Assembly: GCA_947589005.1 (NCBI GenBank) | Contig: CANPZO010000002.1 | Location: forward strand, 7,713-71,712 | Reading direction: 5' to 3' | DNA length: 64,000 nucleotides | DNA from: an uncultured Clostridia bacterium | Lineage (GTDB): Bacteria; Bacillota; Clostridia; UMGS1883 | Shown: positions 1 to 64,000 of the stretch, piece by piece | Numbering within the stretch: position 1 is the first letter of the stretch | Layout of the letters: every line of letters begins with the position of its first letter | The notes under the pieces: model-generated | Told to the model about the DNA's origin: nothing | Seen by the model: only the letters and a program-made list of their open reading frames with translations | Databases searched by the model: none | Translations under genes and position numbers: made by a program

Positions 1-373
1 AGTCCTGATTTTTGTCCACCCAAGATGTAAAATACCGGCCGTCACTGCTGCGGAAATCCGCACGGAATATGCCTATGCAGCCGTTATTTGTTCTGAGCCG
101 TCGTATGTCGGCCTCCTCTGTTTTGGGAACGGTCAGCTCCACGGCGCACATTTCCATAGGCTCGTATGTTGCCCCGACGCGCTCCATCATTTCGGCAAAC
201 TGGCAGATATGATAAACGCTTCTGTTGTTAAGCTCAAAGTGATAGTCGTCTATGTACCGACAGGGGTAGGTGTTTTTTTCGCCGTTTCTGTCTGTGATAC
301 ATATCTTCCCTCCGTCGGGGATTGAAAAAAGTCTCTCGTAGTCGCTGTTTATGAAGTTTATATCCCTGTTCAT
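1..373 (-). CDS. Hypothetical protein, 5' end in window (N-terminus MNRDINFINSDYERLF...); gene continues past the left edge
   Basis: Start codon at complement 373-371, preceded by RBS AGGAGGG (revcomp of 'ccctcct' at 377-384). Open frame to the window edge. AT-rich context typical of a mobile element. Confidence 0.45.
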   Translation of the reverse strand, partial: MNRDINFINSDYERLFSIPDGGKICITDRNGEKNTYPCRYIDDYHFELNNRSVYHICQFAEMMERVGATYEPMEMCAVELTVPKTEEADIRRLRTNNGCIGIFRADFRSSDGRYFTSWVDKNQD

Positions 374-541
374 TATTATTTCCCTCCTGTGTACCGCTCA
401 TGTTTACCCGACCTGATTGGCGGATATTTTTTCAGATCGTCTCTGTACTGCTCTCTTGTTTTAAAAAAGCTGCACCGCCCTGCCGCGCAAAACATATTCA
501 TCAATACGCTGCACTCTCCGTTTTTGTATGCGAAACAAGTC

Positions 542-751
542 TTATTTACCATAGTTTTCATCTTCCTTTTCAATTAATTTTACATAGCTCGCCACACGAA
601 GCCCCTCGGCTTCGGCGGCGGCAAAGAGTTTTTTCATTACGCGCCCGCGCCTTGCGGTCAGCTCCTTGCGATAGGCCGCCTTGACAGCCTTATATGCCGT
701 GAGGTCAAGATAACCGCTGGCGTTTCGCTTTTCACTGTCCACATGGCTCAC
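542..751 (-). CDS. Small hypothetical protein (69 aa), mobile-element associated
   Basis: ORF overlaps the next gene by 4 bp (ATGA coupling). Basic, helical composition. Confidence 0.4.
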   Translation of the reverse strand: MSHVDSEKRNASGYLDLTAYKAVKAAYRKELTARRGRVMKKLFAAAEAEGLRVASYVKLIEKEDENYGK

Positions 752-1005
752 CTCTCAGGCTCGCGCTTTTTCTTAAACTGCTCGAGGAATTCTATTTCAC
801 TCATTGTGCGGTCGCAGAAATCCTTTTTTGCGCTGAGTTCGGAGGCGAAGTAATGGCCGTGATTGTAGCTGTCACCATTCACGCAGGACCATGTGACGTA
901 TGGGGATGGAGTGCTTACGCCTTTCTTTTCACCGAGGACGATCTCCTTTTGTCCGACGGTGATACTGCTCGTTATAACGTAACCGGCGTTAGTTCTCTGT
1001 TCCAT
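748..1005 (-). CDS. Hypothetical protein (85 aa)
   Basis: ORF in an operon-like string with neighbouring minus-strand genes. Start overlaps the stop of an upstream small ORF. Confidence 0.4.
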   Translation of the reverse strand: MEQRTNAGYVITSSITVGQKEIVLGEKKGVSTPSPYVTWSCVNGDSYNHGHYFASELSAKKDFCDRTMSEIEFLEQFKKKREPER

Positions 1006-1156
1006 CGGCTTTTTCCTCCTCTTTTGTTTCGTCCGAAGCGGGCGAATGTCTGTCCATTTCGTCGTCGGCCTGACTTGCTACGACGAGGCAGCAATATACC
1101 GCGATAATTATGCCCGCGACCACAAATGCGGCTGCTGCTACAAGTGCGATTTTCAT
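989..1156 (-). CDS. Small predicted membrane protein (about 55 aa, MKIALVAAAAFVVAGIIIAVYCCLVV...)
   Basis: Not in the ORF track (below cutoff). ATG at complement 1156 with upstream GAAAGG. Hydrophobic helix then acidic tail. Stop overlaps the start of the 748..1005 gene. Confidence 0.35.
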   Translation of the reverse strand: MKIALVAAAAFVVAGIIIAVYCCLVVASQADDEMDRHSPASDETKEEEKADGTEN

Positions 1157-1164
1157 TGTGTACA

Positions 1165-2019
1165 CTACCTTTCTTTATCTATTTTTCTTTTTCTTGACCA
1201 GTTTTCAAGGAGCTTTATGACGGTTTCCTCCATCTGCTCCGGTGTATATCCCCTTGGGAAATATTTTCGGATTTTGTCCGTTTTGAACGTCAACTTGGCC
1301 TTCTCGGGCTTTTCCTCCCGCATTATGGCCTCTATGACGGCGGGCGAGAGCTTGTCCTCCTGATAAAACTGCCGTATTCGCCCGGCTTGTGAAATGGAAG
1401 GAGCGGTGCAGTCCTGCTCGATGACCTTCAAAACCTCCGATTGAGCTTTTGAGCCGAGGTATGACAGCTCAACCGCTGCGCTGAGGGCAATTTCCTTCCT
1501 GTCCACCATGTCCAGCAGGGGAGTTATGAGGTTGGTGAGGCGTATGTAGCGCTGGATTTGCTTGACGCTCTCACCTGAAATTTCCGATAAAACCTCATTT
1601 GAACGTCGCTTTTCTAACTTCGGGCCAATTTGACCCGAAGTTAAATCTGTCCTTTTTCCCTGACGTTTCATAGCTTCCAGCTTCATTTGATATGCAAAGG
1701 CTTTTTCGCTGAGAAGGATATTTTCCCTTTGCAAGTTGCTGTCCACAAGCAATATAACCGCCGCGTCGTCGTCAAGCTGGCGCACCATGACCGGCGCTTC
1801 CTTTATTCCTGCAATCTCACAGGCTTTGACACGTCTGTGGCCGGACAGTATCTCATACCCGCCGCCCTCTCTTGGCCGGGCAATGATGGGGGACAGCACC
1901 CCGCTCTGGCGTATGCTTTCCGCAAGCTCGTCCATACCTTCATCAAGCTGCACCTTAAAAGGCTGCTCAGAAAAGGGATACAGCTCCGACAGTGGGACGG
2001 TGCGGAGTTCTTCGTCCAC
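1165..2019 (-). CDS. ParB/Spo0J-like nuclease-domain protein (plasmid or ICE partition or processing)
   Basis: ParB N-terminal domain motifs: 'GHRRVKACEIAGIKEAPVMVR' and 'ILLVDSNLQRENI'. Stop/start overlaps the upstream gene. Confidence 0.7.
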   Translation of the reverse strand: MDEELRTVPLSELYPFSEQPFKVQLDEGMDELAESIRQSGVLSPIIARPREGGGYEILSGHRRVKACEIAGIKEAPVMVRQLDDDAAVILLVDSNLQRENILLSEKAFAYQMKLEAMKRQGKRTDLTSGQIGPKLEKRRSNEVLSEISGESVKQIQRYIRLTNLITPLLDMVDRKEIALSAAVELSYLGSKAQSEVLKVIEQDCTAPSISQAGRIRQFYQEDKLSPAVIEAIMREEKPEKAKLTFKTDKIRKYFPRGYTPEQMEETVIKLLENWSRKRKIDKER

Positions 2020-2885
2020 TAAGTATCACTCCCTCCGTACAAATCAAAAGCCACCGCGTTCTGGAGCTGGGCTTCAGCGGTGGCAGGTACATTAAACAGC
2101 GACGTTATGAGGTAGGCTTTCATGTTGCGGATTTTCTGGGTGTTTTTCTCAAACTGGAGCAAAAAGCTCTCAATGCCGGCATAGTCTATATCACGGAAGC
2201 GCTTCCGCACAAGCTCTGTGCTGTATGTGTAGCCCTCTATGACATAGCTTGACCGCTCCACGGTCAGGACTTCGGCCATGATGTTGACTATTTCATCGAC
2301 TACGGCCCGGTCATGTGTGGCCGTGAGGCTTTCATAGCAGATGTTCTGCCGGACAAATTCGGCGTTCTGTTCGTATTTATCCACCGACCTATCCGCTGCG
2401 GGATTGATAGATGGGTAATTAATACGCTCAGTATTTGATTTGTTTTTATTTGATTTATCTTTTATTAATTGCGTTGGATTTTCCAACGTAGGTTTTGCCT
2501 GCGTTGGCTTTACCAACATTGGATTTTCCAACGTAGGCTTTTCCAACATAGGTTTCTCCAACACAGGCTCGTCCAATGCAGGCTCTCTCGGCTCAGGCTT
2601 TTCGTGTATCACATACTCTGCGTCGGTGAGCTGGCCTTTTTCATTCCTGCGGCGGCTGCGCTCGATGTATCCGGCCGCCTCCAGCTCCTTTATGGAAACG
2701 CGGATAGCGTCGATGCCCTCCCTGCTGATGATGGCTAACCCTCTCAGGGTGTAGTCCCACTCCTCCGGCAGACTGAGCATGACGGACATCAACCCCTTTG
2801 ACCTGAGCGACAGCCTCTTGTCCCGCAGATGACAGTTTGACATCACGGTAAAGTCCTTGTTTTTTTCTACCCGGAATACTGACAT
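2019..2885 (-). CDS. Putative replication initiator / DnaD- or RepA_N-like winged-helix protein with Pro/Glu-rich pentapeptide repeat region
   Basis: N-terminus 'LSLRSKGLMSVMLSLPEEWDYTLRGLA...IKELEAAGYIERSRRR' resembles Firmicutes RepA_N / replisome-organiser wHTH. Central in-frame repeats (EKPMLEKPTLENPMLVKPTQ...) are encoded by the 15-bp tandem DNA repeats. Confidence 0.5.
   Translation of the reverse strand: MSVFRVEKNKDFTVMSNCHLRDKRLSLRSKGLMSVMLSLPEEWDYTLRGLAIISREGIDAIRVSIKELEAAGYIERSRRRNEKGQLTDAEYVIHEKPEPREPALDEPVLEKPMLEKPTLENPMLVKPTQAKPTLENPTQLIKDKSNKNKSNTERINYPSINPAADRSVDKYEQNAEFVRQNICYESLTATHDRAVVDEIVNIMAEVLTVERSSYVIEGYTYSTELVRKRFRDIDYAGIESFLLQFEKNTQKIRNMKAYLITSLFNVPATAEAQLQNAVAFDLYGGSDT
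2466..2600. repeat. About nine tandem 15-bp repeats (ttggattttccaacg-like units) inside the initiator-like gene
   Basis: Direct reading of the sequence. The units encode pentapeptide repeats on the minus strand. Confidence 0.8.
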
Positions 2886-2967
2886 GGTGTTCCTCCTTTC
2901 TTGATTTTTTGTATATGAAAAAGGCGTGTATCTTTGGTGATACGCGCCTTAACAACAAAATTGGGCA

Positions 2968-2996
2968 TTGACAAAGTTGTATAGTTATGATATAAT
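2968..2996 (+). promoter_or_regulatory. Consensus sigma-A promoter (TTGACA-17-TATAAT)
   Basis: TTGACA at 2968-2973, a 17-nt spacer, TATAAT at 2991-2996. Confidence 0.7.
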
Positions 2997-3002
2997 CTAC
3001 TA

Positions 3003-3188
3003 TACACAGGTAATATGTGTGAGCTTAATATGGCTTGTGTATATTTTATGGCAAGAAGTATTTGAACAAGCGCCTATGTCCCTAAAAGCTGAAATTATTC
3101 CTAAAAAATCGGCATACTTCTCCGCCAACAAAACCCCCACTTGGGGGCGAAAAATCCCAGAGCTTAAAGGGCTTTGGGATTTTTTGTG
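3003..3188 (+). ncRNA. Candidate small RNA (about 185 nt) from the consensus promoter to a two-hairpin intrinsic terminator
   Basis: A perfect promoter is followed about 140 nt later by hairpins 'cccccacttggggg' and 'aaaatcccagagcttaaagggctttgggatttttt' plus a T-run. No credible ORF. The overlapping 79-aa ORF starts inside the promoter. Confidence 0.35.
3134..3186 (+). terminator. Rho-independent terminator (double hairpin plus T-tract)
   Basis: Stem-loops at 3134-3147 and 3151-3185 followed by TTTTTT. Confidence 0.7.
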
Positions 3189-3313
3189 CTTTGTTGCGGT
3201 ATTGTAGTAGGGAAAAACTGATGTCGTTATAGAAATTTTCAATAGCTCATGCACCAAAGCTCCTTTCAGATATATATCATTACTTTGATATTATCAGAAA
3301 GGAGTTTTTTATT

Positions 3314-3682
3314 ATGAAAAAAATCTGGACAAAAGCGCAGTGCCATGAGCTTATGGGGCTTCCCCCTCCCGTTCATGCGAAGATTGATGAAACCGTCGCG
3401 ATACTCAACTTTTACTATGGCGAGAACAGAGATGTTGACAAAAATCTCGGCGGATACGTTCTACTGATAGAGAGTGAGAAAGATTTTGAAAGCCTTAAAG
3501 CTATCTTTCATGAGGAGATAGAAAACCTGACCGCAGAATATGTGGATATAATCCAATGCGAAAATACATCCGCATATATATGCGCTCAAATTATGCTCTC
3601 TGACGATTATTCCGTCGTATTGCTTATTCCCCGTCCCATAACGCCAAACTCGCTGTTAAAACAGGCAAATTCACGCTCATAA
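3314..3682 (+). CDS. Hypothetical protein (122 aa), paralog of 9442..9810
   Basis: RBS GAAAGGAG 8 nt upstream. No recognisable family. Duplicated within the window. Confidence 0.6.
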   Translation: MKKIWTKAQCHELMGLPPPVHAKIDETVAILNFYYGENRDVDKNLGGYVLLIESEKDFESLKAIFHEEIENLTAEYVDIIQCENTSAYICAQIMLSDDYSVVLLIPRPITPNSLLKQANSRS

Positions 3683-3906
3683 GCACACATTATCCGGCTA
3701 TGGTCTATCATTGGGCCATAGCCTTTTTTATTTGCCCTGAAAATACATCTGCACATGGGGACGCGAAATAAGGTCATATTACGATGACTTTTTCCCTCGC
3801 CTGTATTTTGGCGCCGGGCACTGAAAACATGACAAAAACAAACCCCGGAGAGCGAGGGAACTCTCCGGGTAAATTTATATTAAAGGGGATTTACACCCAC
3901 GTATTT

Positions 3907-6900
3907 TTACACTATTTCCACTGTCTCAGCTTCGCCGAGGGGCGTCATTGCTCGCAGCGATCTCCACACAAAGACCTTGGCCCGCTTAATATCCGCGGAA
4001 AGCGGAATATCAATGGTGTAGGACGCGCTGCCGTCACATTCCTGACTTCTCACCGACAAAAGTTTGCCATTGCCATCATATGCCGTCACAATTACAAACG
4101 CATTTTCGAGAGGTTCTGAGGCATCGACATAAAACCTGTAGCTGGACGAGAGCTTTTTATATGTAGTGGCCGTGAGCTTTTCACCGGGTTTGTCGCCAAC
4201 ATCGCCATCATCAAGGCCCACGTCAGGCTCCTGACCGGTGGTGAAAGACTTTATGTCGCCAAATTCAGTCATCTGGAACATATATGTTGTCTCCGAAAGC
4301 AGTCCGTCAATACGCACGCTGTAATCTCCGCCGCCGGCCTCGACCTCGGTCAAAATGACGTTTTCCGGCTCGGAGGCCATCCAATAGCGGATGTATCTCA
4401 CTATGCCGTCGCCCTGACCGGATACGCTGCCGCTCAGTGTCGCGTACCAACTGTCCACATCTTCCGCGTCATTGGTGACCGCCGTAACCTTTGTGCTGGT
4501 GCCGGCCACGTCTAAGGTAATAACGGTGTCCTTGTCGATGATGAAGCTATTGCCGCCCAGCTCCTCGCCGTTGACGTAAATCGCGTCGACCGTATACTCG
4601 GCGGCGGCTTCGGCGTTTACGCGGATTTCCGCGCCGTCAAGAGCTTTAATTCCGCTTGAACCGTCCGCCATCAGGAACACCGCTGAGGCGATCTCCGCCG
4701 GATCGGCGTCCACGTTTTCAAGGGAGCCGGCGGCGTTGGCCGTGGCCTGAACGGTGGCTCTGTATTCGGGAGTTATTTCTCCAAAGGTGGCGTACACGCT
4801 GCTGTCGCCGCTGACCTCGAAGGTGGAGCCGACGGTCTCGACGCCGTTGACGTAAATTTTGCCCAACACATAGCCCTGGTCAGGAACGGCGGAGACGGTG
4901 ACGATCTCGCCGTCCACGGCTTGGGACTTGTCCACGGTCACCGTACCGTGCTCCACCGCGCCCACGCTTATCTCGTTAAGGCAGTCGGTGTACAGGGTGG
5001 GGAGCTGACCCTCTCTTATCACCCATACGGCGTCGGGATTTTCTTGGAGATAGTCCATGGACTGGTAAGGCGTACCGAAAACTCTCTGCTGGAAGGACGC
5101 GCTCTTAAGCTGAGACATGGGTCGCTTGGTCTCGCTTGTTTCAACCTTTTTGCCGCTCGTCGTCAGCTTGAGACCGTCGTTGACATGGTTGTTTTGATAT
5201 GTGGCTGATAAATTGATTTCGCCAACAATATCGCCAACTTTAGAGCCGGTGTTATTGGAAATTATTTCATTAACGATAACAACAACGTCGTTTACGACGC
5301 CACTGCCTGACGCACCGCCAATATTTGCTTTACAATTAGCGGATATTACGCCGTTTACTTTTGCGAAACATTTTTTGCAGTCACCTTTGCCTGTCAAACC
5401 GCCAATTTTAATATTTGCTTTCTCATTTTTATTCCCATTGCATACAATTGCACCACCTTGATATTGGCTATCTTCGATGATTCGAGACATATTCCCCGCT
5501 ATGCCGCCAACATACATATCCTTTGCTCGGTTAGAGTTTACGCAAATGCTGTCATCGTCTGATGTAAACTTTACTGTACAGCGAAGGATGGAATCCGTAC
5601 ATATGCCAACAAGCCCGCCAATATTAAACGTGCTGTATGAGGTGTCGTTATAATATAGTTCTGTAGGATTACTGGTCAATTGTGCGGCGGATACTGTACA
5701 ATTGTATATCATTCCTTCTGAAGCACCGACCATACCGCCCACACTCGTATATTGACCAACAGTGCCGGAAATGGTCATAAGACTATCTTGGGACGTTACT
5801 TCGCAGTCAGTTAGATTGCCATCTATGCATCCTGACAATTGTCCTACTGTTAAATTTCCCCAGTTAACATCTCGATCAAGTGAAATAAAACATGTGTATG
5901 CCGAGCAATTTATGATGTCTCCTGTAATATCACCCAAAAGGCAGCCGAGACAACCCTCATCAGCAAATGAAACTCCTGATACGTTTACATATGTAGCTTT
6001 GCAACTGTCAATGTTTAAACATAATCCGCGTCCTAAAAGTGCTCCCACATATCCGTCACCATATCTATTGTCCATAGTAAAGCCATGGATATCTCCTGAC
6101 ACAGCTACATTTTTCAGCTCGCCAAATTTACCTGATTCCCAGTATGATTTTTTCCCTTTCGCATACCCAAAAATACCAACATAGCCTTCATAAGCCTTGG
6201 TGATCCTCAAATCCGAAATAGTATAGCCGTTGCCGTCAAACGAGCCGCGAAAATACTGATAATCGTTGCCGTAAAGACCGATGGGCACCCATTCGGTGTT
6301 GCCGAGGCTGATGTTGCCGGTAAGCTCGTAGTATTCATACTCCGGATCCGAGGTTTGGGAATTTACCCTTTGTGCAAGATAGGCGAGCTCGGCGGCGCTG
6401 GATATCTGATAGGGGTCGTCCTTGGTGCCGCTGCCGCCGGCAAAGGCCGTGGCCGTGCCGCCGCTCCACGAGCTGTCGCCCCAGACCGCGTAAAGGGTGG
6501 CGTCGTCCTCAAAGGTGTAGTCCATGCCGAGGCGGTATTCCGGCGCGGAAGCGTCGTAGCTCTTCGCCCAGCCACGAAGATAGCAGCCGTCCTTTATGGC
6601 CGAATTGGGCATACGCATGGTGTCGCCGTAGGTCAACTTCTGGTCCTGGAGCTCGCCCTTGCCGCCGTTGAGGTCAAAGTGTATGTCAAAGACCTTTGGT
6701 TCCCATACGGCGTAGAGGGTTATGTTTGTGTTTCTGTTATATCTGCCGCCGGCCTCGTATGAAGCGTAAGCCGCGGTTCGGCTTGAGGCCCAGCCCAGAA
6801 AATTATAGCCCTTTTTTGTGGGCACGGTACGGGACAGGGTCAGGGGCTGATCCTGTATTTTGGACTGCTGGGCGGGCGCGCCAGTGCCGCCGTTGGCGTC

Positions 6901-7965
6901 ATACTGCACGGTATAGGTGTTGTATATCCGGAAATCGTCACAGCTTACGGTCTTTTCCTGACCGGTATTAGTGTTGCGGACAATAAGGCTCGCGGAGTAG
7001 CTGCCGGCGGAGAGGCCGTTTACGCGGTGCTCGATGGCGTTCATGCTGTAGGTGGCGTAAAGGCCGCCGTTTTGGTAAAGCTGGAGGGTATAGTCCGTGG
7101 CGTTGGAAGCGTTGCCGCGCTTGAAGGTGGCGCTCCCGCCGGTTTTGTCAACCGTTCTTGTGAGAACGATATTGCCGATGGGATAGCACGAGCGGCAGCT
7201 TGTCACGCTTCGGGTGGAGCCGGTGTACTCCTTAGCCCCGCAGGACGTACACGTTTTGTACTCCTGATGCGGGTGGCCGCTTTCTAATTGAGTGATCCAG
7301 CTGTGGGTATGGGCGGCGGGTTTCTGGGCCGGTGAAGTCAGATTGCAGCTTCCGCTCGAAATGTACCAGTATTGGTTCAGGTTGCCTATTCGTTGGTCTT
7401 GCGTATCTCCGGATAAATAAGCCTGTGTAAGTTTAATACGGCCTGAGGGAATGCCAGAGGCTGGGTCAGCACAATAGACCGTATCCGAAGAAGCGTCGTA
7501 GTCAGTCGCCAAAACAGCATGGCGGCGTTTGGAGGGGTAGCTGTCATTAGGATACATATAGATAACTACGCCTTCCGCATGCTCACTGAGCAAAGAAATG
7601 AGCTTGTTTTTCTTATCCGCCGAAGAACCGGAAAACATACCGTATTTTACGGTCATTCCGGCATAAGAAAAACTAAGTCTTTGTCCCGCACCGGATACCC
7701 ATCCATAAGGCTCAACCGCGCTTTCTGTTATAGAATCCCAGTTTTCGTTGCCGCTTAAAAGCGCGTTCCTGCGAAGCATCATTGTTACAGAGGCCAAGGT
7801 ACACCTGCCTTTGCCCGACTGCTTTTTAAACACCGACGGATCATTTGCTGATGGAAGCGCCATAGTTTCGGCATCCCCTGTGCTCGCAAACGAAGCCGCC
7901 GGCACAAAGCTCAGAACCATTGCCATACAGACAAGCATGGCTAAAAGTTTTTTCCACTTTATCAT
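3907..7965 (-). CDS. Large secreted surface protein with several domain-like segments
   Basis: Start is the MIKWKK ATG with AAGGAGG RBS (the upstream ATG lacks an RBS). Signal peptide present. Segments: C39-like papain-fold peptidase motif 'GKGRCTLASVTMMLR'; two 'YNFLGW...YAVWEP' Listeria-Bacteroides repeats; a long Gly/Asn-rich beta-helix region; FN3-like; C-terminal recurrent 'YDGNGKLL...VFVWRSLRAMTPL' module. Confidence 0.75.
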   Translation of the reverse strand: MIKWKKLLAMLVCMAMVLSFVPAASFASTGDAETMALPSANDPSVFKKQSGKGRCTLASVTMMLRRNALLSGNENWDSITESAVEPYGWVSGAGQRLSFSYAGMTVKYGMFSGSSADKKNKLISLLSEHAEGVVIYMYPNDSYPSKRRHAVLATDYDASSDTVYCADPASGIPSGRIKLTQAYLSGDTQDQRIGNLNQYWYISSGSCNLTSPAQKPAAHTHSWITQLESGHPHQEYKTCTSCGAKEYTGSTRSVTSCRSCYPIGNIVLTRTVDKTGGSATFKRGNASNATDYTLQLYQNGGLYATYSMNAIEHRVNGLSAGSYSASLIVRNTNTGQEKTVSCDDFRIYNTYTVQYDANGGTGAPAQQSKIQDQPLTLSRTVPTKKGYNFLGWASSRTAAYASYEAGGRYNRNTNITLYAVWEPKVFDIHFDLNGGKGELQDQKLTYGDTMRMPNSAIKDGCYLRGWAKSYDASAPEYRLGMDYTFEDDATLYAVWGDSSWSGGTATAFAGGSGTKDDPYQISSAAELAYLAQRVNSQTSDPEYEYYELTGNISLGNTEWVPIGLYGNDYQYFRGSFDGNGYTISDLRITKAYEGYVGIFGYAKGKKSYWESGKFGELKNVAVSGDIHGFTMDNRYGDGYVGALLGRGLCLNIDSCKATYVNVSGVSFADEGCLGCLLGDITGDIINCSAYTCFISLDRDVNWGNLTVGQLSGCIDGNLTDCEVTSQDSLMTISGTVGQYTSVGGMVGASEGMIYNCTVSAAQLTSNPTELYYNDTSYSTFNIGGLVGICTDSILRCTVKFTSDDDSICVNSNRAKDMYVGGIAGNMSRIIEDSQYQGGAIVCNGNKNEKANIKIGGLTGKGDCKKCFAKVNGVISANCKANIGGASGSGVVNDVVVIVNEIISNNTGSKVGDIVGEINLSATYQNNHVNDGLKLTTSGKKVETSETKRPMSQLKSASFQQRVFGTPYQSMDYLQENPDAVWVIREGQLPTLYTDCLNEISVGAVEHGTVTVDKSQAVDGEIVTVSAVPDQGYVLGKIYVNGVETVGSTFEVSGDSSVYATFGEITPEYRATVQATANAAGSLENVDADPAEIASAVFLMADGSSGIKALDGAEIRVNAEAAAEYTVDAIYVNGEELGGNSFIIDKDTVITLDVAGTSTKVTAVTNDAEDVDSWYATLSGSVSGQGDGIVRYIRYWMASEPENVILTEVEAGGGDYSVRIDGLLSETTYMFQMTEFGDIKSFTTGQEPDVGLDDGDVGDKPGEKLTATTYKKLSSSYRFYVDASEPLENAFVIVTAYDGNGKLLSVRSQECDGSASYTIDIPLSADIKRAKVFVWRSLRAMTPLGEAETVEIV

Positions 7966-8084
7966 GTATATTCCTCCTTGTTTTTTTCTCATTATAACAT
8001 ACTATCTTTAAAAAAGCAATACTATCTCTATAAATTTATAAAAAATGTCTTTAAAAAGGATATAATATATTTGGTGATGATATA

Positions 8085-8414
8085 ATGAATTTGAAAAACA
8101 TAGGAAAAAACGTCAAGCAAATACGGAAGTCACGTAACTTGACCCAAGAAAAGCTGGCCGAGGCTATTGATATTTCCACCGTTCATATGTCACACATTGA
8201 AACAGGCAGCGTCTGCATGAGCCTCGACTGCCTGCTTTACCTGTGTACGGTTCTTGGAACCACGCCAAACGACATTTTGTTAGGCGAATTTGACCTGCCG
8301 GTCGAGGGGCAGGTGCGCATATCTGACGAAAAAATAAAAAGGCTCACCGCCGACGAGCTTTTGTTTATAGGCCGCGTCGCCGATTTGTTGAATGAAATTA
8401 AGCTGAACAGATGA
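8085..8414 (+). CDS. Xre/Cro-C1 family HTH transcriptional regulator
   Basis: HTH_3 motif 'IRKSRNLTQEKLAEAIDISTVHMSHIETG'. Confidence 0.8.
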   Translation: MNLKNIGKNVKQIRKSRNLTQEKLAEAIDISTVHMSHIETGSVCMSLDCLLYLCTVLGTTPNDILLGEFDLPVEGQVRISDEKIKRLTADELLFIGRVADLLNEIKLNR

Positions 8415-8692
8415 GGCCCGATATCCCTTTTGAAAACTCTATGCAACTGTTTACCGGCAAAATCAACGAGTTGACAGAGGAAAACGAGCGGCTTAACCGA
8501 GAAATAACTGAGAAAAAAGCCTCACTACCCGCCGCCCCTCTATCAACAGATGAAATCATGGCCTTAAAGCAAGACTTCATCACCTATATGCTTGACGAGA
8601 ACAATCTCCCGATTTGTAAAAAATGCCTTCAATCACTGATTGAGGGCATTTTTATTTATGAGGATGAAGTCAAGATAGTTTTCAACATTTAA
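8411..8692 (+). CDS. Hypothetical coiled-coil protein (93 aa)
   Basis: ATGA overlap with the upstream Xre gene. C-terminus '...CKKCLQSLIEGIFIYEDEVKIVFNI' faintly recalls a recombinase C-terminus (weak). Confidence 0.4.
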   Translation: MRPDIPFENSMQLFTGKINELTEENERLNREITEKKASLPAAPLSTDEIMALKQDFITYMLDENNLPICKKCLQSLIEGIFIYEDEVKIVFNI

Positions 8693-8699
8693 ACCTACA

Positions 8700-9231
8700 T
8701 CTGTCCCCATTTTGAGCCTATCCTCACCATAAGAGGATAGGCTCCTTTCGGGCATGATTTGTAAAATTCAAATATACATCTACCTATGAATTTAAGATAT
8801 CAGCTATATGCAGATGAGCAGATGTTTTCATCTGCATATCATGCGCACTCTTTCGAAGATAGTTTTTACCAATAACTTACTGCACTTTATAAATCCATGC
8901 TCCCCCGCTCCCCCTTGTTTAATCTATCACGCATGCAGGGATAGAACGATTTTTCATGTGCATATATGGTTATACAGCTTTAGTTAAAGAGATTATTATT
9001 TTCTATAAGGTCTGTGTAATATTATCAACAGAAGATGAGACAAGTACATATATCATCTGAAGATAGCTATTATATATTTTCATAGCAAGATGAATTATGT
9101 AACTCTATCATCTGCGGATAGATTTTTTTAAACCTCATCTTTCCATGATAACTTCATTTTCACTAAAAATTTTTTAAAGTTATTTTTATCAGGTACTTAC
9201 TGCACTTTCGTCTCCAAGGTGGGGAATTTGA
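8700..9231. repeat. AT-rich non-coding region with multiple short inverted repeats around a 'catctg' core and 14-bp direct repeats 'acttactgcacttt' (8873 and 9195)
   Basis: For example 'atgcagatga...tcatctgcat', 'agatga...tcatct', 'ctatcatctgcggatag'. The direct repeats are exact. Confidence 0.6.
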
Positions 9232-9258
9232 CGGTATACGCACCTTCTCCGCCAACAA

Positions 9259-9312
9259 AACCCCCACTTGAGGGCGAAAAATCCCAAAGCTTAAAGGGCT
9301 TTGGGATTTTTT
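9259..9312 (+). terminator. Rho-independent terminator (copy of 3134..3186)
   Basis: 'cccccacttgaggg' then 'aaaaatcccaaagcttaaagggctttgggattttttt'. Confidence 0.65.
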
Positions 9313-9441
9313 TGTGTCTTATTGCGGTATTGTAGTAGGGGAAATGTGATGTTGTTATAGGATTTTTCAATCGCTCATGCACCAAAGCTCCTTTCAGATA
9401 TATATCATTACTTTGATATTATCAGAAAGGAGTTTTTTATT

Positions 9442-9810
9442 ATGAAAAAAATCTGGACAAAAGCGCAGTGCCATGAGCTTATGGGGCTTCCGCCTCCTGT
9501 TCATGTTAAGATTAATGAAACTGTCGCAATACTCAATTTTTACTATGGCGAGAACAGGGACGTTGACAAAAATCTCGGCGGATACGTTCTGTTGATAGAG
9601 AGCGAAAATAATTTTGAAAGCCTTAAAGCTATCTTTCATGAGGAGATAGAAAACCTGACCGCAGAATATGTGGATATAATCTCATGCGAAAACACGTCCG
9701 CATATGTATGCGCTCAAATTGTGCTCTCTGACGATTATTCCGTCGTAATGCTTATTCCCCGTCCAATAACGCCAAACTCGCTGTTAGAACAGGCAAATTC
9801 AAGCTCATAG
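9442..9810 (+). CDS. Hypothetical protein (122 aa), paralog of 3314..3682
   Basis: About 93% amino-acid identity to the copy A gene, with the same RBS context. Confidence 0.6.
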   Translation: MKKIWTKAQCHELMGLPPPVHVKINETVAILNFYYGENRDVDKNLGGYVLLIESENNFESLKAIFHEEIENLTAEYVDIISCENTSAYVCAQIVLSDDYSVVMLIPRPITPNSLLEQANSSS

Positions 9811-10084
9811 GTAATGCCATAAGCGGTTGATGAAACATATATTATCATTTTGATATATACCAGCGGCCGACTGTGCAGGAACATAGTCCATCGCTCCTAT
9901 TCTACTTAAGAGAGACTTGTATTTTATAAAAAGCTGTGTTATTATACATATGATTTTACTCATCAATAAACTACATCTCAGATCTTGGTGTAAATAAAAA
10001 AATTATATAAAAACCGAACCTTTTACGCTGATTTTGTCACTATATAATGTCAGTACTGAAAAAATTATGAAAGTGGGATGCCAT

Positions 10085-12571
10085 ATGAAACGGTACAGTG
10101 ACCGGAGCGATGGCGAGCTTGTCTACATGACTCTAAGCGGTGACACAGATGCTTATGGAGAGCTGGTTGCCCGGCACAAAAATACAGTCTACAATGCGGC
10201 TTATGCTGTTGTGCATGAGCATTACGCGGCGGAGGACATCGCCCAAGACAGCTTTGTGGACGGCTTTATGCAGCTTCACCGGCTTTACGATCCGAACAAG
10301 TTTCCGGGCTGGATATATGCTGTCGCCCGGCGCAAGGCATTGCATTACGTCTCTCGCCGGCGGACGCATGAGGACATAGACAATGTTCCGGCAGTCAGCG
10401 CCGGCAGCGACCCTCTTGCCCGTATACTGAAAGAGGAAAGAATAAACGAAGTCAGAGCCGCTGTTGACGCCCTTTCTGAGAAAAACAGAACCGTAGCGGA
10501 GTTATTCTATTTTAAGAATGTTAATGTCAGCCGGATATCCGCTTTATTGGCTCTGCCGGAGGGAACTGTTAAGCGCAGGCTTCATGAGGCAAGAAAAAAA
10601 CTTAAAGAGAGGTTGGGATATATGCACGAAATGAGAAAAGAGGTCTCTGCCGATTTTGAAAAGATAGTGCAGAGGAAGATCAAGGAGTTGTCCGATTACG
10701 TGAGGCTCCACGGTTATGACGAGGATTATGATAAGCTGATCGGGGAGCTGGTGGACTTTGTTGTAACCCTGCCGGACTCCGAAGAAAAATGGTCGGCATC
10801 AGAAAATGTGGCTGAAACGCTTAGAGATATGTTTTTCTACCAATTCCGCGGGATGAATGATAATCATGAGGAGGCTATAAAATTCTTTGATACTGTGGCA
10901 GTTCCAAAAATGGAGAGCCTGAAAAATAACACCGGCATGGGTGATATTCTGTTTTGGCGTGGAGTGTGCAAATTTGCGCTTCGCCAAACAAATGAGGCCC
11001 GGGCCGACTTTACGGAGTCCCTGCGGCACTCAAAACCCTCCGATATTATGCACGCTTTGGCGGTTTCGGCTGTCAGGACGGTTGATCTGCTGAAAGAAAA
11101 TGCCGAGGACAACATACTGGGATATCAAATCACAGCCGAGGGCTACCGTTATGAGGGAGGAAAGCTCATTTTCCGAAGCCAGCCGGGAATTATCTCCGGC
11201 CGCCAGCACGAGAGCCTTAGTCATGTTTCCTTGGGATATTTCCTGTCGCGCTGTGATGACATTATGTTTGATACAGAAATGAAGGTGGGAGACATTCGCA
11301 CGAGCGACGGCGGAAGGATAAGTCTCGCGCTTGTTGCCCTTGACGAAAGCGTTACCGTTCAGGCGGGGACCTTTGAGTGTATGCACCTGATTTTGACTGA
11401 GGCGGGAGAGGTTACAGATGTCTGGTACTCCGATGGCATTGGCCTTGTTCGCGCAAGGTTCAATGGTCAGGAAAATGAGGAGGTTTACGAGCTGTCGGAG
11501 TATGAAATCAAGGGCGGCGAGGGGTATTGGCCTTTCTGTGAGGGCAACCGCTGGCGGTATGAAAACCCCGGTGTGCCCGACTACATTTATTATCGGCTGG
11601 AATATGAGGTGGACTGGACTGACGGTGCCTCCGCCAACCTATCCTACGTTACACCCATTGCATATAAGAAGAATTACGATTTGGAATATAGCATGGACAG
11701 CGATATGTATATTGATAAATGTTATCTCTGCTGCGACAACTGGGAGATAGATGAGGCTATTGAAGCTCTACGGCTGGCCGTTAGGGAAAACACATCACAG
11801 CAAGCGGCCTTGGCGGCTCTGGGCGGCATCGAGTATCTCGAATGGTTCAGAGATCTCAACAACAAGAATTACCGCTTCTGCCCGTCGAGCTACGCCGTCA
11901 GCAAAATCGGAAGGCTCGGCGACAAGATAGTTTATTCAGAGGGCGGAGTATATAGGTTTGGGCCATACCGTCTCGGTACCCGTTTTGAGGAAAACCGTAT
12001 TTTCGGTTATAAGCCCTTGCGATATCTGGAAATACTCTGTGACTGCGTCTGGGATGATAGCTGGGTTGACGGATACAGAAGCGAATGGAAATATGATGAC
12101 GCGGATGTTACGCTAACCGTGAATAAGGCGGGAGAAATTACCGTTCCGGCGGGTACATTTGCAGACTGCTTGAAGGTGATCATTACCGCCGAAGCTTCGG
12201 GTCTCAGCGGCGGCTGCTACTTTGACGATTACTCTCACACCTGGCGGGGAAAAAAGGAATACTGGTTCGCGCCCGGAGTGGGACTTGTACGCTTTGATTG
12301 TGAATGGGGTGATGTGCTGGACGCCTCTGCGCAATTGGTAAATTACCGTAATCCTGCCGGAGAATATAGATATTTCCCCTTGGCGCTGGGCTGCGAATGG
12401 GAGTATGACGAAGTGAATATGTCTCGCGAGGGCTACTGCGCTAAACGAATCATGAAAGTTATGTGCGGCATGAACAAACAATACCTGATGCAAGACATAA
12501 GCAAGGGCGTATTCCTTGGCACAGAAGAAGAGTATGAGGAATTTAAGAGAAAAATCTCGAAAAACAATTAA
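10085..12571 (+). CDS. ECF-type sigma-70 family protein fused to a long (about 650 aa) C-terminal extension with an internally duplicated domain
   Basis: Sigma region 2 ('YNAAYAVVHEHYAAEDIAQDSFVDGFMQL...PGWIYAVARRKALHY') and region 4 HTH ('LSEKNRTVAELFYFKNVNVSRISALLALPEGTVKRRLHEARKKL'). The C-terminus shows twice '...AGTF..C....IT.A.......YW.APGVGLVRF...' with no TM segment. The start is taken at MKRYS (the upstream ATG lacks an RBS). Confidence 0.7.
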   Translation: MKRYSDRSDGELVYMTLSGDTDAYGELVARHKNTVYNAAYAVVHEHYAAEDIAQDSFVDGFMQLHRLYDPNKFPGWIYAVARRKALHYVSRRRTHEDIDNVPAVSAGSDPLARILKEERINEVRAAVDALSEKNRTVAELFYFKNVNVSRISALLALPEGTVKRRLHEARKKLKERLGYMHEMRKEVSADFEKIVQRKIKELSDYVRLHGYDEDYDKLIGELVDFVVTLPDSEEKWSASENVAETLRDMFFYQFRGMNDNHEEAIKFFDTVAVPKMESLKNNTGMGDILFWRGVCKFALRQTNEARADFTESLRHSKPSDIMHALAVSAVRTVDLLKENAEDNILGYQITAEGYRYEGGKLIFRSQPGIISGRQHESLSHVSLGYFLSRCDDIMFDTEMKVGDIRTSDGGRISLALVALDESVTVQAGTFECMHLILTEAGEVTDVWYSDGIGLVRARFNGQENEEVYELSEYEIKGGEGYWPFCEGNRWRYENPGVPDYIYYRLEYEVDWTDGASANLSYVTPIAYKKNYDLEYSMDSDMYIDKCYLCCDNWEIDEAIEALRLAVRENTSQQAALAALGGIEYLEWFRDLNNKNYRFCPSSYAVSKIGRLGDKIVYSEGGVYRFGPYRLGTRFEENRIFGYKPLRYLEILCDCVWDDSWVDGYRSEWKYDDADVTLTVNKAGEITVPAGTFADCLKVIITAEASGLSGGCYFDDYSHTWRGKKEYWFAPGVGLVRFDCEWGDVLDASAQLVNYRNPAGEYRYFPLALGCEWEYDEVNMSREGYCAKRIMKVMCGMNKQYLMQDISKGVFLGTEEEYEEFKRKISKNN

Positions 12572-12605
12572 CGTTTAAGTATCCATTGGTCCTCCGTCTG
12601 ACATA

Positions 12606-12640
12606 ATGAAAAACGGCTGTCGGTGACAGCCGTTTTCTCT
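12606..12640 (+). terminator. Intrinsic terminator after the sigma-fusion gene
   Basis: 'aaaacggctgtcggtgacagccgttttctcttt'. Confidence 0.6.
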
Positions 12641-13242
12641 TTAGTTCTTGCAAAGTTCTTAACGCCGGTGTATTGAACGAGTTTCATGCAATATTAATCT
12701 TTTCGTGAATTATATTTTTTACAACAATGCAATTTAAAAAAGAGAACATTTCAAAATTTGTTAATGGGGTAGGTGAATATAATTTTGACTGTAAATACAA
12801 AATGGCGGTTGTGTCCCATTTGTCTATCTTAAGATCTACGCCCATATACAAGTTATCATCTCTGTAGAAAATGGGGGGCGGGCTCTAACTATACCAACAG
12901 CAAAGTCTTTTGGCTCAGAAAGGAGATGCCAAGCTGTTGGAGCCATATAAAATCCCATGTATCCTGCGCATAGGAAATCAGGACGAAAACGGATCGGCGG
13001 GAACAGCCGTTCCGATGATGAAAAATTGACGTTTATGCAAAAATATGGCTGGCTGATGGAGGACACGGATGTGAGGTTTTACAGCTCATTTTTTAAACAG
13101 CAGCGTAAAGAAACGCAAAAATAGGATTTAAATGAAAATGCAGTGCTTAGGCACATGGTGAACAAAGTCGTATATATACACTTTATGGTAAATATAAATG
13201 GTTAATATTTTGCGCAATTTCCTATCATCGTATTTTATACAC

Positions 13243-13271
13243 TTGATTTTATCAGTCATATCATTTATAAT
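13243..13271 (+). promoter_or_regulatory. Sigma-A-like promoter for the LysR gene (TTGATT-17-TATAAT)
   Basis: Hexamers at 13243-13248 and 13266-13271. Confidence 0.5.
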
Positions 13272-13328
13272 ATTTATGTATAACCGCAAAAAAATTACAA
13301 TGAGCGCACGTCGAAAGGAAAAAATGCC

Positions 13329-14213
13329 ATGTTGAAACAAATCAGATATTTTCACGCCGTGGTGCGTCTGGGCAGCTTCAGCGAGGCGGCGGAGCAATGT
13401 TACATATCGCAGTCCGCGATCTCTCAGCAGGTTCAGGCCCTGGAGCGGGAGCTGGGCGTAACGCTGCTGAAACGGGAGAACCGGCATTTTTCTCTGACGC
13501 CCGCCGGAGAGCATTTCTACCGGCAAAGCCTTTTATTTATGGCGGACTTTGACCGGCTGTGCAAGGAGACGAAACAAATCGCTCAGGGAGATGATTTTGT
13601 CCTGCGCGTCGGATATACCAAGGGATACGGCGGCGCGGAATTTCAGCGGGCGGTGGCGGAATTTACGGCGAAATACCCCGATGTTCCCATCGACATGAAA
13701 AACGGCAATCACGAGGACTTGTATGAACTACTGCGCGGTGGACAGGCGGATTTGGTGCTGAACGACCAGAGGCGCGCTTTTTCGGACGAGTACGTCAATA
13801 CCGTCCTGACCGTAATAAACTGCTATATCGAAATATCCGCCAGAAATCCCATTGCCGGGTTGGATTATGTCAATGTCAGCGATCTGCGGAACACTCCCTG
13901 TATTTTGGTCGCATCGAAAGAGCAGCAGGAAAACGAACGGTCCTATTATCATGAGATATATGGGATCGAGAGCCAATTTATATTCGCCGAAAATTTGGAT
14001 GAAGCACGGCTCATGGTCGTGAGTGGGAAGGGCTTTCTCCCCATTGAGGGAGGCGAGGCGCCGTCGCAGTTTGCCGAGACGATTGCGCGGCTTCCCCTTT
14101 GCCGAAACGGAAAACCCATAAGACGCAATTACTGCGCTTTTTGGAAGGTCAATAACTCCGGCTACTATATCGAGGAATTTGCCGAGATATTGAAAGCTCA
14201 GTTTAAGAAATAG
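13329..14213 (+). CDS. LysR-family transcriptional regulator
   Basis: N-terminal LysR HTH 'IRYFHAVVRLGSFSEAAEQCYISQSAISQQVQALERELGVTLL'. 294 aa. Confidence 0.85.
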   Translation: MLKQIRYFHAVVRLGSFSEAAEQCYISQSAISQQVQALERELGVTLLKRENRHFSLTPAGEHFYRQSLLFMADFDRLCKETKQIAQGDDFVLRVGYTKGYGGAEFQRAVAEFTAKYPDVPIDMKNGNHEDLYELLRGGQADLVLNDQRRAFSDEYVNTVLTVINCYIEISARNPIAGLDYVNVSDLRNTPCILVASKEQQENERSYYHEIYGIESQFIFAENLDEARLMVVSGKGFLPIEGGEAPSQFAETIARLPLCRNGKPIRRNYCAFWKVNNSGYYIEEFAEILKAQFKK

Positions 14214-14382
14214 AATATTTGATTCTGTCTAAGAGCCTGCCGGTGCAGGTTCTTTTTTCGTATTAGCTTTTGCTTATAGATAAGCCCCGAAAATCGAATT
14301 GCACTTTCCGACGGAAAGCTGTACAATATAAAGTGTAAATATGGCTTCGGAAGATAAAACAAATCATAAGGAGGACTTTATC

Positions 14383-14904
14383 ATGGATAAAAATCTGATC
14401 ATCTACTACTCCCGCAAAGGGAAAAACTACGTAAACGGCGGCATCAAAAATCTTGCCAAGGGCAACACGGAGATCGTGGCGGAGTTTATCCAAAAAGCAG
14501 TGGGCGGCGACCTTTTTCAGATCGAGACGGTAAAGGAATACGCAGCGGACTATTATGCCTGCACTGACGAGGCTAAGAAAGAACTGCGCGAACAGGCAAG
14601 ACCGGAGCTGAAAAAGTATCTGGACAGCATTGACTGTTACGACAACATTTTTGTTTGCGGCCCATGCTGGTGGGGAACTTTCCCGATGGCGGTGTTCACC
14701 CAGCTTGAAAGGCTGGATTTCACCGGCAAAAAGGTAATGGCCGTCATGACCCATGAGGGCAGCGGCCTCGGCTCCTGCGAGCGCGACCTGAAGAAAATCT
14801 GCGTGGGCGCGTCCTTTGGAAAAGGGCTTGCCATTCACGGCGCGGACGCCGCAAGGTCCGAAAGCACGGTTGCGGCATGGACGAAAAAGGCCGCCGCAAA
14901 TTGA
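14383..14904 (+). CDS. Flavodoxin-family protein (Flavodoxin_4-like), cytoplasmic
   Basis: RBS AAGGAGG before MDKNLIIYYS. Motifs 'LIIYYS...G.T' and 'FVCGPCWWGTFP'. Paralogous to the flavodoxin domains at 37768, 35687 and 38466. Confidence 0.8.
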   Translation: MDKNLIIYYSRKGKNYVNGGIKNLAKGNTEIVAEFIQKAVGGDLFQIETVKEYAADYYACTDEAKKELREQARPELKKYLDSIDCYDNIFVCGPCWWGTFPMAVFTQLERLDFTGKKVMAVMTHEGSGLGSCERDLKKICVGASFGKGLAIHGADAARSESTVAAWTKKAAAN

Positions 14905-14929
14905 TGATTTTAATAAGGAGGAAAGCAAA

Positions 14930-15784
14930 ATGATTCTTGACAGAAACGAAAACAAAGAAGTGGTTGTTCTTTTGGGCGCCGGCAGCATGGGGTGCGCCAT
15001 TGTCCGCCGCATTGCCGCGGGCAAAAAGATTTTGCTGGGCGACATCAGCGAAAAGGCGCTGGAGAGGGTTTCCCGTGAGTTCACCTACGGCGGGTACGAT
15101 GTGGAAACGCAGGCCGTAGACGCCTGTGATGAGCAGTCCATAAGGGCATTCGCGGAAAAGGCCGCCTCTCTCGGTCCGGTAATGTACTACATCCACACGG
15201 CGGGCGCGTCCCCCAGTCAGGCAAGCCCGGAACATATCATCAAGCTCGACTTGATCGGCACCTCCTACGCCATTGACGCTTTCGGTGAAGTGATGGCGCG
15301 GGGCGGCGCGGGCCTCATCGTTTCCAGCCAGACCGGGTATATGCCTCATACCCTCACTGCCGAGGACGAAGAAGCCCTTGCCATGACGCCGACTGATAAG
15401 CTCGCCTCCCTCCCTTGTCTCGACGGCTCGAAAACGCCTAATCAGGGCGCGGCCTATATCGTCTCCAAGCGGGTGAATCAGCTCCGCGTCCGCACGGCGG
15501 CGGCCACAACATGGGCGGATCGAGGTGCAAGGATTAACACCATAAGCCCCGGCATCATCGTGACGCTATTGGCCTATGACGAGTTCAATTCGCCGGGCAA
15601 CACCTATCAGAACATGATCGACTGCTCCGCCGTGGGCCGCGCGGGAACATCGGACGAGATCGCGGCGGCGGGCGCGTTTTTGCTGGGGACGGACGCCGGA
15701 TTTATCACGGGAACCGATTTGCTCATAGACGGCGGCGTGATCGCTTCTCTTAAAAGCGGGCGGTTCAATCTCAATATCAGGTAA
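14930..15784 (+). CDS. Short-chain dehydrogenase/reductase (SDR)
   Basis: RBS AAGGAGG. Rossmann 'VVVLLGAGSMGCAIVRRIA'. SDR catalytic region 'AAYIVSKRV'. Confidence 0.85.
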   Translation: MILDRNENKEVVVLLGAGSMGCAIVRRIAAGKKILLGDISEKALERVSREFTYGGYDVETQAVDACDEQSIRAFAEKAASLGPVMYYIHTAGASPSQASPEHIIKLDLIGTSYAIDAFGEVMARGGAGLIVSSQTGYMPHTLTAEDEEALAMTPTDKLASLPCLDGSKTPNQGAAYIVSKRVNQLRVRTAAATTWADRGARINTISPGIIVTLLAYDEFNSPGNTYQNMIDCSAVGRAGTSDEIAAAGAFLLGTDAGFITGTDLLIDGGVIASLKSGRFNLNIR

Positions 15785-15892
15785 GAAAGTCAGTGCGAAA
15801 ATGGAGCGGCGTGGACAGCCGTTCCGTTTTTTATGGCTCATTATCGTCGCCCTTAATTTCATTCAATTCATGAACCGTTTTCTTACCCGGCT

Positions 15893-15940
15893 TCAACCTT
15901 TTGGTTTAACCGTATAAACTTTTTTGAACTTCCCTTTTTT
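15893..15940 (+). promoter_or_regulatory. Conserved upstream element copy 1 (aaccttttggtt...ataaacttttttgaacttcc)
   Basis: One of three copies (also 33066..33112 and 37652..37725), each about 45-50 bp upstream of a start codon. Confidence 0.6.
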
Positions 15941-15991
15941 GATAAGCTGTTGTAAAATATGCTTAGGTAAAGTTTTCAGGGAAGGATGTGG

Positions 15992-17855
15992 AATGATGAA
16001 AAATATTATCGGAATGGTTCTGGGGCTGGCTGTCGTGCTGACTGCGTCAGCATGCAGCGCGGCGGAAAACGACAGCGGCAACGCTTCGAGCTTTATCCCC
16101 GACGCCAGACGGACTCAGACCATTTATTTTTGGGACGAGGGAAATGTCCCGGCCACCACAAGCTATACCGTCAACAACGGCAATTACTTTGATCCGCCCG
16201 AGTTCCGGCCGAATATGATTTTTTATCCGGCGGACGAGGGTACGCAGATAAAGGGCGCCGTGATGATAAATCCGGGCGGGGCTTTCATGTTCCGTGGCGA
16301 CAATGAAGGCGCTCCGGTGGCGAGAATGCTCAACCGTTACGGCTATCAGTGCTTTGTCGTCAATTACCGGCTCCGTCCCTATACCCAGGAGGAGGGCGCC
16401 CTCGACCTGGCGAGAGGCATAAGGTTCGTGCGGAAACACGCCGACATCTACGGCATCGACCCCCGGGATATAGCGTCAATCGGTTTCAGCGCCGGAGGAA
16501 TTCTGAGCGGAGAAGTGGCCATGAACTTTGACGGGCTTGTGAACGGGACCGCCATCGATAGTGGCTATGTCCCCGATGAACTGGATCAAGTGAGCGCCGA
16601 CTTGGCCGCGGAAGGGATGTTCTATTCATTTTACGGCAGGCTAAGCGTGGCGTCCCTCGACGTCGATAAGTTTCGGGAGGCCGAGCTGCCGCCAACCTAT
16701 GTCTGCTATGGCAGCAACGAGGTGTTCCGAGGTCAGATCGAAAATCACATTGTCGCCCTCCGCGAGGCGGGTATCCCTGTCGAGACTAATATGCTTGAGG
16801 GTCTGTACCACGGCTTTGCCTCGGGCGGCGGCTGGGGAGATGATTTTGACCGCTGGCTGAGCGGGGTTTTCGCGGAAAACGGCGGGGAGCTTACCGCTGA
16901 CTTTGCCTCGGCGGAACTGCGCGGCGGCGAGCTGACATACTCCCTCGACATAAAAGGGAACCCCGACAGAGCCGACATAATAGTCGCCTTTTACGACAGC
17001 GGCGGGACATTGGCGGGCGTGAACATAAATAAGCCGGAGGGCACGATAAACGCCGGTGGCGGAGGCACGCTAAAGCTGTTCCTGTGGGAGAAAGGGGCGC
17101 TCAGACCACTGACCGCGGCGAAAACCCTGCGTTTCGGCGGCGAACGGGAAACTCACCTCAACAATGTACTCGCCGGAGCGGACGGCAATATCCACTACAC
17201 CTACATTCTTCCGGCGGGGTACGACGAAAGCAAAACCTATCCCATGCTGATGACCTTGCCCGGCTGGAGCAATCTGTTCAATACCATCGAGACGACGCCC
17301 CTTACACAGAACCGTTACGCCGAGGGCAACGCGGCCGCGTGGACCGAGCTGGGAGGGGACTTCATCGTGGTTTCGCCCAGCCTCACCGACTGGGGCGCGA
17401 AATCGGCCCGTCAGACTGTTGAGCTTGCCGACTATTTTGTGGAAAACTTCCCCGTTGACCCAAAGCGGATATACGCGGCGGGCTTTTCCGCCGGAGGAGA
17501 GACTCTTTCGAGGGCGGTTGACATGAGGCCGGAGCTGTTCGCGGCCTATCTGCATATCTCGTCCCAGTGGGACGGCGGCTTTGAAAACGCGGCCTCCGCG
17601 CGTCTGCCGGTGTATATCTTCATAGCGGAGAACGACGAATACTACGGCTCGGCTCAGGCCCGCCGGGCATACGCTTCTCTTCGGGAAGCCTACGCCGCCG
17701 AGGGCATGACGGATGAGGAAATCGACGGGCTGCTGGTTCTGGACGTGCGGGACGATGAGTTCTTCAACGATCTGGGCATATACAGCTACCATGGCGGCGG
17801 AGGCGTCGCCGCAAACCAACAGGATATTATTTTGTGGATGTTAGGGAGGAATTAA
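15992..17855 (+). CDS. Secreted lipoprotein with two alpha/beta-hydrolase (esterase) domains separated by the recurrent YD..G.L/F.W..PL module
   Basis: Signal 'MMKNIIGMVLGLAVVLTASAC'. Domain 1 has 'NPGGAFMF' and the 'GFSAGG' nucleophile elbow. Domain 2 has 'GFSAGGETLS' (esterase / PHB-depolymerase-like). The middle carries 'AFYDSGGTLAGV...LFLWEKGALRPL'. Confidence 0.8.
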
Positions 17856-17857
17856 AA

Positions 17858-20800
17858 ATGAAAAAGCTTATTTCAATTCTTACGGCTGCGGCCCTTTTGA
17901 TTTGCTCAGTCGCCTGCGGCGCGGCGGGAGAACAGAACATGAGCGCCGCCGAAAAGGAGAGCTTCATAAGCGAAAATCTGGACGCCAGACACAGGCACCT
18001 GTCGGCCCTCGTAACCCTCAGCGCCAACATGGCCTACGACAAAATCGCCGGAGAGGTGGAGGCCGCTCTCAACGACGGCCTCACGCCCGTTGAGATAAAG
18101 GAGGCCATATATCACAGCGCGGCCTACTGCGGCTACACCCGGGCGGCGAGCGCCCTTGACGCGGCGGACGCGGCCCTTGAGGCCCTGGGCGCCGACACGG
18201 CTTACAGAACGCGGATAACCTCAAATGAGGAAAACCGCTACAATGACGGCCTGACGGTGCAGCGTTTCCTCTTTGGGCCGCAGATAGGCACAATAACCGA
18301 GGGCATGGCTCCCGCCATGAAGCTGCAAACCCTGTACCTTTCGGGAATATGCTTCGGCGACTTCTACAATCGCACCGGCCTCAGCCTTTACGACCGTGAG
18401 TTCCTGACCTTCTGCACCATAGTCGCCGACGGCAACTGTCAGGGTCAGCTCATGGGTCACGCCAATGGGAATTACGGCGTCGGACACTCCCCGGATATGC
18501 TTCGGGCGGCCATCCTCGCCAACGAGGAAGTGAACGGCCCTGAAAAGACCGCTCAGGCTCTGAACGTGATAGATACCGTGCCCGGCGCGGCGGCGGAGAA
18601 TGTGAAGCCGGAGCCGGAAGAAAAAACGCCCGTGACCCTTGACTACGAAAGCGACAGCGCCGAGCTTTTGGCCACAATGGAGCATTACAGGGCCGACGAC
18701 GCCGACGGCTTCATAGCCGCCAATCTGGACGGGCAGGCTCAAAACCTCGTCACAGAAGCGACGACAGCGGCAATAAACGGAGCCGCCGCTCCAACCTCCG
18801 ATAACAAGGCCCTGCAAAATCTCATCGACCTTGCGGTAATCGCCGCCGAGGGCGGACGGGAGGCCGAAGTCCCCGCCAAGGTGGCCGAGAGCATAAGCGC
18901 CGGAAACAGCGGCGACAGAATGTTGGCGGCGGCTCTGCTGGCCACGCCGTACAACGGCTTCCCCCGGACGCTGAACATCATGAGCGCGATTAATTCCGCC
19001 CTTGCCGATTTGCCCGAGCCGGAAAAGACCGTTGTCACCATGACAATAGGAAGTCCCACCATGACCGTGAACGGCGCCGAAGCTCCCATCGACGCTGAGG
19101 ACACCGTGCCCATGGTGACAAACGGACGCACCCTGCTGCCTGTACGGGCCTTCGTGGAGGCAATCGGCGGCAGCGTAAGCTGGGACGACGTGTCCCGTAC
19201 GGCGACCCTTACCTATAACGGAACCGAAATCAAGCTCACGATAGACTTGGCCGCCGCTATCCTTAACGGTGAGGAACGCACCCTTGACGTTGCCCCCGTC
19301 GTAGTAAACGGACGCACTATGCTGCCCATACGCTTCATCGCTGAGAGCTTCGGTTTTACGGTGCTGTGGAACGGAGAAACGCAGACCGTGACCGTAATCG
19401 ACGCGGACACAATAGATTACGTTTTCCCCAGAGGAATGGTAAATCCCGTCCCCAACTTCACCGGCGTGTCATATCTGAACTTCATGACCGGTTATGACGA
19501 AACAATGAAGATACCCTCCTTCGGGCTGGTGACCTTCGAGCCCTGCACAAGGACCGACTGGCACAGCCACGACGGCGGGCAGATACTCCTTGTGACCGAG
19601 GGAAGAGGGATATTCAAGGCCGAAGGAGAACCGGCCCGGTATATGCTCCCCGGCGACGTTATAATGATAGCTCCGGGGCAGAAGCACATCCACGCCGCCG
19701 CCGATGACAGTTGGTTCGCCCATATTGCGCTGAGCACCAATCCGGGCGCCGGTACCACCAACTGGTACGAAAAGGTCGGCGACGAGGAATACCAAACCTA
19801 CGTCGCCGAGGCGGAGGCCTCCGGCAGAACCGCCGAAGTGAGAAACACCGTGTTCCCCCGTGGCGAGGTTTACACCTCACAGGGCCTGATCGGTACGGCC
19901 TATAAAAACACCCTTGTTGAATATGAAAGCATCTGGAACTGTCCGGAGGTGGACAATTATACCCTTGAAGCCGGCGCGTCGGTAAGCCCCCACAGCCATC
20001 AGGGCGGTCAGATAATAGCCGTCACAAATGGCGGCGGCAGCTACACGGAAAACGGCGAAACAACAGAAATTAAGCCCGGTGACATTTTGACCGCTCAGCC
20101 CGGAGCAATTCACTCGATAACCGCCGGCGGAAGCGGGATTGCCTTCATAGCCGTGAACGGAAGTCCCGGCAGCGACGCTGTGAAATGGGAAAACGGCTCC
20201 GTTGCCCCGACCGAACAGTCCGCCGTGGCAAAAACCGAAGCGGGGCTTGTGCAGGGCGAGATCAGAAACGGCATATACACATATCTCGGCGTTCCATACG
20301 CCGAGGCGAAGGAGCGCTTCGTTCCGGCCGAAAAGGTGACCCCATGGGAAGGCGTGCGTCCGGCTCTCGAATACGGGCCAATGTCGCCCCAGGGCATGGT
20401 GCAGGGCGGCACGGACAACAACTGCCAGAATTTGAATATATGGACGCCGGCACTGGCCGACGGCGGTAAACGCCCGGTTATGGTGTGGCTCCACGGAGGC
20501 GGCTTTTCCTCCGGCACGGCCAACGAAACCACCACTGACGGCGAAAACCTCAGCCGTAAAGGCGACGTGGTCGTAGTTTCGGTCAATCACAGGCTGAACC
20601 TCATGGGACATCTTGACCTTTCGGCCTACGGCGACAAGTATAAATATTCCGCCAACGTGGGCATAGCCGACATAGTTGACTCCCTTGAATGGATAAGGGA
20701 CAATATCGAACAGTTCGGCGGCGACCCAAACAACGTGACCGTTTTTGGCGAGTCTGGTGGCGGCGCCAAGGTTCTGGCCCTGATGACCGCGCCCGAGGCA

Positions 20801-21691
20801 AAGGGCCTGTTCGATAAGGGCATTGTCGAAAGCGGCGCTACCGAGACAGTCGGCCCGGTGTTTACCTCCCTTGAGGCCAGCCGCAGGGTCACCGAGCTGA
20901 TGCTCGGCGAGCTCGGCATAACCCCCGACCGTATCGAGGAGCTGCAAACCGTTGATTATGACAGGCTCAACGAGGCCGGTAACGCGGCTCTTGCTCAGAC
21001 AGCTCAGGAGTTTAAGATACCCGCCGCTTTGGGCGCGGGCTACAGCATGGAATGGGAGCCGGTTTTGGACGGCGATTATATGCCCACCGACCCGGTGACC
21101 GCGGACTCCTTTGCCGAGGCGGGCAGAGATGTTCCTCTCCTGATAGGCACCAACCTCAACGAGTGGACGGTAATGGGTTCCATGTTCGGCGGCGGACAGC
21201 AGGATAACGCCAGCCTTGACGAGCGTATGCGTCAGACCTACGGCGACGACGCCCAGCGGGTAATGGAGGAGTTCGCCAAAGCCTATCCCAATGAGGAGCC
21301 GAAGAACGCCCTTTACATCGACACTCTCATAAGAATGCCCATACTTAAGATCATGTCTCACAAGGCCGACCAGAACGGCGCGCCGGTCTACTCCTACATT
21401 TTCAGCTGGGGAACGTCCTATCACACGGCGGAGATACCCTTTGTGTTCAACAATGTTGACAAGACCCAGGTCAGCGGCGACCCGGAAGAGGCCAGCAAGC
21501 TGTCCGAGGTGATGAGCCAGGCGTGGATAAACTTCGCCCGAACCGGTAACCCGGGCGGGAACGGAGTTCCAAGCTGGGAGCCGTATACGCGGAGCGGCGG
21601 TGCGGTGATGATTTTCGACAACGAGACCTATCTCACCCACAACCACGATAAGGAGCTGCTTGAGATACTGGCCCCTGATTATGAGTATTAA
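17858..21691 (+). CDS. Giant multi-domain secreted lipoprotein, domain order CMD(AhpD-like) x2, Cu-amine-oxidase-N x2, cupin x2, type-B carboxylesterase
   Basis: Lipoprotein signal 'MKKLISILTAAALLICSVAC'. CMD motifs 'IKEAIYHSAAYCGYTRA' and 'LLATPYNGFPRT'. Cu_amine_oxidN1 repeats 'MTIGSPTMTVNGAEAPID...LLPVRAFVEAIGGSVSWD'. Cupins 'WHSHDGGQILLVTEG' and 'SPHSHQGGQIIAVTNG'. Carboxylesterase has 'VWLHGGGF' and 'FGESGGG'. Confidence 0.8.
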   Translation: MKKLISILTAAALLICSVACGAAGEQNMSAAEKESFISENLDARHRHLSALVTLSANMAYDKIAGEVEAALNDGLTPVEIKEAIYHSAAYCGYTRAASALDAADAALEALGADTAYRTRITSNEENRYNDGLTVQRFLFGPQIGTITEGMAPAMKLQTLYLSGICFGDFYNRTGLSLYDREFLTFCTIVADGNCQGQLMGHANGNYGVGHSPDMLRAAILANEEVNGPEKTAQALNVIDTVPGAAAENVKPEPEEKTPVTLDYESDSAELLATMEHYRADDADGFIAANLDGQAQNLVTEATTAAINGAAAPTSDNKALQNLIDLAVIAAEGGREAEVPAKVAESISAGNSGDRMLAAALLATPYNGFPRTLNIMSAINSALADLPEPEKTVVTMTIGSPTMTVNGAEAPIDAEDTVPMVTNGRTLLPVRAFVEAIGGSVSWDDVSRTATLTYNGTEIKLTIDLAAAILNGEERTLDVAPVVVNGRTMLPIRFIAESFGFTVLWNGETQTVTVIDADTIDYVFPRGMVNPVPNFTGVSYLNFMTGYDETMKIPSFGLVTFEPCTRTDWHSHDGGQILLVTEGRGIFKAEGEPARYMLPGDVIMIAPGQKHIHAAADDSWFAHIALSTNPGAGTTNWYEKVGDEEYQTYVAEAEASGRTAEVRNTVFPRGEVYTSQGLIGTAYKNTLVEYESIWNCPEVDNYTLEAGASVSPHSHQGGQIIAVTNGGGSYTENGETTEIKPGDILTAQPGAIHSITAGGSGIAFIAVNGSPGSDAVKWENGSVAPTEQSAVAKTEAGLVQGEIRNGIYTYLGVPYAEAKERFVPAEKVTPWEGVRPALEYGPMSPQGMVQGGTDNNCQNLNIWTPALADGGKRPVMVWLHGGGFSSGTANETTTDGENLSRKGDVVVVSVNHRLNLMGHLDLSAYGDKYKYSANVGIADIVDSLEWIRDNIEQFGGDPNNVTVFGESGGGAKVLALMTAPEAKGLFDKGIVESGATETVGPVFTSLEASRRVTELMLGELGITPDRIEELQTVDYDRLNEAGNAALAQTAQEFKIPAALGAGYSMEWEPVLDGDYMPTDPVTADSFAEAGRDVPLLIGTNLNEWTVMGSMFGGGQQDNASLDERMRQTYGDDAQRVMEEFAKAYPNEEPKNALYIDTLIRMPILKIMSHKADQNGAPVYSYIFSWGTSYHTAEIPFVFNNVDKTQVSGDPEEASKLSEVMSQAWINFARTGNPGGNGVPSWEPYTRSGGAVMIFDNETYLTHNHDKELLEILAPDYEY

Positions 21692-21887
21692 ACGCGGGAG
21701 GGAGGGCTTAGTGTGAAAAAATCACACTAAGCCCCGGCAGATTTTACGCGCCGTCGAATTTTTCCTCACCCCGATGGGGTTCGGAAACGACGATGCGCAA
21801 AAAAATCTCTTATCATTCCTTGCCCTGCGATAAGAGATTTTCCGTGAATTATAGTTTTTGCTCGCAGGGCGGCGGAATGGAGATTTT

Positions 21888-23981
21888 ATGAAAAAAATAC
21901 TTGTAACCCTCCTGTGCCTGACGCTGATAATGACGGGCTCGGCCTGCGGCGCGGCGGAGGACGGTGATATAATCAGCGCCGAACGGCCCGTGTTCGACGG
22001 CGGCGCGATAAGGTTTTCGATAACCTCGAAAACCGACGCCGACGATGTGCTGACAGCCGCCGCCCTCTACAGCGGCGGCAGGCTGGAAGGGGTGAAGGTG
22101 AACACTTTGAACGGCGAATTTGCCGTAAACAGCGGCGACGAATATATGATGAAAATTTTTGCTTGGGAAAGGGACACCTTAAGACCTCTGACCTCCGTTT
22201 TGACCTTTGACGGCCTGAAAGCGGGGGATAAGCGCCTGCCCGGCGAGGAGCTGGACGAAATCCCCGCGCCCTATTATAACGCCTCCAACGAACCGGGAAC
22301 TCTTGAGGAGCTGTATTACGACACATACGAGTCCTTTTCATACGAGAGCAAGACCCGTCCCCTTACTAAGCGGGCCATAATCTACCTCCCATACGGCTAT
22401 GACGAGGGCAAGCGGTACAATATTTTTTACTATATGCACGGCGGCTGGAGCAACGAGACTACCTCCCTCGGCGTACCGGGCAGGCCCTCAGCCTTAAAAA
22501 ACGTTATTGACAACGCCATAGCGAACGGCGAAATGCAGCCGATGATAATCGTGTGTCCCACTTATAACAACACTAACGAAAACGGTCAGGACAGCGACAA
22601 TTTCAGCCTGGCCCTCCAGCTCAACCGTCAGTTTCACAACGAATTGGTGAACGACCTGATGCCGGCGGCGGAAAGCAGGTACAGCACCTACGCTGCGGAC
22701 GTGACGCCGGAGGGGCTGGCCGCTTCCAGACGGCATCGGGGCTTCGGGGGCTTTTCCATGGGTTCGGTAGCCACGTGGCGAACCTTTCAGAACTGCCTGG
22801 ACTACTTCTACTATTTTATGCCCATGAGCTGCGGCACCTCCCTTGACGATGAAAACATATTCAGCGCCGCCGAGGGCCGGGATCAAAGCGATTATTTTGT
22901 ATGGGTCATGACCGGCACAAACGATTTTGCTTACAGCTACGTCAACAATCGCGTCAATAAGATGCGTGGCTCGAAGTATTTTACCGAAAATGAGAACTTT
23001 ATTTACCGCGTAAAGGAAGGGTACGACCACGGCGGTCTGGCGAGCATGGAATACAGCTATAACGGATTGAAATATTTTTGGAACGAATACGGCGCGACCG
23101 GCGGCCAATCGCACGCCGCCTACACCGCCGAAACAAAAATTTCCGACGTGATAAGCGACCCCGCCTTCGGCGATTACGGGCGGCTGCTGTTCCCGGTGAA
23201 CAGCGGCTATTACGGCGGAAGCACTCTGGGCGATCTGTCCATGACATGGTACAACTATATCGACCCGGACAAGACCGTGGAGATAGCAAATTATATGAAG
23301 TCCCACGCGGATGCCGGAGATACGGTGTTTTATGACATTTACACCGAGGCCGAAAAGACGGCTGACCCCGCCAAGCGCAACACCGGCCTGTTCTTCTTCC
23401 GGGGTGAGCCGGGCGCCAAGTTCGCCATCTGCAACGCCGGCGGAGGGTTTGCCTACGTGGGAGCGATGCACGACAGCTTTCCCCACGCTTTGGAGCTGAG
23501 CAAAAAGGGCTACAACGCCTTTGCCCTGATATACCGTCCCGGCTGGGACACCGCCATGGAGGACCTGGCCCGGGCCATCGCCTTTGTGCATGAAAACGCC
23601 GGCGAACTTCAGGTGGATGTTACGGGCTACTCTCTTTGGGGCGGCAGCGCCGGGGCGAGAATGGCCGCCGACCTCGGCACATACGGCACGGCCTATTACG
23701 GCGAAAAGTCCTATCCCAAGCCGGCCGCCGTCATAATGCAGTACACCGGCCATTCGGAGGTCACCGGCGACGAGCCGCCCACCTACAGCTGCGTGGGCAC
23801 AAGCGACGGCATCGCCAATTACCGCACCATGGAGCGGCGCATAAACGCCATAAAAGCCAACGGAACGGACGCCGAGATAGAAGTGTTTGCGGGTCTGCCC
23901 CACGGCTTCGGCCTTGGCACAGGAACCGTGGCCGAGGGCTGGTTAGATAACGCCGTGGCCTTTTGGGAAAGAAATATGTAA
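21888..23981 (+). CDS. Secreted lipoprotein: N-terminal recurrent module plus esterase-family domain plus alpha/beta-hydrolase (BD-FAE/lipase-like) domain
   Basis: Signal 'MKKILVTLLCLTLIMTGSAC'. Recurrent module 'ALYSGGRLEGV...IFAWERDTLRPL'. Esterase signature 'IIYLPYGYDEGKRYNIFYYMHGGW'. Second domain has 'YSLWGGSAGA' GxSxG. Confidence 0.8.
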   Translation: MKKILVTLLCLTLIMTGSACGAAEDGDIISAERPVFDGGAIRFSITSKTDADDVLTAAALYSGGRLEGVKVNTLNGEFAVNSGDEYMMKIFAWERDTLRPLTSVLTFDGLKAGDKRLPGEELDEIPAPYYNASNEPGTLEELYYDTYESFSYESKTRPLTKRAIIYLPYGYDEGKRYNIFYYMHGGWSNETTSLGVPGRPSALKNVIDNAIANGEMQPMIIVCPTYNNTNENGQDSDNFSLALQLNRQFHNELVNDLMPAAESRYSTYAADVTPEGLAASRRHRGFGGFSMGSVATWRTFQNCLDYFYYFMPMSCGTSLDDENIFSAAEGRDQSDYFVWVMTGTNDFAYSYVNNRVNKMRGSKYFTENENFIYRVKEGYDHGGLASMEYSYNGLKYFWNEYGATGGQSHAAYTAETKISDVISDPAFGDYGRLLFPVNSGYYGGSTLGDLSMTWYNYIDPDKTVEIANYMKSHADAGDTVFYDIYTEAEKTADPAKRNTGLFFFRGEPGAKFAICNAGGGFAYVGAMHDSFPHALELSKKGYNAFALIYRPGWDTAMEDLARAIAFVHENAGELQVDVTGYSLWGGSAGARMAADLGTYGTAYYGEKSYPKPAAVIMQYTGHSEVTGDEPPTYSCVGTSDGIANYRTMERRINAIKANGTDAEIEVFAGLPHGFGLGTGTVAEGWLDNAVAFWERNM

Positions 23982-24027
23982 TAAAAAAGCGACCGGGCGG
24001 CTCAAACTTGCCGGTGAGCCCTATGAA

Positions 24028-24215
24028 TTAGGGGGAAAGCTCGAAAGGGATCTCCCTTTCGATAAAAAACATAAAATCCCAGGGCGTGTACCTGGGATTT
24101 TATACCTTAATCGGGGTAGAAATTAAATTTTATCAAGATAAAATTTAATTTTGTAAGCGCAAGCGCCCGATGCGGAGGGGTTCTCTCAAAGGGGAACCGT
24201 GCGGGTTCCCCTTTG
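24028..24215. repeat. Multi-hairpin intergenic repeat element, copy A (four stem-loops plus conserved single-stranded motifs)
   Basis: Matches the reverse complement of 34331..34512. Loops and linkers are conserved ('gggcgtgtacc', 'ataccttaatcgggg', 'gtaagcgcaagcgcccgatgcgga') while the stems differ in sequence but stay complementary. Confidence 0.7.
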
Positions 24216-24216
24216 A

Positions 24217-24609
24217 TTAAAACTTTATTTCCTCCGGCGGGGCGGTGAAGGACGAGAAAACCGCCGTGGCGTCCTTGAAATACAGAACCTCGGTGTTGTC
24301 GTCGTCGGGGGAGTACATGGCCTGAAGATCGGGATAGCTCTCGAGCAGGTGGGCCTTGGCCTCCCTGCGGTCGTCCCGCACAAGTGTGCCCGAAACGCGG
24401 AGCCACTTTTCGCCGTTAAAAGCGCAAAGCTCCGCCTTGGGGTTAGCTTGAATTTGCTTCGACACGGCCTTTGCCTTGCCGGTCTGAATGTAAAGCTTAC
24501 CCTCGAAAATGTCCACCGTACCGAAGGGGCGCACCCTCGGCTGGTCCCCCTCCGCCGTGGCCATATAGTAGGTTCCGCAGGCTTTCAGAAATTCATAAAC
24601 CTTTTCCAT
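24217..24609 (-). CDS. Pyridoxamine 5'-phosphate oxidase-like FMN-binding protein (general stress protein 26 family)
   Basis: 'MEKVYEFLKACGTYYMATAEGDQPRVRPFGTV' is a typical PNPOx-like N-terminus. 130 aa. Confidence 0.75.
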   Translation of the reverse strand: MEKVYEFLKACGTYYMATAEGDQPRVRPFGTVDIFEGKLYIQTGKAKAVSKQIQANPKAELCAFNGEKWLRVSGTLVRDDRREAKAHLLESYPDLQAMYSPDDDNTEVLYFKDATAVFSSFTAPPEEIKF

Positions 24610-24771
24610 AAATCATACCTCCATATTTGTTGTATTATCATTATACAAAATTTAAGTTGAAAAATCAAGCGCGAAATGAAAAATCTCACACAATCCTCAC
24701 ATTTTCCTCATAAATTTTTAACAAATATGTTGTACAATAAAAACAGAAATTCGTAACGGGCGGGAAAAAAT

Positions 24772-25437
24772 ATGAAGATGTTGATTGTTGACGACGACAG
24801 GCATTTGAGAAAGCTTGTTTATACATACGCCGGGGCCGAGGGCTTCGACTGTGTACAAACGGGCAGTGGGGCCGAGGCGATAACGCTTGTGAGGAACAAT
24901 AAATTTGATATAATCATACTCGACATAATGATGCCCGGCCTTGACGGGTTTGAAACTTTGGCCGAAATGCGCAAATATTCCCGGGCGCCGGTGATAATGC
25001 TGACGGCCAGAAGCGAGGAATACGACAAGCTGCGGGGCTTTGAGCTGGGGGCCGACGATTATGTGGTAAAGCCATTCAGCCCCCAGGAGCTGATGGCGAG
25101 GGTCAACGCCATACTCCGGCGCACCAAGGGCGAGCTGGCCCCGGAGCTGCGCTTCGGCGGGCTTTACATTTCAGAGGCCGCCAGGAGCGTGTATATTGAC
25201 GGCAAAAGCGTGGATCTGCCGCCCAAGCAGTTTGACCTCCTGCTGACCCTGGCAAAAAGCAGGGGAGCGGTGCTCAATCGGGAACACCTCATAGAATTGG
25301 TTTGGGGCTATGATTTCATAGGCTACAGCCGGACGGTTGATACCCATATAAAGGAGCTCAGGGACAATCTGGGCAAATATCGGGATATGATACAGACCGT
25401 GTGGGGAGTTGGATATAAATTTGAATACAAAGAATAG
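24772..25437 (+). CDS. OmpR-family response regulator
   Basis: Receiver 'MKMLIVDDD...DIIILDIMMPGLDGFE' and a winged-helix C-terminus. Confidence 0.9.
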   Translation: MKMLIVDDDRHLRKLVYTYAGAEGFDCVQTGSGAEAITLVRNNKFDIIILDIMMPGLDGFETLAEMRKYSRAPVIMLTARSEEYDKLRGFELGADDYVVKPFSPQELMARVNAILRRTKGELAPELRFGGLYISEAARSVYIDGKSVDLPPKQFDLLLTLAKSRGAVLNREHLIELVWGYDFIGYSRTVDTHIKELRDNLGKYRDMIQTVWGVGYKFEYKE

Positions 25438-26854
25438 AAGGCTTCTGCCGGGAATGACTCTGCGCCTGTGGCTGATTATGATGCTGCTGGTGGTGTTCAC
25501 CGTGGGCTTCATGTGGACGGTGCAGATTGTCGTATTGGAAAGGAGCCACATAACCTCCGAAGAAAAAGAAGTGGATGACGGCCTCGCCTCGGTGAAGGGC
25601 CGCTTGGAAAGCGAGGACCTGGAGGGCAGCGATCTGCTGGCCTACCTTGGTATGAAGGTTGGAGAAAAGCTGGTTATTTCCGGCAGCGACGGCGAGCTGA
25701 TATCCATATACTCCAACGGCCACCCGGTGGACATGGCTCAAGAGCCCGAGGAAAACTTTGTGTGGCGGATGCTGCAAAGCAGTGAATGTTACGGTGATAT
25801 TCTGGCGCACCGCTCTTTCAGCTGCGAGGAAAGATACAAGGGCCGCGTTTACGCATATGAGGCGGGAGTGCCGGTGACCTACGGCGGAAAGGAAGCGTAC
25901 CTCATCGTGATACGCTCCTTTGGGACCCTCTATAACATAATCGACATAAACCGCAGACATCTGGTAGTGCTGAGCGTATTGCTGACGCTGGCGTCGGCGC
26001 TGCTGGCGGCGCTGCTGGCACGGCGCTTTGTGAAGCCTATCAAAAAAATAAAGACCTCGGTGGACGAGCTGGCGAAGGGCAATCTCATTGATGTGCCGGA
26101 GCTGAAGATGAATGACGAGCTGGGCCGGCTTTCCAAGTCCGTAAAGGAGCTGGGCGTGAACCTCCGCCGAGTGGATAAGCTCCGCAAGGAGGTCATAGCG
26201 AACGTGTCTCACGAGCTCCGTTCGCCTCTTGCTCTCATCGGCGGCTATGCGGAAATGGTGAGGGACATAGACTGGAAGGACGAAAAAAAGCGGAACGAGG
26301 ATTTGAACCTCATAGTGAGCGAGTCCAAGCGCATGAGCGAGATGGTCAGCGATATTCTGGACTATTCACAGCTGCAAGCGGGCTATTTAAAGCTGAATTG
26401 CGACCGTTATGACCTTTTGGATATAGCCGAGGCGGAAATCGGGCGCTGCGGCGCGGAGGCCGCCCGGCATGAAATAAACATAAAGCTCAATACCGAGCTC
26501 AGCGAGTTGACGGTGTACGCCGACGCCGCAAAGCTCTGTCAGGTCATAAGGAACCTTTTGTACAACGCCATAAACCACACCGAAAACGGCGGCGAGATTG
26601 AGGTTAAGATTTCCGTCGATGAAAAGGGCGTGTTATTTGAAGTCAAAAACCCCGGCGAACCAATTCCGGAAGACGAAAGGGCCATTATTTGGGAGCGTTA
26701 CCAGCGCAGCCAGCATCAGGGCGGGCGAAGTGCCGGTACCGGCATAGGGCTTTCGATAGTCAGCACCATTCTTGAGGCCCACGGCGCGACTTACGGCGTG
26801 GACTGCGACGGAGGCATAACGGATTTTTGGTTCAGGCTCGACAGCGAAAATTGA
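25409..26854 (+). CDS. Sensor histidine kinase (TM, HAMP, HisKA, HATPase)
   Basis: H-box 'NVSHELRSPL'. ATPase motifs 'YNAINHT' and 'GTGIGLSIV'. The start may be the internal ATG near 25454. Confidence 0.85.
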   Translation: MDINLNTKNRRLLPGMTLRLWLIMMLLVVFTVGFMWTVQIVVLERSHITSEEKEVDDGLASVKGRLESEDLEGSDLLAYLGMKVGEKLVISGSDGELISIYSNGHPVDMAQEPEENFVWRMLQSSECYGDILAHRSFSCEERYKGRVYAYEAGVPVTYGGKEAYLIVIRSFGTLYNIIDINRRHLVVLSVLLTLASALLAALLARRFVKPIKKIKTSVDELAKGNLIDVPELKMNDELGRLSKSVKELGVNLRRVDKLRKEVIANVSHELRSPLALIGGYAEMVRDIDWKDEKKRNEDLNLIVSESKRMSEMVSDILDYSQLQAGYLKLNCDRYDLLDIAEAEIGRCGAEAARHEINIKLNTELSELTVYADAAKLCQVIRNLLYNAINHTENGGEIEVKISVDEKGVLFEVKNPGEPIPEDERAIIWERYQRSQHQGGRSAGTGIGLSIVSTILEAHGATYGVDCDGGITDFWFRLDSEN

Positions 26855-26918
26855 CGCTTTACATTTCAGGGAAAGTGTGGTACAATTTTTATAGGTATAT
26901 TAAAAAGGAGGTTTTTAT

Positions 26919-28352
26919 ATGAAAACATTGAACGCAAAAAGGCTGATCGCCTTTGCGGTGGCCGTGGCGGTGATCTGCCTGGGCTTCGGCCTTTACGCCT
27001 GGCACAGCGGCCGTCCCGTGATGGACACGGCGCAGGCGGCGGACGCGGGCACGGTGATCAAGCTGCAAATCGGCAGCCCCACCATGACCGTCAACGGGGC
27101 GGAGCAGGAGATCGACCCCGGCAGAGGAACGGCGCCCATCATTCAGGATAACCGGACGCTGCTCCCAATTCGGGCGGTCATCGAGGCCCTGGGCGGCAGC
27201 GTGACCTGGGATCAGGAAACTCAGACGGTTATGCTGGCGTATAAGGGCGACATAATCACCATGGTCATCGGCAGCACCTCGGCCTATATCAACGAGGACG
27301 CCCAGACCCTTGACGTGGCCCCCGTCATAATCGACGGGCGCACCATGCTGCCCATACGCTTTGTGGCGGAGGGCTTCAAGCTGGGCGTTGACTGGGACGG
27401 CGAGACCCGGATCGTCACCGTGACCGCGTCCGCGCCGGAGGGACACGCCACCAATGACGCCGACGCCCCGACGGTGTACATGACGACGAGCATCACCCCG
27501 GAGGCCCTTGTCGCCATATATGAGAAGCTGGGCTTTGAACCCCAGGGCAACGTCGCGGTGAAGATGTCCACCGGCGAGCCGCCAAACAGCAACTATTTAA
27601 GACCGGAGCTTATCGGCGACTTGGTTAAAAAGGTTGACGGTACAATCGTTGAGTGCAACACCGCCTACGGCGGCAGCCGCTCCAATACCGCCATGCATAA
27701 ACAAGTTATAGAGGATCACGGTCTTAACGCCATATCAAAGAACGGTGTCGCTGACATTATGGACGAGGACGGTTCCCTCGTAATCCCCGTACCCACGCCC
27801 GAAAACGGCAAGTCAACCATTACCGAGGACTATGTGGGCGCTCACCTCGCCAACTATGACAGCCTAATCTCGCTGGCCCACTTCAAGGGTCACGCAATGG
27901 CGGGCTACGGCGGAGCCATAAAGAATATGTCAATCGGCATCGGCTCCACCGAGGGCAAGTGCTATATCCATTCCGCCGGACAGAGCCACACCTCGCCCTG
28001 GGGCGGCGATCAGGACAAATTCCTTGAATCCATGGGCGACGCCACCAGCGCCGTTGTCAATCAGTTTGACGGACGGGTGGTATATATCAACGTGATGAAC
28101 CGGCTGTCCGTGGACTGCGACTGCGACGGCAATCCCGCCGAGCCGGATATGCACGACATCGGTATACTGGCCTCCTATGACCCGGTGGCTTTGGATCAGG
28201 CGTGTCTTGACCTCGTATATGCTCAAAAGGACGGCGACGGCAAGTCTCTCGTCCAGCGCATCGAGAGCCGCAACGGTCTCCACACCCTCGAGCACGCCGA
28301 GGAAATAGGGCTTGGAAGCAGAACGTACAATTTGGTCAGCATAGATAACTAA
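26919..28352 (+). CDS. Secreted or membrane-anchored protein: Cu-amine-oxidase-N repeats plus DUF362 domain
   Basis: N-terminal anchor 'LIAFAVAVAVICLGFGLYAW'. Cu_amine_oxidN1 'LQIGSPTMTVNGAEQEID...LLPIRAVIEALGGSVTWD'. DUF362-like 'IVECNTAYGGSRS...LAHFKGHAMAGYGGAIKNMSIGIGS...DCDCDGNP'. Paralog of 38466..40205. Confidence 0.75.
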   Translation: MKTLNAKRLIAFAVAVAVICLGFGLYAWHSGRPVMDTAQAADAGTVIKLQIGSPTMTVNGAEQEIDPGRGTAPIIQDNRTLLPIRAVIEALGGSVTWDQETQTVMLAYKGDIITMVIGSTSAYINEDAQTLDVAPVIIDGRTMLPIRFVAEGFKLGVDWDGETRIVTVTASAPEGHATNDADAPTVYMTTSITPEALVAIYEKLGFEPQGNVAVKMSTGEPPNSNYLRPELIGDLVKKVDGTIVECNTAYGGSRSNTAMHKQVIEDHGLNAISKNGVADIMDEDGSLVIPVPTPENGKSTITEDYVGAHLANYDSLISLAHFKGHAMAGYGGAIKNMSIGIGSTEGKCYIHSAGQSHTSPWGGDQDKFLESMGDATSAVVNQFDGRVVYINVMNRLSVDCDCDGNPAEPDMHDIGILASYDPVALDQACLDLVYAQKDGDGKSLVQRIESRNGLHTLEHAEEIGLGSRTYNLVSIDN

Positions 28353-28427
28353 GCTTGACAGAACCAATAAAAAAGAGTATAATTCAGGTAGTACAAAATT
28401 AATATTTAATATAAGGAGGAAAACAAA

Positions 28428-28781
28428 ATGGCATGTTTTATCGTACCAACGGCGGAGGCAATCGTAACGACGGTTGTAAAGAAATCTACGGACAAAAAGG
28501 AAACGCGTAATCCCTTCATCAAACGGCTGAACTGGCTTAACAATATGCTTTGGGGCGGCAGCGCGCTCCTCGCTTTCGAGCACGTTTGGCACGGGGAGGT
28601 TACGCCCTGGTTCCCGTTCCTGACCAACGCGGCGACGCCCGCAAGCACGGCCGCGATGCTGGGAGAAATGGCGACGTCCGGCGTGGGCATGGCGCTCTTG
28701 GTTACGGCGGTATGGGCCGGAATTGCCGCCGCTGCAAACGCGATAGAAAAACGCCCTGTAAGCGCGGAATTGCAGGCATAA
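28428..28781 (+). CDS. Small predicted membrane protein
   Basis: RBS AAGGAGG. Hydrophobic segments. Confidence 0.5.
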   Translation: MACFIVPTAEAIVTTVVKKSTDKKETRNPFIKRLNWLNNMLWGGSALLAFEHVWHGEVTPWFPFLTNAATPASTAAMLGEMATSGVGMALLVTAVWAGIAAAANAIEKRPVSAELQA

Positions 28782-28785
28782 ACGA

Positions 28786-29094
28786 ATGACGCTTTTAATA
28801 ACGGTTTTCGCGGCCGTCACGGTAACGGTGATTTGGTACAACACCGCGGGCAGAATGAAGCTGGGGACGCTGGCGCTGATGCTTTGGGGCGCGGCGTTGA
28901 TGTGGCTTGTTGACGCTGTCGCGGAATACATAGAAGTCGGGGCGGAGTATTTTACTCCCGCCCCGGCGGATATGCTGAACGACGCTTATCTCGGACTGTC
29001 CGTGATTGCCCTCGCGCTGGTGATATGGCTTGCGGTCGTCTTGTACAAAGACCCGAAGGGCCGGATAAGAAAGGCCATACAAAAAGAAAAATAG
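28786..29094 (+). CDS. Small predicted membrane protein
   Basis: Three hydrophobic helices. Adjacent to the previous small gene. Confidence 0.5.
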   Translation: MTLLITVFAAVTVTVIWYNTAGRMKLGTLALMLWGAALMWLVDAVAEYIEVGAEYFTPAPADMLNDAYLGLSVIALALVIWLAVVLYKDPKGRIRKAIQKEK

Positions 29095-29103
29095 GGGATA
29101 GGG

Positions 29104-29150
29104 CGGTTTTGTTTGTAGGCTGAAACCGCCCTTCTTTTCAGGAGCAAACA
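29104..29150 (+). terminator. Intrinsic terminator
   Basis: 'agggcggttttgtttgtaggctgaaaccgcccttcttttc'. Confidence 0.55.
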
Positions 29151-29164
29151 GGAGCAAAGAAAAA

Positions 29165-29956
29165 ATGAACGCAAAATATGAGAAGCTAAAAAATTATCTG
29201 AAAGACCTTGGCTCGGTTGCCGTGGCCTTTTCCGGCGGCGTGGATTCTACCTTTCTGTTAAAGACCGCCCATGACGTTTTGGGCGACAAGGCGGTCGCCG
29301 TGACCGCCCGGTCCTGTTCCTTTCCGGAGCGGGAGCTCGGCGAGGCAAAGCGGTTTTGCGCCCGGGAGGGAATTCGCCATATTGTGGTGCAATCGGAAGA
29401 GCTGAGCATCGAGGGCTTCGCGGACAATCCGAAAAACCGCTGTTACCTCTGCAAAACGGAACTGTTCAAAAAAATGCGTGAAGCGGTCGCCTCCCTTGGG
29501 ATAGAGCATATCGCGGAGGGGTCCAATATGGACGACAACGGCGATTACCGCCCCGGACTTATCGCGGTTCGGGAGCAGGGCATCAAAAGTCCGCTGCGAT
29601 ACGCGGAGCTTAATAAAAATGAAATACGGGAATTATCCAAGGAGCTTGGTTTAGATACATGGAATAAGCAGTCCTTCGCCTGCCTTTCCTCCCGCTTTGT
29701 TTACGGTGAGAAAATTACGGAGGAAAAGCTGAACATGGTGGACAGGGCCGAACAATACCTGCTGGATTTGGGATTTACTCAGGTGCGGGTGCGGATCCAC
29801 GGGAAAATGGCGCGAATAGAAATTAACAGGGACGAATTCCCCAAAATGATAGGCGTGTCCCAACAGGTTTACGAGTATCTGAAAAATTTGGGCTTTACCT
29901 ATGTGTCGCTGGACCTTTGCGGCTACCGCACGGGGAGCATGAACGAGGTGCTGTGA
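29165..29956 (+). CDS. larE: LarE-like ATP-dependent sulfur-transferase (PP-loop ATP pyrophosphatase) of nickel-pincer cofactor biosynthesis
   Basis: PP-loop 'AVAFSGGVDSTFLLKTAHD'. Conserved 'NPKNRCYLCK'. Immediately followed by larB. Confidence 0.75.
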   Translation: MNAKYEKLKNYLKDLGSVAVAFSGGVDSTFLLKTAHDVLGDKAVAVTARSCSFPERELGEAKRFCAREGIRHIVVQSEELSIEGFADNPKNRCYLCKTELFKKMREAVASLGIEHIAEGSNMDDNGDYRPGLIAVREQGIKSPLRYAELNKNEIRELSKELGLDTWNKQSFACLSSRFVYGEKITEEKLNMVDRAEQYLLDLGFTQVRVRIHGKMARIEINRDEFPKMIGVSQQVYEYLKNLGFTYVSLDLCGYRTGSMNEVL

Positions 29957-29957
29957 A

Positions 29958-30719
29958 ATGGAGCAAAAGGAATTAAAACAGCTCTTGCGGGACGTGGCGG
30001 AGGGAAGGCTCTCCGCGGACGACGCGCTGCTGAAATTCAGGGCCCAGCCCTTTGAGGATTTGGGCTTTGCCAAAATTGACCACCACAGGAGCGTGCGTCA
30101 GGGAGCCGCGGAAGTGATTTACGGAGCGGGAAAAACGCCGGAGCAGATTGCGGAGATTGCAAAGCGGCTCCGCTTCGCCGGACAGAAAACGGTTTTGATT
30201 ACCCGAATGAGCAAGGAGGCGGCGGAGGTCACCGGCGGCGAGCTTCCGCTGACCTATCACGAGATAGCGCGGATAGGAATTGTGGGCGAAATGCCGGAGC
30301 CCGATACGGACTCGGCCGTCGTCATTGCCAGCGGCGGCACCAGCGATATGCCCGTCGCGGAGGAGGCCGCGCTTACCGCTCAGGCGCTCGGGAACAAGGT
30401 GACGCGGCTTTACGACGTGGGCGTCGCGGGCCTGCACAGATTGCTGGCGCATACGGAGGAGATCATGCGGGCAAAGGTGATTGTCGCGGTCGCCGGCATG
30501 GAGGGCGCGCTGGCCAGCGTGATAGGCGGCCTGGCGGACTGCCCCGTTGTCGCCGTCCCCACAAGCGTCGGTTACGGAGCGTCTTTCGGCGGCCTGTCCG
30601 CGCTGCTGTCCATGCTCAATTCCTGCGCAAGCGGCGTCAGCGTGGTAAACATTGACAACGGTTTCGGCGCCGGTTATCTTGCGAGTATGATAAATCACAT
30701 GGGAGGGACAAACCGGTGA
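29958..30719 (+). CDS. larB: LarB-like pyridinium-3,5-biscarboxylic acid mononucleotide synthase (PurE-like)
   Basis: The N-terminal extension plus PurE-like 'KVIVAVAGMEGALASVIGGLADCPVVAVPTSVGYG' is typical of LarB. Confidence 0.75.
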   Translation: MEQKELKQLLRDVAEGRLSADDALLKFRAQPFEDLGFAKIDHHRSVRQGAAEVIYGAGKTPEQIAEIAKRLRFAGQKTVLITRMSKEAAEVTGGELPLTYHEIARIGIVGEMPEPDTDSAVVIASGGTSDMPVAEEAALTAQALGNKVTRLYDVGVAGLHRLLAHTEEIMRAKVIVAVAGMEGALASVIGGLADCPVVAVPTSVGYGASFGGLSALLSMLNSCASGVSVVNIDNGFGAGYLASMINHMGGTNR

Positions 30720-30845
30720 AAATTTTATACATGGACTGCGCGATGGGCGCTTCCGGCGATATGCCGGCCGCTTGGCCCGAATTGCACTGGAACGCGAAAT
30801 CAGCCTTGAAGAGGCCGGACGGCCGCTGGAAAGCGAGAGTTAAAA
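30716..30845 (+). pseudogene. larC: LarC remnant: only about 20 N-terminal codons recognisable, the rest deleted or frameshifted
   Basis: GTGA overlap with the larB stop. 'VKILYMDCAMGASGDM' matches the canonical LarC N-terminus (M.ILY.DC..G.SGDM). The frame then collapses and the next gene starts at 30846. Confidence 0.5.
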
Positions 30846-31751
30846 ATGATTTGGAACGTTTTAAGGCGTGAGTTCGTCTACCTCTGGTACTACTTTGAGG
30901 TGCAGCTCCGTCAGATAGTGCCCTATTGGGCGCTGGGTATAGTGCTGGGCTCGGTAATCTCCGTGTTCGGCAAGGAAAAAATACACAAAATGGTGGTCGC
31001 AATTCAGGACAAGCACCTTGGTCTGTTCGGGCTGATACCGGCGGCTTTGCTGGGCATCGCCTCGCCCCTGTGTATGTACGGGACAATCCCGCTGGCGGCG
31101 TCCTTTTCCCAAAAGGGCCTGCGGGACGACTACCTGGCCGCCTTCATGATGTGCAGCGTGCTGTTAAATCCCCAGCTTCTCATCTACAGCGCGGCTCTGG
31201 GGCCCACGGCCCTGACGGTGCGCTTCGTGAGCTGCTTCCTCTGCGGAGTGGTGGCGGGACTGTTGATACGGTGCTTTTTTAAGGACAAAAGCTTCTTCAA
31301 CTTCGAGGGCTTTTCCGAGCGTGCCAGCCGTGATACCGACCCAAATATGCTCCTGCGGCTGCTTAAAAACATTGGCCGCAACATCAAGGCCACGGGCAAG
31401 TGGTTTTTGCTGGGCATATTCCTTACGGCGCTGTATCAAAGGTACGTCCCGCAGGAGGCTTTCGCCGCCCTTTTCGGCAAAAACGAAGGCTTCGGGGTGC
31501 TGATGGCGGCGACGATAGGCGTGCCGCTGTACGTCTGCGGCGGCGGGACGATACCGCTGCTCCAGGAATGGCTCATGAACGGCATGAGCATGGGCGCGGC
31601 GGCGTCATTTATGGTGACCGGCCCGGCCACGAAGATAACCAACCTTGGCGCGCTTAAAATCGTGCTTGGGATAAGGAATTTCATTCTCTACATAGCTTAT
31701 GTGATAGCGTTTTCGCTGGCGGCGGGACTGCTGGTGGATCTGATTGTTTAG
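30846..31751 (+). CDS. Predicted permease (DUF318/YraQ-like two-repeat permease family)
   Basis: Multiple TM helices. Motifs 'IASPLCMYGTIPLAASF' and 'GVPLYVCGGGTIPLL' typical of DUF318 permeases. Confidence 0.65.
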   Translation: MIWNVLRREFVYLWYYFEVQLRQIVPYWALGIVLGSVISVFGKEKIHKMVVAIQDKHLGLFGLIPAALLGIASPLCMYGTIPLAASFSQKGLRDDYLAAFMMCSVLLNPQLLIYSAALGPTALTVRFVSCFLCGVVAGLLIRCFFKDKSFFNFEGFSERASRDTDPNMLLRLLKNIGRNIKATGKWFLLGIFLTALYQRYVPQEAFAALFGKNEGFGVLMAATIGVPLYVCGGGTIPLLQEWLMNGMSMGAAASFMVTGPATKITNLGALKIVLGIRNFILYIAYVIAFSLAAGLLVDLIV

Positions 31752-31764
31752 GGAGGAGAAGCTC

Positions 31765-32661
31765 ATGCACAACCATCACCTTGAAACCTTCATTAGGGTT
31801 GCCGACAGCGGCAGCTTTTCAAAGGCCGCCGACGTCATGTTCATTTCCCCCACCGCGGTTATCAAGCAGATAGATTTGCTTGAGCAGGAGCTGGGGCTTA
31901 AGCTCATGGAGCGCAGCTCTCGGGGCGTTAGCCTCACCCCCGCCGGTGAGTCAGTGTATAACGACGCCAAGTACATGATACAGTATTCCCACGACTCCAT
32001 CGTCCGCGCTCAAAACGCCATGGAAAAAAAGGAAAAGGTCATACGCATCGGCGTGTCGCTAATGACCCCGGCCCAATTCGTGCTTTCGCTGTGGCCGAGG
32101 ATCAAGGAGATATGCCCGGGGCTGACGTTCCGTCTTGTGCCCTTTGACAACACTCCGGCCAACGCCCGGGAGATACTGAAAAACCTTGGCACCAACATCG
32201 ACATTGTGGCCGGCTGGTACGACGAGGATTTCCTCAGCAGCCGGGGCTGCGCGGCCCTTCGCCTTGAGGACGAGCCTATCTGCTGCGCGGTGAGCGTTAA
32301 CCACCGTCTCGCGGGCAATAAGCGGCTCAAGGTGGAGGACTTGGCGGGCGAAAACCTTATGCTCATCCGCCGGGGCTGGAACCGCTACACCGACGCTCTG
32401 CGGGAGCATTTGTGGATGAACTTTCCCGACCTCAAGGTGACCGACGTGCCTTTCTTCGACGTGAGCGTATTCAACCGCTGCGAGGAGGAGGGCGGCGTCC
32501 TCGTCGCTTTCGGCAAGTGGGAAAGCGTCCACCCGCTGCTCAAAATAATCCCCGTGGACTGGGGCTTTACCATTCCCTTCGGTATATTGCACTCGCCGAG
32601 GCCGTCAAGCGTGGTGAGCGAGTTTTTGAGCGCGGTCAAAGATGTGTGTTCAATTTCATAA
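31765..32661 (+). CDS. LysR-family transcriptional regulator
   Basis: RBS GGGAGGAG. HTH 'LETFIRVADSGSFSKAADVMFISPTAVIKQIDLLEQELGLKLM'. Confidence 0.85.
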   Translation: MHNHHLETFIRVADSGSFSKAADVMFISPTAVIKQIDLLEQELGLKLMERSSRGVSLTPAGESVYNDAKYMIQYSHDSIVRAQNAMEKKEKVIRIGVSLMTPAQFVLSLWPRIKEICPGLTFRLVPFDNTPANAREILKNLGTNIDIVAGWYDEDFLSSRGCAALRLEDEPICCAVSVNHRLAGNKRLKVEDLAGENLMLIRRGWNRYTDALREHLWMNFPDLKVTDVPFFDVSVFNRCEEEGGVLVAFGKWESVHPLLKIIPVDWGFTIPFGILHSPRPSSVVSEFLSAVKDVCSIS

Positions 32662-33065
32662 CCTTTAGGGCTGTAAAAAATAGTGCAGACCTGCGTCGTC
32701 ACAAAATCGGCATCGCCGTTTTGCGGGGGGTTGCCGCCTTCGGCGGCTTATATGTCCGTCTTTGTATGACGGCGGCTTGAAGGCAAGCCGCCCTACGCCC
32801 TACTGTAACAGTTACGTATAGGGCGGGCTGCCCTCAGCCCGCCGCGGCCCGCATGACGGGCTTTGCCCCGACGCAGACAGTGTGATTTTCGTTCGTAGTT
32901 CAATGGCATAAAATGAGAAAATTCGCTCGTAAGGGCGAATTTTCTACATTAATGCAACTATTTTATTTTTATAGACTAATATTACAACACTAAAATTTGC
33001 CTTAAATTAAGGAATTAAGCCCTTGAACGATCTGCGCCATTTTTTTACGGCCCCCTTTTTAGCTT

Positions 33066-33112
33066 AAACCTTTTGGTTCAAAGGCATAAACTTTTTTGCA
33101 CTTCCGTTTTGG
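33066..33112 (+). promoter_or_regulatory. Conserved upstream element copy 2, with extended -10 'tgctacaat' downstream
   Basis: 'aaaccttttggttcaaaggcataaacttttttgcacttccgttttgg' lies about 50 bp upstream of the Fe-ADH start. Confidence 0.6.
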
Positions 33113-33160
33113 TAAAAACCGTGCTACAATGAAATCAACAACAAAAGGGGGCAGTATAAT

Positions 33161-34330
33161 ATGGACAACTTCATTTTTGAAAACCGCACCAAGGTATATT
33201 TCGGCAAGGGCTGCGTCAAGGAGTTTCTTGTCTGCGAGGCGAAAAAATACGGCGGCAAGGTGATGCTGGCTTACGGCGGAGGCTCGATAAAAAGAAACGG
33301 CATCTACGACGAGATAACCTCCCTGCTCCGTGACGCCGATTTGGAGACGGTGGACTTCCCCGGCATCATGGCAAACCCCACCTATGAAAAGGTGCTGGAG
33401 GGTGCGCGTCTTGCCCGGGAGGAAAACGTCGGCCTCATCCTCGGAATTGGCGGAGGCTCGGTCATGGACTGCTGCAAGGCGATTTCTCTGGCGGCGGTCT
33501 ACGACGGCGATATATGGAAGGACTACTGGGCGAGGAACGGGGTCATCGGCTTTGAGCCCCTGCCTCTGGGCGTGGTCGTTACCGTGACCGGCACCGGCAG
33601 CGAAATGAACGGCGGGACCGTCATAACCAACGAGGCACTCAAGGTCAAAACGGGCCGGGATTATCCCGCCTGCAACCCCCGCTTTGCCCTTTTGGACCCG
33701 ACCTACACCTTCACGGTACCGCCTTTACAGATGGCCGCGGGCGGCTTTGACACCCTGAGCCATATAATGGAGATATATTTCAGCAAGCCAGACGAGGACA
33801 ATGTGTCCGACGATATTGCCGAGGCTTTGATGCGCGGGGTTATAAAAAACCTCCCCGCCGCCCTGAAGAACCCGGAGGACTACACCGCCCGCAGCAACCT
33901 TATGTGGCTGGCAACGATGGCGGAGAACCGCGTTATCAAGCTGGGGAAACGGACGGACTTCCAAGCCCATCAGATCGAGCATCAGCTTGGGGCCTACACC
34001 GACTGCAACCACGGCTGCGGTTTGGCGGTCATAACCCCGCCCTATTACCGGCGCATCTACGAGGCCGGCATATGCAAATTTGTGCGCTTCGCCACCAACG
34101 TGTGGGGTATCTCTACCGTGGGTAAAAATTCCGCCCAGGTGGCAAGGGAAGGCATCGACGCTTTGGAGAAATTCATCAGGGACATCGGCCTACCCTCAAG
34201 GCTCCGCGATATCGGCGTCGCCGAGGACGCGCCCCTTGACGAGATCGCCCAAAGCTGCAATATCTCACCCGGCAGCTACAGACAGCTCACCCACGAGGAG
34301 ATAGCGGAAATATTAAAAAGCAATTATTAA
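33161..34330 (+). CDS. Iron-containing alcohol dehydrogenase (Fe-ADH; butanol or propanediol dehydrogenase family)
   Basis: 'GGGSVMDCCKAISLAA' glycine-rich NAD motif. Metal-binding His motifs. 389 aa. Confidence 0.85.
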   Translation: MDNFIFENRTKVYFGKGCVKEFLVCEAKKYGGKVMLAYGGGSIKRNGIYDEITSLLRDADLETVDFPGIMANPTYEKVLEGARLAREENVGLILGIGGGSVMDCCKAISLAAVYDGDIWKDYWARNGVIGFEPLPLGVVVTVTGTGSEMNGGTVITNEALKVKTGRDYPACNPRFALLDPTYTFTVPPLQMAAGGFDTLSHIMEIYFSKPDEDNVSDDIAEALMRGVIKNLPAALKNPEDYTARSNLMWLATMAENRVIKLGKRTDFQAHQIEHQLGAYTDCNHGCGLAVITPPYYRRIYEAGICKFVRFATNVWGISTVGKNSAQVAREGIDALEKFIRDIGLPSRLRDIGVAEDAPLDEIAQSCNISPGSYRQLTHEEIAEILKSNY

Positions 34331-34512
34331 TTCGCGGGGACAACCCGCGCGGTTTTCCCCGCGGAACCCTTTTCCGCATCGGGCGCTTGCGCTTACGGGA
34401 ATTTGTCTGCGGACAAATTCCCTACCCCGATTAAGGTATCAAAAGTCCGGTACACGCCCGTACTTTTGATAAATTTAATCGAAAGGGGGTTCCCTTTCGA
34501 GCATTCCCCCTA
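34331..34512. repeat. Multi-hairpin intergenic repeat element, copy B (inverted relative to copy A)
   Basis: See copy A. It sits between the Fe-ADH stop and the hydrolase RBS. Confidence 0.7.
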
Positions 34513-34558
34513 AGTATATAAAAGTTTAATATTTTAATATAAAATGGAGGTAATAAAA

Positions 34559-35686
34559 ATGAAAACACAGAGAACATTACTGGCTTTGGCTCTGGCCGGA
34601 GCACTGGGGGCCATGTCCCTTTCCGGCTGCACCGCTCAAAACGAAACCGCGAAGGAGCCTGAAACAAATCAAGAGGTACAGTCTCAGGCGGAAATCCCGG
34701 AGGGCGCTTTAGTGATCGCCGAGCAGGGCATTTTCTCCGCCGGCGGCACCACAATTACCAGCGAGGGCACATTTAATCCGGAGGATCAGTGGGAGGCCAC
34801 AGGCGCCGGGCAGACCCTTCACGCCGACCACGCAAACGTGCTCTACCAAATACCCGCCGATGAGACGGGCCTCCCCATGGTATTTCTCCACGGATACGGC
34901 CAGTCCCGTATGGGTTGGATGACCACTCCTGACGGACGGGAGGGCTGGTCGGATATGTTCCTGCGCAAGGGACACAGCGTATTCCTGATAGATGAGCCCC
35001 GGCGCGGCGAGGCCGGAATGACTACCGTAAGCGGAAATATCAGCACCACCACGCTTGACCAGCGTTGGTACACCCAGTTCCGTATCGGACGCTGGGAAAA
35101 CGGAAAGTCCGTTGTAAACGAGGGCTCTCAATTCCCCAACGACGATGAGTCCGTGGATCAGTTTTTCCGCCAAATGACGCCGGACACGGGCATGACCTCC
35201 GATATGGGCGGCGACTTTGATATGGAAACGGTGTCCAAGGCCGTTGCGGCCACCATTGACGAGGTTTACGAGCGCACCGGAAAGAATTCCATACTTGTGA
35301 CCCACTCTCAGGGCGGCGGCCCGGGCTGGGCGGCGGCCGCATATACCGACCACATAGCCGCCATCGTCGCCATTGAGCCCGGCGGAGCTCCGGCCGCGGA
35401 CAGCGCCGAATTTACGGCGGTGCTTGAAAAGAAGATACCCGTTACCATGTACTTTGGCGACTACATCAACAACGGCGACCCGGCCATTCAGGCCACGGCA
35501 ATGTGGCAGGGTATGCGCGGCGCCTGCTACGCCTTTGAGGAGGCTTACAATGCTCAGGGCGGCAACTGCACCGTTATCGATCTGCCAGAGGAGGGTATCA
35601 CCGGCAACGACCACTTCATGTTCCAGGATTTGAATAATGACGTGATCGCCGACCATATTCAAAATTGGATAGAGGAGAATGTAAAA

Positions 35687-35689
<3 letters not shown>
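34559..35689 (+). CDS. Secreted lipoprotein alpha/beta-hydrolase
   Basis: Signal and lipobox 'LGAMSLSGC'. Motifs 'MVFLHGYGQSRMGW' and 'LVTHSQGGGPGW' (GxSxG). Confidence 0.75.
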
Positions 35690-37391
<1,702 letters not shown>

Positions 37392-37651
37392 ACGCTGGGG
37401 CGGCGGCTTTGTCCGCCGCCTTAAACCTTTAGAATTGGAATAAAAAATTGTCGCTGAAACACATTTTGTCATTTCTCCAAAACTTCGTAAACGCCTTCGG
37501 CGTTGTTTGTCGCTTTTACTTAAATTCAATGTTCTTTTGCGCGGCAAAAGAACCAAAAGCGCCGGGGCCCTCGCCATGGCCCCGGACCCCTCAAGGCGCT
37601 TAAGGGGCCTGCGGGCCCCTTAAGAATCCCCAAAACTTGTTTGCCGCCGCA

Positions 37652-37725
37652 ACTGCTTAAACCAAAAGGTTTCTTTGAACCTTTTGGTTTGGCGGCATAA
37701 ACTTTTTTGCACTTCACTTTTTTGA
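37652..37725 (+). promoter_or_regulatory. Conserved upstream element copy 3, with a perfect 14-bp inverted duplication of the aacc-tttt-ggtt hairpin and extended -10 'tgataaaat'
   Basis: 'aaaccaaaaggtttctttgaaaccttttggtttggcggcataaacttttttgcacttcac'. Confidence 0.6.
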
Positions 37726-37767
37726 AAAAAAGTGATAAAATTAAATTAATCTAAGGAGGCAGAAGCT

Positions 37768-38250
37768 ATGGCGTCGTTGATAATATATTATTCTCAGGCG
37801 CGTGGGAATACGAGGCGCATCGCGGAAATGATACGTCAGGCCACGAACTATGACATCGCCGAAATAGAAACCGCGTTTCCGTATAAGGGAACTTATGAGG
37901 AAATCGTCGATCAGGGAAAGGCCGAGGTCAGCGAGGGCTATATGCCGGAGCTGAGGCCCTTGGGTAAAATACTTTCCGGCTATGACACCGTCATAATCGG
38001 CACGCCGACATGGTGGTACACCATGGCCCCCGCCGTCCGCGCCTTTCTCACGGAAAACGATTTCAGCGGAAAAACCGTTGTTCCGTTTCACACTCACGGC
38101 GGCTGGCCCGGACACACCCTTGACGACATGAAGGCGCTGTGCAAGGGGGCGAGCTTTAAAAACGAGATGTCCGTGCAGTTTGATTTTGAGGGCGGGAGCA
38201 CTCTCATAACGCCCGAGGATAAGCTGCGGGATTGGATAAAGAAGCTTTAA
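37768..38250 (+). CDS. Flavodoxin-family protein (cytoplasmic)
   Basis: RBS AAGGAGG. 'LIIYYSQARGNTRRIAE' and 'VIIGTPTWWYTMAP'. 160 aa. Confidence 0.8.
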   Translation: MASLIIYYSQARGNTRRIAEMIRQATNYDIAEIETAFPYKGTYEEIVDQGKAEVSEGYMPELRPLGKILSGYDTVIIGTPTWWYTMAPAVRAFLTENDFSGKTVVPFHTHGGWPGHTLDDMKALCKGASFKNEMSVQFDFEGGSTLITPEDKLRDWIKKL

Positions 38251-38259
38251 TAAGTTTAA

Positions 38260-38430
38260 GGCAATACCGCACAAAGACCGCTTTAAAGCTTTGCACCCGT
38301 CTTGCTTGCATCTTTTCCGACGTTTCTTACGAAAACTCCTTGAAATACGACAGGTATCCTATGGTCGTTTTCGTAATTCCGTCAAAAAATCTGCGGCGCA
38401 ATACGGGCACAATCTCTGTGCGGTATTGCC
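38260..38430. repeat. REP-like palindromic element (arms GGCAATACCGCACA / TGTGCGGTATTGCC) split by an about 140-bp insert; related hairpin at 63779..63811
   Basis: Arms at 38260-38273 and 38417-38430. The inner region carries a degenerate second copy. Confidence 0.55.
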
Positions 38431-38465
38431 TTAATATAACCACTATAACTACTGGAGGCGAGAAA

Positions 38466-40205
38466 ATGAAAAATCTCAAAAAAATCACGGCCTTTGCCCT
38501 GAGCCTTGCCGTACTCTGTCTCGGCTTCGGGCTGCTTGTCCGCACGCAAAAGACCACCACGGCCTACGCCGCGGACACCGGCTACGAGACCACTGACCCT
38601 GACGCTCCCGAGGTGCTGTTCACCTCGGAGATAACCTCCGAGTCGCTGCTCCGTATATATAAAGCCCTTGGCTTTGACGCGGAGGGCGAGGTGGCCGTCA
38701 AGATGTCCACCGGCGAGCCGCCAAACAGCAACTATCTCCGTCCCGAGCTGATAAAAGACCTTATCCAGGAGGTGGACGGCACCATCGTCGAGTGCAACAC
38801 CGCCTACGGCGGACGGCGCTCCAGCACCGCCATGCACCGGCAGGTGATAGAGGACCACGGCTTTCTCGACGTGGCAAAGGCCGTTGACATAATGGACGAA
38901 GACGGGGACATCACCATTCCCGTTCCCACGCCTGCCACAGGCGCGCGTTCGACCATAACCACCAACCGCGTGGGCGCCCATCTTACGAACTACGACAGCC
39001 TTATCTCGCTGGCCCACTTCAAGGGCCACGCCATGGCGGGATACGGCGGAGCTATCAAAAATATGTCAATCGGCATCGGCTCGGTGGCGGGCAAGTGCCT
39101 TATCCACACGGGCGGCAGATCCAGTACAAGTCCCTGGGGCGGCAACCAGAACGCCTTTCTTGAATCCATGGGCGACGCCACAAGCAGCGTGGTAAATCAG
39201 TTTGACGGAAAAGTCGTTTATATCAACGTGATGAACCGGTTGTCAATAGACTGCGACTGCGACGGCAACCCCTCCGAGCCGGATATGCACGACATCGGCA
39301 TACTGGCCTCCTATGACCCGGTGGCGCTGGATCAGGCTTGCCTTGACCTGATTTCTCAGGCCGACGGCAACACGAGATTTTTAAACCGTGTCAACGGTCA
39401 AAACGGCTTCCACACCCTTGAACACGCAGAGGAGATAGGTCTCGGCAGCCGAAGCTACCGCATACGGGATATCGACGCCGAGCCGGTGGCCGTCACCATG
39501 AGCTATGACAACGGACAGCTTACGGTTTCGGGCCTTGACGGCGAGGCGGCCCTCATCAGAGTTTCATATTCCGACGGCGCTTTGGCGGGAGTCGATATTT
39601 CCTCCGTTACCAACGGGACGCGGAACATGGAGGCCGAGGGCGGCGACAGGCTTTTCCTCTGGAACAGTCTCATGTCCATGCAGCCCCTGTGCCCGTCGGT
39701 GACCGTGCCCGACGGCGGGCCCAAGACCCTCGTGGTCTACTACTCCGCCACCAACACTACCGAGGGAGTGGCCGAAAAGATAGCCGCCTACACCGGCGCG
39801 GATATTTTCGAGATCACTCCGTCCGACCCCTACACCGACGACGACCTTGACTGGACGGACAATAACAGCCGCGTTGTGGCCGAGCATGACGACCCCGACG
39901 GCCGCCATGTGGAGCTTGAGACTACCGACGTTCCCGACTGGACAAGCTACGACACCGTATATATCGGCGCGCCCATATGGTGGGGCGAGTTCTCGTGGGT
40001 AATCGACGATTTTGTAAAGAACAACGATTTCACGGGTAAAACAGTTATACCTTTCTGCACCTCAATGTCCTCCGGTTTGGGCGACAGCGGGCGGCACGTC
40101 GCTGAAATGACGTCCTCCGGCAACTGGTTGGACGGCAAACGCTTTGGCACACGGGCAAGCGAAGCAGAGGTACAGGAATGGATAGACAGCTTGGGGCTTA
40201 ATTAA
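38466..40205 (+). CDS. Secreted or anchored protein: DUF362 domain plus recurrent YS.G.L/F.W..PL module plus C-terminal extracellular flavodoxin-like domain
   Basis: RBS GGAGGCGAG. Anchor 'ITAFALSLAVLCLGFGLLV'. DUF362 paralog of 26919 ('IVECNTAYGGRRS...DCDCDGNPSEPDMHDIG'). The C-terminal 145 aa are nearly identical to the 35687 flavodoxin domain. Confidence 0.75.
   Translation: MKNLKKITAFALSLAVLCLGFGLLVRTQKTTTAYAADTGYETTDPDAPEVLFTSEITSESLLRIYKALGFDAEGEVAVKMSTGEPPNSNYLRPELIKDLIQEVDGTIVECNTAYGGRRSSTAMHRQVIEDHGFLDVAKAVDIMDEDGDITIPVPTPATGARSTITTNRVGAHLTNYDSLISLAHFKGHAMAGYGGAIKNMSIGIGSVAGKCLIHTGGRSSTSPWGGNQNAFLESMGDATSSVVNQFDGKVVYINVMNRLSIDCDCDGNPSEPDMHDIGILASYDPVALDQACLDLISQADGNTRFLNRVNGQNGFHTLEHAEEIGLGSRSYRIRDIDAEPVAVTMSYDNGQLTVSGLDGEAALIRVSYSDGALAGVDISSVTNGTRNMEAEGGDRLFLWNSLMSMQPLCPSVTVPDGGPKTLVVYYSATNTTEGVAEKIAAYTGADIFEITPSDPYTDDDLDWTDNNSRVVAEHDDPDGRHVELETTDVPDWTSYDTVYIGAPIWWGEFSWVIDDFVKNNDFTGKTVIPFCTSMSSGLGDSGRHVAEMTSSGNWLDGKRFGTRASEAEVQEWIDSLGLN
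39770..40197 (+). repeat. Near-identical (about 99%) duplication of 36090..36520 (flavodoxin-like domain coding sequence)
   Basis: Direct comparison. The antisense ORFs 36270..36473 and 39947..40150 translate identically. Confidence 0.85.
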
Positions 40206-40374
40206 ACGCAGGTGAGCCGAATCCCGCACGAAATCGGTTCCTCATTGCTCCGCCCCGGGCATAAACGGCCGCAAAAATTAAGAGGCGCGGGCCTCTTTGA
40301 TATATAAAATCCCTCCGGCGTAAACCCTCATGCGCCGGAGGGAATTTTTTATTTACGGCGTCCACACCGCGGTG

Positions 40375-40983
40375 CTATTCCCAAACATCAAGTTTTCTGT
40401 CTTTGTAGTAAAACTCTCTGTCTTTCTCTCCGATTTCACGAACAACTTGGCAGGGAACGCCAAAGGCCACCGTATTTGAGGGAATATCATGCGTTACAAC
40501 ACTGCCCGCTCCGATAACGGAATTGTCACCTATCTTAATGCCCGGCATAATTTGACAACCCGAGCCTATCCAAACATTTTTTCCAATATGAATTGGGAGG
40601 TTGTAAACATAGTGATGCTCGCGCAAAACGGGCAAAATGGGGTGCCCGGAGGTTGTAAAGACAACATTTGGGGATATCATCGAATAATCGCCGATGTATA
40701 TGTGCTCATCGTCCACAAATGTGACATTTGAGTTGATATAAATTCCTTTGCCCAAATGTACGTGTTTGCAGCCCCAGTTTGCGTGGAGAGGTGTTTCGAC
40801 CGTACACCCTGTTCCAACCTCGGCAAATACCTCATGAAGGAGTTCTTGACGAAGTTCCGTCTGCGTAGGCAAAGTGCGGTTATACTCTGTCATCTTGTCT
40901 TGATATATATGTTGGTCTCCAAGTAACGCGGGGTCGTCGTAGCGATAGGGTAAACCTTGTTGTTTTCGTTCGACATTATTCAT
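40375..40983 (-). CDS. Sugar (maltose/galactoside-type) O-acetyltransferase, hexapeptide-repeat family
   Basis: RBS AAAGGAG before MNNVERK. 'YRYDDPALLGDQ...EYNRT' N-terminus typical of Maa/LacA. LbH repeats 'IGKNVWIGSGCQIMPGIKIGDNSVIGAGSVV'. Low-GC island. Confidence 0.8.
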   Translation of the reverse strand: MNNVERKQQGLPYRYDDPALLGDQHIYQDKMTEYNRTLPTQTELRQELLHEVFAEVGTGCTVETPLHANWGCKHVHLGKGIYINSNVTFVDDEHIYIGDYSMISPNVVFTTSGHPILPVLREHHYVYNLPIHIGKNVWIGSGCQIMPGIKIGDNSVIGAGSVVTHDIPSNTVAFGVPCQVVREIGEKDREFYYKDRKLDVWE

Positions 40984-41035
40984 AACAATAACTCCTTTGT
41001 TAAATTTCGGTTGATTTGGAGAAGAAAAACCATAT

Positions 41036-41329
41036 ATGAAAGTTGTCACATTGTGCGGAAGCATGAAATTTTTTAAAGAAATGCAGGATATAGCAGTTGA
41101 GCTTGAAACAAAATTTGACTGTTGTGTTGTTACACCTATTGGCGGTACAAAGAAAGGTATGGACAACACTGCAATAAAAAAGCTGGCCAAAGCCCATTAC
41201 AAGAAAGTCGACATGGCGGATGCTGTTTATATCGTAAATATAGGAGGTTATATTGGCGAGGCTGTCCGAGAAGAGCTGCGCTATGCACAGACGCACAATA
41301 AAGATATAATTTTTCATGAAGTCAAATAA
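41036..41329 (+). CDS. Hypothetical small protein (97 aa), possible Rossmann-like fold
   Basis: ORF in the low-GC islet with a weak RBS. Not confidently assignable. Confidence 0.35.
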   Translation: MKVVTLCGSMKFFKEMQDIAVELETKFDCCVVTPIGGTKKGMDNTAIKKLAKAHYKKVDMADAVYIVNIGGYIGEAVREELRYAQTHNKDIIFHEVK

Positions 41330-41339
41330 AAACAAATTC

Positions 41340-41412
41340 CAGCTTATTTCCCGCTCCAAAGCCCCTTTCAGATATATCATTACTTTGATATTATCAGAAA
41401 GGAGCTTTTTAG
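41340..41412 (+). repeat. Relic third copy of the 5'-UTR/RBS-hairpin region that precedes the 122-aa genes (no gene follows)
   Basis: 'ccaaagcccctttcagatatatcattactttgatattatcagaaaggagcttttta' matches 3255-3312 and 9383-9440. Followed by an immediate stop. Confidence 0.7.
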
Positions 41413-41508
41413 GTTGTGAACTAAATATCGCGTTTGTTCAGTGTGTTGTTCGCAAAAGAGCGGTATCAAAATCATGCCGTCTTAAGTATAACTTTTTATG
41501 GCCCCCAA

Positions 41509-42417
41509 TTACCTTTTCACACGTACCACAATATCGCCGGTGTCCGTCTTTATTTCACACTTGCCGCCGGTCACGGACTTTGGCACGCTTACGTGGCCGG
41601 TGTCAGAATCCGCGAAGAAAATCTTATCCGTCAGAAGCTCGCCGCTGACGCCGCCGGTGTCGGTTTCGATATACAGCTCGGCGGCGTCGCAACCGTTGAG
41701 GCCGATATGCCCGGTATCGCTTATAAGCTCGAATTTTCCGGTGCCGACGACATTTTTGAGCGAGATGTCTCCGGTGTCTGTCTCGGCGCGAAGGTCGCCG
41801 CAAGTAACGCTGTCAAGGCTCACTCGTCCGGTGTCGGCGCCGAGTTTCATATTCCCGGCGGAGACGCCGCTTATGACCATCGCGCCGGTGTCAAGCTCAA
41901 TATCGACGCTGCCCCTGACATTCGCCGAACAGCTCACCGCGCCCGTGTCACCGGCGATATTTATACTCTCAAAGGTAAAGCCCCTCGGGAGGTAAACGTT
42001 GCCGGTGTCGGTATTTATGTTCAAAAATTCGTACTCGTTTTGCGGCAGATACACCGTCATCGTCGGCCTTGTGAAGGATATCGAAATAAAGCCGAGCCAC
42101 CCGCGCGAGTCTTTGGTATCAATAATCAAGGCGCCGTCTTTGACCTCCGCGGTGTGCCTGACCTCCTCGTCCTCATAGCAGACGACCCTGCATTTTCCGT
42201 CCTCTGAGGGCAAAAGCTCGAGGTCGGCCGTGTACACGTTTACCGTGATATTTTTGAAATCCCCGCTCGGCTCAAATGTGTTTGTGGCATAATTGACCGT
42301 CCCGAGCCGGGTGATATCCCAGCCGCACAGCGCCAAAGTTATGACGAACAGCACCGCGCTTGCGAGAATTAGCGCCGCGGCGGTAATAAGCCAATTTTTG
42401 ACGGTTTTATTCATCAC
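41509..42417 (-). CDS. DUF4097-family putative adhesin / LiaG-like membrane-anchored beta-helix protein
   Basis: N-terminal TM. Repeated 'DTG.ISL' / 'DTGDI' beta-strand repeats typical of DUF4097. Confidence 0.7.
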   Translation of the reverse strand: MMNKTVKNWLITAAALILASAVLFVITLALCGWDITRLGTVNYATNTFEPSGDFKNITVNVYTADLELLPSEDGKCRVVCYEDEEVRHTAEVKDGALIIDTKDSRGWLGFISISFTRPTMTVYLPQNEYEFLNINTDTGNVYLPRGFTFESINIAGDTGAVSCSANVRGSVDIELDTGAMVISGVSAGNMKLGADTGRVSLDSVTCGDLRAETDTGDISLKNVVGTGKFELISDTGHIGLNGCDAAELYIETDTGGVSGELLTDKIFFADSDTGHVSVPKSVTGGKCEIKTDTGDIVVRVKR

Positions 42418-43013
42418 GACGCCTCCTTTCCGACAAGCATATGCTTAAGCCCGACGGCGGCCTTTTTTGTCAGCCAAATTGCGCCCTTAGTAACGGCAAG
42501 GCATACAAAAAACATAAGTATCGCCGTCCCCGCGCACAAAAGCCCAACCGCGAGCATTGACAAAGCGGTGAGGGCTCTGCCGCGTATCACAAAGTATATC
42601 GCCGAAGCAACTCCGCCGAGCGCCCCGGCGGCGACCGAAACAAAGGCCGCCCAGAACGAGATTATCACCGCCCACACGACGATATACGCCGCTAACACAA
42701 TTGAGATAACGGAAATCAAAAGCGGGAGCCACAGCGGAAAACCGAGTATCAAAAGTACTATGACCCACGGTCTTATCGGGCTTTTCGGCCTTATTTTTTC
42801 TTTTACAAGCCTTGTGATCGGAGTATCCGCCAGGATTTGCGAGACTATATCCTTGACATTTCCGATCTCAGCAACCGCCTCGGCCTCCGACAGCCCGTCC
42901 TCGACGCGGTCGTCGATCATCTCGCCGTAAAACATCAGCCGCTCCTCGACGTCCTCCCGAGGCAGCCCGCGCAAGCCCCGCCGAAGCTGCGCCAAAAATT
43001 CCTGTTTATTCAT
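42414..43013 (-). CDS. DUF1700 (HAAS-domain) membrane protein
   Basis: Start at MNKQEFLAQLRRGL with AAGGAGG RBS. N-terminal DUF1700 then TM helices. Coupled to the PadR gene. Confidence 0.65.
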   Translation of the reverse strand: MNKQEFLAQLRRGLRGLPREDVEERLMFYGEMIDDRVEDGLSEAEAVAEIGNVKDIVSQILADTPITRLVKEKIRPKSPIRPWVIVLLILGFPLWLPLLISVISIVLAAYIVVWAVIISFWAAFVSVAAGALGGVASAIYFVIRGRALTALSMLAVGLLCAGTAILMFFVCLAVTKGAIWLTKKAAVGLKHMLVGKEAS

Positions 43014-43323
43014 TTTCTTCCTCCTTGACAACAAAACGGTAGATGAAAAGAATTTCCTTCCAATCCTCTTTAAATTCCTCGATGCGCCGAAGTCCCGAGT
43101 CGGTAATATGGTAATATTTTCTGAGCCGACCATCATGCTCGGCGCTGTGGACGGTCAACATTCCCGCCGCCTCAAGGCGCTTTAAAATGGTATATAAAGT
43201 CGATTCGGACAGCGAAAGATAGGGCTTCATGTCCTTGATTATTTGATATCCGTAGGAGTCCTTGTCCTTTATCGCCGCCAGCACGCAAACGTCCAAAAGC
43301 CCGCGCTTCAACTGAATATCCAT
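43006..43323 (-). CDS. PadR-family transcriptional regulator
   Basis: 'LDVCVLAAIKDKDSYGYQIIKDMK...STLYTILKRLEAAGML' PadR wHTH. Confidence 0.85.
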   Translation of the reverse strand: MDIQLKRGLLDVCVLAAIKDKDSYGYQIIKDMKPYLSLSESTLYTILKRLEAAGMLTVHSAEHDGRLRKYYHITDSGLRRIEEFKEDWKEILFIYRFVVKEEENE

Positions 43324-43564
43324 ACAATACCTCCTCTCACGGTATACATTGTATCACGAAGTATTCAATTTGTCAATAGGGAAAATGAAAAAATTTAAAC
43401 ATAAAAAACAGATCCCCGGCGAAGGCGAGGATAATTTTATACTAATCTGTGCGGAAGAACTCTCCCCTTTCTTGTCCTTAGTATACATTCGGACGCGAAT
43501 ATTATTGACAGGTCAAACATTTTATGATATAATATATACAAGTAAATATGGAGGATTGATATTC

Positions 43565-46500
43565 ATGAACAGGAAATTTATTTCCGCCGTGTTGTCGGCG
43601 GCGCTGTTTATCGGTGCGTCATACGTTCCGGCGATTGCCGATGGCAAAAGAGCGACGCCTATGGGCGACAGAGTGACGCTCATAGTTGAAACGGAGGGGG
43701 CTCCGCTTTTGGAAACGAAAAACGCCGTCCTTATGGGGGCGTCGGAGTATATGGAAACGGACGAGGCGAAGGAAACGGAGGCGCAAATTTTAAGCGCGCA
43801 GTCGGCGGTAAAGTCCGACATTAAGAAGCGCGTGGGAGCGGACGTCAGCTCCGGCCGCACATACACGAGCGTTTTTAACGGATTCTCGGTAGAGGCTTAC
43901 GAAAGCGATATTGAAAAAATAAGGGCCGTTGACGGCGTAAAAAACGTGTACAAATCGGTAACCTTTGAAGTTCCGCCCGAGCCGGCATCGGGAGGCGAAA
44001 GCGAGCCGGGCTACGGCGCGGCGATGATGAACGCGCAGGCGATGTACGACGCGGGCTTTGACGGTCACGGAAAGGTTATCGCGATCATAGACGCCGCCTT
44101 TGACACGTCCCATGAGTTTTTCGCGTCCGGTGTTGAAGAGCCGGCGCTGACAAAAAGCAAGATACGCGAATTTATCGAAAACAACGAGTTTAACGTCGAT
44201 ATATCGGCAAATCAGGTCTATAGAAGCGAAAAAATTCCGTTCGCGTACGATTACTGTTACGGCGACGCGGACACATACAACGCGTTGGAAACTCACGGCA
44301 ACCACGTCGCGGGTATAGCGGCGGGTAAAAACGGCGTGTTTGAGGGTACAACCTTTTCGGGCGTCGCGCCCGAGGCGCAGCTTGTGCTTATGAAGGCCGG
44401 GTATGATGGCGATGACGGTTCAATGTCTATTGATGTGGTTATTGACGCGCTGGACGACGCGTCAAAGCTTGGTGTGTGCGCCGTGAATCTGAGTCTTGGA
44501 TCAACCATCGCGGAGTATGCTCCTTATGATACGGCCGTGGAAAATATGCGCAAAGCGGGCATCGCGGTCGTATGCTCGGCGGGTAACTCTGACAGATACG
44601 AGGAAACGACTGATAATCCCGACTACATATACAACAACGTACCGGCGTCGGTCTCCGCGTCAACGTCGGTCGCGTCGATTGACCCGAATAAAAAGTGGGT
44701 CTTCACCGGAGGCTTTACGCTGGGCGGCGGTGAAAGATTGAGTACGCCTCTGTACAGCAAGCTGTTTTTTGAAAAATTTGCGGATAAGTACCACGATTAT
44801 GTTTGCGGCGATACTCTGGCCGATTTTCAGGCTATGGGCGATATCTCGGGAAAAATAGCGGTGGTTCCGAACGGGACGGACGCGAAAAGCGGCAAACTGC
44901 TTGAAATGGGTGTTGTAGGTATTATAGTCGTGTCGGAAGACGAACAGATCGGGAGAGTAATTACGGCAAGCGATGAGATACCGGGCATAATGGTGAGCAA
45001 AACCGTCGGTGATCGGCTCAGGAGTGCGGAAACCAAGACCATTCAAACCGACAGGACGGAAAACAGGACTATAGAGGAGGACAGCGCATCGGGCATGGCA
45101 TACTATACGAGCTGGGGCACCCAGTCCGACCTTGAGCTTAAGCCTGAAATCACCGCTCCGGGCAGCGATATACTTTCGGCGGGGAATGACGACGAGTACG
45201 TAAACGACAGCGGCACATCCATGGCGTCTCCTCAGATAACGGGCGCGATGGCGCTTATGAGCGGATTTGTCGATACGAAGTGGCCCGACGTAACGGGCGC
45301 GGATAAGGTCGCGCTTATGGAAAATCTGCTGATGAGCTCGGCGGATATTGTGTTCCAGGACGCGGAAAAGACGCTCCCCGAGTCGCCGAGACGGCAGGGC
45401 GCTGGCCTTGCAGACCTTTCGGACGCGCTGACGCTCCCCGTAATACTGAAGGGCGGCACGGGCAAGTCGAAGCTCAGCCTGAGGGACCGGCTTGACGACA
45501 ATATAACGCTTAAATTCACGGCGGAAAATCTGACGGGAGAGGACGTGACATACGACAGTATTAAAATATACGCGTTCACCGACAATTACGAGGAGAGGGA
45601 CGGTGAAAAAATAATCACCGACTCCGTGCCGCTGGAATTTGAGCCCGCCGCCGATAATCCCGAGAGCGTGACAGTGCCCGCGAACGGGGAGAAGGAAATA
45701 ACGCTCAAAATAACCCTCGACAGCGAACAGACAGCCGCCAACAAGGAAATTTTCACAAACGGCTTCTGGGTTGACGGCTATATAGTCCTCTCGTCAAGGG
45801 ACGGCTCGGCGACGGAGGCGAGTATGCCGTACACGGGCTTCTACGGCGACTGGACATCCTTTGACGCTATGACTCCCTCGTATTTCGAGGAGGGCGGCAG
45901 CGATGAAAACGGCGGCTTGATGGCGTCAGACACCGTGCTCGGCACAAATGTGTTTGTTCCCGAGGACGCGCCGGACAGGAGCGAATACGAAAGCGAGGAT
46001 TATGTGGGTCTTTCAAACAGCATTGATCTTTACTATAATATAAATATTCGTATGCTGCGTTCACTGCGCGATGCCACTACAACGGTTAAAAATTCAAACG
46101 GCGATATTATCATTACGGAGCCAGCGTATATGGGACTGTCGCGTAAGGAGGATTATATGGACATTGTTCCGATTGGCGTGGGAGACTTGCCGGACGGCGA
46201 CTACACCGCGATGGTATCGGGTACTCTCGCGTATGAGAGCGAGCGGAGCAGAACGGAGGAAAAGACGTATAAATTCTACGTCGATTCTATTCCGCCAAAG
46301 ATAAAAAATCCGAGAATTTACGAGGAGGACGGAAAAACCTACGCGTCCTTTGAGGCGAGCGACAATCGCTATCTGATGGGCGCCGCGGCGTGTGACGCCA
46401 CCGGCCAAACGGTTACCGAGGCGGTGAAAGCCGAAAAGGAAGCGGAAATAAAAATAGATGTGACCGGCATGGACATGGAAAGCCTTGAGTTTTCCGTCAG

Positions 46501-46855
46501 CGATTACGCGTTTAACGAAAACGTGTTCACAATCGGCACGGTAAGCGCGAAAATCACGGACAGTGTCATAGACGGCGGAAACGTCGCGTTTGTCGCGAGC
46601 GTCACGAATATGTCGGCCGATGCGGACGCGGACATTATAATGGCGCTGTATGACGGCGACGGCAGACTTATCGGCGTGAATATGCAAAACGCTTTTCTCG
46701 AAAGCGGAGAGAAGAAAATGTTCACATTCGATTTTACCGATGTATCGGAGATGGCTGACGCGAGACTGTTTGTCTGGGAGCATGGCAAAATGGCGCCGCT
46801 GGGGGCGGTGGGAACGACTACAGAAAACAAAAATCCATCAGGGGACATCGGTTGA
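43565..46855 (+). CDS. Cell-envelope subtilisin-like serine peptidase (S8; I9 propeptide, PA domain insert, FN3-like, C-terminal recurrent module)
   Basis: RBS GGAGG. Signal peptide. Catalytic triad contexts 'VIAIIDAAFD', 'HGNHVAGIAAG', 'GTSMASPQITGA'. C-terminal 'ALYDGDGRLIGV...LFVWEHGKMAPL'. Confidence 0.85.
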   Translation: MNRKFISAVLSAALFIGASYVPAIADGKRATPMGDRVTLIVETEGAPLLETKNAVLMGASEYMETDEAKETEAQILSAQSAVKSDIKKRVGADVSSGRTYTSVFNGFSVEAYESDIEKIRAVDGVKNVYKSVTFEVPPEPASGGESEPGYGAAMMNAQAMYDAGFDGHGKVIAIIDAAFDTSHEFFASGVEEPALTKSKIREFIENNEFNVDISANQVYRSEKIPFAYDYCYGDADTYNALETHGNHVAGIAAGKNGVFEGTTFSGVAPEAQLVLMKAGYDGDDGSMSIDVVIDALDDASKLGVCAVNLSLGSTIAEYAPYDTAVENMRKAGIAVVCSAGNSDRYEETTDNPDYIYNNVPASVSASTSVASIDPNKKWVFTGGFTLGGGERLSTPLYSKLFFEKFADKYHDYVCGDTLADFQAMGDISGKIAVVPNGTDAKSGKLLEMGVVGIIVVSEDEQIGRVITASDEIPGIMVSKTVGDRLRSAETKTIQTDRTENRTIEEDSASGMAYYTSWGTQSDLELKPEITAPGSDILSAGNDDEYVNDSGTSMASPQITGAMALMSGFVDTKWPDVTGADKVALMENLLMSSADIVFQDAEKTLPESPRRQGAGLADLSDALTLPVILKGGTGKSKLSLRDRLDDNITLKFTAENLTGEDVTYDSIKIYAFTDNYEERDGEKIITDSVPLEFEPAADNPESVTVPANGEKEITLKITLDSEQTAANKEIFTNGFWVDGYIVLSSRDGSATEASMPYTGFYGDWTSFDAMTPSYFEEGGSDENGGLMASDTVLGTNVFVPEDAPDRSEYESEDYVGLSNSIDLYYNINIRMLRSLRDATTTVKNSNGDIIITEPAYMGLSRKEDYMDIVPIGVGDLPDGDYTAMVSGTLAYESERSRTEEKTYKFYVDSIPPKIKNPRIYEEDGKTYASFEASDNRYLMGAAACDATGQTVTEAVKAEKEAEIKIDVTGMDMESLEFSVSDYAFNENVFTIGTVSAKITDSVIDGGNVAFVASVTNMSADADADIIMALYDGDGRLIGVNMQNAFLESGEKKMFTFDFTDVSEMADARLFVWEHGKMAPLGAVGTTTENKNPSGDIG

Positions 46856-47448
46856 CGCGTCAAAAAGGAAAGATGCTGTAAAAGCAGAGTGAGCATAAGC
46901 CGCGTTTTGCCCGTTATCTCGCCAATAAAGCATAAATAATATCCGATGAGAGTGTTATAACAGTTTCCTATACTGTTTCCAAAGGTGTTTTTGTAGTAAA
47001 CACCGGCAATGTCGGCATAAGGTCTCCGCATATCCGACGCAAAAAACTTCACCTGCCGTCAGCTTGCTTTCGGCGCTTTCCACTTTTTACGATGACCTCT
47101 TGCAAATTGAGAATTTCTGTTGTATAATGTTGTATAATTATTAGTAGAGAGCATATTTGTTTCCTCCTGTCTGAGTTTAGGGGTAAATTCATTATACAGG
47201 ATTTTTCCAAATATGCTCTCTCTTTTTTGCTTTTTTGAGAGGTGATTTTGTATAGTATAGAACCGAAATTTAATAAAACCATCGGCAGCGTATATTGGTT
47301 CAACACTGACTTCGTGACCATCGCAGTTCCATACTTTTATGATATCGGTCTTATAGAGCTTCGATGCATAAAAAGATGGAATTTTTATCGTAAGGCGAAT
47401 ATGCCATGACCATTCGTATGCGGTCCGTTTTCCGCGCTTGATAAATCA

Positions 47449-47964
47449 TTAGAAATCCGTTTTCAGCCTTACCAGGCGGCCCAGCACCCGAACCCGACCG
47501 GCGAAGGACTCCCTTGACATTATGGCCTCGTTAAGGCCGTCGCTCAGGCACACGCGGCCGCCGTCGCATCGGAATTGGGCGAACCGCTCCCCGCCGTCCG
47601 CGGCCAGGAGCAGAATGTCCCCGTCCTTCGGCGTCCGGCACGGCCTTACCAGGGCGGAGGCTCCGGGCGTCAGCCCTTGACCGGCCATATTTCCGTCCTT
47701 TATCTCAATCACCAGGCCGTCCATCGCCGAGGGCAGCTCGGCCGCCTCGAAGGGCAGCTTGTCCGCCGCCATCACCGCGCCCTCGGCGGGCAGAAGTGCC
47801 AGCGCCGCAATAAGGCGGGACACGGCCCGCTGTGAGGGCGGAACGTAGCCGTTGGTGAAATTGTCAAAGCCGGCGGGACTCACGCCCATTATTTCGGCCA
47901 GCTCCCTGTCGCTCAGGTCCACGCTGTCCTTGATTTTCTCGATATAGGCCGCGAACGTGTTCAT
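47449..47964 (-). CDS. HTH plus S24(LexA)-like C-terminal domain repressor with apparently substituted catalytic dyad
   Basis: N-terminal HTH 'LSDRELAEIMGVSPAG'. The C-terminus aligns to the LexA/S24 fold, but the GxSM position reads 'DGNMAG' and the Lys position appears to be Arg. Confidence 0.5.
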   Translation of the reverse strand: MNTFAAYIEKIKDSVDLSDRELAEIMGVSPAGFDNFTNGYVPPSQRAVSRLIAALALLPAEGAVMAADKLPFEAAELPSAMDGLVIEIKDGNMAGQGLTPGASALVRPCRTPKDGDILLLAADGGERFAQFRCDGGRVCLSDGLNEAIMSRESFAGRVRVLGRLVRLKTDF

Positions 47965-47968
47965 CCTC

Positions 47969-48298
47969 TCACCTCCGGCTTTCCGCGTAAAGGAGGATGA
48001 GCTCCTCCACGAACTTCCGCTGCTTTTCGTCCATGTCCGCGTACAGGCGCTCCAACGGGCCGCCGCCGCTCTGCCCGAACAAAATGTAGTCGGCGCTTGT
48101 TTCCAGCGTCCGGCACAGCTCTATCAGGGTGCCTACCGACAGGCCGCAGACGCCGCGCTCGATGTTGCTTATGTTTTGACAGTCCATATCCGTTTTTTCG
48201 GCCACATATTCCTGGGTATAACCCTTCGCTCTGCGCGCCGCCTTAACTCGGGCGCCCACCGCCCGGTAATCATAGCCCTGATGCTTCAAAGCAGCCAC
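47969..48298 (-). CDS. Xre-family HTH transcriptional regulator
   Basis: 'VGARVKAARRAKGYTQEYVAEKTDMDCQNISNIERG'. Confidence 0.8.
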   Translation of the reverse strand: MAALKHQGYDYRAVGARVKAARRAKGYTQEYVAEKTDMDCQNISNIERGVCGLSVGTLIELCRTLETSADYILFGQSGGGPLERLYADMDEKQRKFVEELILLYAESRR

Positions 48299-48444
48299 CT
48301 CGTATACTAAGTCTTATACATCTATTATAGTTTTATTATGTGATATTTTTAATGCAGTAGTATTTCTATATATAGAAGTAGTATATCTATATATTACGGG
48401 GAAATTCTGCCGAAACACAAAATAAAAAAATCCCAAAAGAGGGA

Positions 48445-48473
48445 TTGACATTTCGGAAAAATTGTTATATAAT
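48445..48473 (+). promoter_or_regulatory. Consensus sigma-A promoter (TTGACA-17-TATAAT)
   Basis: Hexamers at 48445-48450 and 48468-48473. Confidence 0.7.
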
Positions 48474-48481
48474 ATTGACAG

Positions 48482-48670
48482 ATAAAAGGGAGTAGTTAAC
48501 GCCCTGCGTCGGTTGTCCCGTCAGTACGGTCAAATGACCCGGGACGCCGGTCGAGACACGGAGCCTTTCCGCGCCTCGATAGACGAGACTTTTATTGCGG
48601 TGTGTTCATGCGGGGCGCACCGCAATAAAAGTCTCGTTTTCTCATTGTGGGCGGCCTGTCCAGAAATAAA
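48482..48670 (+). ncRNA. Structured 5' leader with intrinsic terminator; possible yybP-ykoY-like (Mn2+-type) riboswitch
   Basis: Begins 'AAAGGGAGUAG' (resembles the conserved yybP-ykoY 5' segment). 18-bp perfect terminator stem 'gagacttttattgcggtg...caccgcaataaaagtctc' plus U-tract just before the RBS of a cation antiporter. Confidence 0.35.
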
Positions 48671-48682
48671 GGAGGAAAAAAC

Positions 48683-49642
48683 ATGGACATTTTAATCAGC
48701 GTGCTGCTGCTCATCGTGGGCTTTGTCCTGCTGGTAAAGGGGGCCGACCTGTTTGTGGACGGCGCCGTGGGCATCAGCCAAAAGCTCAAGATACCCGCCA
48801 TAGTTATAGGCTTGACCGTGGTTGCCTTTGGCACCAGCGCGCCGGAAACCTCGGTGAGCATATCCGCCGCCGTCGCCGGCGCCAACGGCATCGCCGTGGG
48901 CAACGTCATAGGCTCGAATATGTTCAACCTTTTAGTGGTGACGGGCCTTTCGGCCATTTTTATGTCCCTGCCCGTGTCGGGGAGCATACTGAAGCGGGAC
49001 TACCCCTATATGCTGCTGATAACGGCGGTGCTGCTGGGTATGTTCTTCTTTGTCACCCCCAAGGACCTGAGCCGTGCCGACGGAATAATCCTGCTGGCGC
49101 TTTTCGCCTTTTTCCTGATTTATACCGTTGTCGGGGCGCTTAAGGCGCGTTCCGGCGAGGCCGGGCCCGACGGCGACACGCCGCCGCTGTGGAAAAGCCT
49201 GCTCCTCTCGGCCATCGGAATTGCGGCAATCGTTTTCGGCGGCGATTTGGTAGTGGATCACGCCACCAGGGTCGCCCGTGCCTGCGGCATGAGCGAGGTG
49301 CTGGTGGGCCTGACAATAGTGGCCTTCGGCACCTCCCTGCCCGAGCTGGTCACCAGCGTCGTGGCCTCGAAAAAGGGTGAAAACGACATCGCCATCGGCA
49401 ATGTGGTGGGCTCCAACATCTTCAATATCCTGCTGGTGCTGGGACTTTCCGCCACCATCAACCCTATCGCCGTGGACGGCGACGTCATCATAGACACCGC
49501 CATACTCATAGCCGTCTGCGCGGCCTTTGCCGTGCCCATGTACAGGAACAAAAAGCTGGGCCGGCTGTCCGGCGTGCTGATGGTTCTGACCTACGCGGCC
49601 TATTTGACGTATATCATCATGCGCAATTACGGGATAGTGTAA
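48683..49642 (+). CDS. Ca2+/Na+ antiporter, CaCA (YrbG) family
   Basis: RBS AAGGAGG. Two alpha-repeats 'GTSAPE' and 'GTSLPE'. 10 TM helices. Confidence 0.85.
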   Translation: MDILISVLLLIVGFVLLVKGADLFVDGAVGISQKLKIPAIVIGLTVVAFGTSAPETSVSISAAVAGANGIAVGNVIGSNMFNLLVVTGLSAIFMSLPVSGSILKRDYPYMLLITAVLLGMFFFVTPKDLSRADGIILLALFAFFLIYTVVGALKARSGEAGPDGDTPPLWKSLLLSAIGIAAIVFGGDLVVDHATRVARACGMSEVLVGLTIVAFGTSLPELVTSVVASKKGENDIAIGNVVGSNIFNILLVLGLSATINPIAVDGDVIIDTAILIAVCAAFAVPMYRNKKLGRLSGVLMVLTYAAYLTYIIMRNYGIV

Positions 49643-49691
49643 ACTCTTTCGCGGCGGTCTGTCCGGCGGGAAAAATATCGGGGCGGCGGCC

Positions 49692-52307
49692 TCACTCCTC
49701 ATTGGGGATATCTATTCCCGCCCTCGGCACGCTCAAATTCGCTTCCTTTATAAGGTCGCGGATAGCCGCCTCCGCCATGGATATCTCGGCGTGGAGCTCG
49801 GCGGCGGACAGTCGGAGGGCGCCGCCGCCGAGGATTATGACCTGCTCAAGATTGTCGGAGGTGGCCACCCGTACCCGATGGTTCTTCACCAGCCGGTGGG
49901 TCACCTTTTCGATATACATATCGGCGGTCTCGGCCTCCTTGGTATAGACCACGTCCACGCCGTCGATACGCTCGACCTCCCTGCGCTCGCCCTTGACCCT
50001 GTAGGCGTCAAAGACCGCTATAACCTCCTTGCCGGAAAAGCCCCTGTAGTTGGAGAGCGTTCCGATAAGGGCTTCTCGGGCAAGCTCGAGGCTTTCCTCC
50101 GCCAGCTCCTTAAGCTCGTCCCAGGCAAAAATGATATTGTAGCCGTCCACCAGCAGGTATTCCGGTCCGGAGGGCGGCTTTTTTGCGCGCGCTTCACCGT
50201 GGGAGGCGGGCTCGCGCCGGGTCTCCATGGAGTAGCGGTCATGCTTTATGGGGCCGTAGGTGCGCTCGAATATCTTTATAAGCTCCTTGTCCTCGGCCGC
50301 CCGGGCGACGTAGCCGGCGGCCATTTCACGTACCGTGGGGCGCGGCCTGTCTCCTTCGCCGCCGAAGGAAAAGCCGCTCTCGGTGTGCATATGGTCCCGA
50401 ACCTGATACCAGGGCACCAGAAAGCCCGCCCCGCCGCCGCAGAACACCGAATCGGCGGTGTTGTCAAGGTCGGCGTCACAGTCATAGCCTATCCCGGCTA
50501 TGACCTCATCGGCGTTGTGGCAGGGGCGGTAGCCCCCGGGCAGACAGCCGAGCCGTCCCCGGCCGCCGGTATAGCCGGCCACCTGCGTGTGATAGCCGCC
50601 AATCTCCGACACGGGGGCTTTGCCGGTAATCACCGCCGACGCGGGCGACTGCTCCGGTTGAGAAAATTCCGCCCCCATAAGGCGCAAATCGTTCATGGCC
50701 CGTCCTATGGCCTCGGGCGGTATTTCCAGCCGGAAGTCGTACCAAGGCTCCAGCAGCACCGACTTTGCGGAGCGCAGTCCCTGTCTTACCGCGCGGTAGG
50801 TGGCCTGGCGGAAGTCGCCGCCCTCGGTGTGCTTTTTGTGGGCGCGGCCGCCCACCACCGTTATGCGCATATCCGTAATCGGCGAGCCGGTCAGCACGCC
50901 TATATGCTGCTTTTCACGCAGATGGGACAAAATCAGGCGCTGCCAGTTTTTGTCAAGTATATCCTCGCCGCAGTCGGCGGCGAAGCTGAGCCCGCTGCCG
51001 GGGCGGGTCGGCTCCAGCACCAGATGCACCTCGGCATAGTGGCGCAGAGGCTCGTAATGGCCCACGCCCTCCACCGGAGCGGCGATGGTCTCCTTGTAGG
51101 CGATGCTGCCTGGGCCGAAGGCTATGTCGAGGCCAAAGCGTTCGCGCACCAGCCGCTGCAGCACCTCCAGCTGGACCGTGCCCATGAGCCTTACCCGTAT
51201 TTCCCGATGCCCCTCGTCCCAGGCTATGTGGAGCTGGGGGTCCTCGGCCTCAAGCTGGCGGAGCTTTTGCAGGGCCGCCATCGGGTCCGTGCCGGCGGGC
51301 AGCTCCACCCGGTAGCTTAGCACGGGCTCGAGCACTGGGGGCGAGGCCGTCCTTTCAAAGCCCAGCCCCTCCCCTGCGGAGGCGGCGGTGAGGCCGGTGA
51401 CGGCGCAGACGTCGCCCGCCTCCGCCCTGTCGGTGGAGCGGAACTTCGCCCCTGAATATATGCGTATCTGATTTACTTTTTCCGAAATTTCTCCCTCGTC
51501 CACGGTATCTCTCGCGCGGAGGGCGCCGCCGGTGAGCTTCATGTGGGTCAGGCGTTCGCCCCTTTCGTCCTCGGATATCTTAAAGACCCTGGCCCCGAAC
51601 TCCCGGCCATACGAGTGCTGTACGGTCCGTTTGTCCAGCATATCCGCGAACCTGTCCACGCCCTGCATTTTCAGGGCGGAGCCGAAAAGACAGGGGAATA
51701 CCCGCCGCTTTTTAATGGCGTCGGCAATGAGGCCGTCGGGAGCCTTTTCGCCCTCGAAAAATTTTTCGGCGATCTTGTCGTCAAAGACGGCAAGGGCCTC
51801 CTGCGTCTCATCGCTTTCAACGGCGGTAAAGTCGGTAAAGCCCTTGCCGAGGCGGTTGTTCAGCTCGGCCGTCAGCTCGGCGCGGGTGCGGGCGCAGATG
51901 TCCATTTTATTCACGAAAACAAAGACCGGAACCCTGTACCTTTCCAGCAGCCGCCAAAGGGTCTCGGTGTGGCTCTGCACCCCGTCGGGGCCGCTGACAA
52001 CCAGTACGGCGTAGTCCAGAACATTCAGAACCCTTTCCGTCTCGGCGGAAAAATCCACATGGCCGGGAGTGTCAAGGAGGGTAAGCTCCGTGTCCCCCAG
52101 CCGCAGCACCGCCTGCTTTGAGAATATGGTGATGCCCTTTTCTTTTTCTATGGCGTGAGTGTCCAGAAAGGCGTCCCCGTGGTCCACCCGTCCGGTCTTT
52201 CTTATTTCTCCCGCCAGATATAGCAGTCCCTCGGAAAGGGTGGTTTTGCCCGCGTCCACGTGGGCCAGTATGCCGACGGCGATTTTTTTCATGCGCTCAA
52301 ATCCGTT
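49692..52307 (-). CDS. Ribosomal-protection (TetM/TetO)-like translational GTPase fused to a C-terminal YacP/Rae1-type NYN ribonuclease domain
   Basis: N-terminal 'ILAHVDAGKTTLSEGLLY...DTPGHVDF...NKMD' G-domain. 'RVFKISEDERGERLTHMKLTGGALRARDTV' parallels TetM. The last about 230 aa have 'EYLLVDGYNIIFAW...VIAVFDAY...VVYTKEAETADMYIE', diagnostic of the NYN/YacP family. Single uninterrupted ORF. Confidence 0.75.
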   Translation of the reverse strand, partial: NGFERMKKIAVGILAHVDAGKTTLSEGLLYLAGEIRKTGRVDHGDAFLDTHAIEKEKGITIFSKQAVLRLGDTELTLLDTPGHVDFSAETERVLNVLDYAVLVVSGPDGVQSHTETLWRLLERYRVPVFVFVNKMDICARTRAELTAELNNRLGKGFTDFTAVESDETQEALAVFDDKIAEKFFEGEKAPDGLIADAIKKRRVFPCLFGSALKMQGVDRFADMLDKRTVQHSYGREFGARVFKISEDERGERLTHMKLTGGALRARDTVDEGEISEKVNQIRIYSGAKFRSTDRAEAGDVCAVTGLTAASAGEGLGFERTASPPVLEPVLSYRVELPAGTDPMAALQKLRQLEAEDPQLHIAWDEGHREIRVRLMGTVQLEVLQRLVRERFGLDIAFGPGSIAYKETIAAPVEGVGHYEPLRHYAEVHLVLEPTRPGSGLSFAADCGEDILDKNWQRLILSHLREKQHIGVLTGSPITDMRITVVGGRAHKKHTEGGDFRQATYRAVRQGLRSAKSVLLEPWYDFRLEIPPEAIGRAMNDLRLMGAEFSQPEQSPASAVITGKAPVSEIGGYHTQVAGYTGGRGRLGCLPGGYRPCHNADEVIAGIGYDCDADLDNTADSVFCGGGAGFLVPWYQVRDHMHTESGFSFGGEGDRPRPTVREMAAGYVARAAEDKELIKIFERTYGPIKHDRYSMETRREPASHGEARAKKPPSGPEYLLVDGYNIIFAWDELKELAEESLELAREALIGTLSNYRGFSGKEVIAVFDAYRVKGERREVERIDGVDVVYTKEAETADMYIEKVTHRLVKNHRVRVATSDNLEQVIILGGGALRLSAAELHAEISMAEAAIRDLIKEANLSVPRAGIDIPNEE

Positions 52308-52386
52308 CATAAAATTTATTGAGATAATTGTACCACAGAGGGGTAAAAATTGCAATAAAATTTTCTAAAAATATGAACAAAAGCCC

Positions 52387-52415
52387 TTGATTTATCTTTT
52401 CAAATGTGCTATACT
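52387..52415 (+). promoter_or_regulatory. Promoter for tRNA-Leu (TTGATT-17-TATACT)
   Basis: Hexamers at 52387-52392 and 52410-52415. Confidence 0.5.
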
Positions 52416-52428
52416 GTTAAGGAAATAT

Positions 52429-52515
52429 GCCGATGTGATGGAATTGGTAGACGTAGTGGACTCAAAATCCACCGGTAGCGATACCGTGCCGGTTCGAGTC
52501 CGGCCATCGGCACCA
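52429..52515 (+). tRNA. tRNA-Leu (anticodon CAA)
   Basis: Cloverleaf readable: acceptor GCCGATG/CATCGGC plus CCA, anticodon loop CUCAAAA, long variable arm, T-arm GGTTCGAGTCC. Confidence 0.85.
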
Positions 52516-52518
52516 CGT

Positions 52519-52552
52519 CGGAGCAAAGGGTGACTACGCTCCGACGTTTCCT
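52519..52552 (+). terminator. Intrinsic terminator after the tRNA
   Basis: 'cgtcggagcaaagggtgactacgctccgacgttt'. Confidence 0.6.
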
Positions 52553-52750
52553 TTTCGGAAACGTCCGTAGCTCGTACCCATTTGCTCCTCCTTTTCCCCA
52601 AGAATAACTCCGTTATTCTCGGGGGCTCCGATTTTTACGCAAAGAGCGACTACGCTTACCCCCCTTCCCAAAACCCGCCGTCCGCGGCGGAAAAACACGC
52701 GACACCGATGCCCAAATGTCCCTAACTTTTTACGTTTGGTCGTGATACAA

Positions 52751-53935
52751 ATGAAGGCACAAAAACCACAAATCAACAAGCCCGCTCTGGCGCTGGCACT
52801 GTTCTGCGCGGTCTGCATTTCCGCCGCCATGACGCTGGTGGCGCTTCAGCTCAGGTCCGACTCCGCGGCCCGCTCCGGCGTACCCGCGGAGCCGCAGCCG
52901 CCCGAGGCGGTCACCGTCGAGCTCGCCGCCGTGGGCGACAATCTTATGCACCTGCCTCTGATAAACAGCTGCCGCACGGATACAGGCTACAACTTCGACG
53001 GCTTTTACGAGCACATAGCCCCCTATCTGGCAGGGGCCGACATCAAGGCCATAAACCAGGAGACCGTGTTCGTGAACGACCCCTCCCGCTACAGCGGCTA
53101 CCCGAGTTTCGGCGGCCCCACGGCCATAGGCGAAAGCGTGGTCAAGGCGGGCTTCAATGTTGTCGAGCAGGCGTCAAATCACTCCTACGACCAGGGCCTG
53201 ACAGGTCTTGAGGACACTATGGCCTTTTGGAAAAGCCGGCCCGTTACCCTGCTGGGGGTCAACGAGACTCCCGAGGAGGCCCTTCGCGTCGATAAATTTG
53301 AAAAGGACGGCTTTACCGTCGCGATGATGAACTACACCTACGGTCTCAACGGCTATGTCCTCCCCTCCGGCAGAGAGCATATGGTAAACGTGCTGAACGA
53401 GGACGGCCGCCCCGCCATGGCGGAGCAGATAGCCCGCGCCAAGGCCGAGAGCGATATGCTCATAGTCTTTCCCCACTGGGGCACGGAATACGACACCGAG
53501 CCGGACGACTATCAGCGGGACTGGTTAAAGTTCTTCAACGAAAACGGAGTTGACATAATTATAGGGGCGCACCCTCACGTACTCCAGCCCGTGGAGGAAT
53601 ACGTTGGCGAGACCGGCTATAAAACGCTGGTGTTCTACTCTCTGGGCAACTTCATCTCCAATCAGGATTCCGTCGTCAAGGAGCTGGGCGGCATGGCGCG
53701 GGTGACCCTTGTGAAGGACGGGGAGGGCTGCCGGGTGGAAAAATACTCGCTGGAGCCGTGCTTCACCCATCTTTCCGGCGGCAAATACACGGTCTATATG
53801 CTCAAGGACTACACCGACGAGCTGGCTCGGAGCCACGCCAAATACGGCGGCAGTCTCAGCACGGCGGCCATATGGGACAAGTTTTACGAGATAACCGGCC
53901 GGCCGGAGGGTGAAACGGCGGCGCCGGCGGCCTAA
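52751..53935 (+). CDS. CapA-family (PGA_cap metallophosphatase-like) membrane-anchored protein
   Basis: N-terminal TM. 'LAAVGDNLMH' and 'FPHWGTEY' motifs of the CapA/PgsA family. Confidence 0.7.
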   Translation: MKAQKPQINKPALALALFCAVCISAAMTLVALQLRSDSAARSGVPAEPQPPEAVTVELAAVGDNLMHLPLINSCRTDTGYNFDGFYEHIAPYLAGADIKAINQETVFVNDPSRYSGYPSFGGPTAIGESVVKAGFNVVEQASNHSYDQGLTGLEDTMAFWKSRPVTLLGVNETPEEALRVDKFEKDGFTVAMMNYTYGLNGYVLPSGREHMVNVLNEDGRPAMAEQIARAKAESDMLIVFPHWGTEYDTEPDDYQRDWLKFFNENGVDIIIGAHPHVLQPVEEYVGETGYKTLVFYSLGNFISNQDSVVKELGGMARVTLVKDGEGCRVEKYSLEPCFTHLSGGKYTVYMLKDYTDELARSHAKYGGSLSTAAIWDKFYEITGRPEGETAAPAA

Positions 53936-54040
53936 AGGCCGGACGCCGTTGAGAGGTATTATCTTAATACTTTATTCAAAAATTTACGACAAAGCCGAAA
54001 CAAAAACCGAGTATCATAATTTTAAAGGATGTGATATTCT

Positions 54041-56248
54041 GTGAAAAAGACGATTGGAAAAATTCTGGCCCTGACCGCCGCCTGCGCGGTGGGCGTATCG
54101 GCGGCGTTCGCTCTGCAAGGGGCCCGCGCCGAGGACGTCAGGGTCACGCTGAACGGGGAGGAGCTGACCTTTGCTCAGCCGCCCTTTATACAGAACGGCA
54201 CCACCATGGTGCCCATGAGGACCATATTCGAGGCTTTGGGGACGGACGTTTCGTGGAACGCCGGAGAAAAATCGGTGACCGCCGTTAAAAACGGAAAGAG
54301 CGTCTATGTTGCCGCCGACAGCAGGTCCGCCGTCATCAACGGCGCCCCCGTGGAGCTGGCCGAGGCGCCCGTAATCAAAAACGGCGTGACCCTTGTGCCC
54401 CTCAGAGTAGTCAGCGAGGCCATGGGCCTTGACGTGGAGTGGGACGCGGAAAACCGCACCGCCGTGCTGATAGACGAGGACTCGCCCAAAGACGACAGCT
54501 GGAAGGAGACAACCGGCGATATTGACCTGAGCTCAATGACCGTGAACGGCCCCGGCCTGTCCGTGGACGGAAAGACCGTCCTTGTGACCGAAGGGGGCGA
54601 CTTTACCGTCACCGGCAAAAATGCCGACGCCATGATAAAAGTCAACTCCAAATCCCGGGTGAAGCTGCGTCTAAGCGGCGTTGAGCTCACCAACTCGGAC
54701 GGCCCCGCCATTTACTTTGAAAACTGCGACAAGGGCTTTATAACCGTATCAAAGGGCACCGAAAACTACCTGGCCGACGGGACGGAGTATTCCGTGGACG
54801 CCAAGGGCGCGGTGTTCAGCAACGACGACCTGGAAATTCAGGGCGGCGGCAAGCTTACCGTAGTGTCAAACTATAACCACGCCATCGTCAGCGACGACAA
54901 GCTCACCGTGGAGGAGGGCGTCCTTGTGCTCACCGCCAAGGGCGACGGTCTCCACGCCAACGACGGCATCGAAATATCCGGCGGCGACCTGACGGTGACC
55001 GCCTTGGGCGACGGCATACAGTCCGAGGACTATGTGGACATAACCGGCGGCACGGTGAATATCACCACCACCGGCCAGGTGGAGCCGTCCGCCGCGGGCT
55101 GGGGAGGCTTTGGCGGCCGGGGCGGTATGGGCCTCGGAGACATGGGCGGAGCCGATTTCGGCGGCAGAGGCGGCTTTGGCGGCCGTCAGCCCATGCAGGA
55201 CGGCCAGACGCCCCCGCAGATGCCCGACGACCGGCAGCCCATGGAAATGGCCGGCGACCGGCAGCCCATGGAAATGCCTGATGACCGGCAGCTTCCGCAG
55301 ATGCCGGAGGGCGGCCCCGGGGAGGAAGACGTCCTGACCGACGAAAGCGCCTACCCCTCCACCAAGGGCATAAAGGCTGAGACCAACCTGCTCGTAAGGG
55401 GCGGCGACGTCACCGTGAACTCCTCCGACCACTGTCTCCACAGCGCGGGCATAATATATATCGACGGCGCCGCGCTGAGCCTGACCTCTCAGGCGGGCAA
55501 GGGCGTTTCCGCCCACGCCGGACTGTGCGTAGAGGGCGGCGCAATAAATGTGCTTAAGAGCACCGAGGGTCTTGAAAGCAAGGACCGCTTTGTCATAAAC
55601 GGCGGCACGGTACACGTCACGGCCAGTGACGACGGTCTCAACGCCGGAGGCACGAACGGTCGGGACGCCGGAATGAATGGCGGCCACTGTCTGTATATGA
55701 ACGGCGGATACGTCTATGTAGACGCGGCAGGGGACGGCCTCGACGCCAACGGCATACTGTACATTACCGGCGGCACGGCCGTTGTGAACGGCCCCACAAA
55801 CAGCGGGAACGGCGCCCTTGACAGCGGCGGCGGCATAGTGGTTACCGGCGGTACTCTTATCGCCTCCGGAGCCGCCGGAATGGCCGAATATCCCGCAGGC
55901 GGGCTGTCTGCCCAATCCACGGTGGTCTACGCCGGTTCCTCCGCGGCGGCCGGCGACCTGATAAGGATAGAGGACGCGGAGGGCCAAGAGATACTCACCT
56001 ATTCCTCCTCCAAGCCATGGCAGAATCTTGTATTTTCCTCGCCGTTGCTCGAGCGGGGCAAGGAGTACCGCATACTCACCGGCGGCAGCTATGAGGGCGG
56101 GACCGAGACGGACGGCGTATACGAGGGCGGCAGCTACACCGGCGGAACGGTGGCGGAGACCTTTACTCTCGACGACGCGACCGTGACCGTGGGCGCCGTG
56201 ACGGGCATGGGCGGCTTCGGCGGCATGGGCGGCCATCGCGGACGGTAA
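54041..56248 (+). CDS. Secreted protein: Cu-amine-oxidase-N repeats, Pro/Met-rich linker, right-handed beta-helix (Cthe_2159-like carbohydrate-binding) domain
   Basis: Possible GTG start. Signal 'MKKTIGKILALTAACAVGVSAAFA'. Cu_amine_oxidN1 'TLNGEELTFAQPPFIQNGTTMVPMRTIFEALG'. Repeated 'GDGL.A' / 'GGT..V' beta-helix rungs. Confidence 0.7.
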   Translation: MKKTIGKILALTAACAVGVSAAFALQGARAEDVRVTLNGEELTFAQPPFIQNGTTMVPMRTIFEALGTDVSWNAGEKSVTAVKNGKSVYVAADSRSAVINGAPVELAEAPVIKNGVTLVPLRVVSEAMGLDVEWDAENRTAVLIDEDSPKDDSWKETTGDIDLSSMTVNGPGLSVDGKTVLVTEGGDFTVTGKNADAMIKVNSKSRVKLRLSGVELTNSDGPAIYFENCDKGFITVSKGTENYLADGTEYSVDAKGAVFSNDDLEIQGGGKLTVVSNYNHAIVSDDKLTVEEGVLVLTAKGDGLHANDGIEISGGDLTVTALGDGIQSEDYVDITGGTVNITTTGQVEPSAAGWGGFGGRGGMGLGDMGGADFGGRGGFGGRQPMQDGQTPPQMPDDRQPMEMAGDRQPMEMPDDRQLPQMPEGGPGEEDVLTDESAYPSTKGIKAETNLLVRGGDVTVNSSDHCLHSAGIIYIDGAALSLTSQAGKGVSAHAGLCVEGGAINVLKSTEGLESKDRFVINGGTVHVTASDDGLNAGGTNGRDAGMNGGHCLYMNGGYVYVDAAGDGLDANGILYITGGTAVVNGPTNSGNGALDSGGGIVVTGGTLIASGAAGMAEYPAGGLSAQSTVVYAGSSAAAGDLIRIEDAEGQEILTYSSSKPWQNLVFSSPLLERGKEYRILTGGSYEGGTETDGVYEGGSYTGGTVAETFTLDDATVTVGAVTGMGGFGGMGGHRGR

Positions 56249-56257
56249 AATTATTTG

Positions 56258-56286
56258 TTGACATTTGGCCCTCCCTGTGATATACT
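56258..56286 (+). promoter_or_regulatory. Promoter (TTGACA-17-TATACT) with partial palindrome overlapping the -10; candidate Fur-family autoregulatory site
   Basis: Hexamers at 56258-56263 and 56281-56286. 'atactaagaacaagtcctgatagtat' partial inverted repeat. Confidence 0.45.
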
Positions 56287-56327
56287 AAGAACAAGTCCTG
56301 ATAGTATAGTCAAAGGGAGGGCGCTTT

Positions 56328-56711
56328 ATGGCCCAAAAACGCGACACAAAGCAGCGGCGGCTGGTTTTGGAGGCGGTGCGTTCACGGACGGACCACCCCA
56401 CCGCCGACGAGATATATCTGGCCGTCCGGGAGAAGGACGGGAGGATAAGCAGGGGCACCGTTTACCGCAACCTGAGCGTTTTGGCCGATAGCGGAGAGCT
56501 GACCCACGTAAGGGTGCCGGCGGCGGACCGCTACGATTTGCGGCTGGATTTGCACTATCACATTTTCTGCACGGGCTGCGGAGCGGTATTTGACGCGCCG
56601 GAAGAGTACGACGGCGGCGCGGACCGACGGGTGGAAGCGGCCACAGGCTTCAGTATAGAGCGCCACAGGACCGTGTTCGAGGGACTGTGTCCCGAGTGCC
56701 GGGAAAAATGA
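56328..56711 (+). CDS. Fur-family metalloregulator (Zur/PerR-like)
   Basis: 'RLVLEAVRSRTDHPTADEIYLAV', 'HHIFCTGCGAV', C-terminal 'CPECRE' metal site. Confidence 0.85.
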   Translation: MAQKRDTKQRRLVLEAVRSRTDHPTADEIYLAVREKDGRISRGTVYRNLSVLADSGELTHVRVPAADRYDLRLDLHYHIFCTGCGAVFDAPEEYDGGADRRVEAATGFSIERHRTVFEGLCPECREK

Positions 56712-56802
56712 AAAACAGCACATAAAAAATTCGGCGCGACCGAATTTTTTATATAATGACCGAAAGTCCGCCGTGGGGCCTTTCGGCGGTAGTATGAGAC
56801 AG

Positions 56803-58353
56803 GGTGATAAAATGAGGCTTAGGAGAGTGGCGGCGATGATGCTGGCCGTTTGTTTGTCCATGGCGGCCCTCCCGGCGGGGGCGGCCTTTTCCGACGTGAA
56901 GGAGAGGGACTGGTTCTATGACAGCGTTACTGCCATGGCCGGGGCCGGTCACATCAACGGCTATCCCGACGGCTCTTTTCGGCCGAACGAAAAGATAAGC
57001 GGCGCGGAGCTGGTGAGCATAGCCGCCCGTATGCGCGGTCTCGCGCCTGTCCCCGCACAAAACGCTCACTGGGCGGGAGGGCTGATGCGGGCGGCACTTG
57101 ACGCGGGCTGGTACGATTGGGACGAGCTTCCCCCGGACGCGCGGAATTACGACGAGCCGATATCCCGTCAGCTTGCGGTGAAAATAGTGATGAGGGCCTT
57201 TGCCCCCGACGCTCGGGGCGACTACGCCGTCGAGTCGGCGAAGATAGCCGATTTTTCCCAGCTGGACGGCAGGTACTACGAGCCGGTGCTGGCGGCCTAC
57301 GCCCTTGGCATAGCCACCGGCGACGACAGGGGCAACTTCGAGCCCAAATCCGGCCTCAGCAGGGCTCAAGCCTGCGCCCTTTTGAGCAGGGCGGCGGGCT
57401 TTGCTCCGGCGGGGGAGGGGGCCGCGCCGCCGGAAACCTCCGTGCCCGTTGTCCCCGTTTCGGGCGGGGTCGGCGAAAACGGGCATCTACGGGTCATAGG
57501 CACACGCCTCTGCAACGAAAACGGCGACCCCGTGGTGCTCCGCGGCATGAGCAGCCACGGCCTCCAGTGGTTCCCGCGGTTCATGACGGGAAACGTAATA
57601 CGCTCCACGGCCGAAAGGGGAGCCAACCTCCTCCGTCTGGCGATGTACACCGCCGAGGGCGGCTATCTCAGCGACCCTTCCGTCAAAAACACCCTTTATG
57701 ACGCCGTTGACCTCGCGCGGGCGCTGGATATGTACGCCATTATCGACTGGCACATACTTTCCGACGGGGACCCCATGACCCACCTTGAGGAGGCGGAGAC
57801 CTTCTTCCGGGAGGCGGCGGAGAGGTATCGCGGCGACCCGGCGGTGATTTACGAGATATGCAACGAGCCCAACGGCAATATTACCTGGAGCGGGAACGTA
57901 AAGCCCTATGCCGAGGCGGTCATCGGGGTCATCAGGGCCGTGGACCCTCAGGCGGTGATACTGGTGGGCAGTCCGACCTGGAGCCAGGACCTCCACGAGG
58001 CCGCAAAAGACCCTCTCGCCTTTGACAATATAATGTATACCTGCCACTTTTACGCCGGCACCCACGGCCAATGGCTCCGTGACCGTATAGACGAGGCTTT
58101 GGCCCGGGGCCTTCCGGTGTTTGTCAGCGAGTGGGGCGTCAGCGCCGCCGACGGCGGGGGAGGAGTCTTTGCGGCGGAAACCGGAGAGTGGCTGAGCTTT
58201 ATGGAAGAAAGGGGCATAAGCTGGGCCAACTGGTCCCTCTGCGACAAAAACGAGACCTCCGCCGCCGTGAGGCCGGGGGCGGATATTTCAGACGGAATAT
58301 CCGACGGCGAGCTGAGCGAGTCGGGAAAAATCGTGTTCGGCGCGTTCCGATGA
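56803..58353 (+). CDS. SLH-domain-anchored glycoside hydrolase family 5 enzyme
   Basis: Signal peptide. Three SLH repeats ('FSDVKERDWFYDSVTAMAGAGHINGYPDGSFRPNEKISGAE'). GH5 catalytic motifs 'ICNEPNG' and 'FVSEWGVS'. Confidence 0.8.
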   Translation, partial: GDKMRLRRVAAMMLAVCLSMAALPAGAAFSDVKERDWFYDSVTAMAGAGHINGYPDGSFRPNEKISGAELVSIAARMRGLAPVPAQNAHWAGGLMRAALDAGWYDWDELPPDARNYDEPISRQLAVKIVMRAFAPDARGDYAVESAKIADFSQLDGRYYEPVLAAYALGIATGDDRGNFEPKSGLSRAQACALLSRAAGFAPAGEGAAPPETSVPVVPVSGGVGENGHLRVIGTRLCNENGDPVVLRGMSSHGLQWFPRFMTGNVIRSTAERGANLLRLAMYTAEGGYLSDPSVKNTLYDAVDLARALDMYAIIDWHILSDGDPMTHLEEAETFFREAAERYRGDPAVIYEICNEPNGNITWSGNVKPYAEAVIGVIRAVDPQAVILVGSPTWSQDLHEAAKDPLAFDNIMYTCHFYAGTHGQWLRDRIDEALARGLPVFVSEWGVSAADGGGGVFAAETGEWLSFMEERGISWANWSLCDKNETSAAVRPGADISDGISDGELSESGKIVFGAFR

Positions 58354-58454
58354 CGGCGGACCATTTCATACAAATTTGTTAAATTTAAAACTTGGTTATT
58401 GACTACAAGGCGGATTTGATGTATAATACACTTTGGATTTATGCGTGACCCGTT

Positions 58455-58709
58455 ATGGAGGTGATATGCTTGTTCTGTCCCAAATGCGGAAAAATGAACC
58501 CGGACGACCGGGAAAAATGCAGCGGCTGCGGAGCGGTGCTCCATGAACCGAAGGCCGAGGCTCCGAAGAAAAAATCCGGCCTTGCCGGTAAGATAATCGC
58601 GATAGCGGCGGCGGCGGCCGTAGCCGTGGGCGGCACGGTCTTCGCGGTGAGCAGCTGTGAAAAGGCGGACGCTCAAAGCCGCGGCGCCTGCGTAATTATG
58701 GCTTTTTAA
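58455..58709 (+). CDS. Zinc-ribbon plus TM small protein
   Basis: 'CPKCGKMNPDDREKCSGCG' zinc ribbon then a hydrophobic helix. The start could be the TTG at 58470 after GGAGGTG. Confidence 0.45.
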   Translation: MEVICLFCPKCGKMNPDDREKCSGCGAVLHEPKAEAPKKKSGLAGKIIAIAAAAAVAVGGTVFAVSSCEKADAQSRGACVIMAF

Positions 58710-58738
58710 GCGTCCTGAGCGAAGGAGGTTAAATAAAA

Positions 58739-60832
58739 TTGATATCCGTGTTTAAATCCGTATGGAAAAACATAAGAAAATTCTTTTCCGGGCTCTACCG
58801 CTTTATTGAAAATCACACCCTGATTTTCTGCGCTTTTCTGAGCATTGTGGAAAACTTTATCATAGAGGCGCTGAGCCGGCGCAGCGTTGTGGAGGCGGCT
58901 CGGTATCTGGTCAGCAACCCGGTGGTGTTTTTGTACAATTCCCTTATAATACTGCTGTTCCTGTCCATGAGCCTGCTGTTCAGGCGGAGGATATTCGGTA
59001 TAGTGCTGTTCTCCCTGCCGTGGCTGCTCTGCGGCGCCATCAACAGCGCCGTCCTCAGCTACCGCGTTACTCCTTTGGGCGCCATTGACTTCCAGATAGT
59101 CAAGATGAGCCTCATCATGGTCTACCTCAGCAAGGCCCAGCGTATAATGCTGTACGTGGGCGCGGCCCTGATGGTGGTGGCGATAGTGGCCCTTTGGATA
59201 TTGGGGCCGAAAATCAGCGGCAAGATAAATTTCGGCCGGAACGTGGCCGCGATAGTGGGCGTGCTTTTGGCGGTTATCCTCTGCACAAATCTCGGACTCA
59301 ACTTCCAGGCCCTGGGCAACCGCTTCGGCGACCTGCCCGGCGCCTACAACAAGTACGGCTTTGTCTACTGCTTCAGCTCCAGCGTGCTGGACACCGGCAT
59401 GGACAAACCCGCCGGCTACGGCCCCGAAATGGTGCAGGAGGTCCTTGACACCCTGCCGCCGGAATCCGTGCCCGGCGAGGACGCCATAAAGCCCGACATA
59501 ATCATGATACAGTTGGAGTCCTTTATCGACCCCAACCTTATAAAGAACGCGAAGTTCAGCGAAAATCCGACGCCGGTGTTCACCTGGCTTAAGGAAAATT
59601 ACACCTGCGGGGCGCTGCATATGCCCTCCTACGGCGGCGGCACCGCCAACTCGGAGTTCGAGGTGCTGACCGGCATGACAATGGAGCCCTTCGGCGCGGG
59701 AGAATATCCCTACAAGACCATCATGCTCAAGGCCAACTGCGAAAGCATCGCCACCAATCTTAAGGAGCTGGGCTACGGCACCCACGCCATACACAACCAC
59801 ACCGGCAACTTCTACGACAGGGACAAGGTCTACCCCCACATGGGCTTCGACAGCTTCCAGTCCATAGAATATATGAACAATATCGAGCGCACCTCCTACG
59901 GCTGGTGCAAGGACAAAATACTCACCAACGAGATACTCACCGCCATGGACACCGACCCCGAGCATGAGCAGCAGTTCGTCTGGGTGGTATCGGTTCAGGG
60001 CCACGGCAAGTACCCCTCCGAGCCCATCGAGGGGCTGGACCTTACGCTGACGATGGAGAGGGGCGACTTCAGCGACGAGCGCACCTCGGAGATAGAATAT
60101 TACTCCAACATGGTGTATGAGATGGACGCCTTTGTCGGCGATTTGATATCCAAGCTGGAGGAGCGCGGCAGTCCCACGGTGCTGGTGCTTTACGGCGACC
60201 ATCTGCCCAGTCTGGACTTCACCGCCGACGAGCTTGAGCTGGGCGACATTTACACCACCGAGTACGCCATCTGGGACAACATCGGCCTCCAAAAGCAGCC
60301 CTATCAGAAAATGGAATCCAACTTCCTCAGCGGCTATGTGACCTCGCTGCTGGGCTACAACGTGGGCGTTATCAACCGGCTCAACCAAAGCTGCGGCAGC
60401 GACCCCGACTACGAGGAAAAGCTGGAGCTTCTTCAATACGACTCCCTTTACGGCGAGCATTACAGCTGGCCCGACCCGGACTACTATCAAGCCACGGATA
60501 TGAGAATGGGCACCGTGCCCGTCACGGTGGACTATGTGACCCTCATCGGGGAAAACCTCTACATCCACGGCAGCGGCTTTACCGATAAGAGCGCAATTTA
60601 CATCAACGGAGAAAAAATGACCGGCACAAAGAAGCTGAGCTCCTCCTGTCTTGTGCTCAGCGGTATGTCCTCAATCAAGAAGGGCGACGCCATTCAAGTG
60701 GGACAACCCTCGAGCAAGCGCGAGGTTCTGAGCTATACCGGCGAGGTAATCTTCGGCGCGCAGGTGTCCCCACCCGAGGAGGACGTCGAGACGTCCGGAG
60801 ACGAGGCGTCCGGTCTTGACTCCGCCGCATAA
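58739..60832 (+). CDS. LTA synthase (LtaS)-family phosphoglycerol transferase / sulfatase-domain membrane protein
   Basis: TTG start after AAGGAGG. 5 N-terminal TM helices. Sulfatase-fold motifs 'IIMIQLESF' and 'TANSEFEVLTG'. Confidence 0.8.
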   Translation: MISVFKSVWKNIRKFFSGLYRFIENHTLIFCAFLSIVENFIIEALSRRSVVEAARYLVSNPVVFLYNSLIILLFLSMSLLFRRRIFGIVLFSLPWLLCGAINSAVLSYRVTPLGAIDFQIVKMSLIMVYLSKAQRIMLYVGAALMVVAIVALWILGPKISGKINFGRNVAAIVGVLLAVILCTNLGLNFQALGNRFGDLPGAYNKYGFVYCFSSSVLDTGMDKPAGYGPEMVQEVLDTLPPESVPGEDAIKPDIIMIQLESFIDPNLIKNAKFSENPTPVFTWLKENYTCGALHMPSYGGGTANSEFEVLTGMTMEPFGAGEYPYKTIMLKANCESIATNLKELGYGTHAIHNHTGNFYDRDKVYPHMGFDSFQSIEYMNNIERTSYGWCKDKILTNEILTAMDTDPEHEQQFVWVVSVQGHGKYPSEPIEGLDLTLTMERGDFSDERTSEIEYYSNMVYEMDAFVGDLISKLEERGSPTVLVLYGDHLPSLDFTADELELGDIYTTEYAIWDNIGLQKQPYQKMESNFLSGYVTSLLGYNVGVINRLNQSCGSDPDYEEKLELLQYDSLYGEHYSWPDPDYYQATDMRMGTVPVTVDYVTLIGENLYIHGSGFTDKSAIYINGEKMTGTKKLSSSCLVLSGMSSIKKGDAIQVGQPSSKREVLSYTGEVIFGAQVSPPEEDVETSGDEASGLDSAA

Positions 60833-60837
60833 ACGAA

Positions 60838-60866
60838 AAGGACTTCCGAACGGAAGTCCTTTGAGC
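60838..60866 (+). terminator. Hairpin terminator; identical hairpin repeated at 61075..61106
   Basis: 'aaggacttccgaacggaagtcctt' occurs twice, and the second is followed by TTTTTTAT. Confidence 0.6.
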
Positions 60867-61133
60867 TTGTCGAAAAACAAAAATGCAGTCTTGATACTGT
60901 AGGGGCGGTCATTGGCCGCCCGCCATCAAACGTTTATGTTGGCAATGATAAATGATATTACAATCAAATATATCCATAAAACCGTATATTTGTCGCCGTA
61001 AATCTGTGTAAGCGGGAGCGCAATGCGCTCCCCTACAAAATCCGGCAAAGAAATCGACTTTATCGACAGTCTGAAAGGACTTCCGAACGGAAGTCCTTTT
61101 TTATAAAATCTGGCAAATGGGAACCGCCCCTCG

Positions 61134-62459
61134 CTATACCGCCAGAACTCCGGTGTCCGTTTCCAGCAGTATCATTATATCCTCCTCCGCGCCGGTCTGG
61201 GTGTTGATATAGATGAGGAAGTTTCTGTCGTCCACCCGGCCGCGGAGCTGGTAGCAGAAGGCTTCGTCCCCACCGTCAAGGGGAATGACCGCATAGGACA
61301 CGTCCGATACCGGCGCGCCGCGGCTGACCAGCTTTACCGCGTCGGCGGGCGTCAGCTTCGGCTCGGGGATGTCACGGTGGCAGTGGTTCATCACGTAGCC
61401 GCGGCCCTCGAAGCCCACGACCTCGCCGTTGTCAAGGGCCACCTTTACCTTTATCAAATCTGGATAGACCGTGTAGCCGTCCTGAGTCCAGGCGTAGTTC
61501 AGCACAGCGCAGTCGTCCTTTATGTCATAATAGCTCTCGGTCATACCGTTGTAGCCGTTCCGCCGCAGAAAGTCGGCGGCAAACTGCTTCGCCTCCTCCA
61601 GCTCCAGCTTTCTCTCGCCCACGCTGCGGTTGTTGAGCAGCCAAAGCAGGCTCCCTCCGGCCTTGGCAAGCTCCAGCTTTTTGCCGCCGTTCTCGAAGTA
61701 ATAGGAGGGTATCTTTCCCTCGCCTTCGCCGGTGAGCTTCGCCCCAGAGCCGATATATACCTCGGCCGCGGCGAGGGCGGTCTTTTCGTCTATATCGGAG
61801 GCGTACTCGAGAGAAACGGGCGCCTTGTTCATCACGTGCTGGGAAAAGGGACCGTCATACACCAGGGACGGATAGTCGTGGAGCTCCTGCTCAAGGTCCG
61901 CGATGCTCTTGGCCATAGCGGAGCCGCCTCCGCCGCCGGAAAGCGCTTTTATCCCCGATTCCGCAAAGCTGACGTCGCCGTTGTTCATCTTTACCAGCAG
62001 CTCGTCAAGACCCTCCTGAAGGCTCTGGGCATACCGACCCAGCTCGGTTATGGTCTCGAGCTCGCTGTCCGTCATTTCGCCGCCGTTAAGCACGCGCATG
62101 GAAACGCTGTGGGCGTAATCTCCCACCTGGGACAGGAACTCCGCCGTTTTCGCCACCGATGTCTCGCCCAGCGGCAGGGCGCAGAGATCGGTCTTTGCCG
62201 CCGCCGCGCTGCGGTACAGCTCGCCGCTGAGGTCCACCAGCCGGCTGGGGTCCCCGATGAGCCGGCTCTTAAGCAGCTGGGTCTCCATGTCGTCCACATA
62301 GCCCGTCAAATCAGTGAATATTTGGCGGTACATAAGATTTTGCGCGTATTCCAGCTCCCGGGCCTTTTTGTACTGGCAGAGCCCGAACACCGCCAGCGCC
62401 AGCAGCAAAAGGGAAAGAATGATGTGCTGGCCGTATTTTTTCAATTTACTCATATCCAT
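61134..62459 (-). CDS. ypeB: YpeB-like spore germination protein (PepSY domains)
   Basis: N-terminal TM then 'YRQIFTDLTGYVDDMETQLLKS...LPLGETSVAKTAEFLSQVGDYAHS' parallels B. subtilis YpeB. Confidence 0.7.
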   Translation of the reverse strand: MDMSKLKKYGQHIILSLLLLALAVFGLCQYKKARELEYAQNLMYRQIFTDLTGYVDDMETQLLKSRLIGDPSRLVDLSGELYRSAAAAKTDLCALPLGETSVAKTAEFLSQVGDYAHSVSMRVLNGGEMTDSELETITELGRYAQSLQEGLDELLVKMNNGDVSFAESGIKALSGGGGGSAMAKSIADLEQELHDYPSLVYDGPFSQHVMNKAPVSLEYASDIDEKTALAAAEVYIGSGAKLTGEGEGKIPSYYFENGGKKLELAKAGGSLLWLLNNRSVGERKLELEEAKQFAADFLRRNGYNGMTESYYDIKDDCAVLNYAWTQDGYTVYPDLIKVKVALDNGEVVGFEGRGYVMNHCHRDIPEPKLTPADAVKLVSRGAPVSDVSYAVIPLDGGDEAFCYQLRGRVDDRNFLIYINTQTGAEEDIMILLETDTGVLAV

Positions 62460-62558
62460 CCTCCTAAGTAAGTTTATTTTTATTGATTTTTGTTTTGTTT
62501 ATTCGCCGCGGTTGCAATTTTTTTGAAAAGATGCTAATATATTTAGCGGAAAGGACTG

Positions 62559-63767
62559 ATGAATGTGAAATATGTGATAGTTCTGGCGGACGGCTGTGCC
62601 GACCGTCCTTTGGCGGAGCTTGGGAACAAAACTCCCCTTGAGGCCGCCTATACGCCCAATATGGACAGCTTTGCCGACAATGGCAGCCTGTATTTTGTCA
62701 AGACCGTGCCCGAGGGCATGAAGCCCGGCAGCGACGTGGCCAATCTGTCGGTAATGGGCTACGACCCCCGGCTCTACTACACCGGCCGTTCGCCGCTTGA
62801 GGCGGCGTCCATCGGCGTTGAGCTTGGGCCGAACCAGACCGCCTTCCGTGCCAACACGGTGACCCTCAGCGGCGAGGAAAATTACGAGGACAAGACCATG
62901 GTGGACTACAGCGCCGGCGAGATATCCACCGCCGAAAGCGGGCAGCTGCTCAGGGCTGTCGAGGCGGAGCTGGGCGGCGGCGGCATACATTTTTATCCCG
63001 GCGTGAGCTACCGTCACCTTTTCGTCTGGGACGACGCGCCCGAGAGCTTTAAGCTCACTCCGCCCCACGACATTTCGGACAGGAAGATTAAGGACTACCT
63101 GCCCGACAACGAGGTCATTCTCGATTTGATGAAAAAGAGCGAAAAAATCCTGAAAAATCACCCCGTAAACCGGAAGCGCGTGGCCGAGGGCAAAAACCCC
63201 GCCACCTCCCTGTGGATATGGGGCGAGGGCAAAAAGCCCGCTCTGTCGGGCTTTGAGGAGCTTTACGGAGTAAAGGGCGCGGTGGTCAGCGCCGTGGACC
63301 TTATCAAGGGCATAGGCATACTGGCCGGCATGAAGAGCATCGACGTGGAGGGCGCCACCGGCAACCTGCGCACCAACTTCGACGGCAAGGCAAAGGCCGC
63401 CGCCGACGCCCTGCTGAAGGACGGCCTCGATTTGGTATACGTTCATCTGGAGGCTCCGGACGAGTGCGGCCATCAGGGGGACGCCGAGGGCAAAAAGCGG
63501 AGCCTCGAGCTCATAGACGAGAAAATAATAGGTTATATAAAGAAGCGGCTGGACGAGAGCGGCGAGGATTACAAGTTCATGGTTCTGCCGGACCACCCCA
63601 CCCCCGTTTCAATAAAAACGCACAGCGGTGAGAGCGTGCCCTGCGTGATGTACCGTAAGGGCGAGGAAAACCGCACCGGCTTCGTATATACCGAAGCCTG
63701 CGCCGAGAAAAACGGCGCTTTTCGCGCGGTGGGGCACGAGCTTATGAAAGAATTTTTGAATAAATAG
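62559..63767 (+). CDS. apgM: Cofactor-independent phosphoglycerate mutase, archaeal-type (ApgM family)
   Basis: 'YVIVLADGCADRPLAELGNKTPLEAA' N-terminus and 'VHLEAPDECGHQGD' metal site, characteristic of ApgM. Confidence 0.8.
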   Translation: MNVKYVIVLADGCADRPLAELGNKTPLEAAYTPNMDSFADNGSLYFVKTVPEGMKPGSDVANLSVMGYDPRLYYTGRSPLEAASIGVELGPNQTAFRANTVTLSGEENYEDKTMVDYSAGEISTAESGQLLRAVEAELGGGGIHFYPGVSYRHLFVWDDAPESFKLTPPHDISDRKIKDYLPDNEVILDLMKKSEKILKNHPVNRKRVAEGKNPATSLWIWGEGKKPALSGFEELYGVKGAVVSAVDLIKGIGILAGMKSIDVEGATGNLRTNFDGKAKAAADALLKDGLDLVYVHLEAPDECGHQGDAEGKKRSLELIDEKIIGYIKKRLDESGEDYKFMVLPDHPTPVSIKTHSGESVPCVMYRKGEENRTGFVYTEACAEKNGAFRAVGHELMKEFLNK

Positions 63768-63778
63768 GATAGATATGA

Positions 63779-63811
63779 AGCAATACCGCACAGAGATTGT
63801 GCGGTATTGCT
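63779..63811 (+). terminator. Hairpin terminator / REP-like palindrome GCAATACCGCACA-gagat-TGTGCGGTATTGC
   Basis: Perfect 14-bp stem. Same arms as the element at 38260..38430. Confidence 0.6.
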
Positions 63812-63964
63812 CGCTTCATGCGGCGGCGCAAAATTGAACAAACGGTTATCTTCCGCGGCCGTGACGCATAAATATATATTGATAAATTATACGCAAAAAG
63901 GATTTTGGGAAAATTTGCAGAATATATAAATAACAGAGAGAAAACGGCTGAAAGGAGGCTTTTT

Positions 63965-64000
63965 ATGAACGTCAGAGAATTGACGGAGGACATAGAGAGG
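63965..64000 (+). CDS. Start of a gene (MNVRELTEDIER...), truncated by the window edge
   Basis: AAAGGAGG RBS 7 nt upstream of the ATG. Confidence 0.35.
   Translation, partial: MNVRELTEDIER

Follow-up and report, generated by a model that had tools for sequence, protein, structure and literature searches.

An exported LarA-related DUF362 protein encoded with nickel-pincer cofactor genes and a permease in a rabbit-gut Clostridia gene island

Gene content, shared modules and export signals

We analysed a gene island of a rabbit-gut Clostridia bacterium that occupies positions 13329-40205 of a 64-kb window (the whole stretch of DNA examined, 64,000 nucleotides). A preliminary description had read this interval as a set of secreted lipoproteins and cytoplasmic reductases forming a candidate cell-surface redox and ester-processing system, and every domain that it named was reproduced with Pfam at the proposed position. 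The first part of the interval carries esterase genes with flanking regulators and reductases:

13329..14213, + strand: LysR-family regulator (Pfam HTH_1, E 1e-24; LysR_substrate)
14383..14904, + strand: cytoplasmic Flavodoxin_4 protein without signal peptide (Pfam PF12682, E 3.6e-19)
14930..15784, + strand: cytoplasmic short-chain dehydrogenase/reductase, SDR (Pfam adh_short_C2, adh_short)
15892..15966, + strand: 75-nt element, copy 1, upstream of the esterase operon (repeat family D6, alignment)
15993..17855, + strand: lipoprotein with two alpha/beta-hydrolase domains, Abhydrolase_3/BD-FAE and then Peptidase_S9/DLH (Pfam)
17858..21691, + strand: 1277-aa lipoprotein with two CMD domains, Cu_amine_oxidN1 (CuAO_N1), two Cupin_2 domains and a type-B carboxylesterase (Pfam)
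21888..23981, + strand: lipoprotein with a CE1 feruloyl-esterase-like domain and then a BD-FAE-type esterase domain (Pfam Esterase, BD-FAE)
24217..24609, - strand: PNPOx-like FMN-binding protein (Pfam PNPOx_N, E 7e-11)
24772..26854, + strand: two-component system, OmpR-type response regulator (24772-25437) and HAMP/HisKA kinase (25454-26854) (Pfam; gene calls in L001)

The PNPOx-like gene is the only minus-strand gene of the interval, and an AAGGAGG ribosome-binding site can be read 8 nt upstream of the Flavodoxin_4 gene at 14383..14904. The lipoprotein of 15993..17855, with the N-terminus MMKNIIGMVLGLAVVLTASAC, matched an esterase/lipase and acetyl-xylan esterases in a PDB search. The next one begins with MKKLISILTAAALLICSVAC and had been described as a seven-domain protein; the kinds of domain were confirmed (COesterase, E 6.5e-86; CuAO_N1, 8e-37; CMD, 9e-21; Cupin_2, 1.4e-18), while Pfam gives six hits rather than seven, since two repeats together make up the single CuAO_N1 domain. 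Residues 160-400 of the third lipoprotein matched 1gkk, the feruloyl esterase domain of C. thermocellum XynY, with E 5.9e-50, and this close relationship makes the phenolic ester turnover suggested earlier a reasonable context.

Downstream of the DUF362 operon lie further reductase and flavodoxin genes:

31765..32661, + strand: second LysR-family regulator (Pfam; gene call in L001)
33064..33138, + strand: 75-nt element, copy 2, upstream of the Fe-ADH operon (repeat search, alignment)
33161..34330, + strand: cytoplasmic iron-containing alcohol dehydrogenase, Fe-ADH (Pfam Fe-ADH, ADH_Fe_C)
34559..35689, + strand: alpha/beta-hydrolase lipoprotein with a classic LSGC lipobox (PDB 4q34, E 5e-58; esterase 1qlw, E 1e-38)
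35686..36528, + strand: lipoprotein with half a CuAO_N1 repeat and then Flavodoxin_4 (Pfam, E 1.5e-40; PDB 3klb, E 7e-32)
36543..37391, + strand: canonical aldo-keto reductase (AKR), 2,5-diketogluconate reductase-like (PDB 4mhb, E 2e-108; 1vp5, E 1e-103)
37675..37749, + strand: 75-nt element, copy 3, upstream of the flavodoxin and DUF362-Flavodoxin_4 genes (repeat search, alignment)
37768..38250, + strand: cytoplasmic Flavodoxin_4 protein (Pfam PF12682, E 3.5e-17)
38466..40205, + strand: exported DUF362-linker-Flavodoxin_4 fusion (Pfam DUF362, E 4.8e-44; Flavodoxin_4, E 7e-40)

The second LysR gene starts 13 nt downstream of the permease gene. The 75-nt element common to three operons, AACCTTTTGGTT-N5-G.ATAAACTTTTTTG.ACTTC, occurs three times in the window, where 0 matches were expected. 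Sharing of modules, as claimed earlier, was evident at the DNA level, with a 473-nt Flavodoxin_4 module 99.2% identical between 36045-36517 and 39722-40194 by blastn, and with 71-87% identity between copies of the CuAO_N1 and DUF362 modules in the window. DUF362-Flavodoxin_4 fusions were found in both orders among 50%-identity representatives.

Export signals were judged by eye and by a heuristic. Five lipoproteins (starts 15993, 17858, 21888, 34559 and 35686) combine a basic N-terminus with a hydrophobic stretch and a Cys in a lipobox-like setting, the lipoboxes being atypical in two of them. In both DUF362 proteins AQA or AYA comes after a signal or anchor sequence, the fusion at 38466..40205 beginning MKNLKKITAFALSLAVLCLGFGLLV...AYA. 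The domain calls of the preliminary description stood and its count did not, since seven distinct proteins with export signals were found instead of "at least nine"; the interval additionally encodes three integral membrane proteins and a kinase. The flavodoxin-like and DUF362 regions are genuine Pfam domains, not unrelated folds, and their export signals were borne out both here and in 80 related loci, where the heuristic found a signal peptide or lipobox in 84 of 95 DUF362 ORFs and in 70 of 115 Flavodoxin_4 ORFs.

The DUF362 operon and its recurrence

Directly downstream of the two-component system, the exported DUF362 gene is followed in one operon by genes that the preliminary description had overlooked, namely those for LarE, LarB, an ArsP_1 permease and two small membrane proteins:

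26919..28352, + strand: exported CuAO_N1-DUF362 protein, DUF362 domain of predicted LarA fold (Pfam, AF2/Foldseek, hhalign)
28428..28781, + strand: small membrane protein sm1, 117 aa (no Pfam or NCBIfam match)
28786..29094, + strand: small membrane protein sm2, 102 aa (no family match; homologue in L012)
29165..29956, + strand: LarE, sulfur transferase of nickel-pincer cofactor (NPN) synthesis (NCBIfam TIGR00268, 346.8 bits, cutoff 150)
29958..30719, + strand: LarB, NaAD carboxylase/hydrolase of the same synthesis (NCBIfam NF033503, 287.3 bits, cutoff 175)
30846..31751, + strand: ArsP_1-family permease, conserved partner of exported DUF362 (Pfam PF03773, E 2e-39)

The order response regulator, kinase, DUF362 was also found in L018 and L078. 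In the alignment of sm1 the N-terminal MACF is invariant and an FEH(V/I)WHGE motif is present, and the gene lies directly downstream of DUF362 in 11 of 80 loci; in L086, genes of comparable size without Pfam match occupy the sm1 and sm2 positions. Besides a CxxC, LarE has a third Cys and so resembles the [4Fe-4S] type. LarC was not found in the 64-kb window, so NPN synthesis could not be completed from its genes, and neither LarA nor an NphT-like AKR is encoded there.

In six other loci, lar genes in varying combinations lie inside or adjoin the DUF362-permease pair: LarB only in L014, LarE-LarB in L015, LarC only in L017, LarE-LarB-LarC in L022 and L086, and LarE-LarB-LarC followed by DUF362-ArsP in L030. 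No lar gene lay within 10 kb in 74 of the 80 DUF362-anchored loci (L003-L082), and close LarB homologues were mostly orphan genes or members of larEBC-only clusters, with DUF362 in one of eight sampled contexts. Three lar-linked loci also carry AKR+4Fe-4S proteins, which could be the real NPN clients there.

The permease gene stands beside DUF362 in 67 of 80 loci, with about 68% identity, at 100 bp or less in 46 of them and often overlapping, and is a near-universal neighbour of Sec-type exported DUF362. It was missing from L092 (Selenomonas), L094 and L096, the three Tat-signal DUF362 loci for which 8-9 kb of surrounding sequence was available, against presence in 67 of 71 non-Tat loci that have the permease or room for it on both sides (Fisher p = 5e-4, the Tat side being three loci from other lineages). 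Such tight pairing would also suit an uptake or metal(loid)-handling pair, in which DUF362 would bind or convert something outside the cell and the permease would transport either the product of DUF362 or a metal, for example nickel, much as in substrate-binding lipoprotein-transporter pairs or arsenical and Cu/Zn efflux systems. The nearest NCBIfam models of the permease are indeed metal efflux transporters, an NmlR/MerR-type regulator follows the permease in L014, and genes for a metal-sensing repressor and a P-type ATPase lie near DUF362 in L091 and L094. However, the permease scores far below the equivalog cutoffs (114 versus 300), an ars operon context is absent, Tat-type DUF362 proteins do without the permease, and the predicted LarA fold with conserved catalytic-type residues indicates an enzyme, not a binding protein; we regard this reading as very improbable.

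The neighbourhood of DUF362 repeatedly contains genes of the Flavodoxin_4, CMD, cupin, AKR, SDR, alpha/beta-hydrolase and LysR families. This was seen in Clostridia, in two other loci and on a plasmid of Selenomonas, more than by chance, with a gene order that differs in every lineage. A link of the esterases to DUF362 was limited to 6 of 80 loci, most of them from close relatives, and the cupin and CMD partners of DUF362 in other genomes are mostly cytoplasmic. The earlier interpretation was supported in part: the conserved core is DUF362 with nickel-pincer cofactor genes and permease, rather than the esterases.

The shuffled order, the rarity of esterases, the cytoplasmic cupin and CMD partners, the scattered and often orphan lar genes and the missing LarC in the window would all suit a loose neighbourhood without a system, in which independent LysR-regulated stress, detoxification and fibre-esterase genes have gathered in variable regions of gut Clostridia, LarE and LarB serve a LarA or AKR-type enzyme elsewhere, and DUF362 is unrelated to NPN, for example binding metal or iron-sulfur through a DCDC motif; an association of DUF362 with iron-sulfur proteins is on record (PMC5742341). 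Against it stand the return of the same families in Clostridia, a Negativicutes plasmid and two further loci, the three different lar genes at the DUF362-permease pair in six other loci, the element shared by three promoters of the interval, and the predicted LarA fold and triad of DUF362, and we consider it unlikely.

Kinship of DUF362 with LarA

The preliminary description had also passed over DUF362 being a sister family of LarA; Pfam places DUF362 in the same clan as DUF2088/LarA (PMC11770544). An AF2 model of the DUF362 domain (pLDDT 81) gave, in Foldseek against the PDB, top 18 matches that were all LarA or LarA-homologue structures at probability 1.0, and by this modelling the domain has the LarA fold. 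At the sequence level the link is weak (hhalign E about 0.02); Pfam Lar_N matches the triad stretch with E 0.002, below the gathering score, and with LarA as tblastn query the window gave no match other than its two DUF362 genes. The hhalign alignment (34% identity over 44 columns) places H143, K153 and H169 of the domain, which are His325, Lys335 and His351 of the 26919..28352 protein, on His174, Lys184 and His200 of LarA. Among 86 family members that share 40-78% identity with the window protein, at least 84 have this His/Lys/His triad, indicating from sequence that DUF362 keeps it. In LarA the three residues serve as a catalytic base, as the covalent tether of the cofactor and as the nickel ligand. 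Unlike LarA, with two catalytic histidines, DUF362 has only one, the position equivalent to His108 being glycine, and it carries an invariant DCDC motif without counterpart in LarA. On balance, binding of NPN, or of something closely derived from it, by DUF362 is somewhat more likely than not.

In Firmicutes, Flavodoxin_4 proteins outside the cytosol are known to take part in electron transfer, and flavinylation of a subset by ApbE was described in 2024 (PMC11334425), so the claim that the system had not been described holds less well for its exported flavodoxins. A nickel-free chain resembling these ApbE/flavinylation systems could be imagined here, with the small membrane proteins or a DUF4405-like cytochrome serving as membrane conduit, exported Flavodoxin_4 relaying its electrons to DUF362 as terminal reductase, and the permease exporting flavin. 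The DUF362-Flavodoxin_4 fusions would fit, as would Flavin_Reduct genes adjoining DUF362 in L086 and L094 and a Selenomonas membrane protein between DUF362 and flavodoxin with a weak DUF4405 match (E 0.009, below threshold). Yet the Pfam search of the interval gave no apbE gene, and the [ST]GA[ST] flavinylation motif is absent from all four of its Flavodoxin_4 proteins, including that of 35686..36528, whose match 3klb is described as a non-covalent FMN binder (PMC11334425). Moreover, sm2 has no histidine and sm1 only two, both within FEH(V/I)WHGE, neither protein matches a known family, and such a chain leaves the lar genes of the operon and the LarA cofactor triad unexplained, making it quite improbable.

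A possible extracytoplasmic hydride-transfer system

We tentatively propose, at somewhat short of an even chance, that the interval serves a Monoglobus-like gut Clostridium as a regulated accessory island for the processing of plant-cell-wall esters on its surface. At the centre of the island would stand an extracytoplasmic hydride-transfer enzyme, probably dependent on NPN, together with flavodoxin partners; here we infer cofactor binding, cofactor export and the substrate alike. NPN would be made in the cytoplasm by LarB and LarE, with LarC encoded elsewhere. Because DUF362 would leave the cell unfolded through Sec, the permease, perhaps with sm1 and sm2, would move the cofactor or a precursor outward, and apo-DUF362 would take it up outside the membrane. 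We know of no precedent for export of NPN or any cofactor by an ArsP_1 permease, and a role of this permease in cofactor or metal delivery is on balance rather unlikely. Self-loading of DUF362 is plausible, since LarA and NphT load NPN on simple incubation with the cofactor (PMC13524815).

DUF362 might then take hydride from, or give it to, an extracellular substrate without need of NAD(P)H; net oxidoreduction fits it better than racemisation because only one of the two catalytic histidines of LarA is present. The redox partner of DUF362 would be the FMN carried by Flavodoxin_4, whether fused to it or encoded nearby, which would link this step to quinones or phenolics freed from plant fibre by the feruloyl/acetyl-type esterases. 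Imported products would be handled in the cytoplasm by AKR, SDR, Fe-ADH and the flavodoxins there, with the LysR regulators and the two-component system in control. That the whole interval acts as one such pathway is doubtful. The encoding of an exported LarA relative together with cofactor synthesis genes and a dedicated permease suggests that a rare nickel cofactor may have an extracellular role.

Gene content of the interval

The interval at 13329-40205 comprises 22 closely spaced genes, all except one on the plus strand. The preliminary description of it proved right in its essentials, and all of the domains it named were reproduced by Pfam and NCBIfam. Its count of at least nine exported proteins was not reached: inspection and a simple heuristic indicated export for seven, namely five proteins with lipoprotein-type N-termini (starts 15993, 17858, 21888, 34559 and 35686) and the two DUF362 proteins (starts 26919 and 38466), whose signal or anchor sequence ends with AQA or AYA. 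Five genes absent from that description follow the first DUF362 gene and precede the second LysR gene:

28428-28781, sm1, small membrane protein without a family match
28786-29094, sm2, small membrane protein without a family match
29165-29956, LarE (346.8 bits against a cutoff of 150)
29958-30719, LarB (287.3 bits against a cutoff of 175)
30846-31751, ArsP_1 permease (Pfam PF03773)

The gaps between genes from DUF362 through the permease are 1-126 nt, suggesting a single operon, and a two-component system lies immediately upstream of it. The surface redox and ester-processing system that had been proposed was retained in part, with its centre moved to a predicted exported enzyme resembling the lactate racemase LarA, a permease, and genes for synthesis of the nickel-pincer cofactor (NPN). 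The exact sequence was seen on two ENA metagenome contigs only, and the genomes closest to it are MAGs from rabbit gut, labelled as uncultured Monoglobus or Clostridia, in which DUF362 is 80-90% identical. The sm1 family, which has no Pfam match, shows an invariant MACF N-terminus and an FEH(V/I)WHGE motif and is always directly preceded by DUF362; it was seen in the window and in L003, L006-L009, L012, L015, L016, L022 and L026 (L003-L082 are 80 DUF362-anchored loci from other genomes; L086, L092, L094 and L096 are further loci).

Judged by its matches, the N-terminal domain encoded at 21888-23981 is a close relative of the CE1 feruloyl esterase XynY of C. thermocellum (1gkk, E = 5.9e-50; 1jjf, E = 7.6e-17; several "ferulic acid esterase" entries). 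Unlike XynY and XynZ of that organism, both of which it resembles, the protein is a lipoprotein, has a second esterase domain fused to this one, and lacks xylanase, dockerin and CBM modules. The remaining hydrolases of the interval resemble carbohydrate- or carboxyl-esterases. A 75-nt element, also designated AACCTTTTGGTT, which contains the inverted repeat AACC-TTTT-GGTT and a conserved ATAAACTTTTTTG.ACTTC block, was found at 15892-15966, 33064-33138 and 37675-37749 (three matches in the window against zero expected), before the units starting at 15993, 33161 and 37768; the third copy has a further AACCAAAAGGTT in front. Because the three units share this element, common control of them is suggested, and the LysR proteins possibly act there. 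Beyond the window organism the exact pattern was found only in L012, upstream of an AKR/cupin operon, and conservation of the element beyond close relatives is unproven.

Several features were noted in the rest of the window. A ParB-like gene and a replication or DnaD-type-like gene with a low-complexity linker (1165-2885, minus strand) may mark the edge of an integrated or plasmid-derived element, and GC content falls to 0.38 at 8001-10000. The 845-aa ORF at 10034-12571 is a sigma-factor fusion of unusual length, in which N-terminal sigma-70 regions 2 and 4 precede some 650 further residues, a DUF3108-like segment among them. Another ORF, at 49692-52355 (minus strand, 887 aa), looks to the eye like a GTPase of the TetM/EF-G type extended at the C-terminus by an additional domain of about 170 residues. 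Just past the second DUF362 gene, 40375-41190 (minus strand) encodes a maltose/galactoside-type hexapeptide acetyltransferase (Mac and Hexapep), and a similar gene lies inside the L086 cluster (12377-12964).

Fold and conserved residues of the DUF362 domain

The two DUF362 proteins, a CuAO_N1-DUF362 protein (26919-28352) and a DUF362-Flavodoxin_4 fusion (38466-40205), matched Pfam PF04015 with 160.6 and 151.3 bits against a cutoff of 24, both over positions 1-200 of the 200-position profile. Searches of PDB sequences with the DUF362 protein, its profile and its motif segment matched neither LarA nor any solved structure, so that the link to LarA became visible only through fold comparison and profile-profile alignment. 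In a Foldseek search with the AlphaFold model of the domain (pLDDT 81), the best 18 matches were all LarA or LarA homologues with a probability of 1.0, whereas the next had E > 0.01, and the predicted model shows the two-domain alpha/beta fold of LarA. DUF362 and DUF2088/LarA belong to the same Pfam clan (PMC11770544).

In an hhalign alignment of low confidence (E about 0.02; 0.018), for which the LarA sequence was checked against PDB entry 5huq, domain residues H143, K153 and H169 (325, 335 and 351 of the protein) fell on LarA H174, K184 and H200. We take Lys184 and His200 to be the cofactor-tethering lysine and the nickel-ligand histidine of LarA. The lysine holds the cofactor by a thioamide bond, the histidine completes nickel coordination, and His108 and His174 form the catalytic acid/base pair (PMC12611868). 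Two further weak signals agreed with hhalign on the same DUF362 stretch, a Pfam Lar_N (PF09861) match with E = 0.002 and 17.8 bits, below the gathering score of 23.3, and a tblastn search of the window with LarA in which the matches were limited to the two DUF362 genes (E = 0.011 and 0.14). In a set of 86 relatives sharing 40-78% identity with the window protein, the three residues were kept in 84, 84 and 86, respectively. Of the two catalytic histidines, the equivalent of His174 is thus kept but that of His108 is not, a glycine (Gly69) standing at this position in a low-confidence part of the alignment. Given this glycine, DUF362, if an NPN enzyme, would have a single catalytic histidine. LarA homologues with one catalytic histidine are known, and there His174 is the one replaced (PMC12611868).

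A DCDC motif (residues 217-220 of the domain, which lies at 27465-28352) was invariant in 82-84 of the 86 relatives, and several further positions were as invariant as the triad and this motif. The DCDC loop has no counterpart in LarA and was modelled with a pLDDT below 50; its role could be that of a metal site or of a redox-active pair of cysteines. Like LarA, the window DUF362 belongs to the shared clan, keeps the positions of His174, Lys184 and His200, and has larE and larB in its operon. Unlike LarA, DUF362 falls in PF04015 rather than PF09861, is about 130 residues shorter, lacks a His108 equivalent, has the invariant DCDC, carries Sec, lipoprotein or Tat export signals, and has a permease as its partner and Flavodoxin_4 as a fused domain, and its use of the cofactor is a prediction from sequence. 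From these comparisons and the predicted model, we infer that DUF362 may bind NPN, and the main cautions for this reading are that LarC is missing, that the sequence statistics are weak and that the DCDC motif is unexplained.

The subfamily is large: clustering at 90% leaves more than 8,000 close relatives, and clustering at 50% leaves 3,547 representatives. Five proteins of 1000-2200 aa (P0147, P0155, P0165, P0178 and P0194) join DUF362 with clostripain (Peptidase_C11), GNAT or a papain-fold glutamine deamidase (Gln_amidase). DUF362-CBM9-dockerin proteins have been reported (PMC5742341), and no CBM or dockerin was found in the seven very large DUF362-containing proteins that we scanned.

lar genes, permease and export signals around DUF362

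All window proteins were searched against 80 genome loci that encode a close relative of this DUF362 domain. In six other loci, lar genes lie inside or against the DUF362-permease pair, in varied combinations:

L014, DUF362-LarB-permease
L015, DUF362-sm1-LarE-LarB-permease
L017, DUF362-LarC-permease
L022, DUF362-sm1-LarE-LarB-LarC-(AKR/4Fe-4S)-permease
L030, LarE-LarB-LarC-DUF362-permease
L086, DUF362, two ORFs of sm1/sm2 size without a Pfam hit, LarE-LarB-LarC-permease

Single, differing lar genes wedged between DUF362 and the permease are hard to explain by chance. For 74 of the 80 loci anchored on DUF362, no lar gene was found closer than 10 kb. A weaker, reverse test started from eight close LarB homologues: one shares an operon with DUF362, three belong to clusters of the larE-larB(-larC) type and four are orphans, with no LarA neighbour beside any of the eight. 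Because lar genes are scattered in these genomes, adjacency has low power both ways and their absence near most DUF362 genes carries little information.

The 64-kb window yielded no LarC, LarA or AKR/4Fe-4S gene. A possible LarC remnant at 30623-30739 (tblastn E = 5e-4) was rejected, since it lies almost wholly within larB in another frame and matches the part of the L030 query ORF that overlaps larB. NphT, an NPN-dependent aldo-keto reductase, binds the cofactor through a His/Lys pair and performs net intermolecular hydride transfer, not racemisation (Nat Chem 2026, PMC13524815). The window DUF362 likewise is a candidate NPN client other than LarA singled out by adjacency to lar genes, although NphT is a cytoplasmic TIM-barrel. 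The AKR of the window (36543-37391) is an unlikely NphT-like client; unlike NphT, it resembles canonical 2,5-diketogluconate reductases (E = 2e-108 to 4mhb and 1e-103 to the 2,5-diketogluconate reductase 1vp5), and AKR plus 4Fe-4S proteins stand beside some related loci only. Several lar/DUF362 clusters have proteins of some 380-400 aa next to them (L014 226-1383; L022 7298-8488 and 14107-15258; L030 368-1594; L096 10558-11700). Those of L022, L030 and L096 have an AKR-like N-terminus and a 4Fe-4S ferredoxin-like C-terminus and may be related to NphT; that of L014 gave a weak AKR match only.

The ArsP_1 permease was present in 67 of the 80 loci at about 68% identity and within 100 bp of DUF362 in 46, the genes often overlapping; of the 13 loci that lack it, nine stop less than 1.5 kb from DUF362. 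It shares PF03773 with ArsP, SO_0444 and SaoE, and its nearest curated relatives are, like the characterised ones, efflux transporters. Its scores fall far under all equivalog cutoffs (114.4 bits against 300 for SO_0444; 73.3 against 325 for SaoE), leaving the assignment at Pfam family level. In contrast to those permeases, its neighbours are lar genes and an exported LarA-like protein, DUF362, with which its pairing is strict, and no ars, copper or other metal-resistance operon was found around it.

Almost all DUF362 relatives carry Sec-type lipoprotein or signal sequences, and classical twin-arginine signals occur in a few representatives (e.g. MSGLTRRTFMGAFAG...LAGC); the DUF362 protein of Selenomonas ruminantium pSRC1 begins MKEKMTRRNFVKLAG...LPGC, with a sub-threshold Pfam TAT_signal match (18.2 bits; cutoff 22.7). 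Tat export is typical of proteins that fold round a cofactor in the cytoplasm. The three Tat-type loci for which 8-9 kb of context is available (L092, L094 and L096) all lack the permease, which is present in 67 of the 71 non-Tat loci having a permease or room for it on both sides (Fisher p = 5e-4), a contrast that we regard as no more than suggestive because the Tat examples come from other lineages. It fits a permease that supplies something the Sec-exported apo-protein needs outside the cell, for which the cofactor or its precursor is the simplest candidate, and the permease may accordingly be a delivery route for the cofactor. Dedicated export of cofactors exists for haem in cytochrome c maturation and for flavin in extracytosolic flavinylation. 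As in these systems, a transporter gene stands beside a Sec-exported protein that would need a cytoplasm-made cofactor, and Tat variants do without it; the transporter family and the cofactor differ, and the likeness is drawn wholly by analogy. LarA and NphT take up NPN spontaneously in vitro (PMC13524815).

Exported flavodoxins, the wider ensemble and a candidate NPN client

The exported Flavodoxin_4 domains of two window proteins (Pfam E = 1.5e-40 and 7e-40), each belong to a protein with an N-terminal lipobox or signal. The domain encoded at 35686-36528 aligns with PDB 3klb (E = 7e-32) with short gaps only, and 3klb is described as binding FMN non-covalently (PMC11334425). Extracytosolic Flavodoxin_4 proteins have been described as flavinylated by ApbE, with an inserted motif, and exported ones in Firmicutes including Oscillospiraceae have been implicated in extracytoplasmic electron transfer (mSystems 2024, PMC11334425). 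The two window proteins with an exported Flavodoxin_4 domain likewise belong to Firmicutes, but they lack the inserted loop, and their partners are DUF362 and the ArsP_1 permease rather than DUF4405 or FMN-bind proteins. We rejected ApbE-type flavinylation, since none of the four window Flavodoxin_4 proteins has the [ST]GA[ST] motif and no apbE is found among the interval genes. Fusions of DUF362 and Flavodoxin_4 occur in both orders among the 50%-identity representatives, and export signals were assigned heuristically to 70 of the 115 Flavodoxin_4 ORFs in the 80 loci. Within the window, a 473-nt Flavodoxin_4 module is 99.2% identical between two genes (36045-36517 and 39722-40194), which indicates a recent module exchange by duplication or gene conversion. 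The flavodoxin domains may serve as redox partners of DUF362.

Other arrangements were seen elsewhere. Two exported fusions in L086 (13616-15790 and 15805-16753), made of CuAO_N1, cyclophilin-like, FGE-sulfatase and Flavodoxin_4 domains, adjoin the complete DUF362-larEBC-permease operon, and L094 has a DUF362-cyclophilin-like fusion. In L092 (S. ruminantium pSRC1), a 224-aa histidine-rich membrane protein (10311-10985) with a weak, sub-threshold DUF4405 match (E = 0.009) stands between the Tat-type DUF362 and a flavodoxin; DUF4405 proteins are reportedly transmembrane cytochromes tied to extracytosolic Flavodoxin_4.

The idea that the interval forms a functional ensemble is supported by gene content that is kept around DUF362 elsewhere though its order is shuffled. 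Among the 80 loci, cupins occur in at least 20, CMD in 8, AKR in 16 and LysR in 16. A search of a plasmid collection gave six DUF362 hits, of which the Roseburia and Parabacteroides contexts were uninformative, whereas that of the Selenomonas plasmid includes flavodoxins, two AKRs, an alpha/beta-hydrolase, an SDR, CMD, cupin and LysR. L094 and L096 each have Flavodoxin_4, CMD, cupin, AKR and LysR, with an Fe-ADH in L094 and an SDR in L096. In most other genomes, however, the cupin and CMD members are cytoplasmic, and a link of esterases to DUF362 was seen in just 6 of the 80 loci, for the most part in close relatives.

DUF362 is a large and functionally uncharacterised family. The NPN users we know of belong to few families, namely the LarA racemases, one AKR family (2026) and, with the related NPAD form, an ornithine cyclodeaminase. 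We tentatively propose, as a joint claim that we think somewhat improbable as a whole, that gut Firmicutes use NPN extracytoplasmically, through a permease-loaded, exported LarA/DUF362 branch and a Flavodoxin_4 relay. Proteins of this branch would be loaded after Sec export with cofactor passing through a dedicated ArsP_1-family permease, whereas versions with a Tat signal would be loaded inside the cell and would not need the permease. Together with an exported FMN-binding Flavodoxin_4, DUF362 would form an extracellular hydride and electron relay, independent of NAD(P)H, that acts on plant-derived compounds.

Should the nickel link fail, exported DUF362, the ArsP_1 permease and exported flavodoxin would still make up a widely conserved module, as yet undescribed, in gut Firmicutes. 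The locus is a concrete, testable candidate for a further NPN-using family. If the proposal is true, DUF362 would be a third protein scaffold for NPN and a long-sought client in organisms that have larBCE and lack LarA. It would imply a route of cofactor export, explain redox enzymes that work where NAD(P)H is absent, and bring organometallic nickel chemistry to the cell surface of fibre degraders that are abundant in the gut.

Follow-up and report, generated by a model that had tools for sequence, protein, structure and literature searches.

A single gene of an uncultured Clostridia bacterium joins CMD-fold, PF07833, cupin and carboxylesterase modules on one chain with an export signal

The 64,000-nt stretch of DNA that we analyzed (the window), which comes from a gut bacterium, contains a gene for a protein in which a signal peptide is followed by three CMD-fold units, one PF07833 ('stalk') domain, two cupins and one type-B carboxylesterase (Table 1). 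This architecture, which many relatives from the gut also have, is undescribed and its component families are known. Our preferred explanation, which holds about half of our confidence, is that the product is a multi-enzyme, probably dimeric and tethered at the cell surface, whose substrates are esters from the diet that are probably aromatic, with modules fused for co-export, fixed stoichiometry and co-localization and not for obligate channeling. Four catalytic blocks would then be arranged around PF07833, namely a PcaC-like CMD module, an Mn-type cupin, a degenerate second cupin and the carboxylesterase; we infer the substrates, the dimerization and the reaction order.

Table 1. Coordinates of the fusion gene, its modules and associated features in the window
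Feature	Position (nt)	Strand	Details
LysR-family regulator	13329–14213	+	Upstream of the locus
Terminator	14231–14254		3′ of the LysR gene
Cytoplasmic Flavodoxin_4 and SDR	14383–15784	+	Flavodoxin_4 14383–14904; SDR 14930–15784
cis-element AACCTTTTGGTT-N7-ATAAAC-N8-nACTTCC	15895–15933	+	5′ of the ABH2a–fusion–ABH2b unit
ABH2a	15993–17855	+	Lipoprotein; two α/β-hydrolase domains, one BD-FAE/Abhydrolase_3-like
Ribosome-binding site GGGAGG	17844–17849	+	8 nt 5′ of ATG 17858
Fusion gene	17858–21691	+	1277 aa and stop codon; ORF, Pfam, substitution pattern versus L004
Signal peptide (aa 1–24)	17858–17929	+	Lipobox-like SVAC (Cys20)
CMD-fold unit 1 (aa 25–125)	17930–18232	+	Invariant E82, Y85, H86, S87, Y90, C91, G92, T94, R95
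CMD-fold unit 2 (aa 126–260)	18233–18637	+	Invariant C165, E181, C194, Q197, H201, H210
CMD-fold unit 3 (aa 261–395)	18638–19042	+	Invariant GGRE 332–335, YNGFPRTLN 365–373
PF07833 (Cu_amine_oxidN1) 'stalk' (aa 396–519)	19043–19414	+	Pfam and model
Cupin 1 (aa 520–650), GtHNL/TM1010 type	19415–19807	+	Invariant H569, H571, Q575, H610, H612, base H622
Cupin 2 (aa 651–775), degenerate	19808–20182	+	H712, H714, Q718, H752 kept; I754, F763 substituted
Type-B carboxylesterase (aa 788–1277)	20219–21688	+	GESGG Ser966, Glu1102, His1189, HGGGF 879–883
ABH2b	21888–23981	+	Lipoprotein; CE1 feruloyl-esterase-like (aa 160–400) and second BD-FAE-like hydrolase domain
Second cis-element unit	33067–37391	+	cis-element 33067–33105; Fe-ADH 33161–34330; lipoprotein α/β-hydrolase 34544–35689; stalk–Flavodoxin_4 35686–36528; aldo-keto reductase (AKR) to 37391
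Third cis-element unit	37678–40205	+	cis-element 37678–37716; Flavodoxin_4 37768–38250; exported DUF362–Flavodoxin_4 38463–40205

An open reading frame (ORF) scan revealed an uninterrupted frame at 17834–21691 of the + strand, with the ATG at 17858 as the likely start codon and a stop codon ending at 21691, and the coordinates assigned to the fusion by an earlier sequence-only reading (17858–21691) hold. A long antisense ORF (19877–21646) was rejected as a by-product of the GC3 of 0.72. The stalk domain is present in several window genes and the DNA seems to come from a metagenome assembly, both in keeping with separate genes having been artificially joined at the repeated domain into a chimera or pseudogene. 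However, other species, sampled in different studies, have the seven-module order at 21 independent loci (50–65% identity), and the exact protein, or variants in its 90%-identity cluster, are present at full length on four contigs of 149.5, 125, 15 and 9.8 kb. A relative that is 96% identical (L004) is collinear with the window over 15886–23995, and its 158 substitutions in the fusion gene, accompanied by no indels, are distributed 21/17/120 over codon positions 1/2/3, a bias that spans the entire gene. No long DNA repeat was found at the stalk junction, the closest other stalk copy within the window being 68% identical at the DNA level. Mis-assembly, raised in the sequence-only reading, is therefore ruled out by cross-assembly evidence, the chimera explanation is effectively refuted, and the fusion is a genuine single gene.

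Pfam scanning of the whole protein and of split segments identified CMD PF02627 three times (aa 36–104, ~161–238 and ~300–377; scanned alone, the second stretch scored 21.7 bits, slightly below the 23-bit cut-off, and the third 24.0), PF07833 once (aa 404–513, 126 bits), Cupin_2 twice (~aa 551–611 and 702–760) and COesterase PF00135 once (aa 788–1258, E 6e-86). The total of seven Pfam-level modules agrees with the seven domains counted earlier, but there are three CMD units rather than two and one stalk domain rather than two; in the structure model the latter consists of two β-rich half-repeats, one of which is deleted in P0021 and P0022. The signal peptide reads MKKLISILTAAALLICSVAC followed by G, with a Cys at −4, and scores 14 bits against the 24-bit cut-off of the NCBIfam lipoprotein model, so the lipoprotein assignment is plausible with a non-canonical lipobox. 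Signal peptides are predicted on nearly all family members, fused and split, which points to export being conserved across the family. Homologs mostly carry signal-peptidase-I AxA sites. Of the lipid-anchored chain proposed earlier, export thus stands and the anchor is not a conserved trait of the family, and the product in this lineage is possibly lipid-anchored.

Structure modeling packs the three CMD units into a single compact helical module (pLDDT 93, pTM 0.89), which Foldseek groups with PcaC-type CMDs. Its best sequence and fold matches, and nearest structures, are a two-unit CMD protein (4G9Q) and a PcaC-type γ-carboxymuconolactone decarboxylase (2AF7), which share a QLxxH-type motif with the fusion. 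Unlike these, the fusion combines three units in a single compact chain, is predicted to be exported and scores only 51.5 bits against the NCBI PcaC model, far below the cut-off of 155.7; in contrast to PcaC-type systems, no β-ketoadipate pathway genes were found near it. Stand-alone CMD1–CMD2 genes occur in relatives, and the three-unit chain is rare, with approximately 5 of 1.84 billion cluster representatives covering all three. PcaL/PcaDC/PcaCD proteins, in which a CMD is joined to an α/β-hydrolase enol-lactonase, are a precedent for a CMD–hydrolase single chain, but matches of the fusion to their NCBIfam models are weak (60 versus 390 and 20 versus 430 bits), its hydrolase is a COesterase and not PcaD, and it occurs in an anaerobic host outside a protocatechuate pathway context.

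The fusion shares the AhpD-like/CMD superfamily fold with Mycobacterium tuberculosis AhpD, and the positions of AhpD C130, E118 and H137 are occupied by Cys, Glu and His in unit 2. However, the AhpD CxxC relay is absent from all three units: unit 2 has C194-x-x-Q197-x3-H201, with Cys133 of AhpD replaced by Gln and His132 by Gly, and the structural similarity is weak (TM 0.2–0.27, rmsd ~10 Å). The label 'AhpD-like' given earlier therefore applies at the level of the fold only, and because no unit has a CxxC, the suggested processing of peroxides lacks its defining feature.

These residues also bear on a rival explanation, extracytoplasmic redox chemistry or antioxidant/electrophile defense, in which exported flavodoxins would feed a CMD module working as a reductase or peroxidase through thiol or His chemistry, reactive species would be scavenged by the Mn-cupins and the esterase would be an add-on. 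The cysteines C91, C165 and C194 never vary and C186 hardly does, the hosts are strict gut anaerobes, and in relatives Flavodoxin_4 replaces the cupins and esterase (CMDx3–stalk–FLD4, 5 loci) or a stalk–FLD4 gene adjoins (23 cases); exported Flavodoxin_4 proteins are known as electron-transfer parts (PMC11334425), and Paenibacillus has an exported Cu/Zn-SOD that likewise carries PF07833. We nevertheless consider this explanation unlikely, given the missing CxxC with an invariant Gln at the Cys133 position, a fold nearer to PcaC than to AhpD, and the absence of the ApbE flavinylation motif from the exported flavodoxins of the window; it also leaves no role for the esterase, which is the best-conserved and largest module, or for the other four esterase domains encoded by the same transcription unit. 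The exported flavodoxin partners do hint at redox chemistry, which our preferred explanation leaves unused.

PF07833 has been assigned a dimerization role (PMC10432803, PMC11334425), and in PaSOD of Paenibacillus lautus, where it is fused to Cu/Zn-SOD, it mediates homodimerization (PMC10432803). PaSOD is, like the fusion, an exported Firmicute enzyme, although it has one catalytic domain and an N-terminal stalk, whereas the stalk of the fusion is internal, between catalytic blocks. By analogy, the PF07833 domain is probably a dimerization module and the protein probably a homodimer.

Cupin 1 matches all five Mn ligands of GtHNL and its base H106, and the ligands (H, H, Q, H, H), the base His and a conserved Trp are common to GtHNL (4BIF), TM1010 (2F4P) and cupin 1; judged by these residues it is an Mn-type cupin with a complete active site. 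GtHNL and TM1010 are single-domain proteins, whereas cupin 1 is predicted to be exported, is followed by a degenerate tandem copy and is fused to other enzymes. Cupin 2 is a divergent paralog (35% identity) with I754 in place of the fifth ligand and F763 in place of the base, and it differs from L004 by 8 amino acids where cupin 1 differs by 0. The complete GtHNL active site, a best NCBIfam match to (R)-mandelonitrile lyase, hosts that inhabit herbivore and omnivore guts, and aldehyde reductases in the regulon would suit the cupins being true hydroxynitrile lyases on plant cyanohydrins, with the aldehydes reduced by ADH/AKR partners. Such detoxification of cyanohydrins or cyanogenic glycosides is very improbable: the match stays below the equivalog cut-off (108.5 versus 140 bits), the neighborhood showed no partner of the β-glucosidase, nitrilase or rhodanese type, and the CMD and esterase modules are left without a role. 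Hydroxynitrile lyase activity is, moreover, weak in this cupin family, for which we know of no natural role.

In the carboxylesterase, Ser966, Glu1102, His1189 and the HGGGF oxyanion motif are invariant in 17 homologs, and the module is predicted to be catalytically competent. Its 490 aa align end to end with the closest solved relative, a Hungatella hathewayi carboxylesterase (5A2G, E 3e-98), and with Bacillus subtilis PnbA (1QE3, E 5e-69), which share the GESGG serine, the Glu/His triad and the HGGG oxyanion motif; these are stand-alone enzymes of ~490–520 aa, whereas here the esterase is the C-terminal block of the chain.

Three genes make up an esterase unit in which the fusion lies between the lipoprotein tandem esterases ABH2a and ABH2b and is translationally coupled to them, the ABH2a stop codon being 2 nt 5′ of the ATG of the fusion. 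BD-FAE-like domains (PMC8165983) are present in both neighbors, and the CE1 domain of ABH2b matches 1gkk (E 6e-50) and is homologous to the XynY feruloyl esterase of Clostridium thermocellum. Thus, processing of aromatic esters at the cell surface, as suggested earlier, has circumstantial support from these neighbors. C. thermocellum XynY and XynZ likewise combine an esterase with other catalytic modules (xylanase) in extracellular multi-module chains; it is ABH2b, and not the fusion, that is homologous to the XynY esterase module, and the fusion differs in having CMD and cupin folds as partners and no glycoside hydrolase, CBM or dockerin. To our knowledge, CMD and cupin folds are not carbohydrate-active enzymes. 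The window also encodes an SLH–GH5 cellulase and other fiber-related surface proteins.

The cis-element 5′ of this unit, likely an activator operator adjoining the promoter, has three copies within the window (0 expected by chance), and in its relaxed form gave 18 matches in 957 kb (window and related loci) against at most 1 per shuffle in 20 shuffles. It is common to the window and other species, and each match with an identified downstream gene lies 5′ of a gene of the system on the same strand. The fusion belongs to a regulon marked by this element, together with cytoplasmic Fe-ADH, AKR and SDR reductases and exported flavodoxin and DUF362 proteins; no signal peptide was found on the Flavodoxin_4 and SDR upstream of ABH2a. 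In relatives, the genes of the second unit (Fe-ADH, hydrolase, stalk–Flavodoxin_4 and AKR) directly flank the fusion, and LysR, Fe-ADH, AKR, a lipoprotein hydrolase and a stalk- or DUF362-flavodoxin recur as neighbors. Of ~55 related loci, 3 have FAE1 and 7–9 have tandem esterases. As a feruloyl-esterase neighbor is thus a minority feature, the plant-ester link may be peculiar to this lineage.

In relatives the modules occur in other orders, split apart or with Flavodoxin_4 swapped in, and modules are also found as neighboring separate genes, which bears out the earlier description of a collinear fusion of enzymes that are separate elsewhere. Among relatives each module is gained, lost or swapped without regard to the others, and no confident rigid inter-module packing is seen in the C-terminal 882-aa model (pTM 0.52, from a shallow alignment), leaving sequential processing, also proposed earlier, unproven; both observations fit independent activities and a pathway equally well. 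The protein could accordingly be a string of unrelated exported enzymes, each with its own substrate, on a stalk framework that eases shuffling, and the many alternative module combinations and the attachment of PF07833 to quite different window enzymes (DUF362, Cthe_2159 and flavodoxin) are in keeping with this. We judge it improbable, however, as the seven-module order is kept in 21 loci, the conserved operator is common to these genes, and the same small set of families (CMD, the cupin subfamily, Flavodoxin_4 and hydrolases) recur together, fused or adjacent, across species down to ~45% identity, including an apparently cytoplasmic CMD–cupin pair in L060, from a bin labeled 'uncultured proteobacterium'.

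In the multi-enzyme explanation that we prefer, the esterase at the cell surface would cleave esters of dietary or plant origin, probably with aromatic or hydroxycinnamoyl groups, and the released or related compounds could undergo Lewis-acid activation of a carbonyl by the cupin and decarboxylase- or isomerase-type chemistry by the CMD module. Because these chemistries would need bound metal at most, they could run outside the cell, where there is no NAD(P)H or ATP, and the products would be imported and then reduced by the cytoplasmic dehydrogenases. Rather than obligate channeling, the fusion would provide co-export, fixed stoichiometry and co-localization.

Analysis of the plus strand placed the fusion in a single open reading frame (ORF) with a probable ATG start at 17858 and a 1277-aa product, in agreement with the extent and length that the sequence-only reading had given the gene. 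A word-indexed search of 5.8 billion proteins retrieved a protein of 97% identity together with 21 full-length ones of 55–64% identity and ≥98% coverage whose Pfam set is identical to that of the fusion (sources: NCBI, ENA, Logan and JGI assemblies), and a one-genome-per-species scan yielded 58 related loci. Module-wise BLAST across all 61 fetched loci recovered the order CMD1–CMD2–CMD3–stalk–cupin1–cupin2–esterase (CMD, PF02627; stalk, PF07833) in 21 ORFs. The exact window protein and three more full-length 90%-identity-cluster variants lie on contigs of 149.5, 125, 15 and 9.8 kb, and L004, a rabbit-gut MAG contig, is collinear with window 15886–23995 at ~96% identity. Within the fusion, the 158 differences from L004 fall 21/17/120 by codon position with zero indels, indicating that all modules have been under purifying selection in the plus frame. 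Between the fusion's stalk-coding DNA and the most similar of the remaining stalk copies in the window, identity reaches only 68%, so no repeat is long enough for a chimeric join. Assembly chimerism, a doubt that the sequence-only reading had itself raised, is not borne out by the collinear L004, the four contigs or the 21 same-order ORFs, and mis-assembly at the repeated stalk domain is further ruled out by the codon-position bias and the low stalk identity. An antisense ORF of 589 codons was rejected as a gene because the plus frame is under selection and a GC3 of 0.72 explains it. An Rfam scan of the window gave one tRNA only and no match in the fusion locus; a consensus promoter and terminator scan, which picked up a terminator-like site behind the upstream LysR gene, found nothing informative for the fusion gene itself.

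Pfam searches covered the full-length protein as well as seven sub-segments of it (Table). The enzyme families named in the sequence-only reading were all recovered, with two corrections: there are three CMD units in place of two, and the supposed two stalks are half-repeats (beta-rich in the model) of one Pfam domain, one half of which is missing from the homologous proteins P0021 and P0022. The N terminus is a signal peptide, MKKLISILTAAALLICSVAC/G, in which charged and hydrophobic regions are followed by LICSVAC/G (Ser at −3, Cys at −4; SATC in L004). Measured against the lipobox pattern [LVI][ASTVI][GAS]C, cleaner boxes are found in the flanking genes and in the hydrolase at 34544 (TASAC, TGSAC and SLSGC); the NCBIfam lipoprotein model scores the fusion at 14.2 bits vs a 24-bit cut-off. 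Because the box of the fusion is sub-cut-off and the signal peptides of most homologues end in an AxA-type signal-peptidase-I site, export is predicted to be conserved in the family and lipidation would be at best lineage-specific. The lipid anchor proposed in the sequence-only reading is plausible, with a non-canonical lipobox.

Positions of the fusion, its modules and further features of the window (nucleotides, or aa of the fusion product where marked)
Feature	Position	Strand	Detail
Single ORF	17834-21691	+	
GGGAGG before start	17844-17849	+	
Fusion gene	17858-21691	+	
CMD units 1, 2, 3	aa 36-104, ~161-238, ~300-377		PF02627, 74 bits total
Stalk (Cu_amine_oxidN1)	aa 404-513		PF07833, 125.9 bits, profile positions 2-108 of 108
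Cupins 1, 2	~aa 551-611, ~702-760		Cupin_2
Carboxylesterase	aa 788-1258		PF00135, E 6e-86, 289.7 bits vs cut-off 27, profile 2-501 of 515
Antisense ORF	19877-21646	-	
ABH2a	15993-17855		
ABH2b	21888-23981		
Lipoprotein alpha/beta-hydrolase	34544-35689		
Cis-element copy	15895-15933		upstream of ABH2a
Cis-element copy	33067-33105		upstream of Fe-ADH
Cis-element copy	37678-37716		upstream of flavodoxin/DUF362-flavodoxin pair
Dyad	14272-14285		GCTTATAGATAAGC, perfect
Cytoplasmic Flavodoxin_4 start	14383		ATG, RBS AAGGAGG
Fusion-ABH2b intergenic segment	21704-21872		~168 nt
Segment missing from L004	23995-24674		~680 nt
PNPOx-like gene	24217-24609	-	130 aa, FMN-binding fold
DUF362 to permease region	26919-31751		
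Stalk-DUF362	26919-28352		PF07833
LarE	29165-29956		347 bits
LarB	29958-30719		287 bits
Stalk-Flavodoxin_4	35665-36528		PF07833, half domain
Stalk-Cthe_2159 beta-helix	54041-56248		PF07833
505-nt duplicates	36027-36528, 39701-40205		97% identity
Sigma-factor-like protein	10034-12571		845 aa
GTPase-nuclease ORF	49692-52355	-	887 aa
ParB_N and DUF6017 proteins	1165-2885	-	near low-GC stretch (0.37-0.40)
Also flagged	8000-10000		

The CMD module (aa 25–395) was modelled as one compact all-helical body (pLDDT 93, pTM 0.89), whose best neighbours in sequence and fold are the two-unit CMD protein 4g9q and the PcaC-type 2af7 (Foldseek probability 1.00). By profile match and helical CMD fold, the N-terminal units belong to the CMD/AhpD-like superfamily (PF02627). 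The AhpD-like label of the sequence-only reading holds for the fold only: the AhpD structures 1gu9 and 1knc rank far below 4g9q and 2af7 (Foldseek E 0.26–1.3, rmsd ~10–12 Å), and the AhpD relay and redox residues E118, C130, H132, C133 and H137 (CxxC; PMC3141380) have E181, C194, G196, Q197 and H201 as their counterparts in unit 2. The mature protein, with Cys only at 91, 165, 186, 194, 563, 695 and 856, is without a CxxC, and on the missing motif and weak structural match a classification as AhpD was rejected. PcaC identity was rejected on a sub-cut-off score (equivalog TIGR02425, 51.5–57.9 bits vs 155.7) and on pathway context, no beta-ketoadipate genes (pcaB, pcaD, pcaGH and others) being found among the annotated window ORFs or the recurrent neighbours of the 61 loci; the same context, with NCBIfam PcaDC/PcaCD scores of 59.7 vs 390 and 20.5 vs 430 bits, excluded a PcaL-type bifunctional CMD–hydrolase. 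When 1.84 billion cluster representatives were scanned in full with HMMER, 920 matched at E ≤1e-3 and 20 at ≤1e-30; ~5 representatives spanned all three CMD units, so the three-unit module is rare.

PF07833 is the dimerisation domain of an exported Cu/Zn-SOD of Paenibacillus lautus (PaSOD, by SEC-MALS; PMC10432803) and has a predicted dimerising role in exported FMN-binding proteins (PMC11334425); by analogy, the fusion probably dimerises through it. The domain is present on three more exported window proteins (Table), and in the host organism it seems to serve as a general scaffold for exported proteins. Cupin 1 is close to TM1010 (2f4p, E 5e-25) and GtHNL (4bif, E 4e-18). The Mn ligands H53, H55, Q59, H94 and H96 and the catalytic base H106 of GtHNL (PMC13556127) correspond to H569, H571, Q575, H610, H612 and H622, all invariant, and the 12 nucleotide changes from L004 in cupin 1 include 0 amino-acid changes. 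Against the 140-bit cut-off of NF049940, cupin 2 reaches 35 bits and cupin 1 on its own 108.5 bits, and a true (R)-mandelonitrile lyase equivalog was rejected on this score. Cupin 2, 35% identical to cupin 1, has H712, H714, Q718 and H752, with I754 and F763 replacing the fifth ligand and the base; it evolves faster (8 amino-acid changes vs L004), P0021 and P0022 have lost both its HxH ligand histidines, and it probably has a structural role or a changed function. Over its full length, the C-terminal block can be aligned with PnbA and with the Hungatella hathewayi carboxylesterase 5a2g, the latter at E 3e-98. In alignment with 5a2g, Ser966 (GESGG), Glu1102 (NLNEW), His1189 and HGGGF 879–883 are invariant in 17 homologues; with profile, triad and oxyanion motif all present, it is assigned by sequence as a type-B carboxylesterase (PF00135). 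A second AlphaFold model covering aa 396–1277 from 24 sequences only reached pTM 0.52 and an esterase pLDDT of ~65, a depth at which module contacts are undecidable.

The family is carried by uncultured Clostridia of the rabbit, chicken, human and mouse gut, with bin labels that include Monoglobus, Ornithomonoglobus, Gallispira, Hominilimicola and Oscillospiraceae. The architecture varies: the esterase is missing in six cases, five are CMDx3–stalk–Flavodoxin_4 (a form carried by one cultured species, Ructibacterium gallinarum, strain DSM 107454, locus L044; a cultured carrier of the full fusion was not found), three CMDx3–stalk only, two stalk–cupin–cupin–esterase and one CMDx3–stalk–esterase, and three are split into CMD1–CMD2 and CMD3–stalk–cupin–cupin genes, a fourth CMD3–stalk–cupin–cupin ORF being cut by a contig end. 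Fused or split, nearly all variants carry signal peptides. Public databases name these proteins only 'carboxylesterase family protein' or 'carboxymuconolactone decarboxylase family protein', and a literature search found no description of the fusion architecture or the system; the component families are known, and the fusion is a variant built from known kinds with sequences public under generic names. The main rival to an ester-processing role, an extracytoplasmic redox or antioxidant function fed by exported flavodoxins, would account for the CMD–flavodoxin fusions, but it has to do without the AhpD motif and leaves the esterases without a job, and we regard it as unlikely. The ApbE flavinylation motif [ST]GA[ST] is absent from the exported flavodoxins of the window.

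Neighbours were counted over ~55 loci with a CMD module. LysR regulators occur in 20, iron-dependent alcohol dehydrogenases (Fe-ADH) in 25, aldo-keto reductases (AKR) in 29 and tandem esterases in 7–9; a lipoprotein alpha/beta-hydrolase homologous to the one at 34544 occurs in 26, usually immediately 5′ of the fusion, and Flavodoxin_4 genes, mostly stalk- or DUF362-linked, in 41. The window spreads the equivalent parts over 13.3–40.2 kb in the order LysR, cytoplasmic flavodoxin, SDR (with a terminator-like hairpin 3′ of its gene), ABH2a, fusion, ABH2b, a two-component system, stalk–DUF362, a second LysR, Fe-ADH, hydrolase, stalk–flavodoxin, AKR, flavodoxin and DUF362–flavodoxin. The stop codon of ABH2a lies 2 nt 5′ of the fusion ATG, and the fusion is co-transcribed with surface esterases. 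The ~168-nt segment between fusion and ABH2b, which opens with a perfect 13-bp hairpin (GGGCTTAGTGTGA/TCACACTAAGCCC) without a T-tract, is missing from the 96%-identical L004, as is the ~680-nt segment after ABH2b with its small PNPOx-like gene.

A 39-nt cis-element, AACCTTTTGGTT-N7-ATAAAC-N8-nACTTCC (also written AACC-N4-GGTT-N7-ATAAAC-N8-nACTTCC), is present in three copies in the window vs 0 expected by chance. In relaxed form it gave 18 matches in 957 kb of window and loci vs at most one in each of 20 shuffles; 15 of these lie in related loci, including sites directly 5′ of the fusion in three of them (L006, L036 and L038). All matches with an identified downstream gene are on the same strand and 5′ of a system gene, and this recurrence points to one regulon. 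The element ends ~23 nt before a TGnTA(C/A)AAT −10-like box, a spacing as expected for the candidate operator of an activator, perhaps LysR-type. A separate candidate for a LysR box is the perfect dyad that follows the LysR terminator and precedes the cytoplasmic Flavodoxin_4 gene.

Further features of the window were noted. The nickel-pincer genes LarE and LarB lie just 3′ of the exported stalk–DUF362 gene, with two small membrane proteins in between and an ArsP_1-type permease after; no LarC was seen in the window, and DUF362 is a member of the LarA clan. Relatives (L004, L006, L007, L013, L016, L034, L037, L047 and L056) repeat the arrangement DUF362, small TM proteins, (LarE/LarB), permease, so the exported DUF362 may use a nickel-pincer cofactor. 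The 505-nt duplicates encode the common Flavodoxin_4 domain of the stalk–flavodoxin and DUF362–flavodoxin genes, which suggests gene conversion or a recent duplication. Elsewhere, one ORF encodes a complete EF-G/TetM-like GTPase (GTP_EFTU, domains II–V) followed at the C terminus by a YacP-like NYN nuclease domain, an unusual pairing of a ribosome-binding GTPase with a predicted nuclease domain; another protein joins ECF-type sigma-70 regions 2 and 4 to a long C-terminal TPR/DUF3108-like extension; and the left end, where a ParB_N protein adjoins a DUF6017 protein, looks like a mobile element or plasmid.

The flanking genes bear on possible substrates. In ABH2b, aa 160–400 are clearly homologous to the feruloyl-esterase (CE1) module found in C. 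thermocellum XynY (1gkk, E 6e-50) and match XynZ and further ferulic acid esterases; ABH2a weakly resembles pectin and xylan acetylesterases, and both contain domains like BD-FAE, a bifunctional feruloyl/acetyl-xylan esterase family (PMC8165983). An SLH–GH5 cellulase and the stalk–Cthe_2159 protein are encoded elsewhere in the window, and fusions of DUF362 with CBM9 and dockerins have been observed in gut metagenomes that degrade fibre (PMC5742341). As predicted from sequence, the fusion product is an exported chain that combines a compact, conserved CMD module with an intact GtHNL-type metal site and a competent serine esterase, under a putative operator common to cytoplasmic reductases and exported flavodoxins. 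We suggest that the protein would be attached to the outer side of the membrane and act on diet-derived esters, probably aromatic or hydroxycinnamoyl; its modules would require only water or bound metal, which would fit a compartment without NAD(P)H, and the nicotinamide-dependent SDR, Fe-ADH and AKR would remain cytoplasmic and unfused. The free shuffling of modules and the C-terminal pTM of 0.52, from a shallow alignment, would favour co-localisation over obligate channelling.

Taken jointly, and only tentatively, the fusion may act as a Rosetta stone that reveals an extracytoplasmic enzyme system, as yet undescribed, in gut Clostridia of Monoglobales/Oscillospiraceae-like lineages, in which two- or three-unit CMD proteins, GtHNL/TM1010 Mn-cupins, Flavodoxin_4 and DUF362, commonly regarded as cytoplasmic, would be exported and PF07833-dimerised, one operator would co-regulate these families with surface esterases and cytoplasmic aldehyde/ketone reductases, and plant-derived aromatic or 2-hydroxy-acid esters would be processed at the cell surface. 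If true, the CMD-like and HNL-like cupin families would gain a first setting in physiology, and the adjacent LarB/LarE might reveal a nickel-pincer-dependent role of exported DUF362 proteins. Multi-unit CMD proteins, GtHNL/TM1010 cupins and Flavodoxin_4 are without an established physiological role in anaerobes; the conserved exported fusion, its split and shuffled versions and the shared operator together tie them to surface esterases and cytoplasmic reductases. The fusion, with its putative chemistry, would be a useful Rosetta-stone link for poorly understood families, offers exported enzyme cassettes for biocatalysis, such as an esterase plus a Lewis-acid cupin, and yields a testable hypothesis for the handling of diet-derived esters by fibre-associated gut Clostridia.

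Follow-up and report, generated by a model that had tools for sequence, protein, structure and literature searches.

The closest known kind of element to the one described here is the structured interspersed repeat of the bcr1, BOX or SPRITE type. The bcr1 repeat is present in many copies per genome. In the Bacillus cereus group, bcr1 is a non-coding interspersed repeat of ~155 bp with no conservation of its genomic positions among close strains; direct repeats, 5 bp long in each case, border it, it is transcribed, and compensatory changes keep its multi-stem RNA structure (Delihas 2011, PMC3184786). The pneumococcal BOX, RUP and SPRITE repeats are highly folded intergenic elements of less than 200 bp found preferentially at gene 3' ends and in the gaps between convergent genes, with 30 (SPRITE) to 125 (BOX) copies of a family in one pneumococcal genome; BOX is modular and, like RUP, carries both terminal inverted repeats and target duplications, and SPRITE looks like a Rho-independent terminator and shows neither convincing inverted repeats nor target duplication (Croucher 2011, PMC3049150).

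The element analysed here is a previously undescribed protein-free DNA cassette, which is most likely kept in its multi-hairpin fold as a small structured RNA. Like bcr1, it is a non-coding repeat of Firmicutes with strain-variable sites, direct-repeat flanks and compensatory changes in its stems. However, bcr1 consists of two stem-loops, whereas in the element five helices are arranged about a three-way junction that does not vary; the element also differs from bcr1 in its low copy number and in duplications that are 13-24 nt long or missing instead of 5 bp. With BOX, RUP and SPRITE it shares a small size, a high degree of folding and an intergenic location. In contrast to BOX and RUP, it lacks inverted repeats, is conserved in an internal core and occurs in very few copies, and, unlike in the modular BOX, loss of a module was seen only once (P1, at locus L002).

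The window, i.e., the whole 64-kb stretch of DNA that was analysed, contained two inverted copies of the element, as the sequence-only reading had claimed. Copy A matched the covariance model at 24029-24218 on the + strand (202.8 bits) and copy B at 34331-34512 on the - strand (202.2 bits); these strands are referred to below as the displayed strand. The features of the two copies and their surroundings were as follows.

23981 (end), + strand: 707-aa esterase gene on one side of copy A (neighbours assigned by Pfam)
24018-24028, + strand: 5' extension motif GCCCTATGAAT of copy A, counted as part of the element
24029-24215, + strand: structured core of copy A (covariance-model match, 202.8 bits)
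24041-24062, + strand: P1 hairpin of copy A (TCGAAAGGG / CCCTTTCGA)
24071-24103, + strand: P2 hairpin of copy A, 13 bp, with the loop GCGTGTA at 24084-24090
24104-24118, + strand: conserved strand ACCTTA-ATCGGG-GTA of copy A, with the 5' strand of the junction helix at 24110-24115
24119-24152, + strand: P3 of copy A, a hypervariable 15-bp A/T hairpin
24153-24176, + strand: invariant GTAAGCGCAAGCGCCCGATGCGGA of copy A, holding the mini-hairpin and the 3' strand of the junction helix
24157-24164, + strand: GC-GCAA-GC mini-hairpin of copy A, inside GTAAGCGCAAGCGCCCGATGCGGA
24166-24171, + strand: 3' strand of the junction helix of copy A, CCCGAT, inside GTAAGCGCAAGCGCCCGATGCGGA
24188-24215, + strand: P5 hairpin of copy A (AAAGGGGAACC / GGTTCCCCTTT), followed by TTTGATT
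24217-24609, - strand: PNPOx-like gene on the other side of copy A (Pfam), stop codon 1 nt from the P5 end
34330 and 34559: flanks of copy B; the Fe-ADH stop codon ends at 34330, and on the other side lies the Shine-Dalgarno sequence of the hydrolase gene, with its true ATG at 34559
34331-34540, - strand: whole inserted block of copy B, 210 nt, defined by comparison with the empty site
34331-34512, - strand: structured core of copy B (covariance-model match, 202.2 bits)
34334-34362, - strand: P5 of copy B
34378-34383 with 34426-34431, - strand: junction helix of copy B
34385-34392, - strand: GCAA mini-hairpin of copy B
34397-34422, - strand: P3 of copy B
34437-34471, - strand: P2 of copy B
34480-34499, - strand: P1 of copy B
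34513-34540, - strand: A/T-rich 5' extension of copy B (ATATTAAAATATTAAACTTTTATATACT...), occupying the place of the GCCCTATG motif

The two copies were 79% identical in pairwise alignment and had exact motifs of 18 and 24 nt in common; ATACCTTAATCGGGGTAG and GTAAGCGCAAGCGCCCGATGCGGA each occurred exactly twice in the 64 kb (expected count 0.00-0.03), and GGGCGTGTACC was likewise shared. P3 read GAAATTAAATTTTAT/ATAAAATTTAATTTT in one copy and GGGAATTTGTC/GACAAATTCCC in the other, both being self-complementary, and P2 and P5 also differed between the copies with their self-complementarity kept, which bears out an earlier claim about the stems. The minimum free energy was -82.5 kcal/mol for copy A (z -6.9 vs shuffles) and -83.5 kcal/mol for copy B (z -5.4 vs shuffles). 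The GCCCTATGnAC motif that precedes copy A was also found before the copies at L004 and L005, with a degenerate form, GCCCATAAAC, at L002; in copy B and at L001, CTTTTATATAC stood in its place, and the A/T-rich 5' extension of copy B was ~7 nt shorter at L001. The length of ~185 bp proposed from the sequence alone was too short, given the 210-nt block at site B and the GCCCTATGAAT motif that copy A adds.

The covariance-model search recovered both copies of the window and seven distinct copies overall, in five genomes: the source genome and four MAGs of uncultured Clostridia, which held the five further copies (loci L001 to L005), so that conservation extends beyond the source genome. Five of the seven copies were found through one exact 20-mer, and the invariance of this 20-mer is therefore partly by construction. 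Across the seven copies, which form a non-independent set, 97.5% of the pairing cells were complementary, compared with 34-57% when the partners were slid. Double-sided changes were observed in 28 of the 55 pairs, a level reached by none of 500 shuffles, and the covariation score was 0.437 compared with 0.153 in shuffles (0/500 reached the observed value) and at most 0.154 in the slid controls. Covariation of the kind that marks structured RNA under selection thus exceeded both the phylogenetic and the positional controls. The pairing is maintained by selection, as had been claimed for RNA or DNA secondary structure; hairpin covariation alone fits RNA and folded single-stranded DNA equally.

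The order of the conserved fold was P1, P2 with a GCGU-containing loop, the three-way junction closed by the invariant helix AUCGGG/CCCGAU, P3, the GCAA-capped mini-hairpin and P5. Five hairpins and a junction helix were thus present instead of the four stem-loops originally counted. The shared motifs had also been described as unpaired; their sharing was confirmed, and they are unpaired only in part, since AUCGGG pairs with CCCGAU. P1 covaried (GCGGGGG/CCCCCGC at L003) and was missing at L002. In P2, 7 of 13 pairs showed double-sided changes, and GCGT in its loop was unchanged in all seven copies, as was ATCGGGGTAG, though the latter lay outside the search pattern. P3 was wholly different in sequence in copy B, L002, L003 and L004/L005, with double-sided changes in 10 of 11 aligned pairs; only copy A had a closing G.U pair in this hairpin. 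For P5, the figure was 7 of 12 pairs, and the apex AACC-GYKCG-GGTT was conserved. The copies at L004 and L005 are paralogues in one MAG, and two compensatory double changes separate their P2 hairpins. Between copy B and its L001 orthologue there were 2 differences in ~155 positions outside P3, with flanks 93.9% identical, which may be read as purifying selection in place. Because the invariant three-way-junction core persists in all of this, the similarity goes beyond generic terminator hairpins. A conserved closing helix, in which the 5' G-run would pair with sequence past the junction, was rejected and left out of the model because its pairings differed among copies. By sequence inspection, no small conserved ORF was found on either strand, and indels between copies break the frames.

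Loci L022 and L023 had an empty site of 18 nt at site B, reading ...ATTATTAA|AAAGTGGAGG..., and L024 was filled, though it was 99.68% identical to them. Copy B is therefore an insertion into a former 18-nt junction between the Fe-ADH and hydrolase genes, which it stretched to 228 nt, and the element is a discrete block that is present or absent in near-identical strains of uncultured gut Clostridia. Direct duplications flanked the element at L002 (24 nt), L005 (13 nt) and L004 (14 nt with one mismatch); they were locus-specific and spaced 215-225 nt apart, and the duplicated words of L002 and L005 were unique within their loci. At all three loci, the duplication consisted of intrinsic terminator sequence bracketing the element, and in silico removal of the element restored canonical terminators at L004 (-18.7 kcal/mol) and L005 (-16.0 kcal/mol). 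No target duplication was present at site B or detected at A and L003.

The boundaries are known at four sites. The ends of the block varied by several nucleotides between copies, and the inserted blocks extended only ~19-30 nt upstream of the usual start of the core, the L002 block being without the P1 part of the core. No terminal inverted repeats were seen by eye at the block ends set by the empty site and the duplications, the only inverted repeats being the internal stems, and no common target motif was found at the junctions, the sequences of which differed among copies. An empty site for L004 was sought via its ECF sigma factor gene; the only close relative was L021, a contig of 687 nt whose upstream sequence was different. 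L016 diverged from the window right after the PNPOx stop codon and is not a true empty site because its context is rearranged.

The element is a small interspersed repeat, or a MITE in the broad sense (190-210 nt, non-coding, present or absent as a unit). It is not a MITE in the strict sense, since it has neither terminal inverted repeats nor a target duplication of fixed length (24, 14 or 13 nt, or none). Its copy number was low: two in the 64-kb window, one in each of the related loci (99 kb) and 1-2 per MAG. The interior between copies A and B held ordinary metabolic and regulatory genes, and a composite transposon bounded by the inverted copies was not supported, L001 and L022 sharing the interior genes with different indels. 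The neighbours of the copies were unrelated (esterase/PNPOx, Fe-ADH/hydrolase, FeoB/ECF sigma, DegV/PGK, epimerase, PrmA), and both orientations occurred. The position immediately 3' of the PNPOx and Fe-ADH genes, noted earlier, was correct but is incidental. The PNPOx orthologues at L016-L020 had no element and ordinary short 3' regions, which rules out a conserved 3' element of PNPOx.

The Rfam 15 gathering-threshold scan of the window (4227 models) returned tRNA only and no family for the element. With the limit relaxed to E<=10, four copies gave sub-threshold matches of 10-26 bits, compared with thresholds of 37-195; almost all of these differed from copy to copy, and only rteR (~16 bits) appeared twice. 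The IMG/VR search gave 0 matches, BLAST against plasmids and phages gave no match and no sign of phage or plasmid origin, and a degenerate two-motif pattern found three matches in JGI metagenomes, all of them due to chance and none an element. Orphan ncRNA motifs of gut Clostridia (e.g., Clostridiales-1, Rfam) are likewise intergenic and show strong covariation; unlike most of them, the element is demonstrably a unit of insertion and deletion and has no Rfam 15 model at threshold.

The best explanation, to which we assign a probability of about 45%, is a low-copy mobile cassette of ~200-210 bp that codes for no protein and encodes a structured RNA of ~190 nt. It comes and goes as a unit between genes within a restricted group of uncultured gut Clostridia, in several cases in or next to an intrinsic terminator, and selection maintains a defined fold in which P3 is free to vary. 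The functional product would be the ~190-nt RNA from the displayed strand, ending at P5 or at the adjacent host terminator. The invariant nucleotides of the junction and loops may serve as the contact surface for a partner, which could be a protein, a nucleic acid on which the RNA acts or the machinery that copies the element. We infer that RNA is the active form, that it is read from this strand and that it acts in trans. The displayed strand folded better than the opposite strand by 3.9-10.9 kcal/mol in all seven copies (Alifold: -68.3 vs -63.9), and it is also the strand with the A-rich linkers, the GNRA-type GCAA loop and, in P3 of copy A, the closing G.U pair; with one secure wobble pair and seven non-independent copies, these features point weakly to this strand. 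In most copies, a U-run or another terminator came after P5. Upstream of the copies, no conserved sigma-70 promoter was found, which counts against this explanation; the sole promoter-like feature was a -10-like box (TATGnAC/TATATAC) that lay 2-3 nt ahead of the 5' G-run.

A mobile element acting at the DNA level is a possible though doubtful alternative. In this case, an enzyme acting in trans would recognise the hairpins and the core in the form of folded single-stranded DNA; it could be an HUH/Y1 transposase (as in IS200/IS605-derived PATEs or REP/RAYT) or another recombinase, and any RNA would be a by-product. The clean presence or absence at site B without target duplication or terminal inverted repeats fits this reading, as do the P1 and P5 hairpins near the two ends, the unrelated contexts in both orientations, the contig breaks at two loci, which a repeat would give, and the GTAG that immediately precedes the P3 hairpin, which recalls REP heads. 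However, the scanned neighbours of the copies included no gene for a transposase, RAYT, TnpB or IscB, the junctions had no common target tetranucleotide, both ends were ragged by several nucleotides, conservation was highest internally instead of at the ends, and the GNRA loop and the asymmetry in stability speak for RNA. IS200/IS605 PATEs and the TnpB/IscB guide-RNA scaffolds (IS605-orfB, HEARO) are similarly non-coding and hairpin-ended without inverted repeats; the scaffolds are structured RNAs of ~150-220 nt, a comparable size, and the insertion at site B likewise had no target duplication. An origin as an IS200/IS605-type PATE or TnpB/IscB guide RNA was nevertheless rejected: no conserved target motif was present, no tnpA, tnpB or iscB was found among the scanned neighbours, IS605-orfB and HEARO gave no Rfam match even at E<=10, and the 13-24-nt duplications at three loci are unexpected for insertion of this type. 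REP/BIME was also rejected, since those are GC-rich palindromes of 20-40 nt that number in the hundreds and have a RAYT gene linked to them, whereas the unit here is ~200 nt with five different helices and two copies in the 64-kb window. The earlier suggestion of an ncRNA family or REP/BOX-like element is upheld on both counts, by the strong compensatory covariation among the seven copies and by dispersed insertion with an empty site and flanking duplications at three loci.

It is unlikely that the element acts in cis in the mRNA of the opposite strand, as a mobile module of 3'-UTRs or intergenic regions by which host transcripts would be stabilised or terminated, in the manner of REP/BIME, ERIC or SPRITE. 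Such a role would suit the position of P5, the end of which lay 0-8 nt past the stop codon of the opposite-strand gene in A, B/L001 and L004 and ~20 nt past it, beyond a short hairpin, at L003; at L005 and L002, though, the element was not behind a co-directional gene on that strand. Opposite-strand P2 followed by U5-7 was terminator-like in four of the seven copies (A, L002, L004 and L005), the U-run was interrupted in B and L001, the one site inside an operon, and terminators were the places of insertion. Generic hairpins, however, would suffice as an exonuclease block or terminator, leaving the invariant junction, the GCGU loop and the cross-species 20-mer unexplained, and the opposite strand was less stably folded in all copies. 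Since copy B lies inside an operon, this copy at least would surely be transcribed antisense to the displayed strand; this, the position of P5 and the terminator-like P2 also count against the displayed-strand RNA of the best explanation.

A bacterial analogue of SINEs, in which a reverse transcriptase acting in trans, or template switching at hairpins, copies the RNA into new sites, preferably intrinsic terminators, is quite improbable; it would explain the missing inverted repeats, the ragged ends, the 13-24-nt duplications and the internal conserved RNA-like core. Still less probable is a riboswitch or 5' leader of the hydrolase/flavodoxin/aldo-keto-reductase operon. Copy B does lie directly upstream of the hydrolase gene on the + strand, as had been noted, but the same hydrolase protein was found in strains with the 18-nt junction and no element, the element was absent from four other loci with 82-87% identical hydrolases, and the remaining copies were not upstream of a related, or any co-directional, gene. 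The empty site effectively refutes this reading, and the term leader thus describes a position and not a conserved function. Chance likeness of terminator hairpins or an assembly artefact, suggested by the richness in hairpins and the location at gene ends, is already refuted by the expected count of ~0 for the exact 18- and 24-nt motifs, the presence of the element in independent ENA, NCBI and Logan assemblies and covariation far above the controls.

If the fold is that of an RNA, the cassette would represent a well-supported class of structured ncRNA from uncultured gut Clostridia that lies outside all Rfam models and brings 28 covarying pairs and an invariant three-way junction. Its mode of insertion, with split terminators, variable duplications and no inverted repeats, does not fit the standard transposase classes and could indicate an undescribed route by which small non-coding genes spread. 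Because filled and empty alleles exist naturally in near-identical strains, effects on the neighbouring genes and the expression of the element itself should be readable from metatranscriptomes. As a separate observation, metagenome assemblies were broken by the element, the contigs ending at it at L002 and L024.

Two copies of the same non-coding intergenic unit were placed in the window by the covariance model:

24029-24218, + strand: copy A, between esterase and PNPOx genes
34331-34512, - strand: copy B, between Fe-ADH and hydrolase genes

In a pairwise alignment, the displayed strands (+ for A, - for B) were 79% identical across ~190 nt. ATACCTTAATCGGGGTAG and GTAAGCGCAAGCGCCCGATGCGGA each occurred twice in the 64-kb window, compared with 0.00-0.03 expected. 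Relative to dinucleotide shuffles, the folds of copy A (-82.5 kcal/mol, z -6.9) and copy B (-83.5 kcal/mol, z -5.4) were much more stable. The proposal made from the sequence alone, that these were two copies of one element, was therefore confirmed by the identity, the shared long motifs and the folds beyond shuffles. No third copy was found by covariance model search of the 64 kb. The Rfam scan suggested in the same proposal was run, and no Rfam 15 family matched the element at gathering thresholds in the window; the only match at that level was the window's only tRNA, tRNA-Leu(CAA) (52429-52515). At E<=10, four copies gave far sub-threshold matches that were almost entirely different for each copy. 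The structured element is real and previously uncatalogued.

Conservation outside the source genome was checked with one 20-mer from the element core, which was searched against 185,579 species-representative genomes. Five additional loci were found, all in MAGs of uncultured Clostridia (four rabbit-gut 'Lapin' bins and one 'C.9_7'), and the whole element was present at all five:

L001: copy B orthologue from a sister species (flanks 93.9% identical), between Fe-ADH and hydrolase genes
L002: copy without helix P1, beside PrmA
L003: between DegV and PGK
L004: between FeoB and ECF sigma
L005: beside a sugar epimerase gene

The positions of L002-L005 were unrelated to one another, and the element was found in either orientation relative to neighbouring genes. 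A degenerate pattern scan of JGI metagenomes yielded only three matches, all by chance, and IMG/VR, plasmid and phage collections contained no match to the element. Two contigs, L002 (at 1-24) and L024 (filled at site B; at 1-30), terminated exactly at the element or its flanking duplication, as expected of a repeat that breaks short-read assemblies; copy numbers of the element obtained from MAGs are probably underestimates.

The seven copies were folded jointly with RNAalifold. Double-sided changes were observed in 28 of the 55 consensus pairs, and 97.5% of the cells were paired, compared with 34-57% when partners were slid by 1-3 columns. The covariation score was 0.437 versus 0.153 in shuffles, and none of 500 shuffles matched the observed value of any measure. 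The architecture from 5' to 3' was as follows:

Part 1: G-run, P1, A-rich linker, P2 (loop always with GCGU), ACCUUA
Part 2: invariant AUCGGG/CCCGAU helix closing a three-way junction, then P3
Part 3: GC-GCAA-GC mini-hairpin, then GCGGAAAAGG and P5 (apex conserved, base covarying)

ATCGGGGTAG was invariant across copies although it had not been used in the search; for the search 20-mer itself, invariance is partly by construction. The sequence and length of P3 were wholly different from copy to copy. In L004 and L005, which are paralogues in one MAG, P2 differed by two compensatory double substitutions. Outside P3, copy B and L001 showed 2 differences in ~155 positions, whereas the surrounding DNA had diverged by 6%; P3 itself had been replaced wholesale by a copy-A-like hairpin with an inverted loop. 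The P2 double changes and the near-identity of copy B and L001 favour ongoing selection over mere inheritance of palindromes. The element tested as a structure under selection, and the sequence-only reading was essentially right that RNA or DNA secondary structure is selected, since covariation exceeded the controls over seven copies.

Site B was found both filled and empty. In contigs L022 and L023, whose hydrolase was 99% identical to that of the window, only 18 nt separated the Fe-ADH stop from the hydrolase ribosome-binding site (...ATTATTAA|AAAGTGGAGG...). At exactly that junction, the window contained 210 extra nt (34331-34540). The site was filled in L001, in all contigs of the window's own strain and in L024, which was 99.68% identical to L022 across 4.4 kb and began within the element. 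The L024 junction looked recombinant, being window-like beside the element and L022-like farther out. No target duplication was found at site B. The element is a discrete insertion/deletion unit; the polymorphism may reflect loss in L022/L023 or gain in the others.

Different junctions were observed elsewhere. The element was bracketed by a locus-specific direct repeat of 24 nt in L002 (GCTCCCCTTCGGGGGAGCGATTTG; start-to-start spacing 215 nt), of 13 nt in L005 (AAAATTCGCCCTT; 225 nt) and of 14 nt with one mismatch in L004 (AATCYCGCTGGGGC; 219 nt); the L002 and L005 words were absent elsewhere in the fetched loci. Each repeat was part of an intrinsic-terminator hairpin, and in-silico removal of the element with one repeat rebuilt canonical terminators, namely ACAAAAAAUCUCGCUGGGGCGGGAUUUUUUGU in L004 (-18.7 kcal/mol, immediately behind the stop of a gene for a FeoB-associated Cys-rich peptide) and one of -16.0 kcal/mol in L005. 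Because 9 of the 14 duplicated nt in L004 coincided with the native 3' arm of P5, also present in L005, microhomology may explain this junction better than simple staggered cutting. Terminal inverted repeats were absent from the inserted blocks, whose ends were ragged. The 5' ends lay 19-30 nt before the G-run at the three junctions known for full-length copies, with a comparable extension in L002, and the 3' ends 0-7 nt after P5 at five placeable ends; the L004 end was ambiguous. SINE-like spread into terminators, RNA-templated or by template switching, is improbable. In L005, the 9-nt unit AACTGAAAA was repeated in tandem 3-4 times (L005:6287-6314), ~150 nt downstream of the terminator of the element.

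The leading interpretation, at a probability of roughly 45%, is a mobile cassette of low copy number that would function through a structured RNA of ~190 nt read from the displayed strand. Pairing would be the sole requirement of the stems, and the junction, GCGU loop and GNRA hairpin would form a sequence-specific surface for a partner. Spread would proceed by unconventional, imprecise insertion favouring terminator hairpins and also by homologous recombination between strains. In all seven copies, the displayed strand folded 3.9-10.9 kcal/mol better than its reverse complement (consensus fold -68.3 versus -63.9). A displayed-strand RNA is also favoured by the GNRA loop (GCAA) capping the mini-hairpin, the A-rich linkers, the closing pair of P3 (G.U in copy A, G-C elsewhere) and the U-run or second terminator after P5 in most copies. 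Against it, no conserved sigma-70 promoter was found.

Hairpin covariation alone would fit folded single-stranded DNA equally well, and a DNA-level element recognised in this form by a trans-acting enzyme is possible but doubtful; the neighbouring genes that were scanned included none resembling a transposase. A 3'-UTR or terminator module of the opposite strand is unlikely, given the better fold of the displayed strand. Consistent with such a module, and against a displayed-strand RNA, opposite-strand P2 was followed by U5-7 in a terminator-like manner in four copies, the U-run being broken precisely in B and L001, where the site is inside an operon; a promoter-like 75-nt repeat (33064-33138) precedes Fe-ADH there in the window. 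Additionally, the end of P5 abutted the stop codon of the opposite-strand gene in A, B/L001 and L004 and lay close to it in L003. A riboswitch or operon leader is very improbable. Copy B does occupy the leader position of the hydrolase operon, as had been pointed out earlier, but a regulatory role was contradicted by element-free homologous operons and the 18-nt empty junction. A cis-regulator of one gene family was rejected because the neighbours differed and both orientations occurred, and a tie to hydrolase or PNPOx because close homologues in other Clostridia formed compact operons without the element. Chance or artefact has a negligible probability beside the shuffle controls.

The element behaved as an interspersed non-coding repeat and failed the defining tests of a classical MITE, REP/BIME, an IS200/IS605 PATE or guide-RNA scaffold, and a riboswitch. 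Among known families, it comes closest to the small interspersed repeats with a folded structure in Firmicutes. In the B. cereus group, bcr1 (~155 bp) is transcribed, is flanked by direct repeats, occupies positions that are not conserved between strains, and keeps its RNA fold by compensatory changes (PMC3184786). Pneumococcal BOX/RUP/SPRITE fold extensively and are concentrated at the 3' ends of genes; SPRITE resembles a terminator and lacks clear inverted repeats or duplication (PMC3049150). In contrast to these repeats, the element was present in very few copies, its complex fold contained an invariant internal core, inverted repeats were absent, and duplications were long, variable or missing.

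Several other features of the window were recorded. The mechanical ORF start of the hydrolase was 34544; re-reading of 34544-34561 placed the real start at ATG 34559, based on GGAGG at 34546-34550 and 376-aa database orthologues. The hydrolase/Flavodoxin_4/aldo-keto-reductase set (34544-37391, and loci L012-L015 with hydrolase homologues) showed 72-87% protein identity and occurred in Oscillospiraceae, Oscillibacter and even Clostridium beijerinckii in shuffled operon arrangements, which suggests a horizontally mobile detoxification-type module. Comparison of 30771/30772 and 32665-33054 with L001:5918-6985, L001:2615-4025 and L022:1543-2619 revealed that the window lacked a LarC-type nickel-insertion protein, which relatives have beside the AIRC/LarB-like gene, and an HTH_3/TPR regulator, which they have between LysR and Fe-ADH.

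A 75-nt intergenic sequence occurred in three copies (71-79% identical), one just upstream of Fe-ADH (33064-33138) and two near the esterase and flavodoxin clusters (15892-15966 and 37675-37749); its palindrome TTnAACCTTTTGGTTnnA and promoter-like boxes suggest one regulator with a common operator/promoter at these sites. In or beside Flavodoxin_4-domain genes, a direct repeat of 300+ nt was found at 36045-36344 and 39722-40021; the two copies were 99% identical, which suggests that they were duplicated, or homogenised by gene conversion, very recently. Paralogous blocks of greater age (27445-28213 and 38584-39349) were 71-87% identical. Three 40-nt segments (3272-3311, 9400-9439 and 41372-41411), each ending in a ribosome-binding site (ATATATCATTACTTTGATATTATCAGAAAGGAGTTTTTTA), were 98-100% identical. 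The 15-nt periodic run at 2474-2578 (TTGGnTTTnCCAACn) probably reflects coding sequence with a repeat of five residues.
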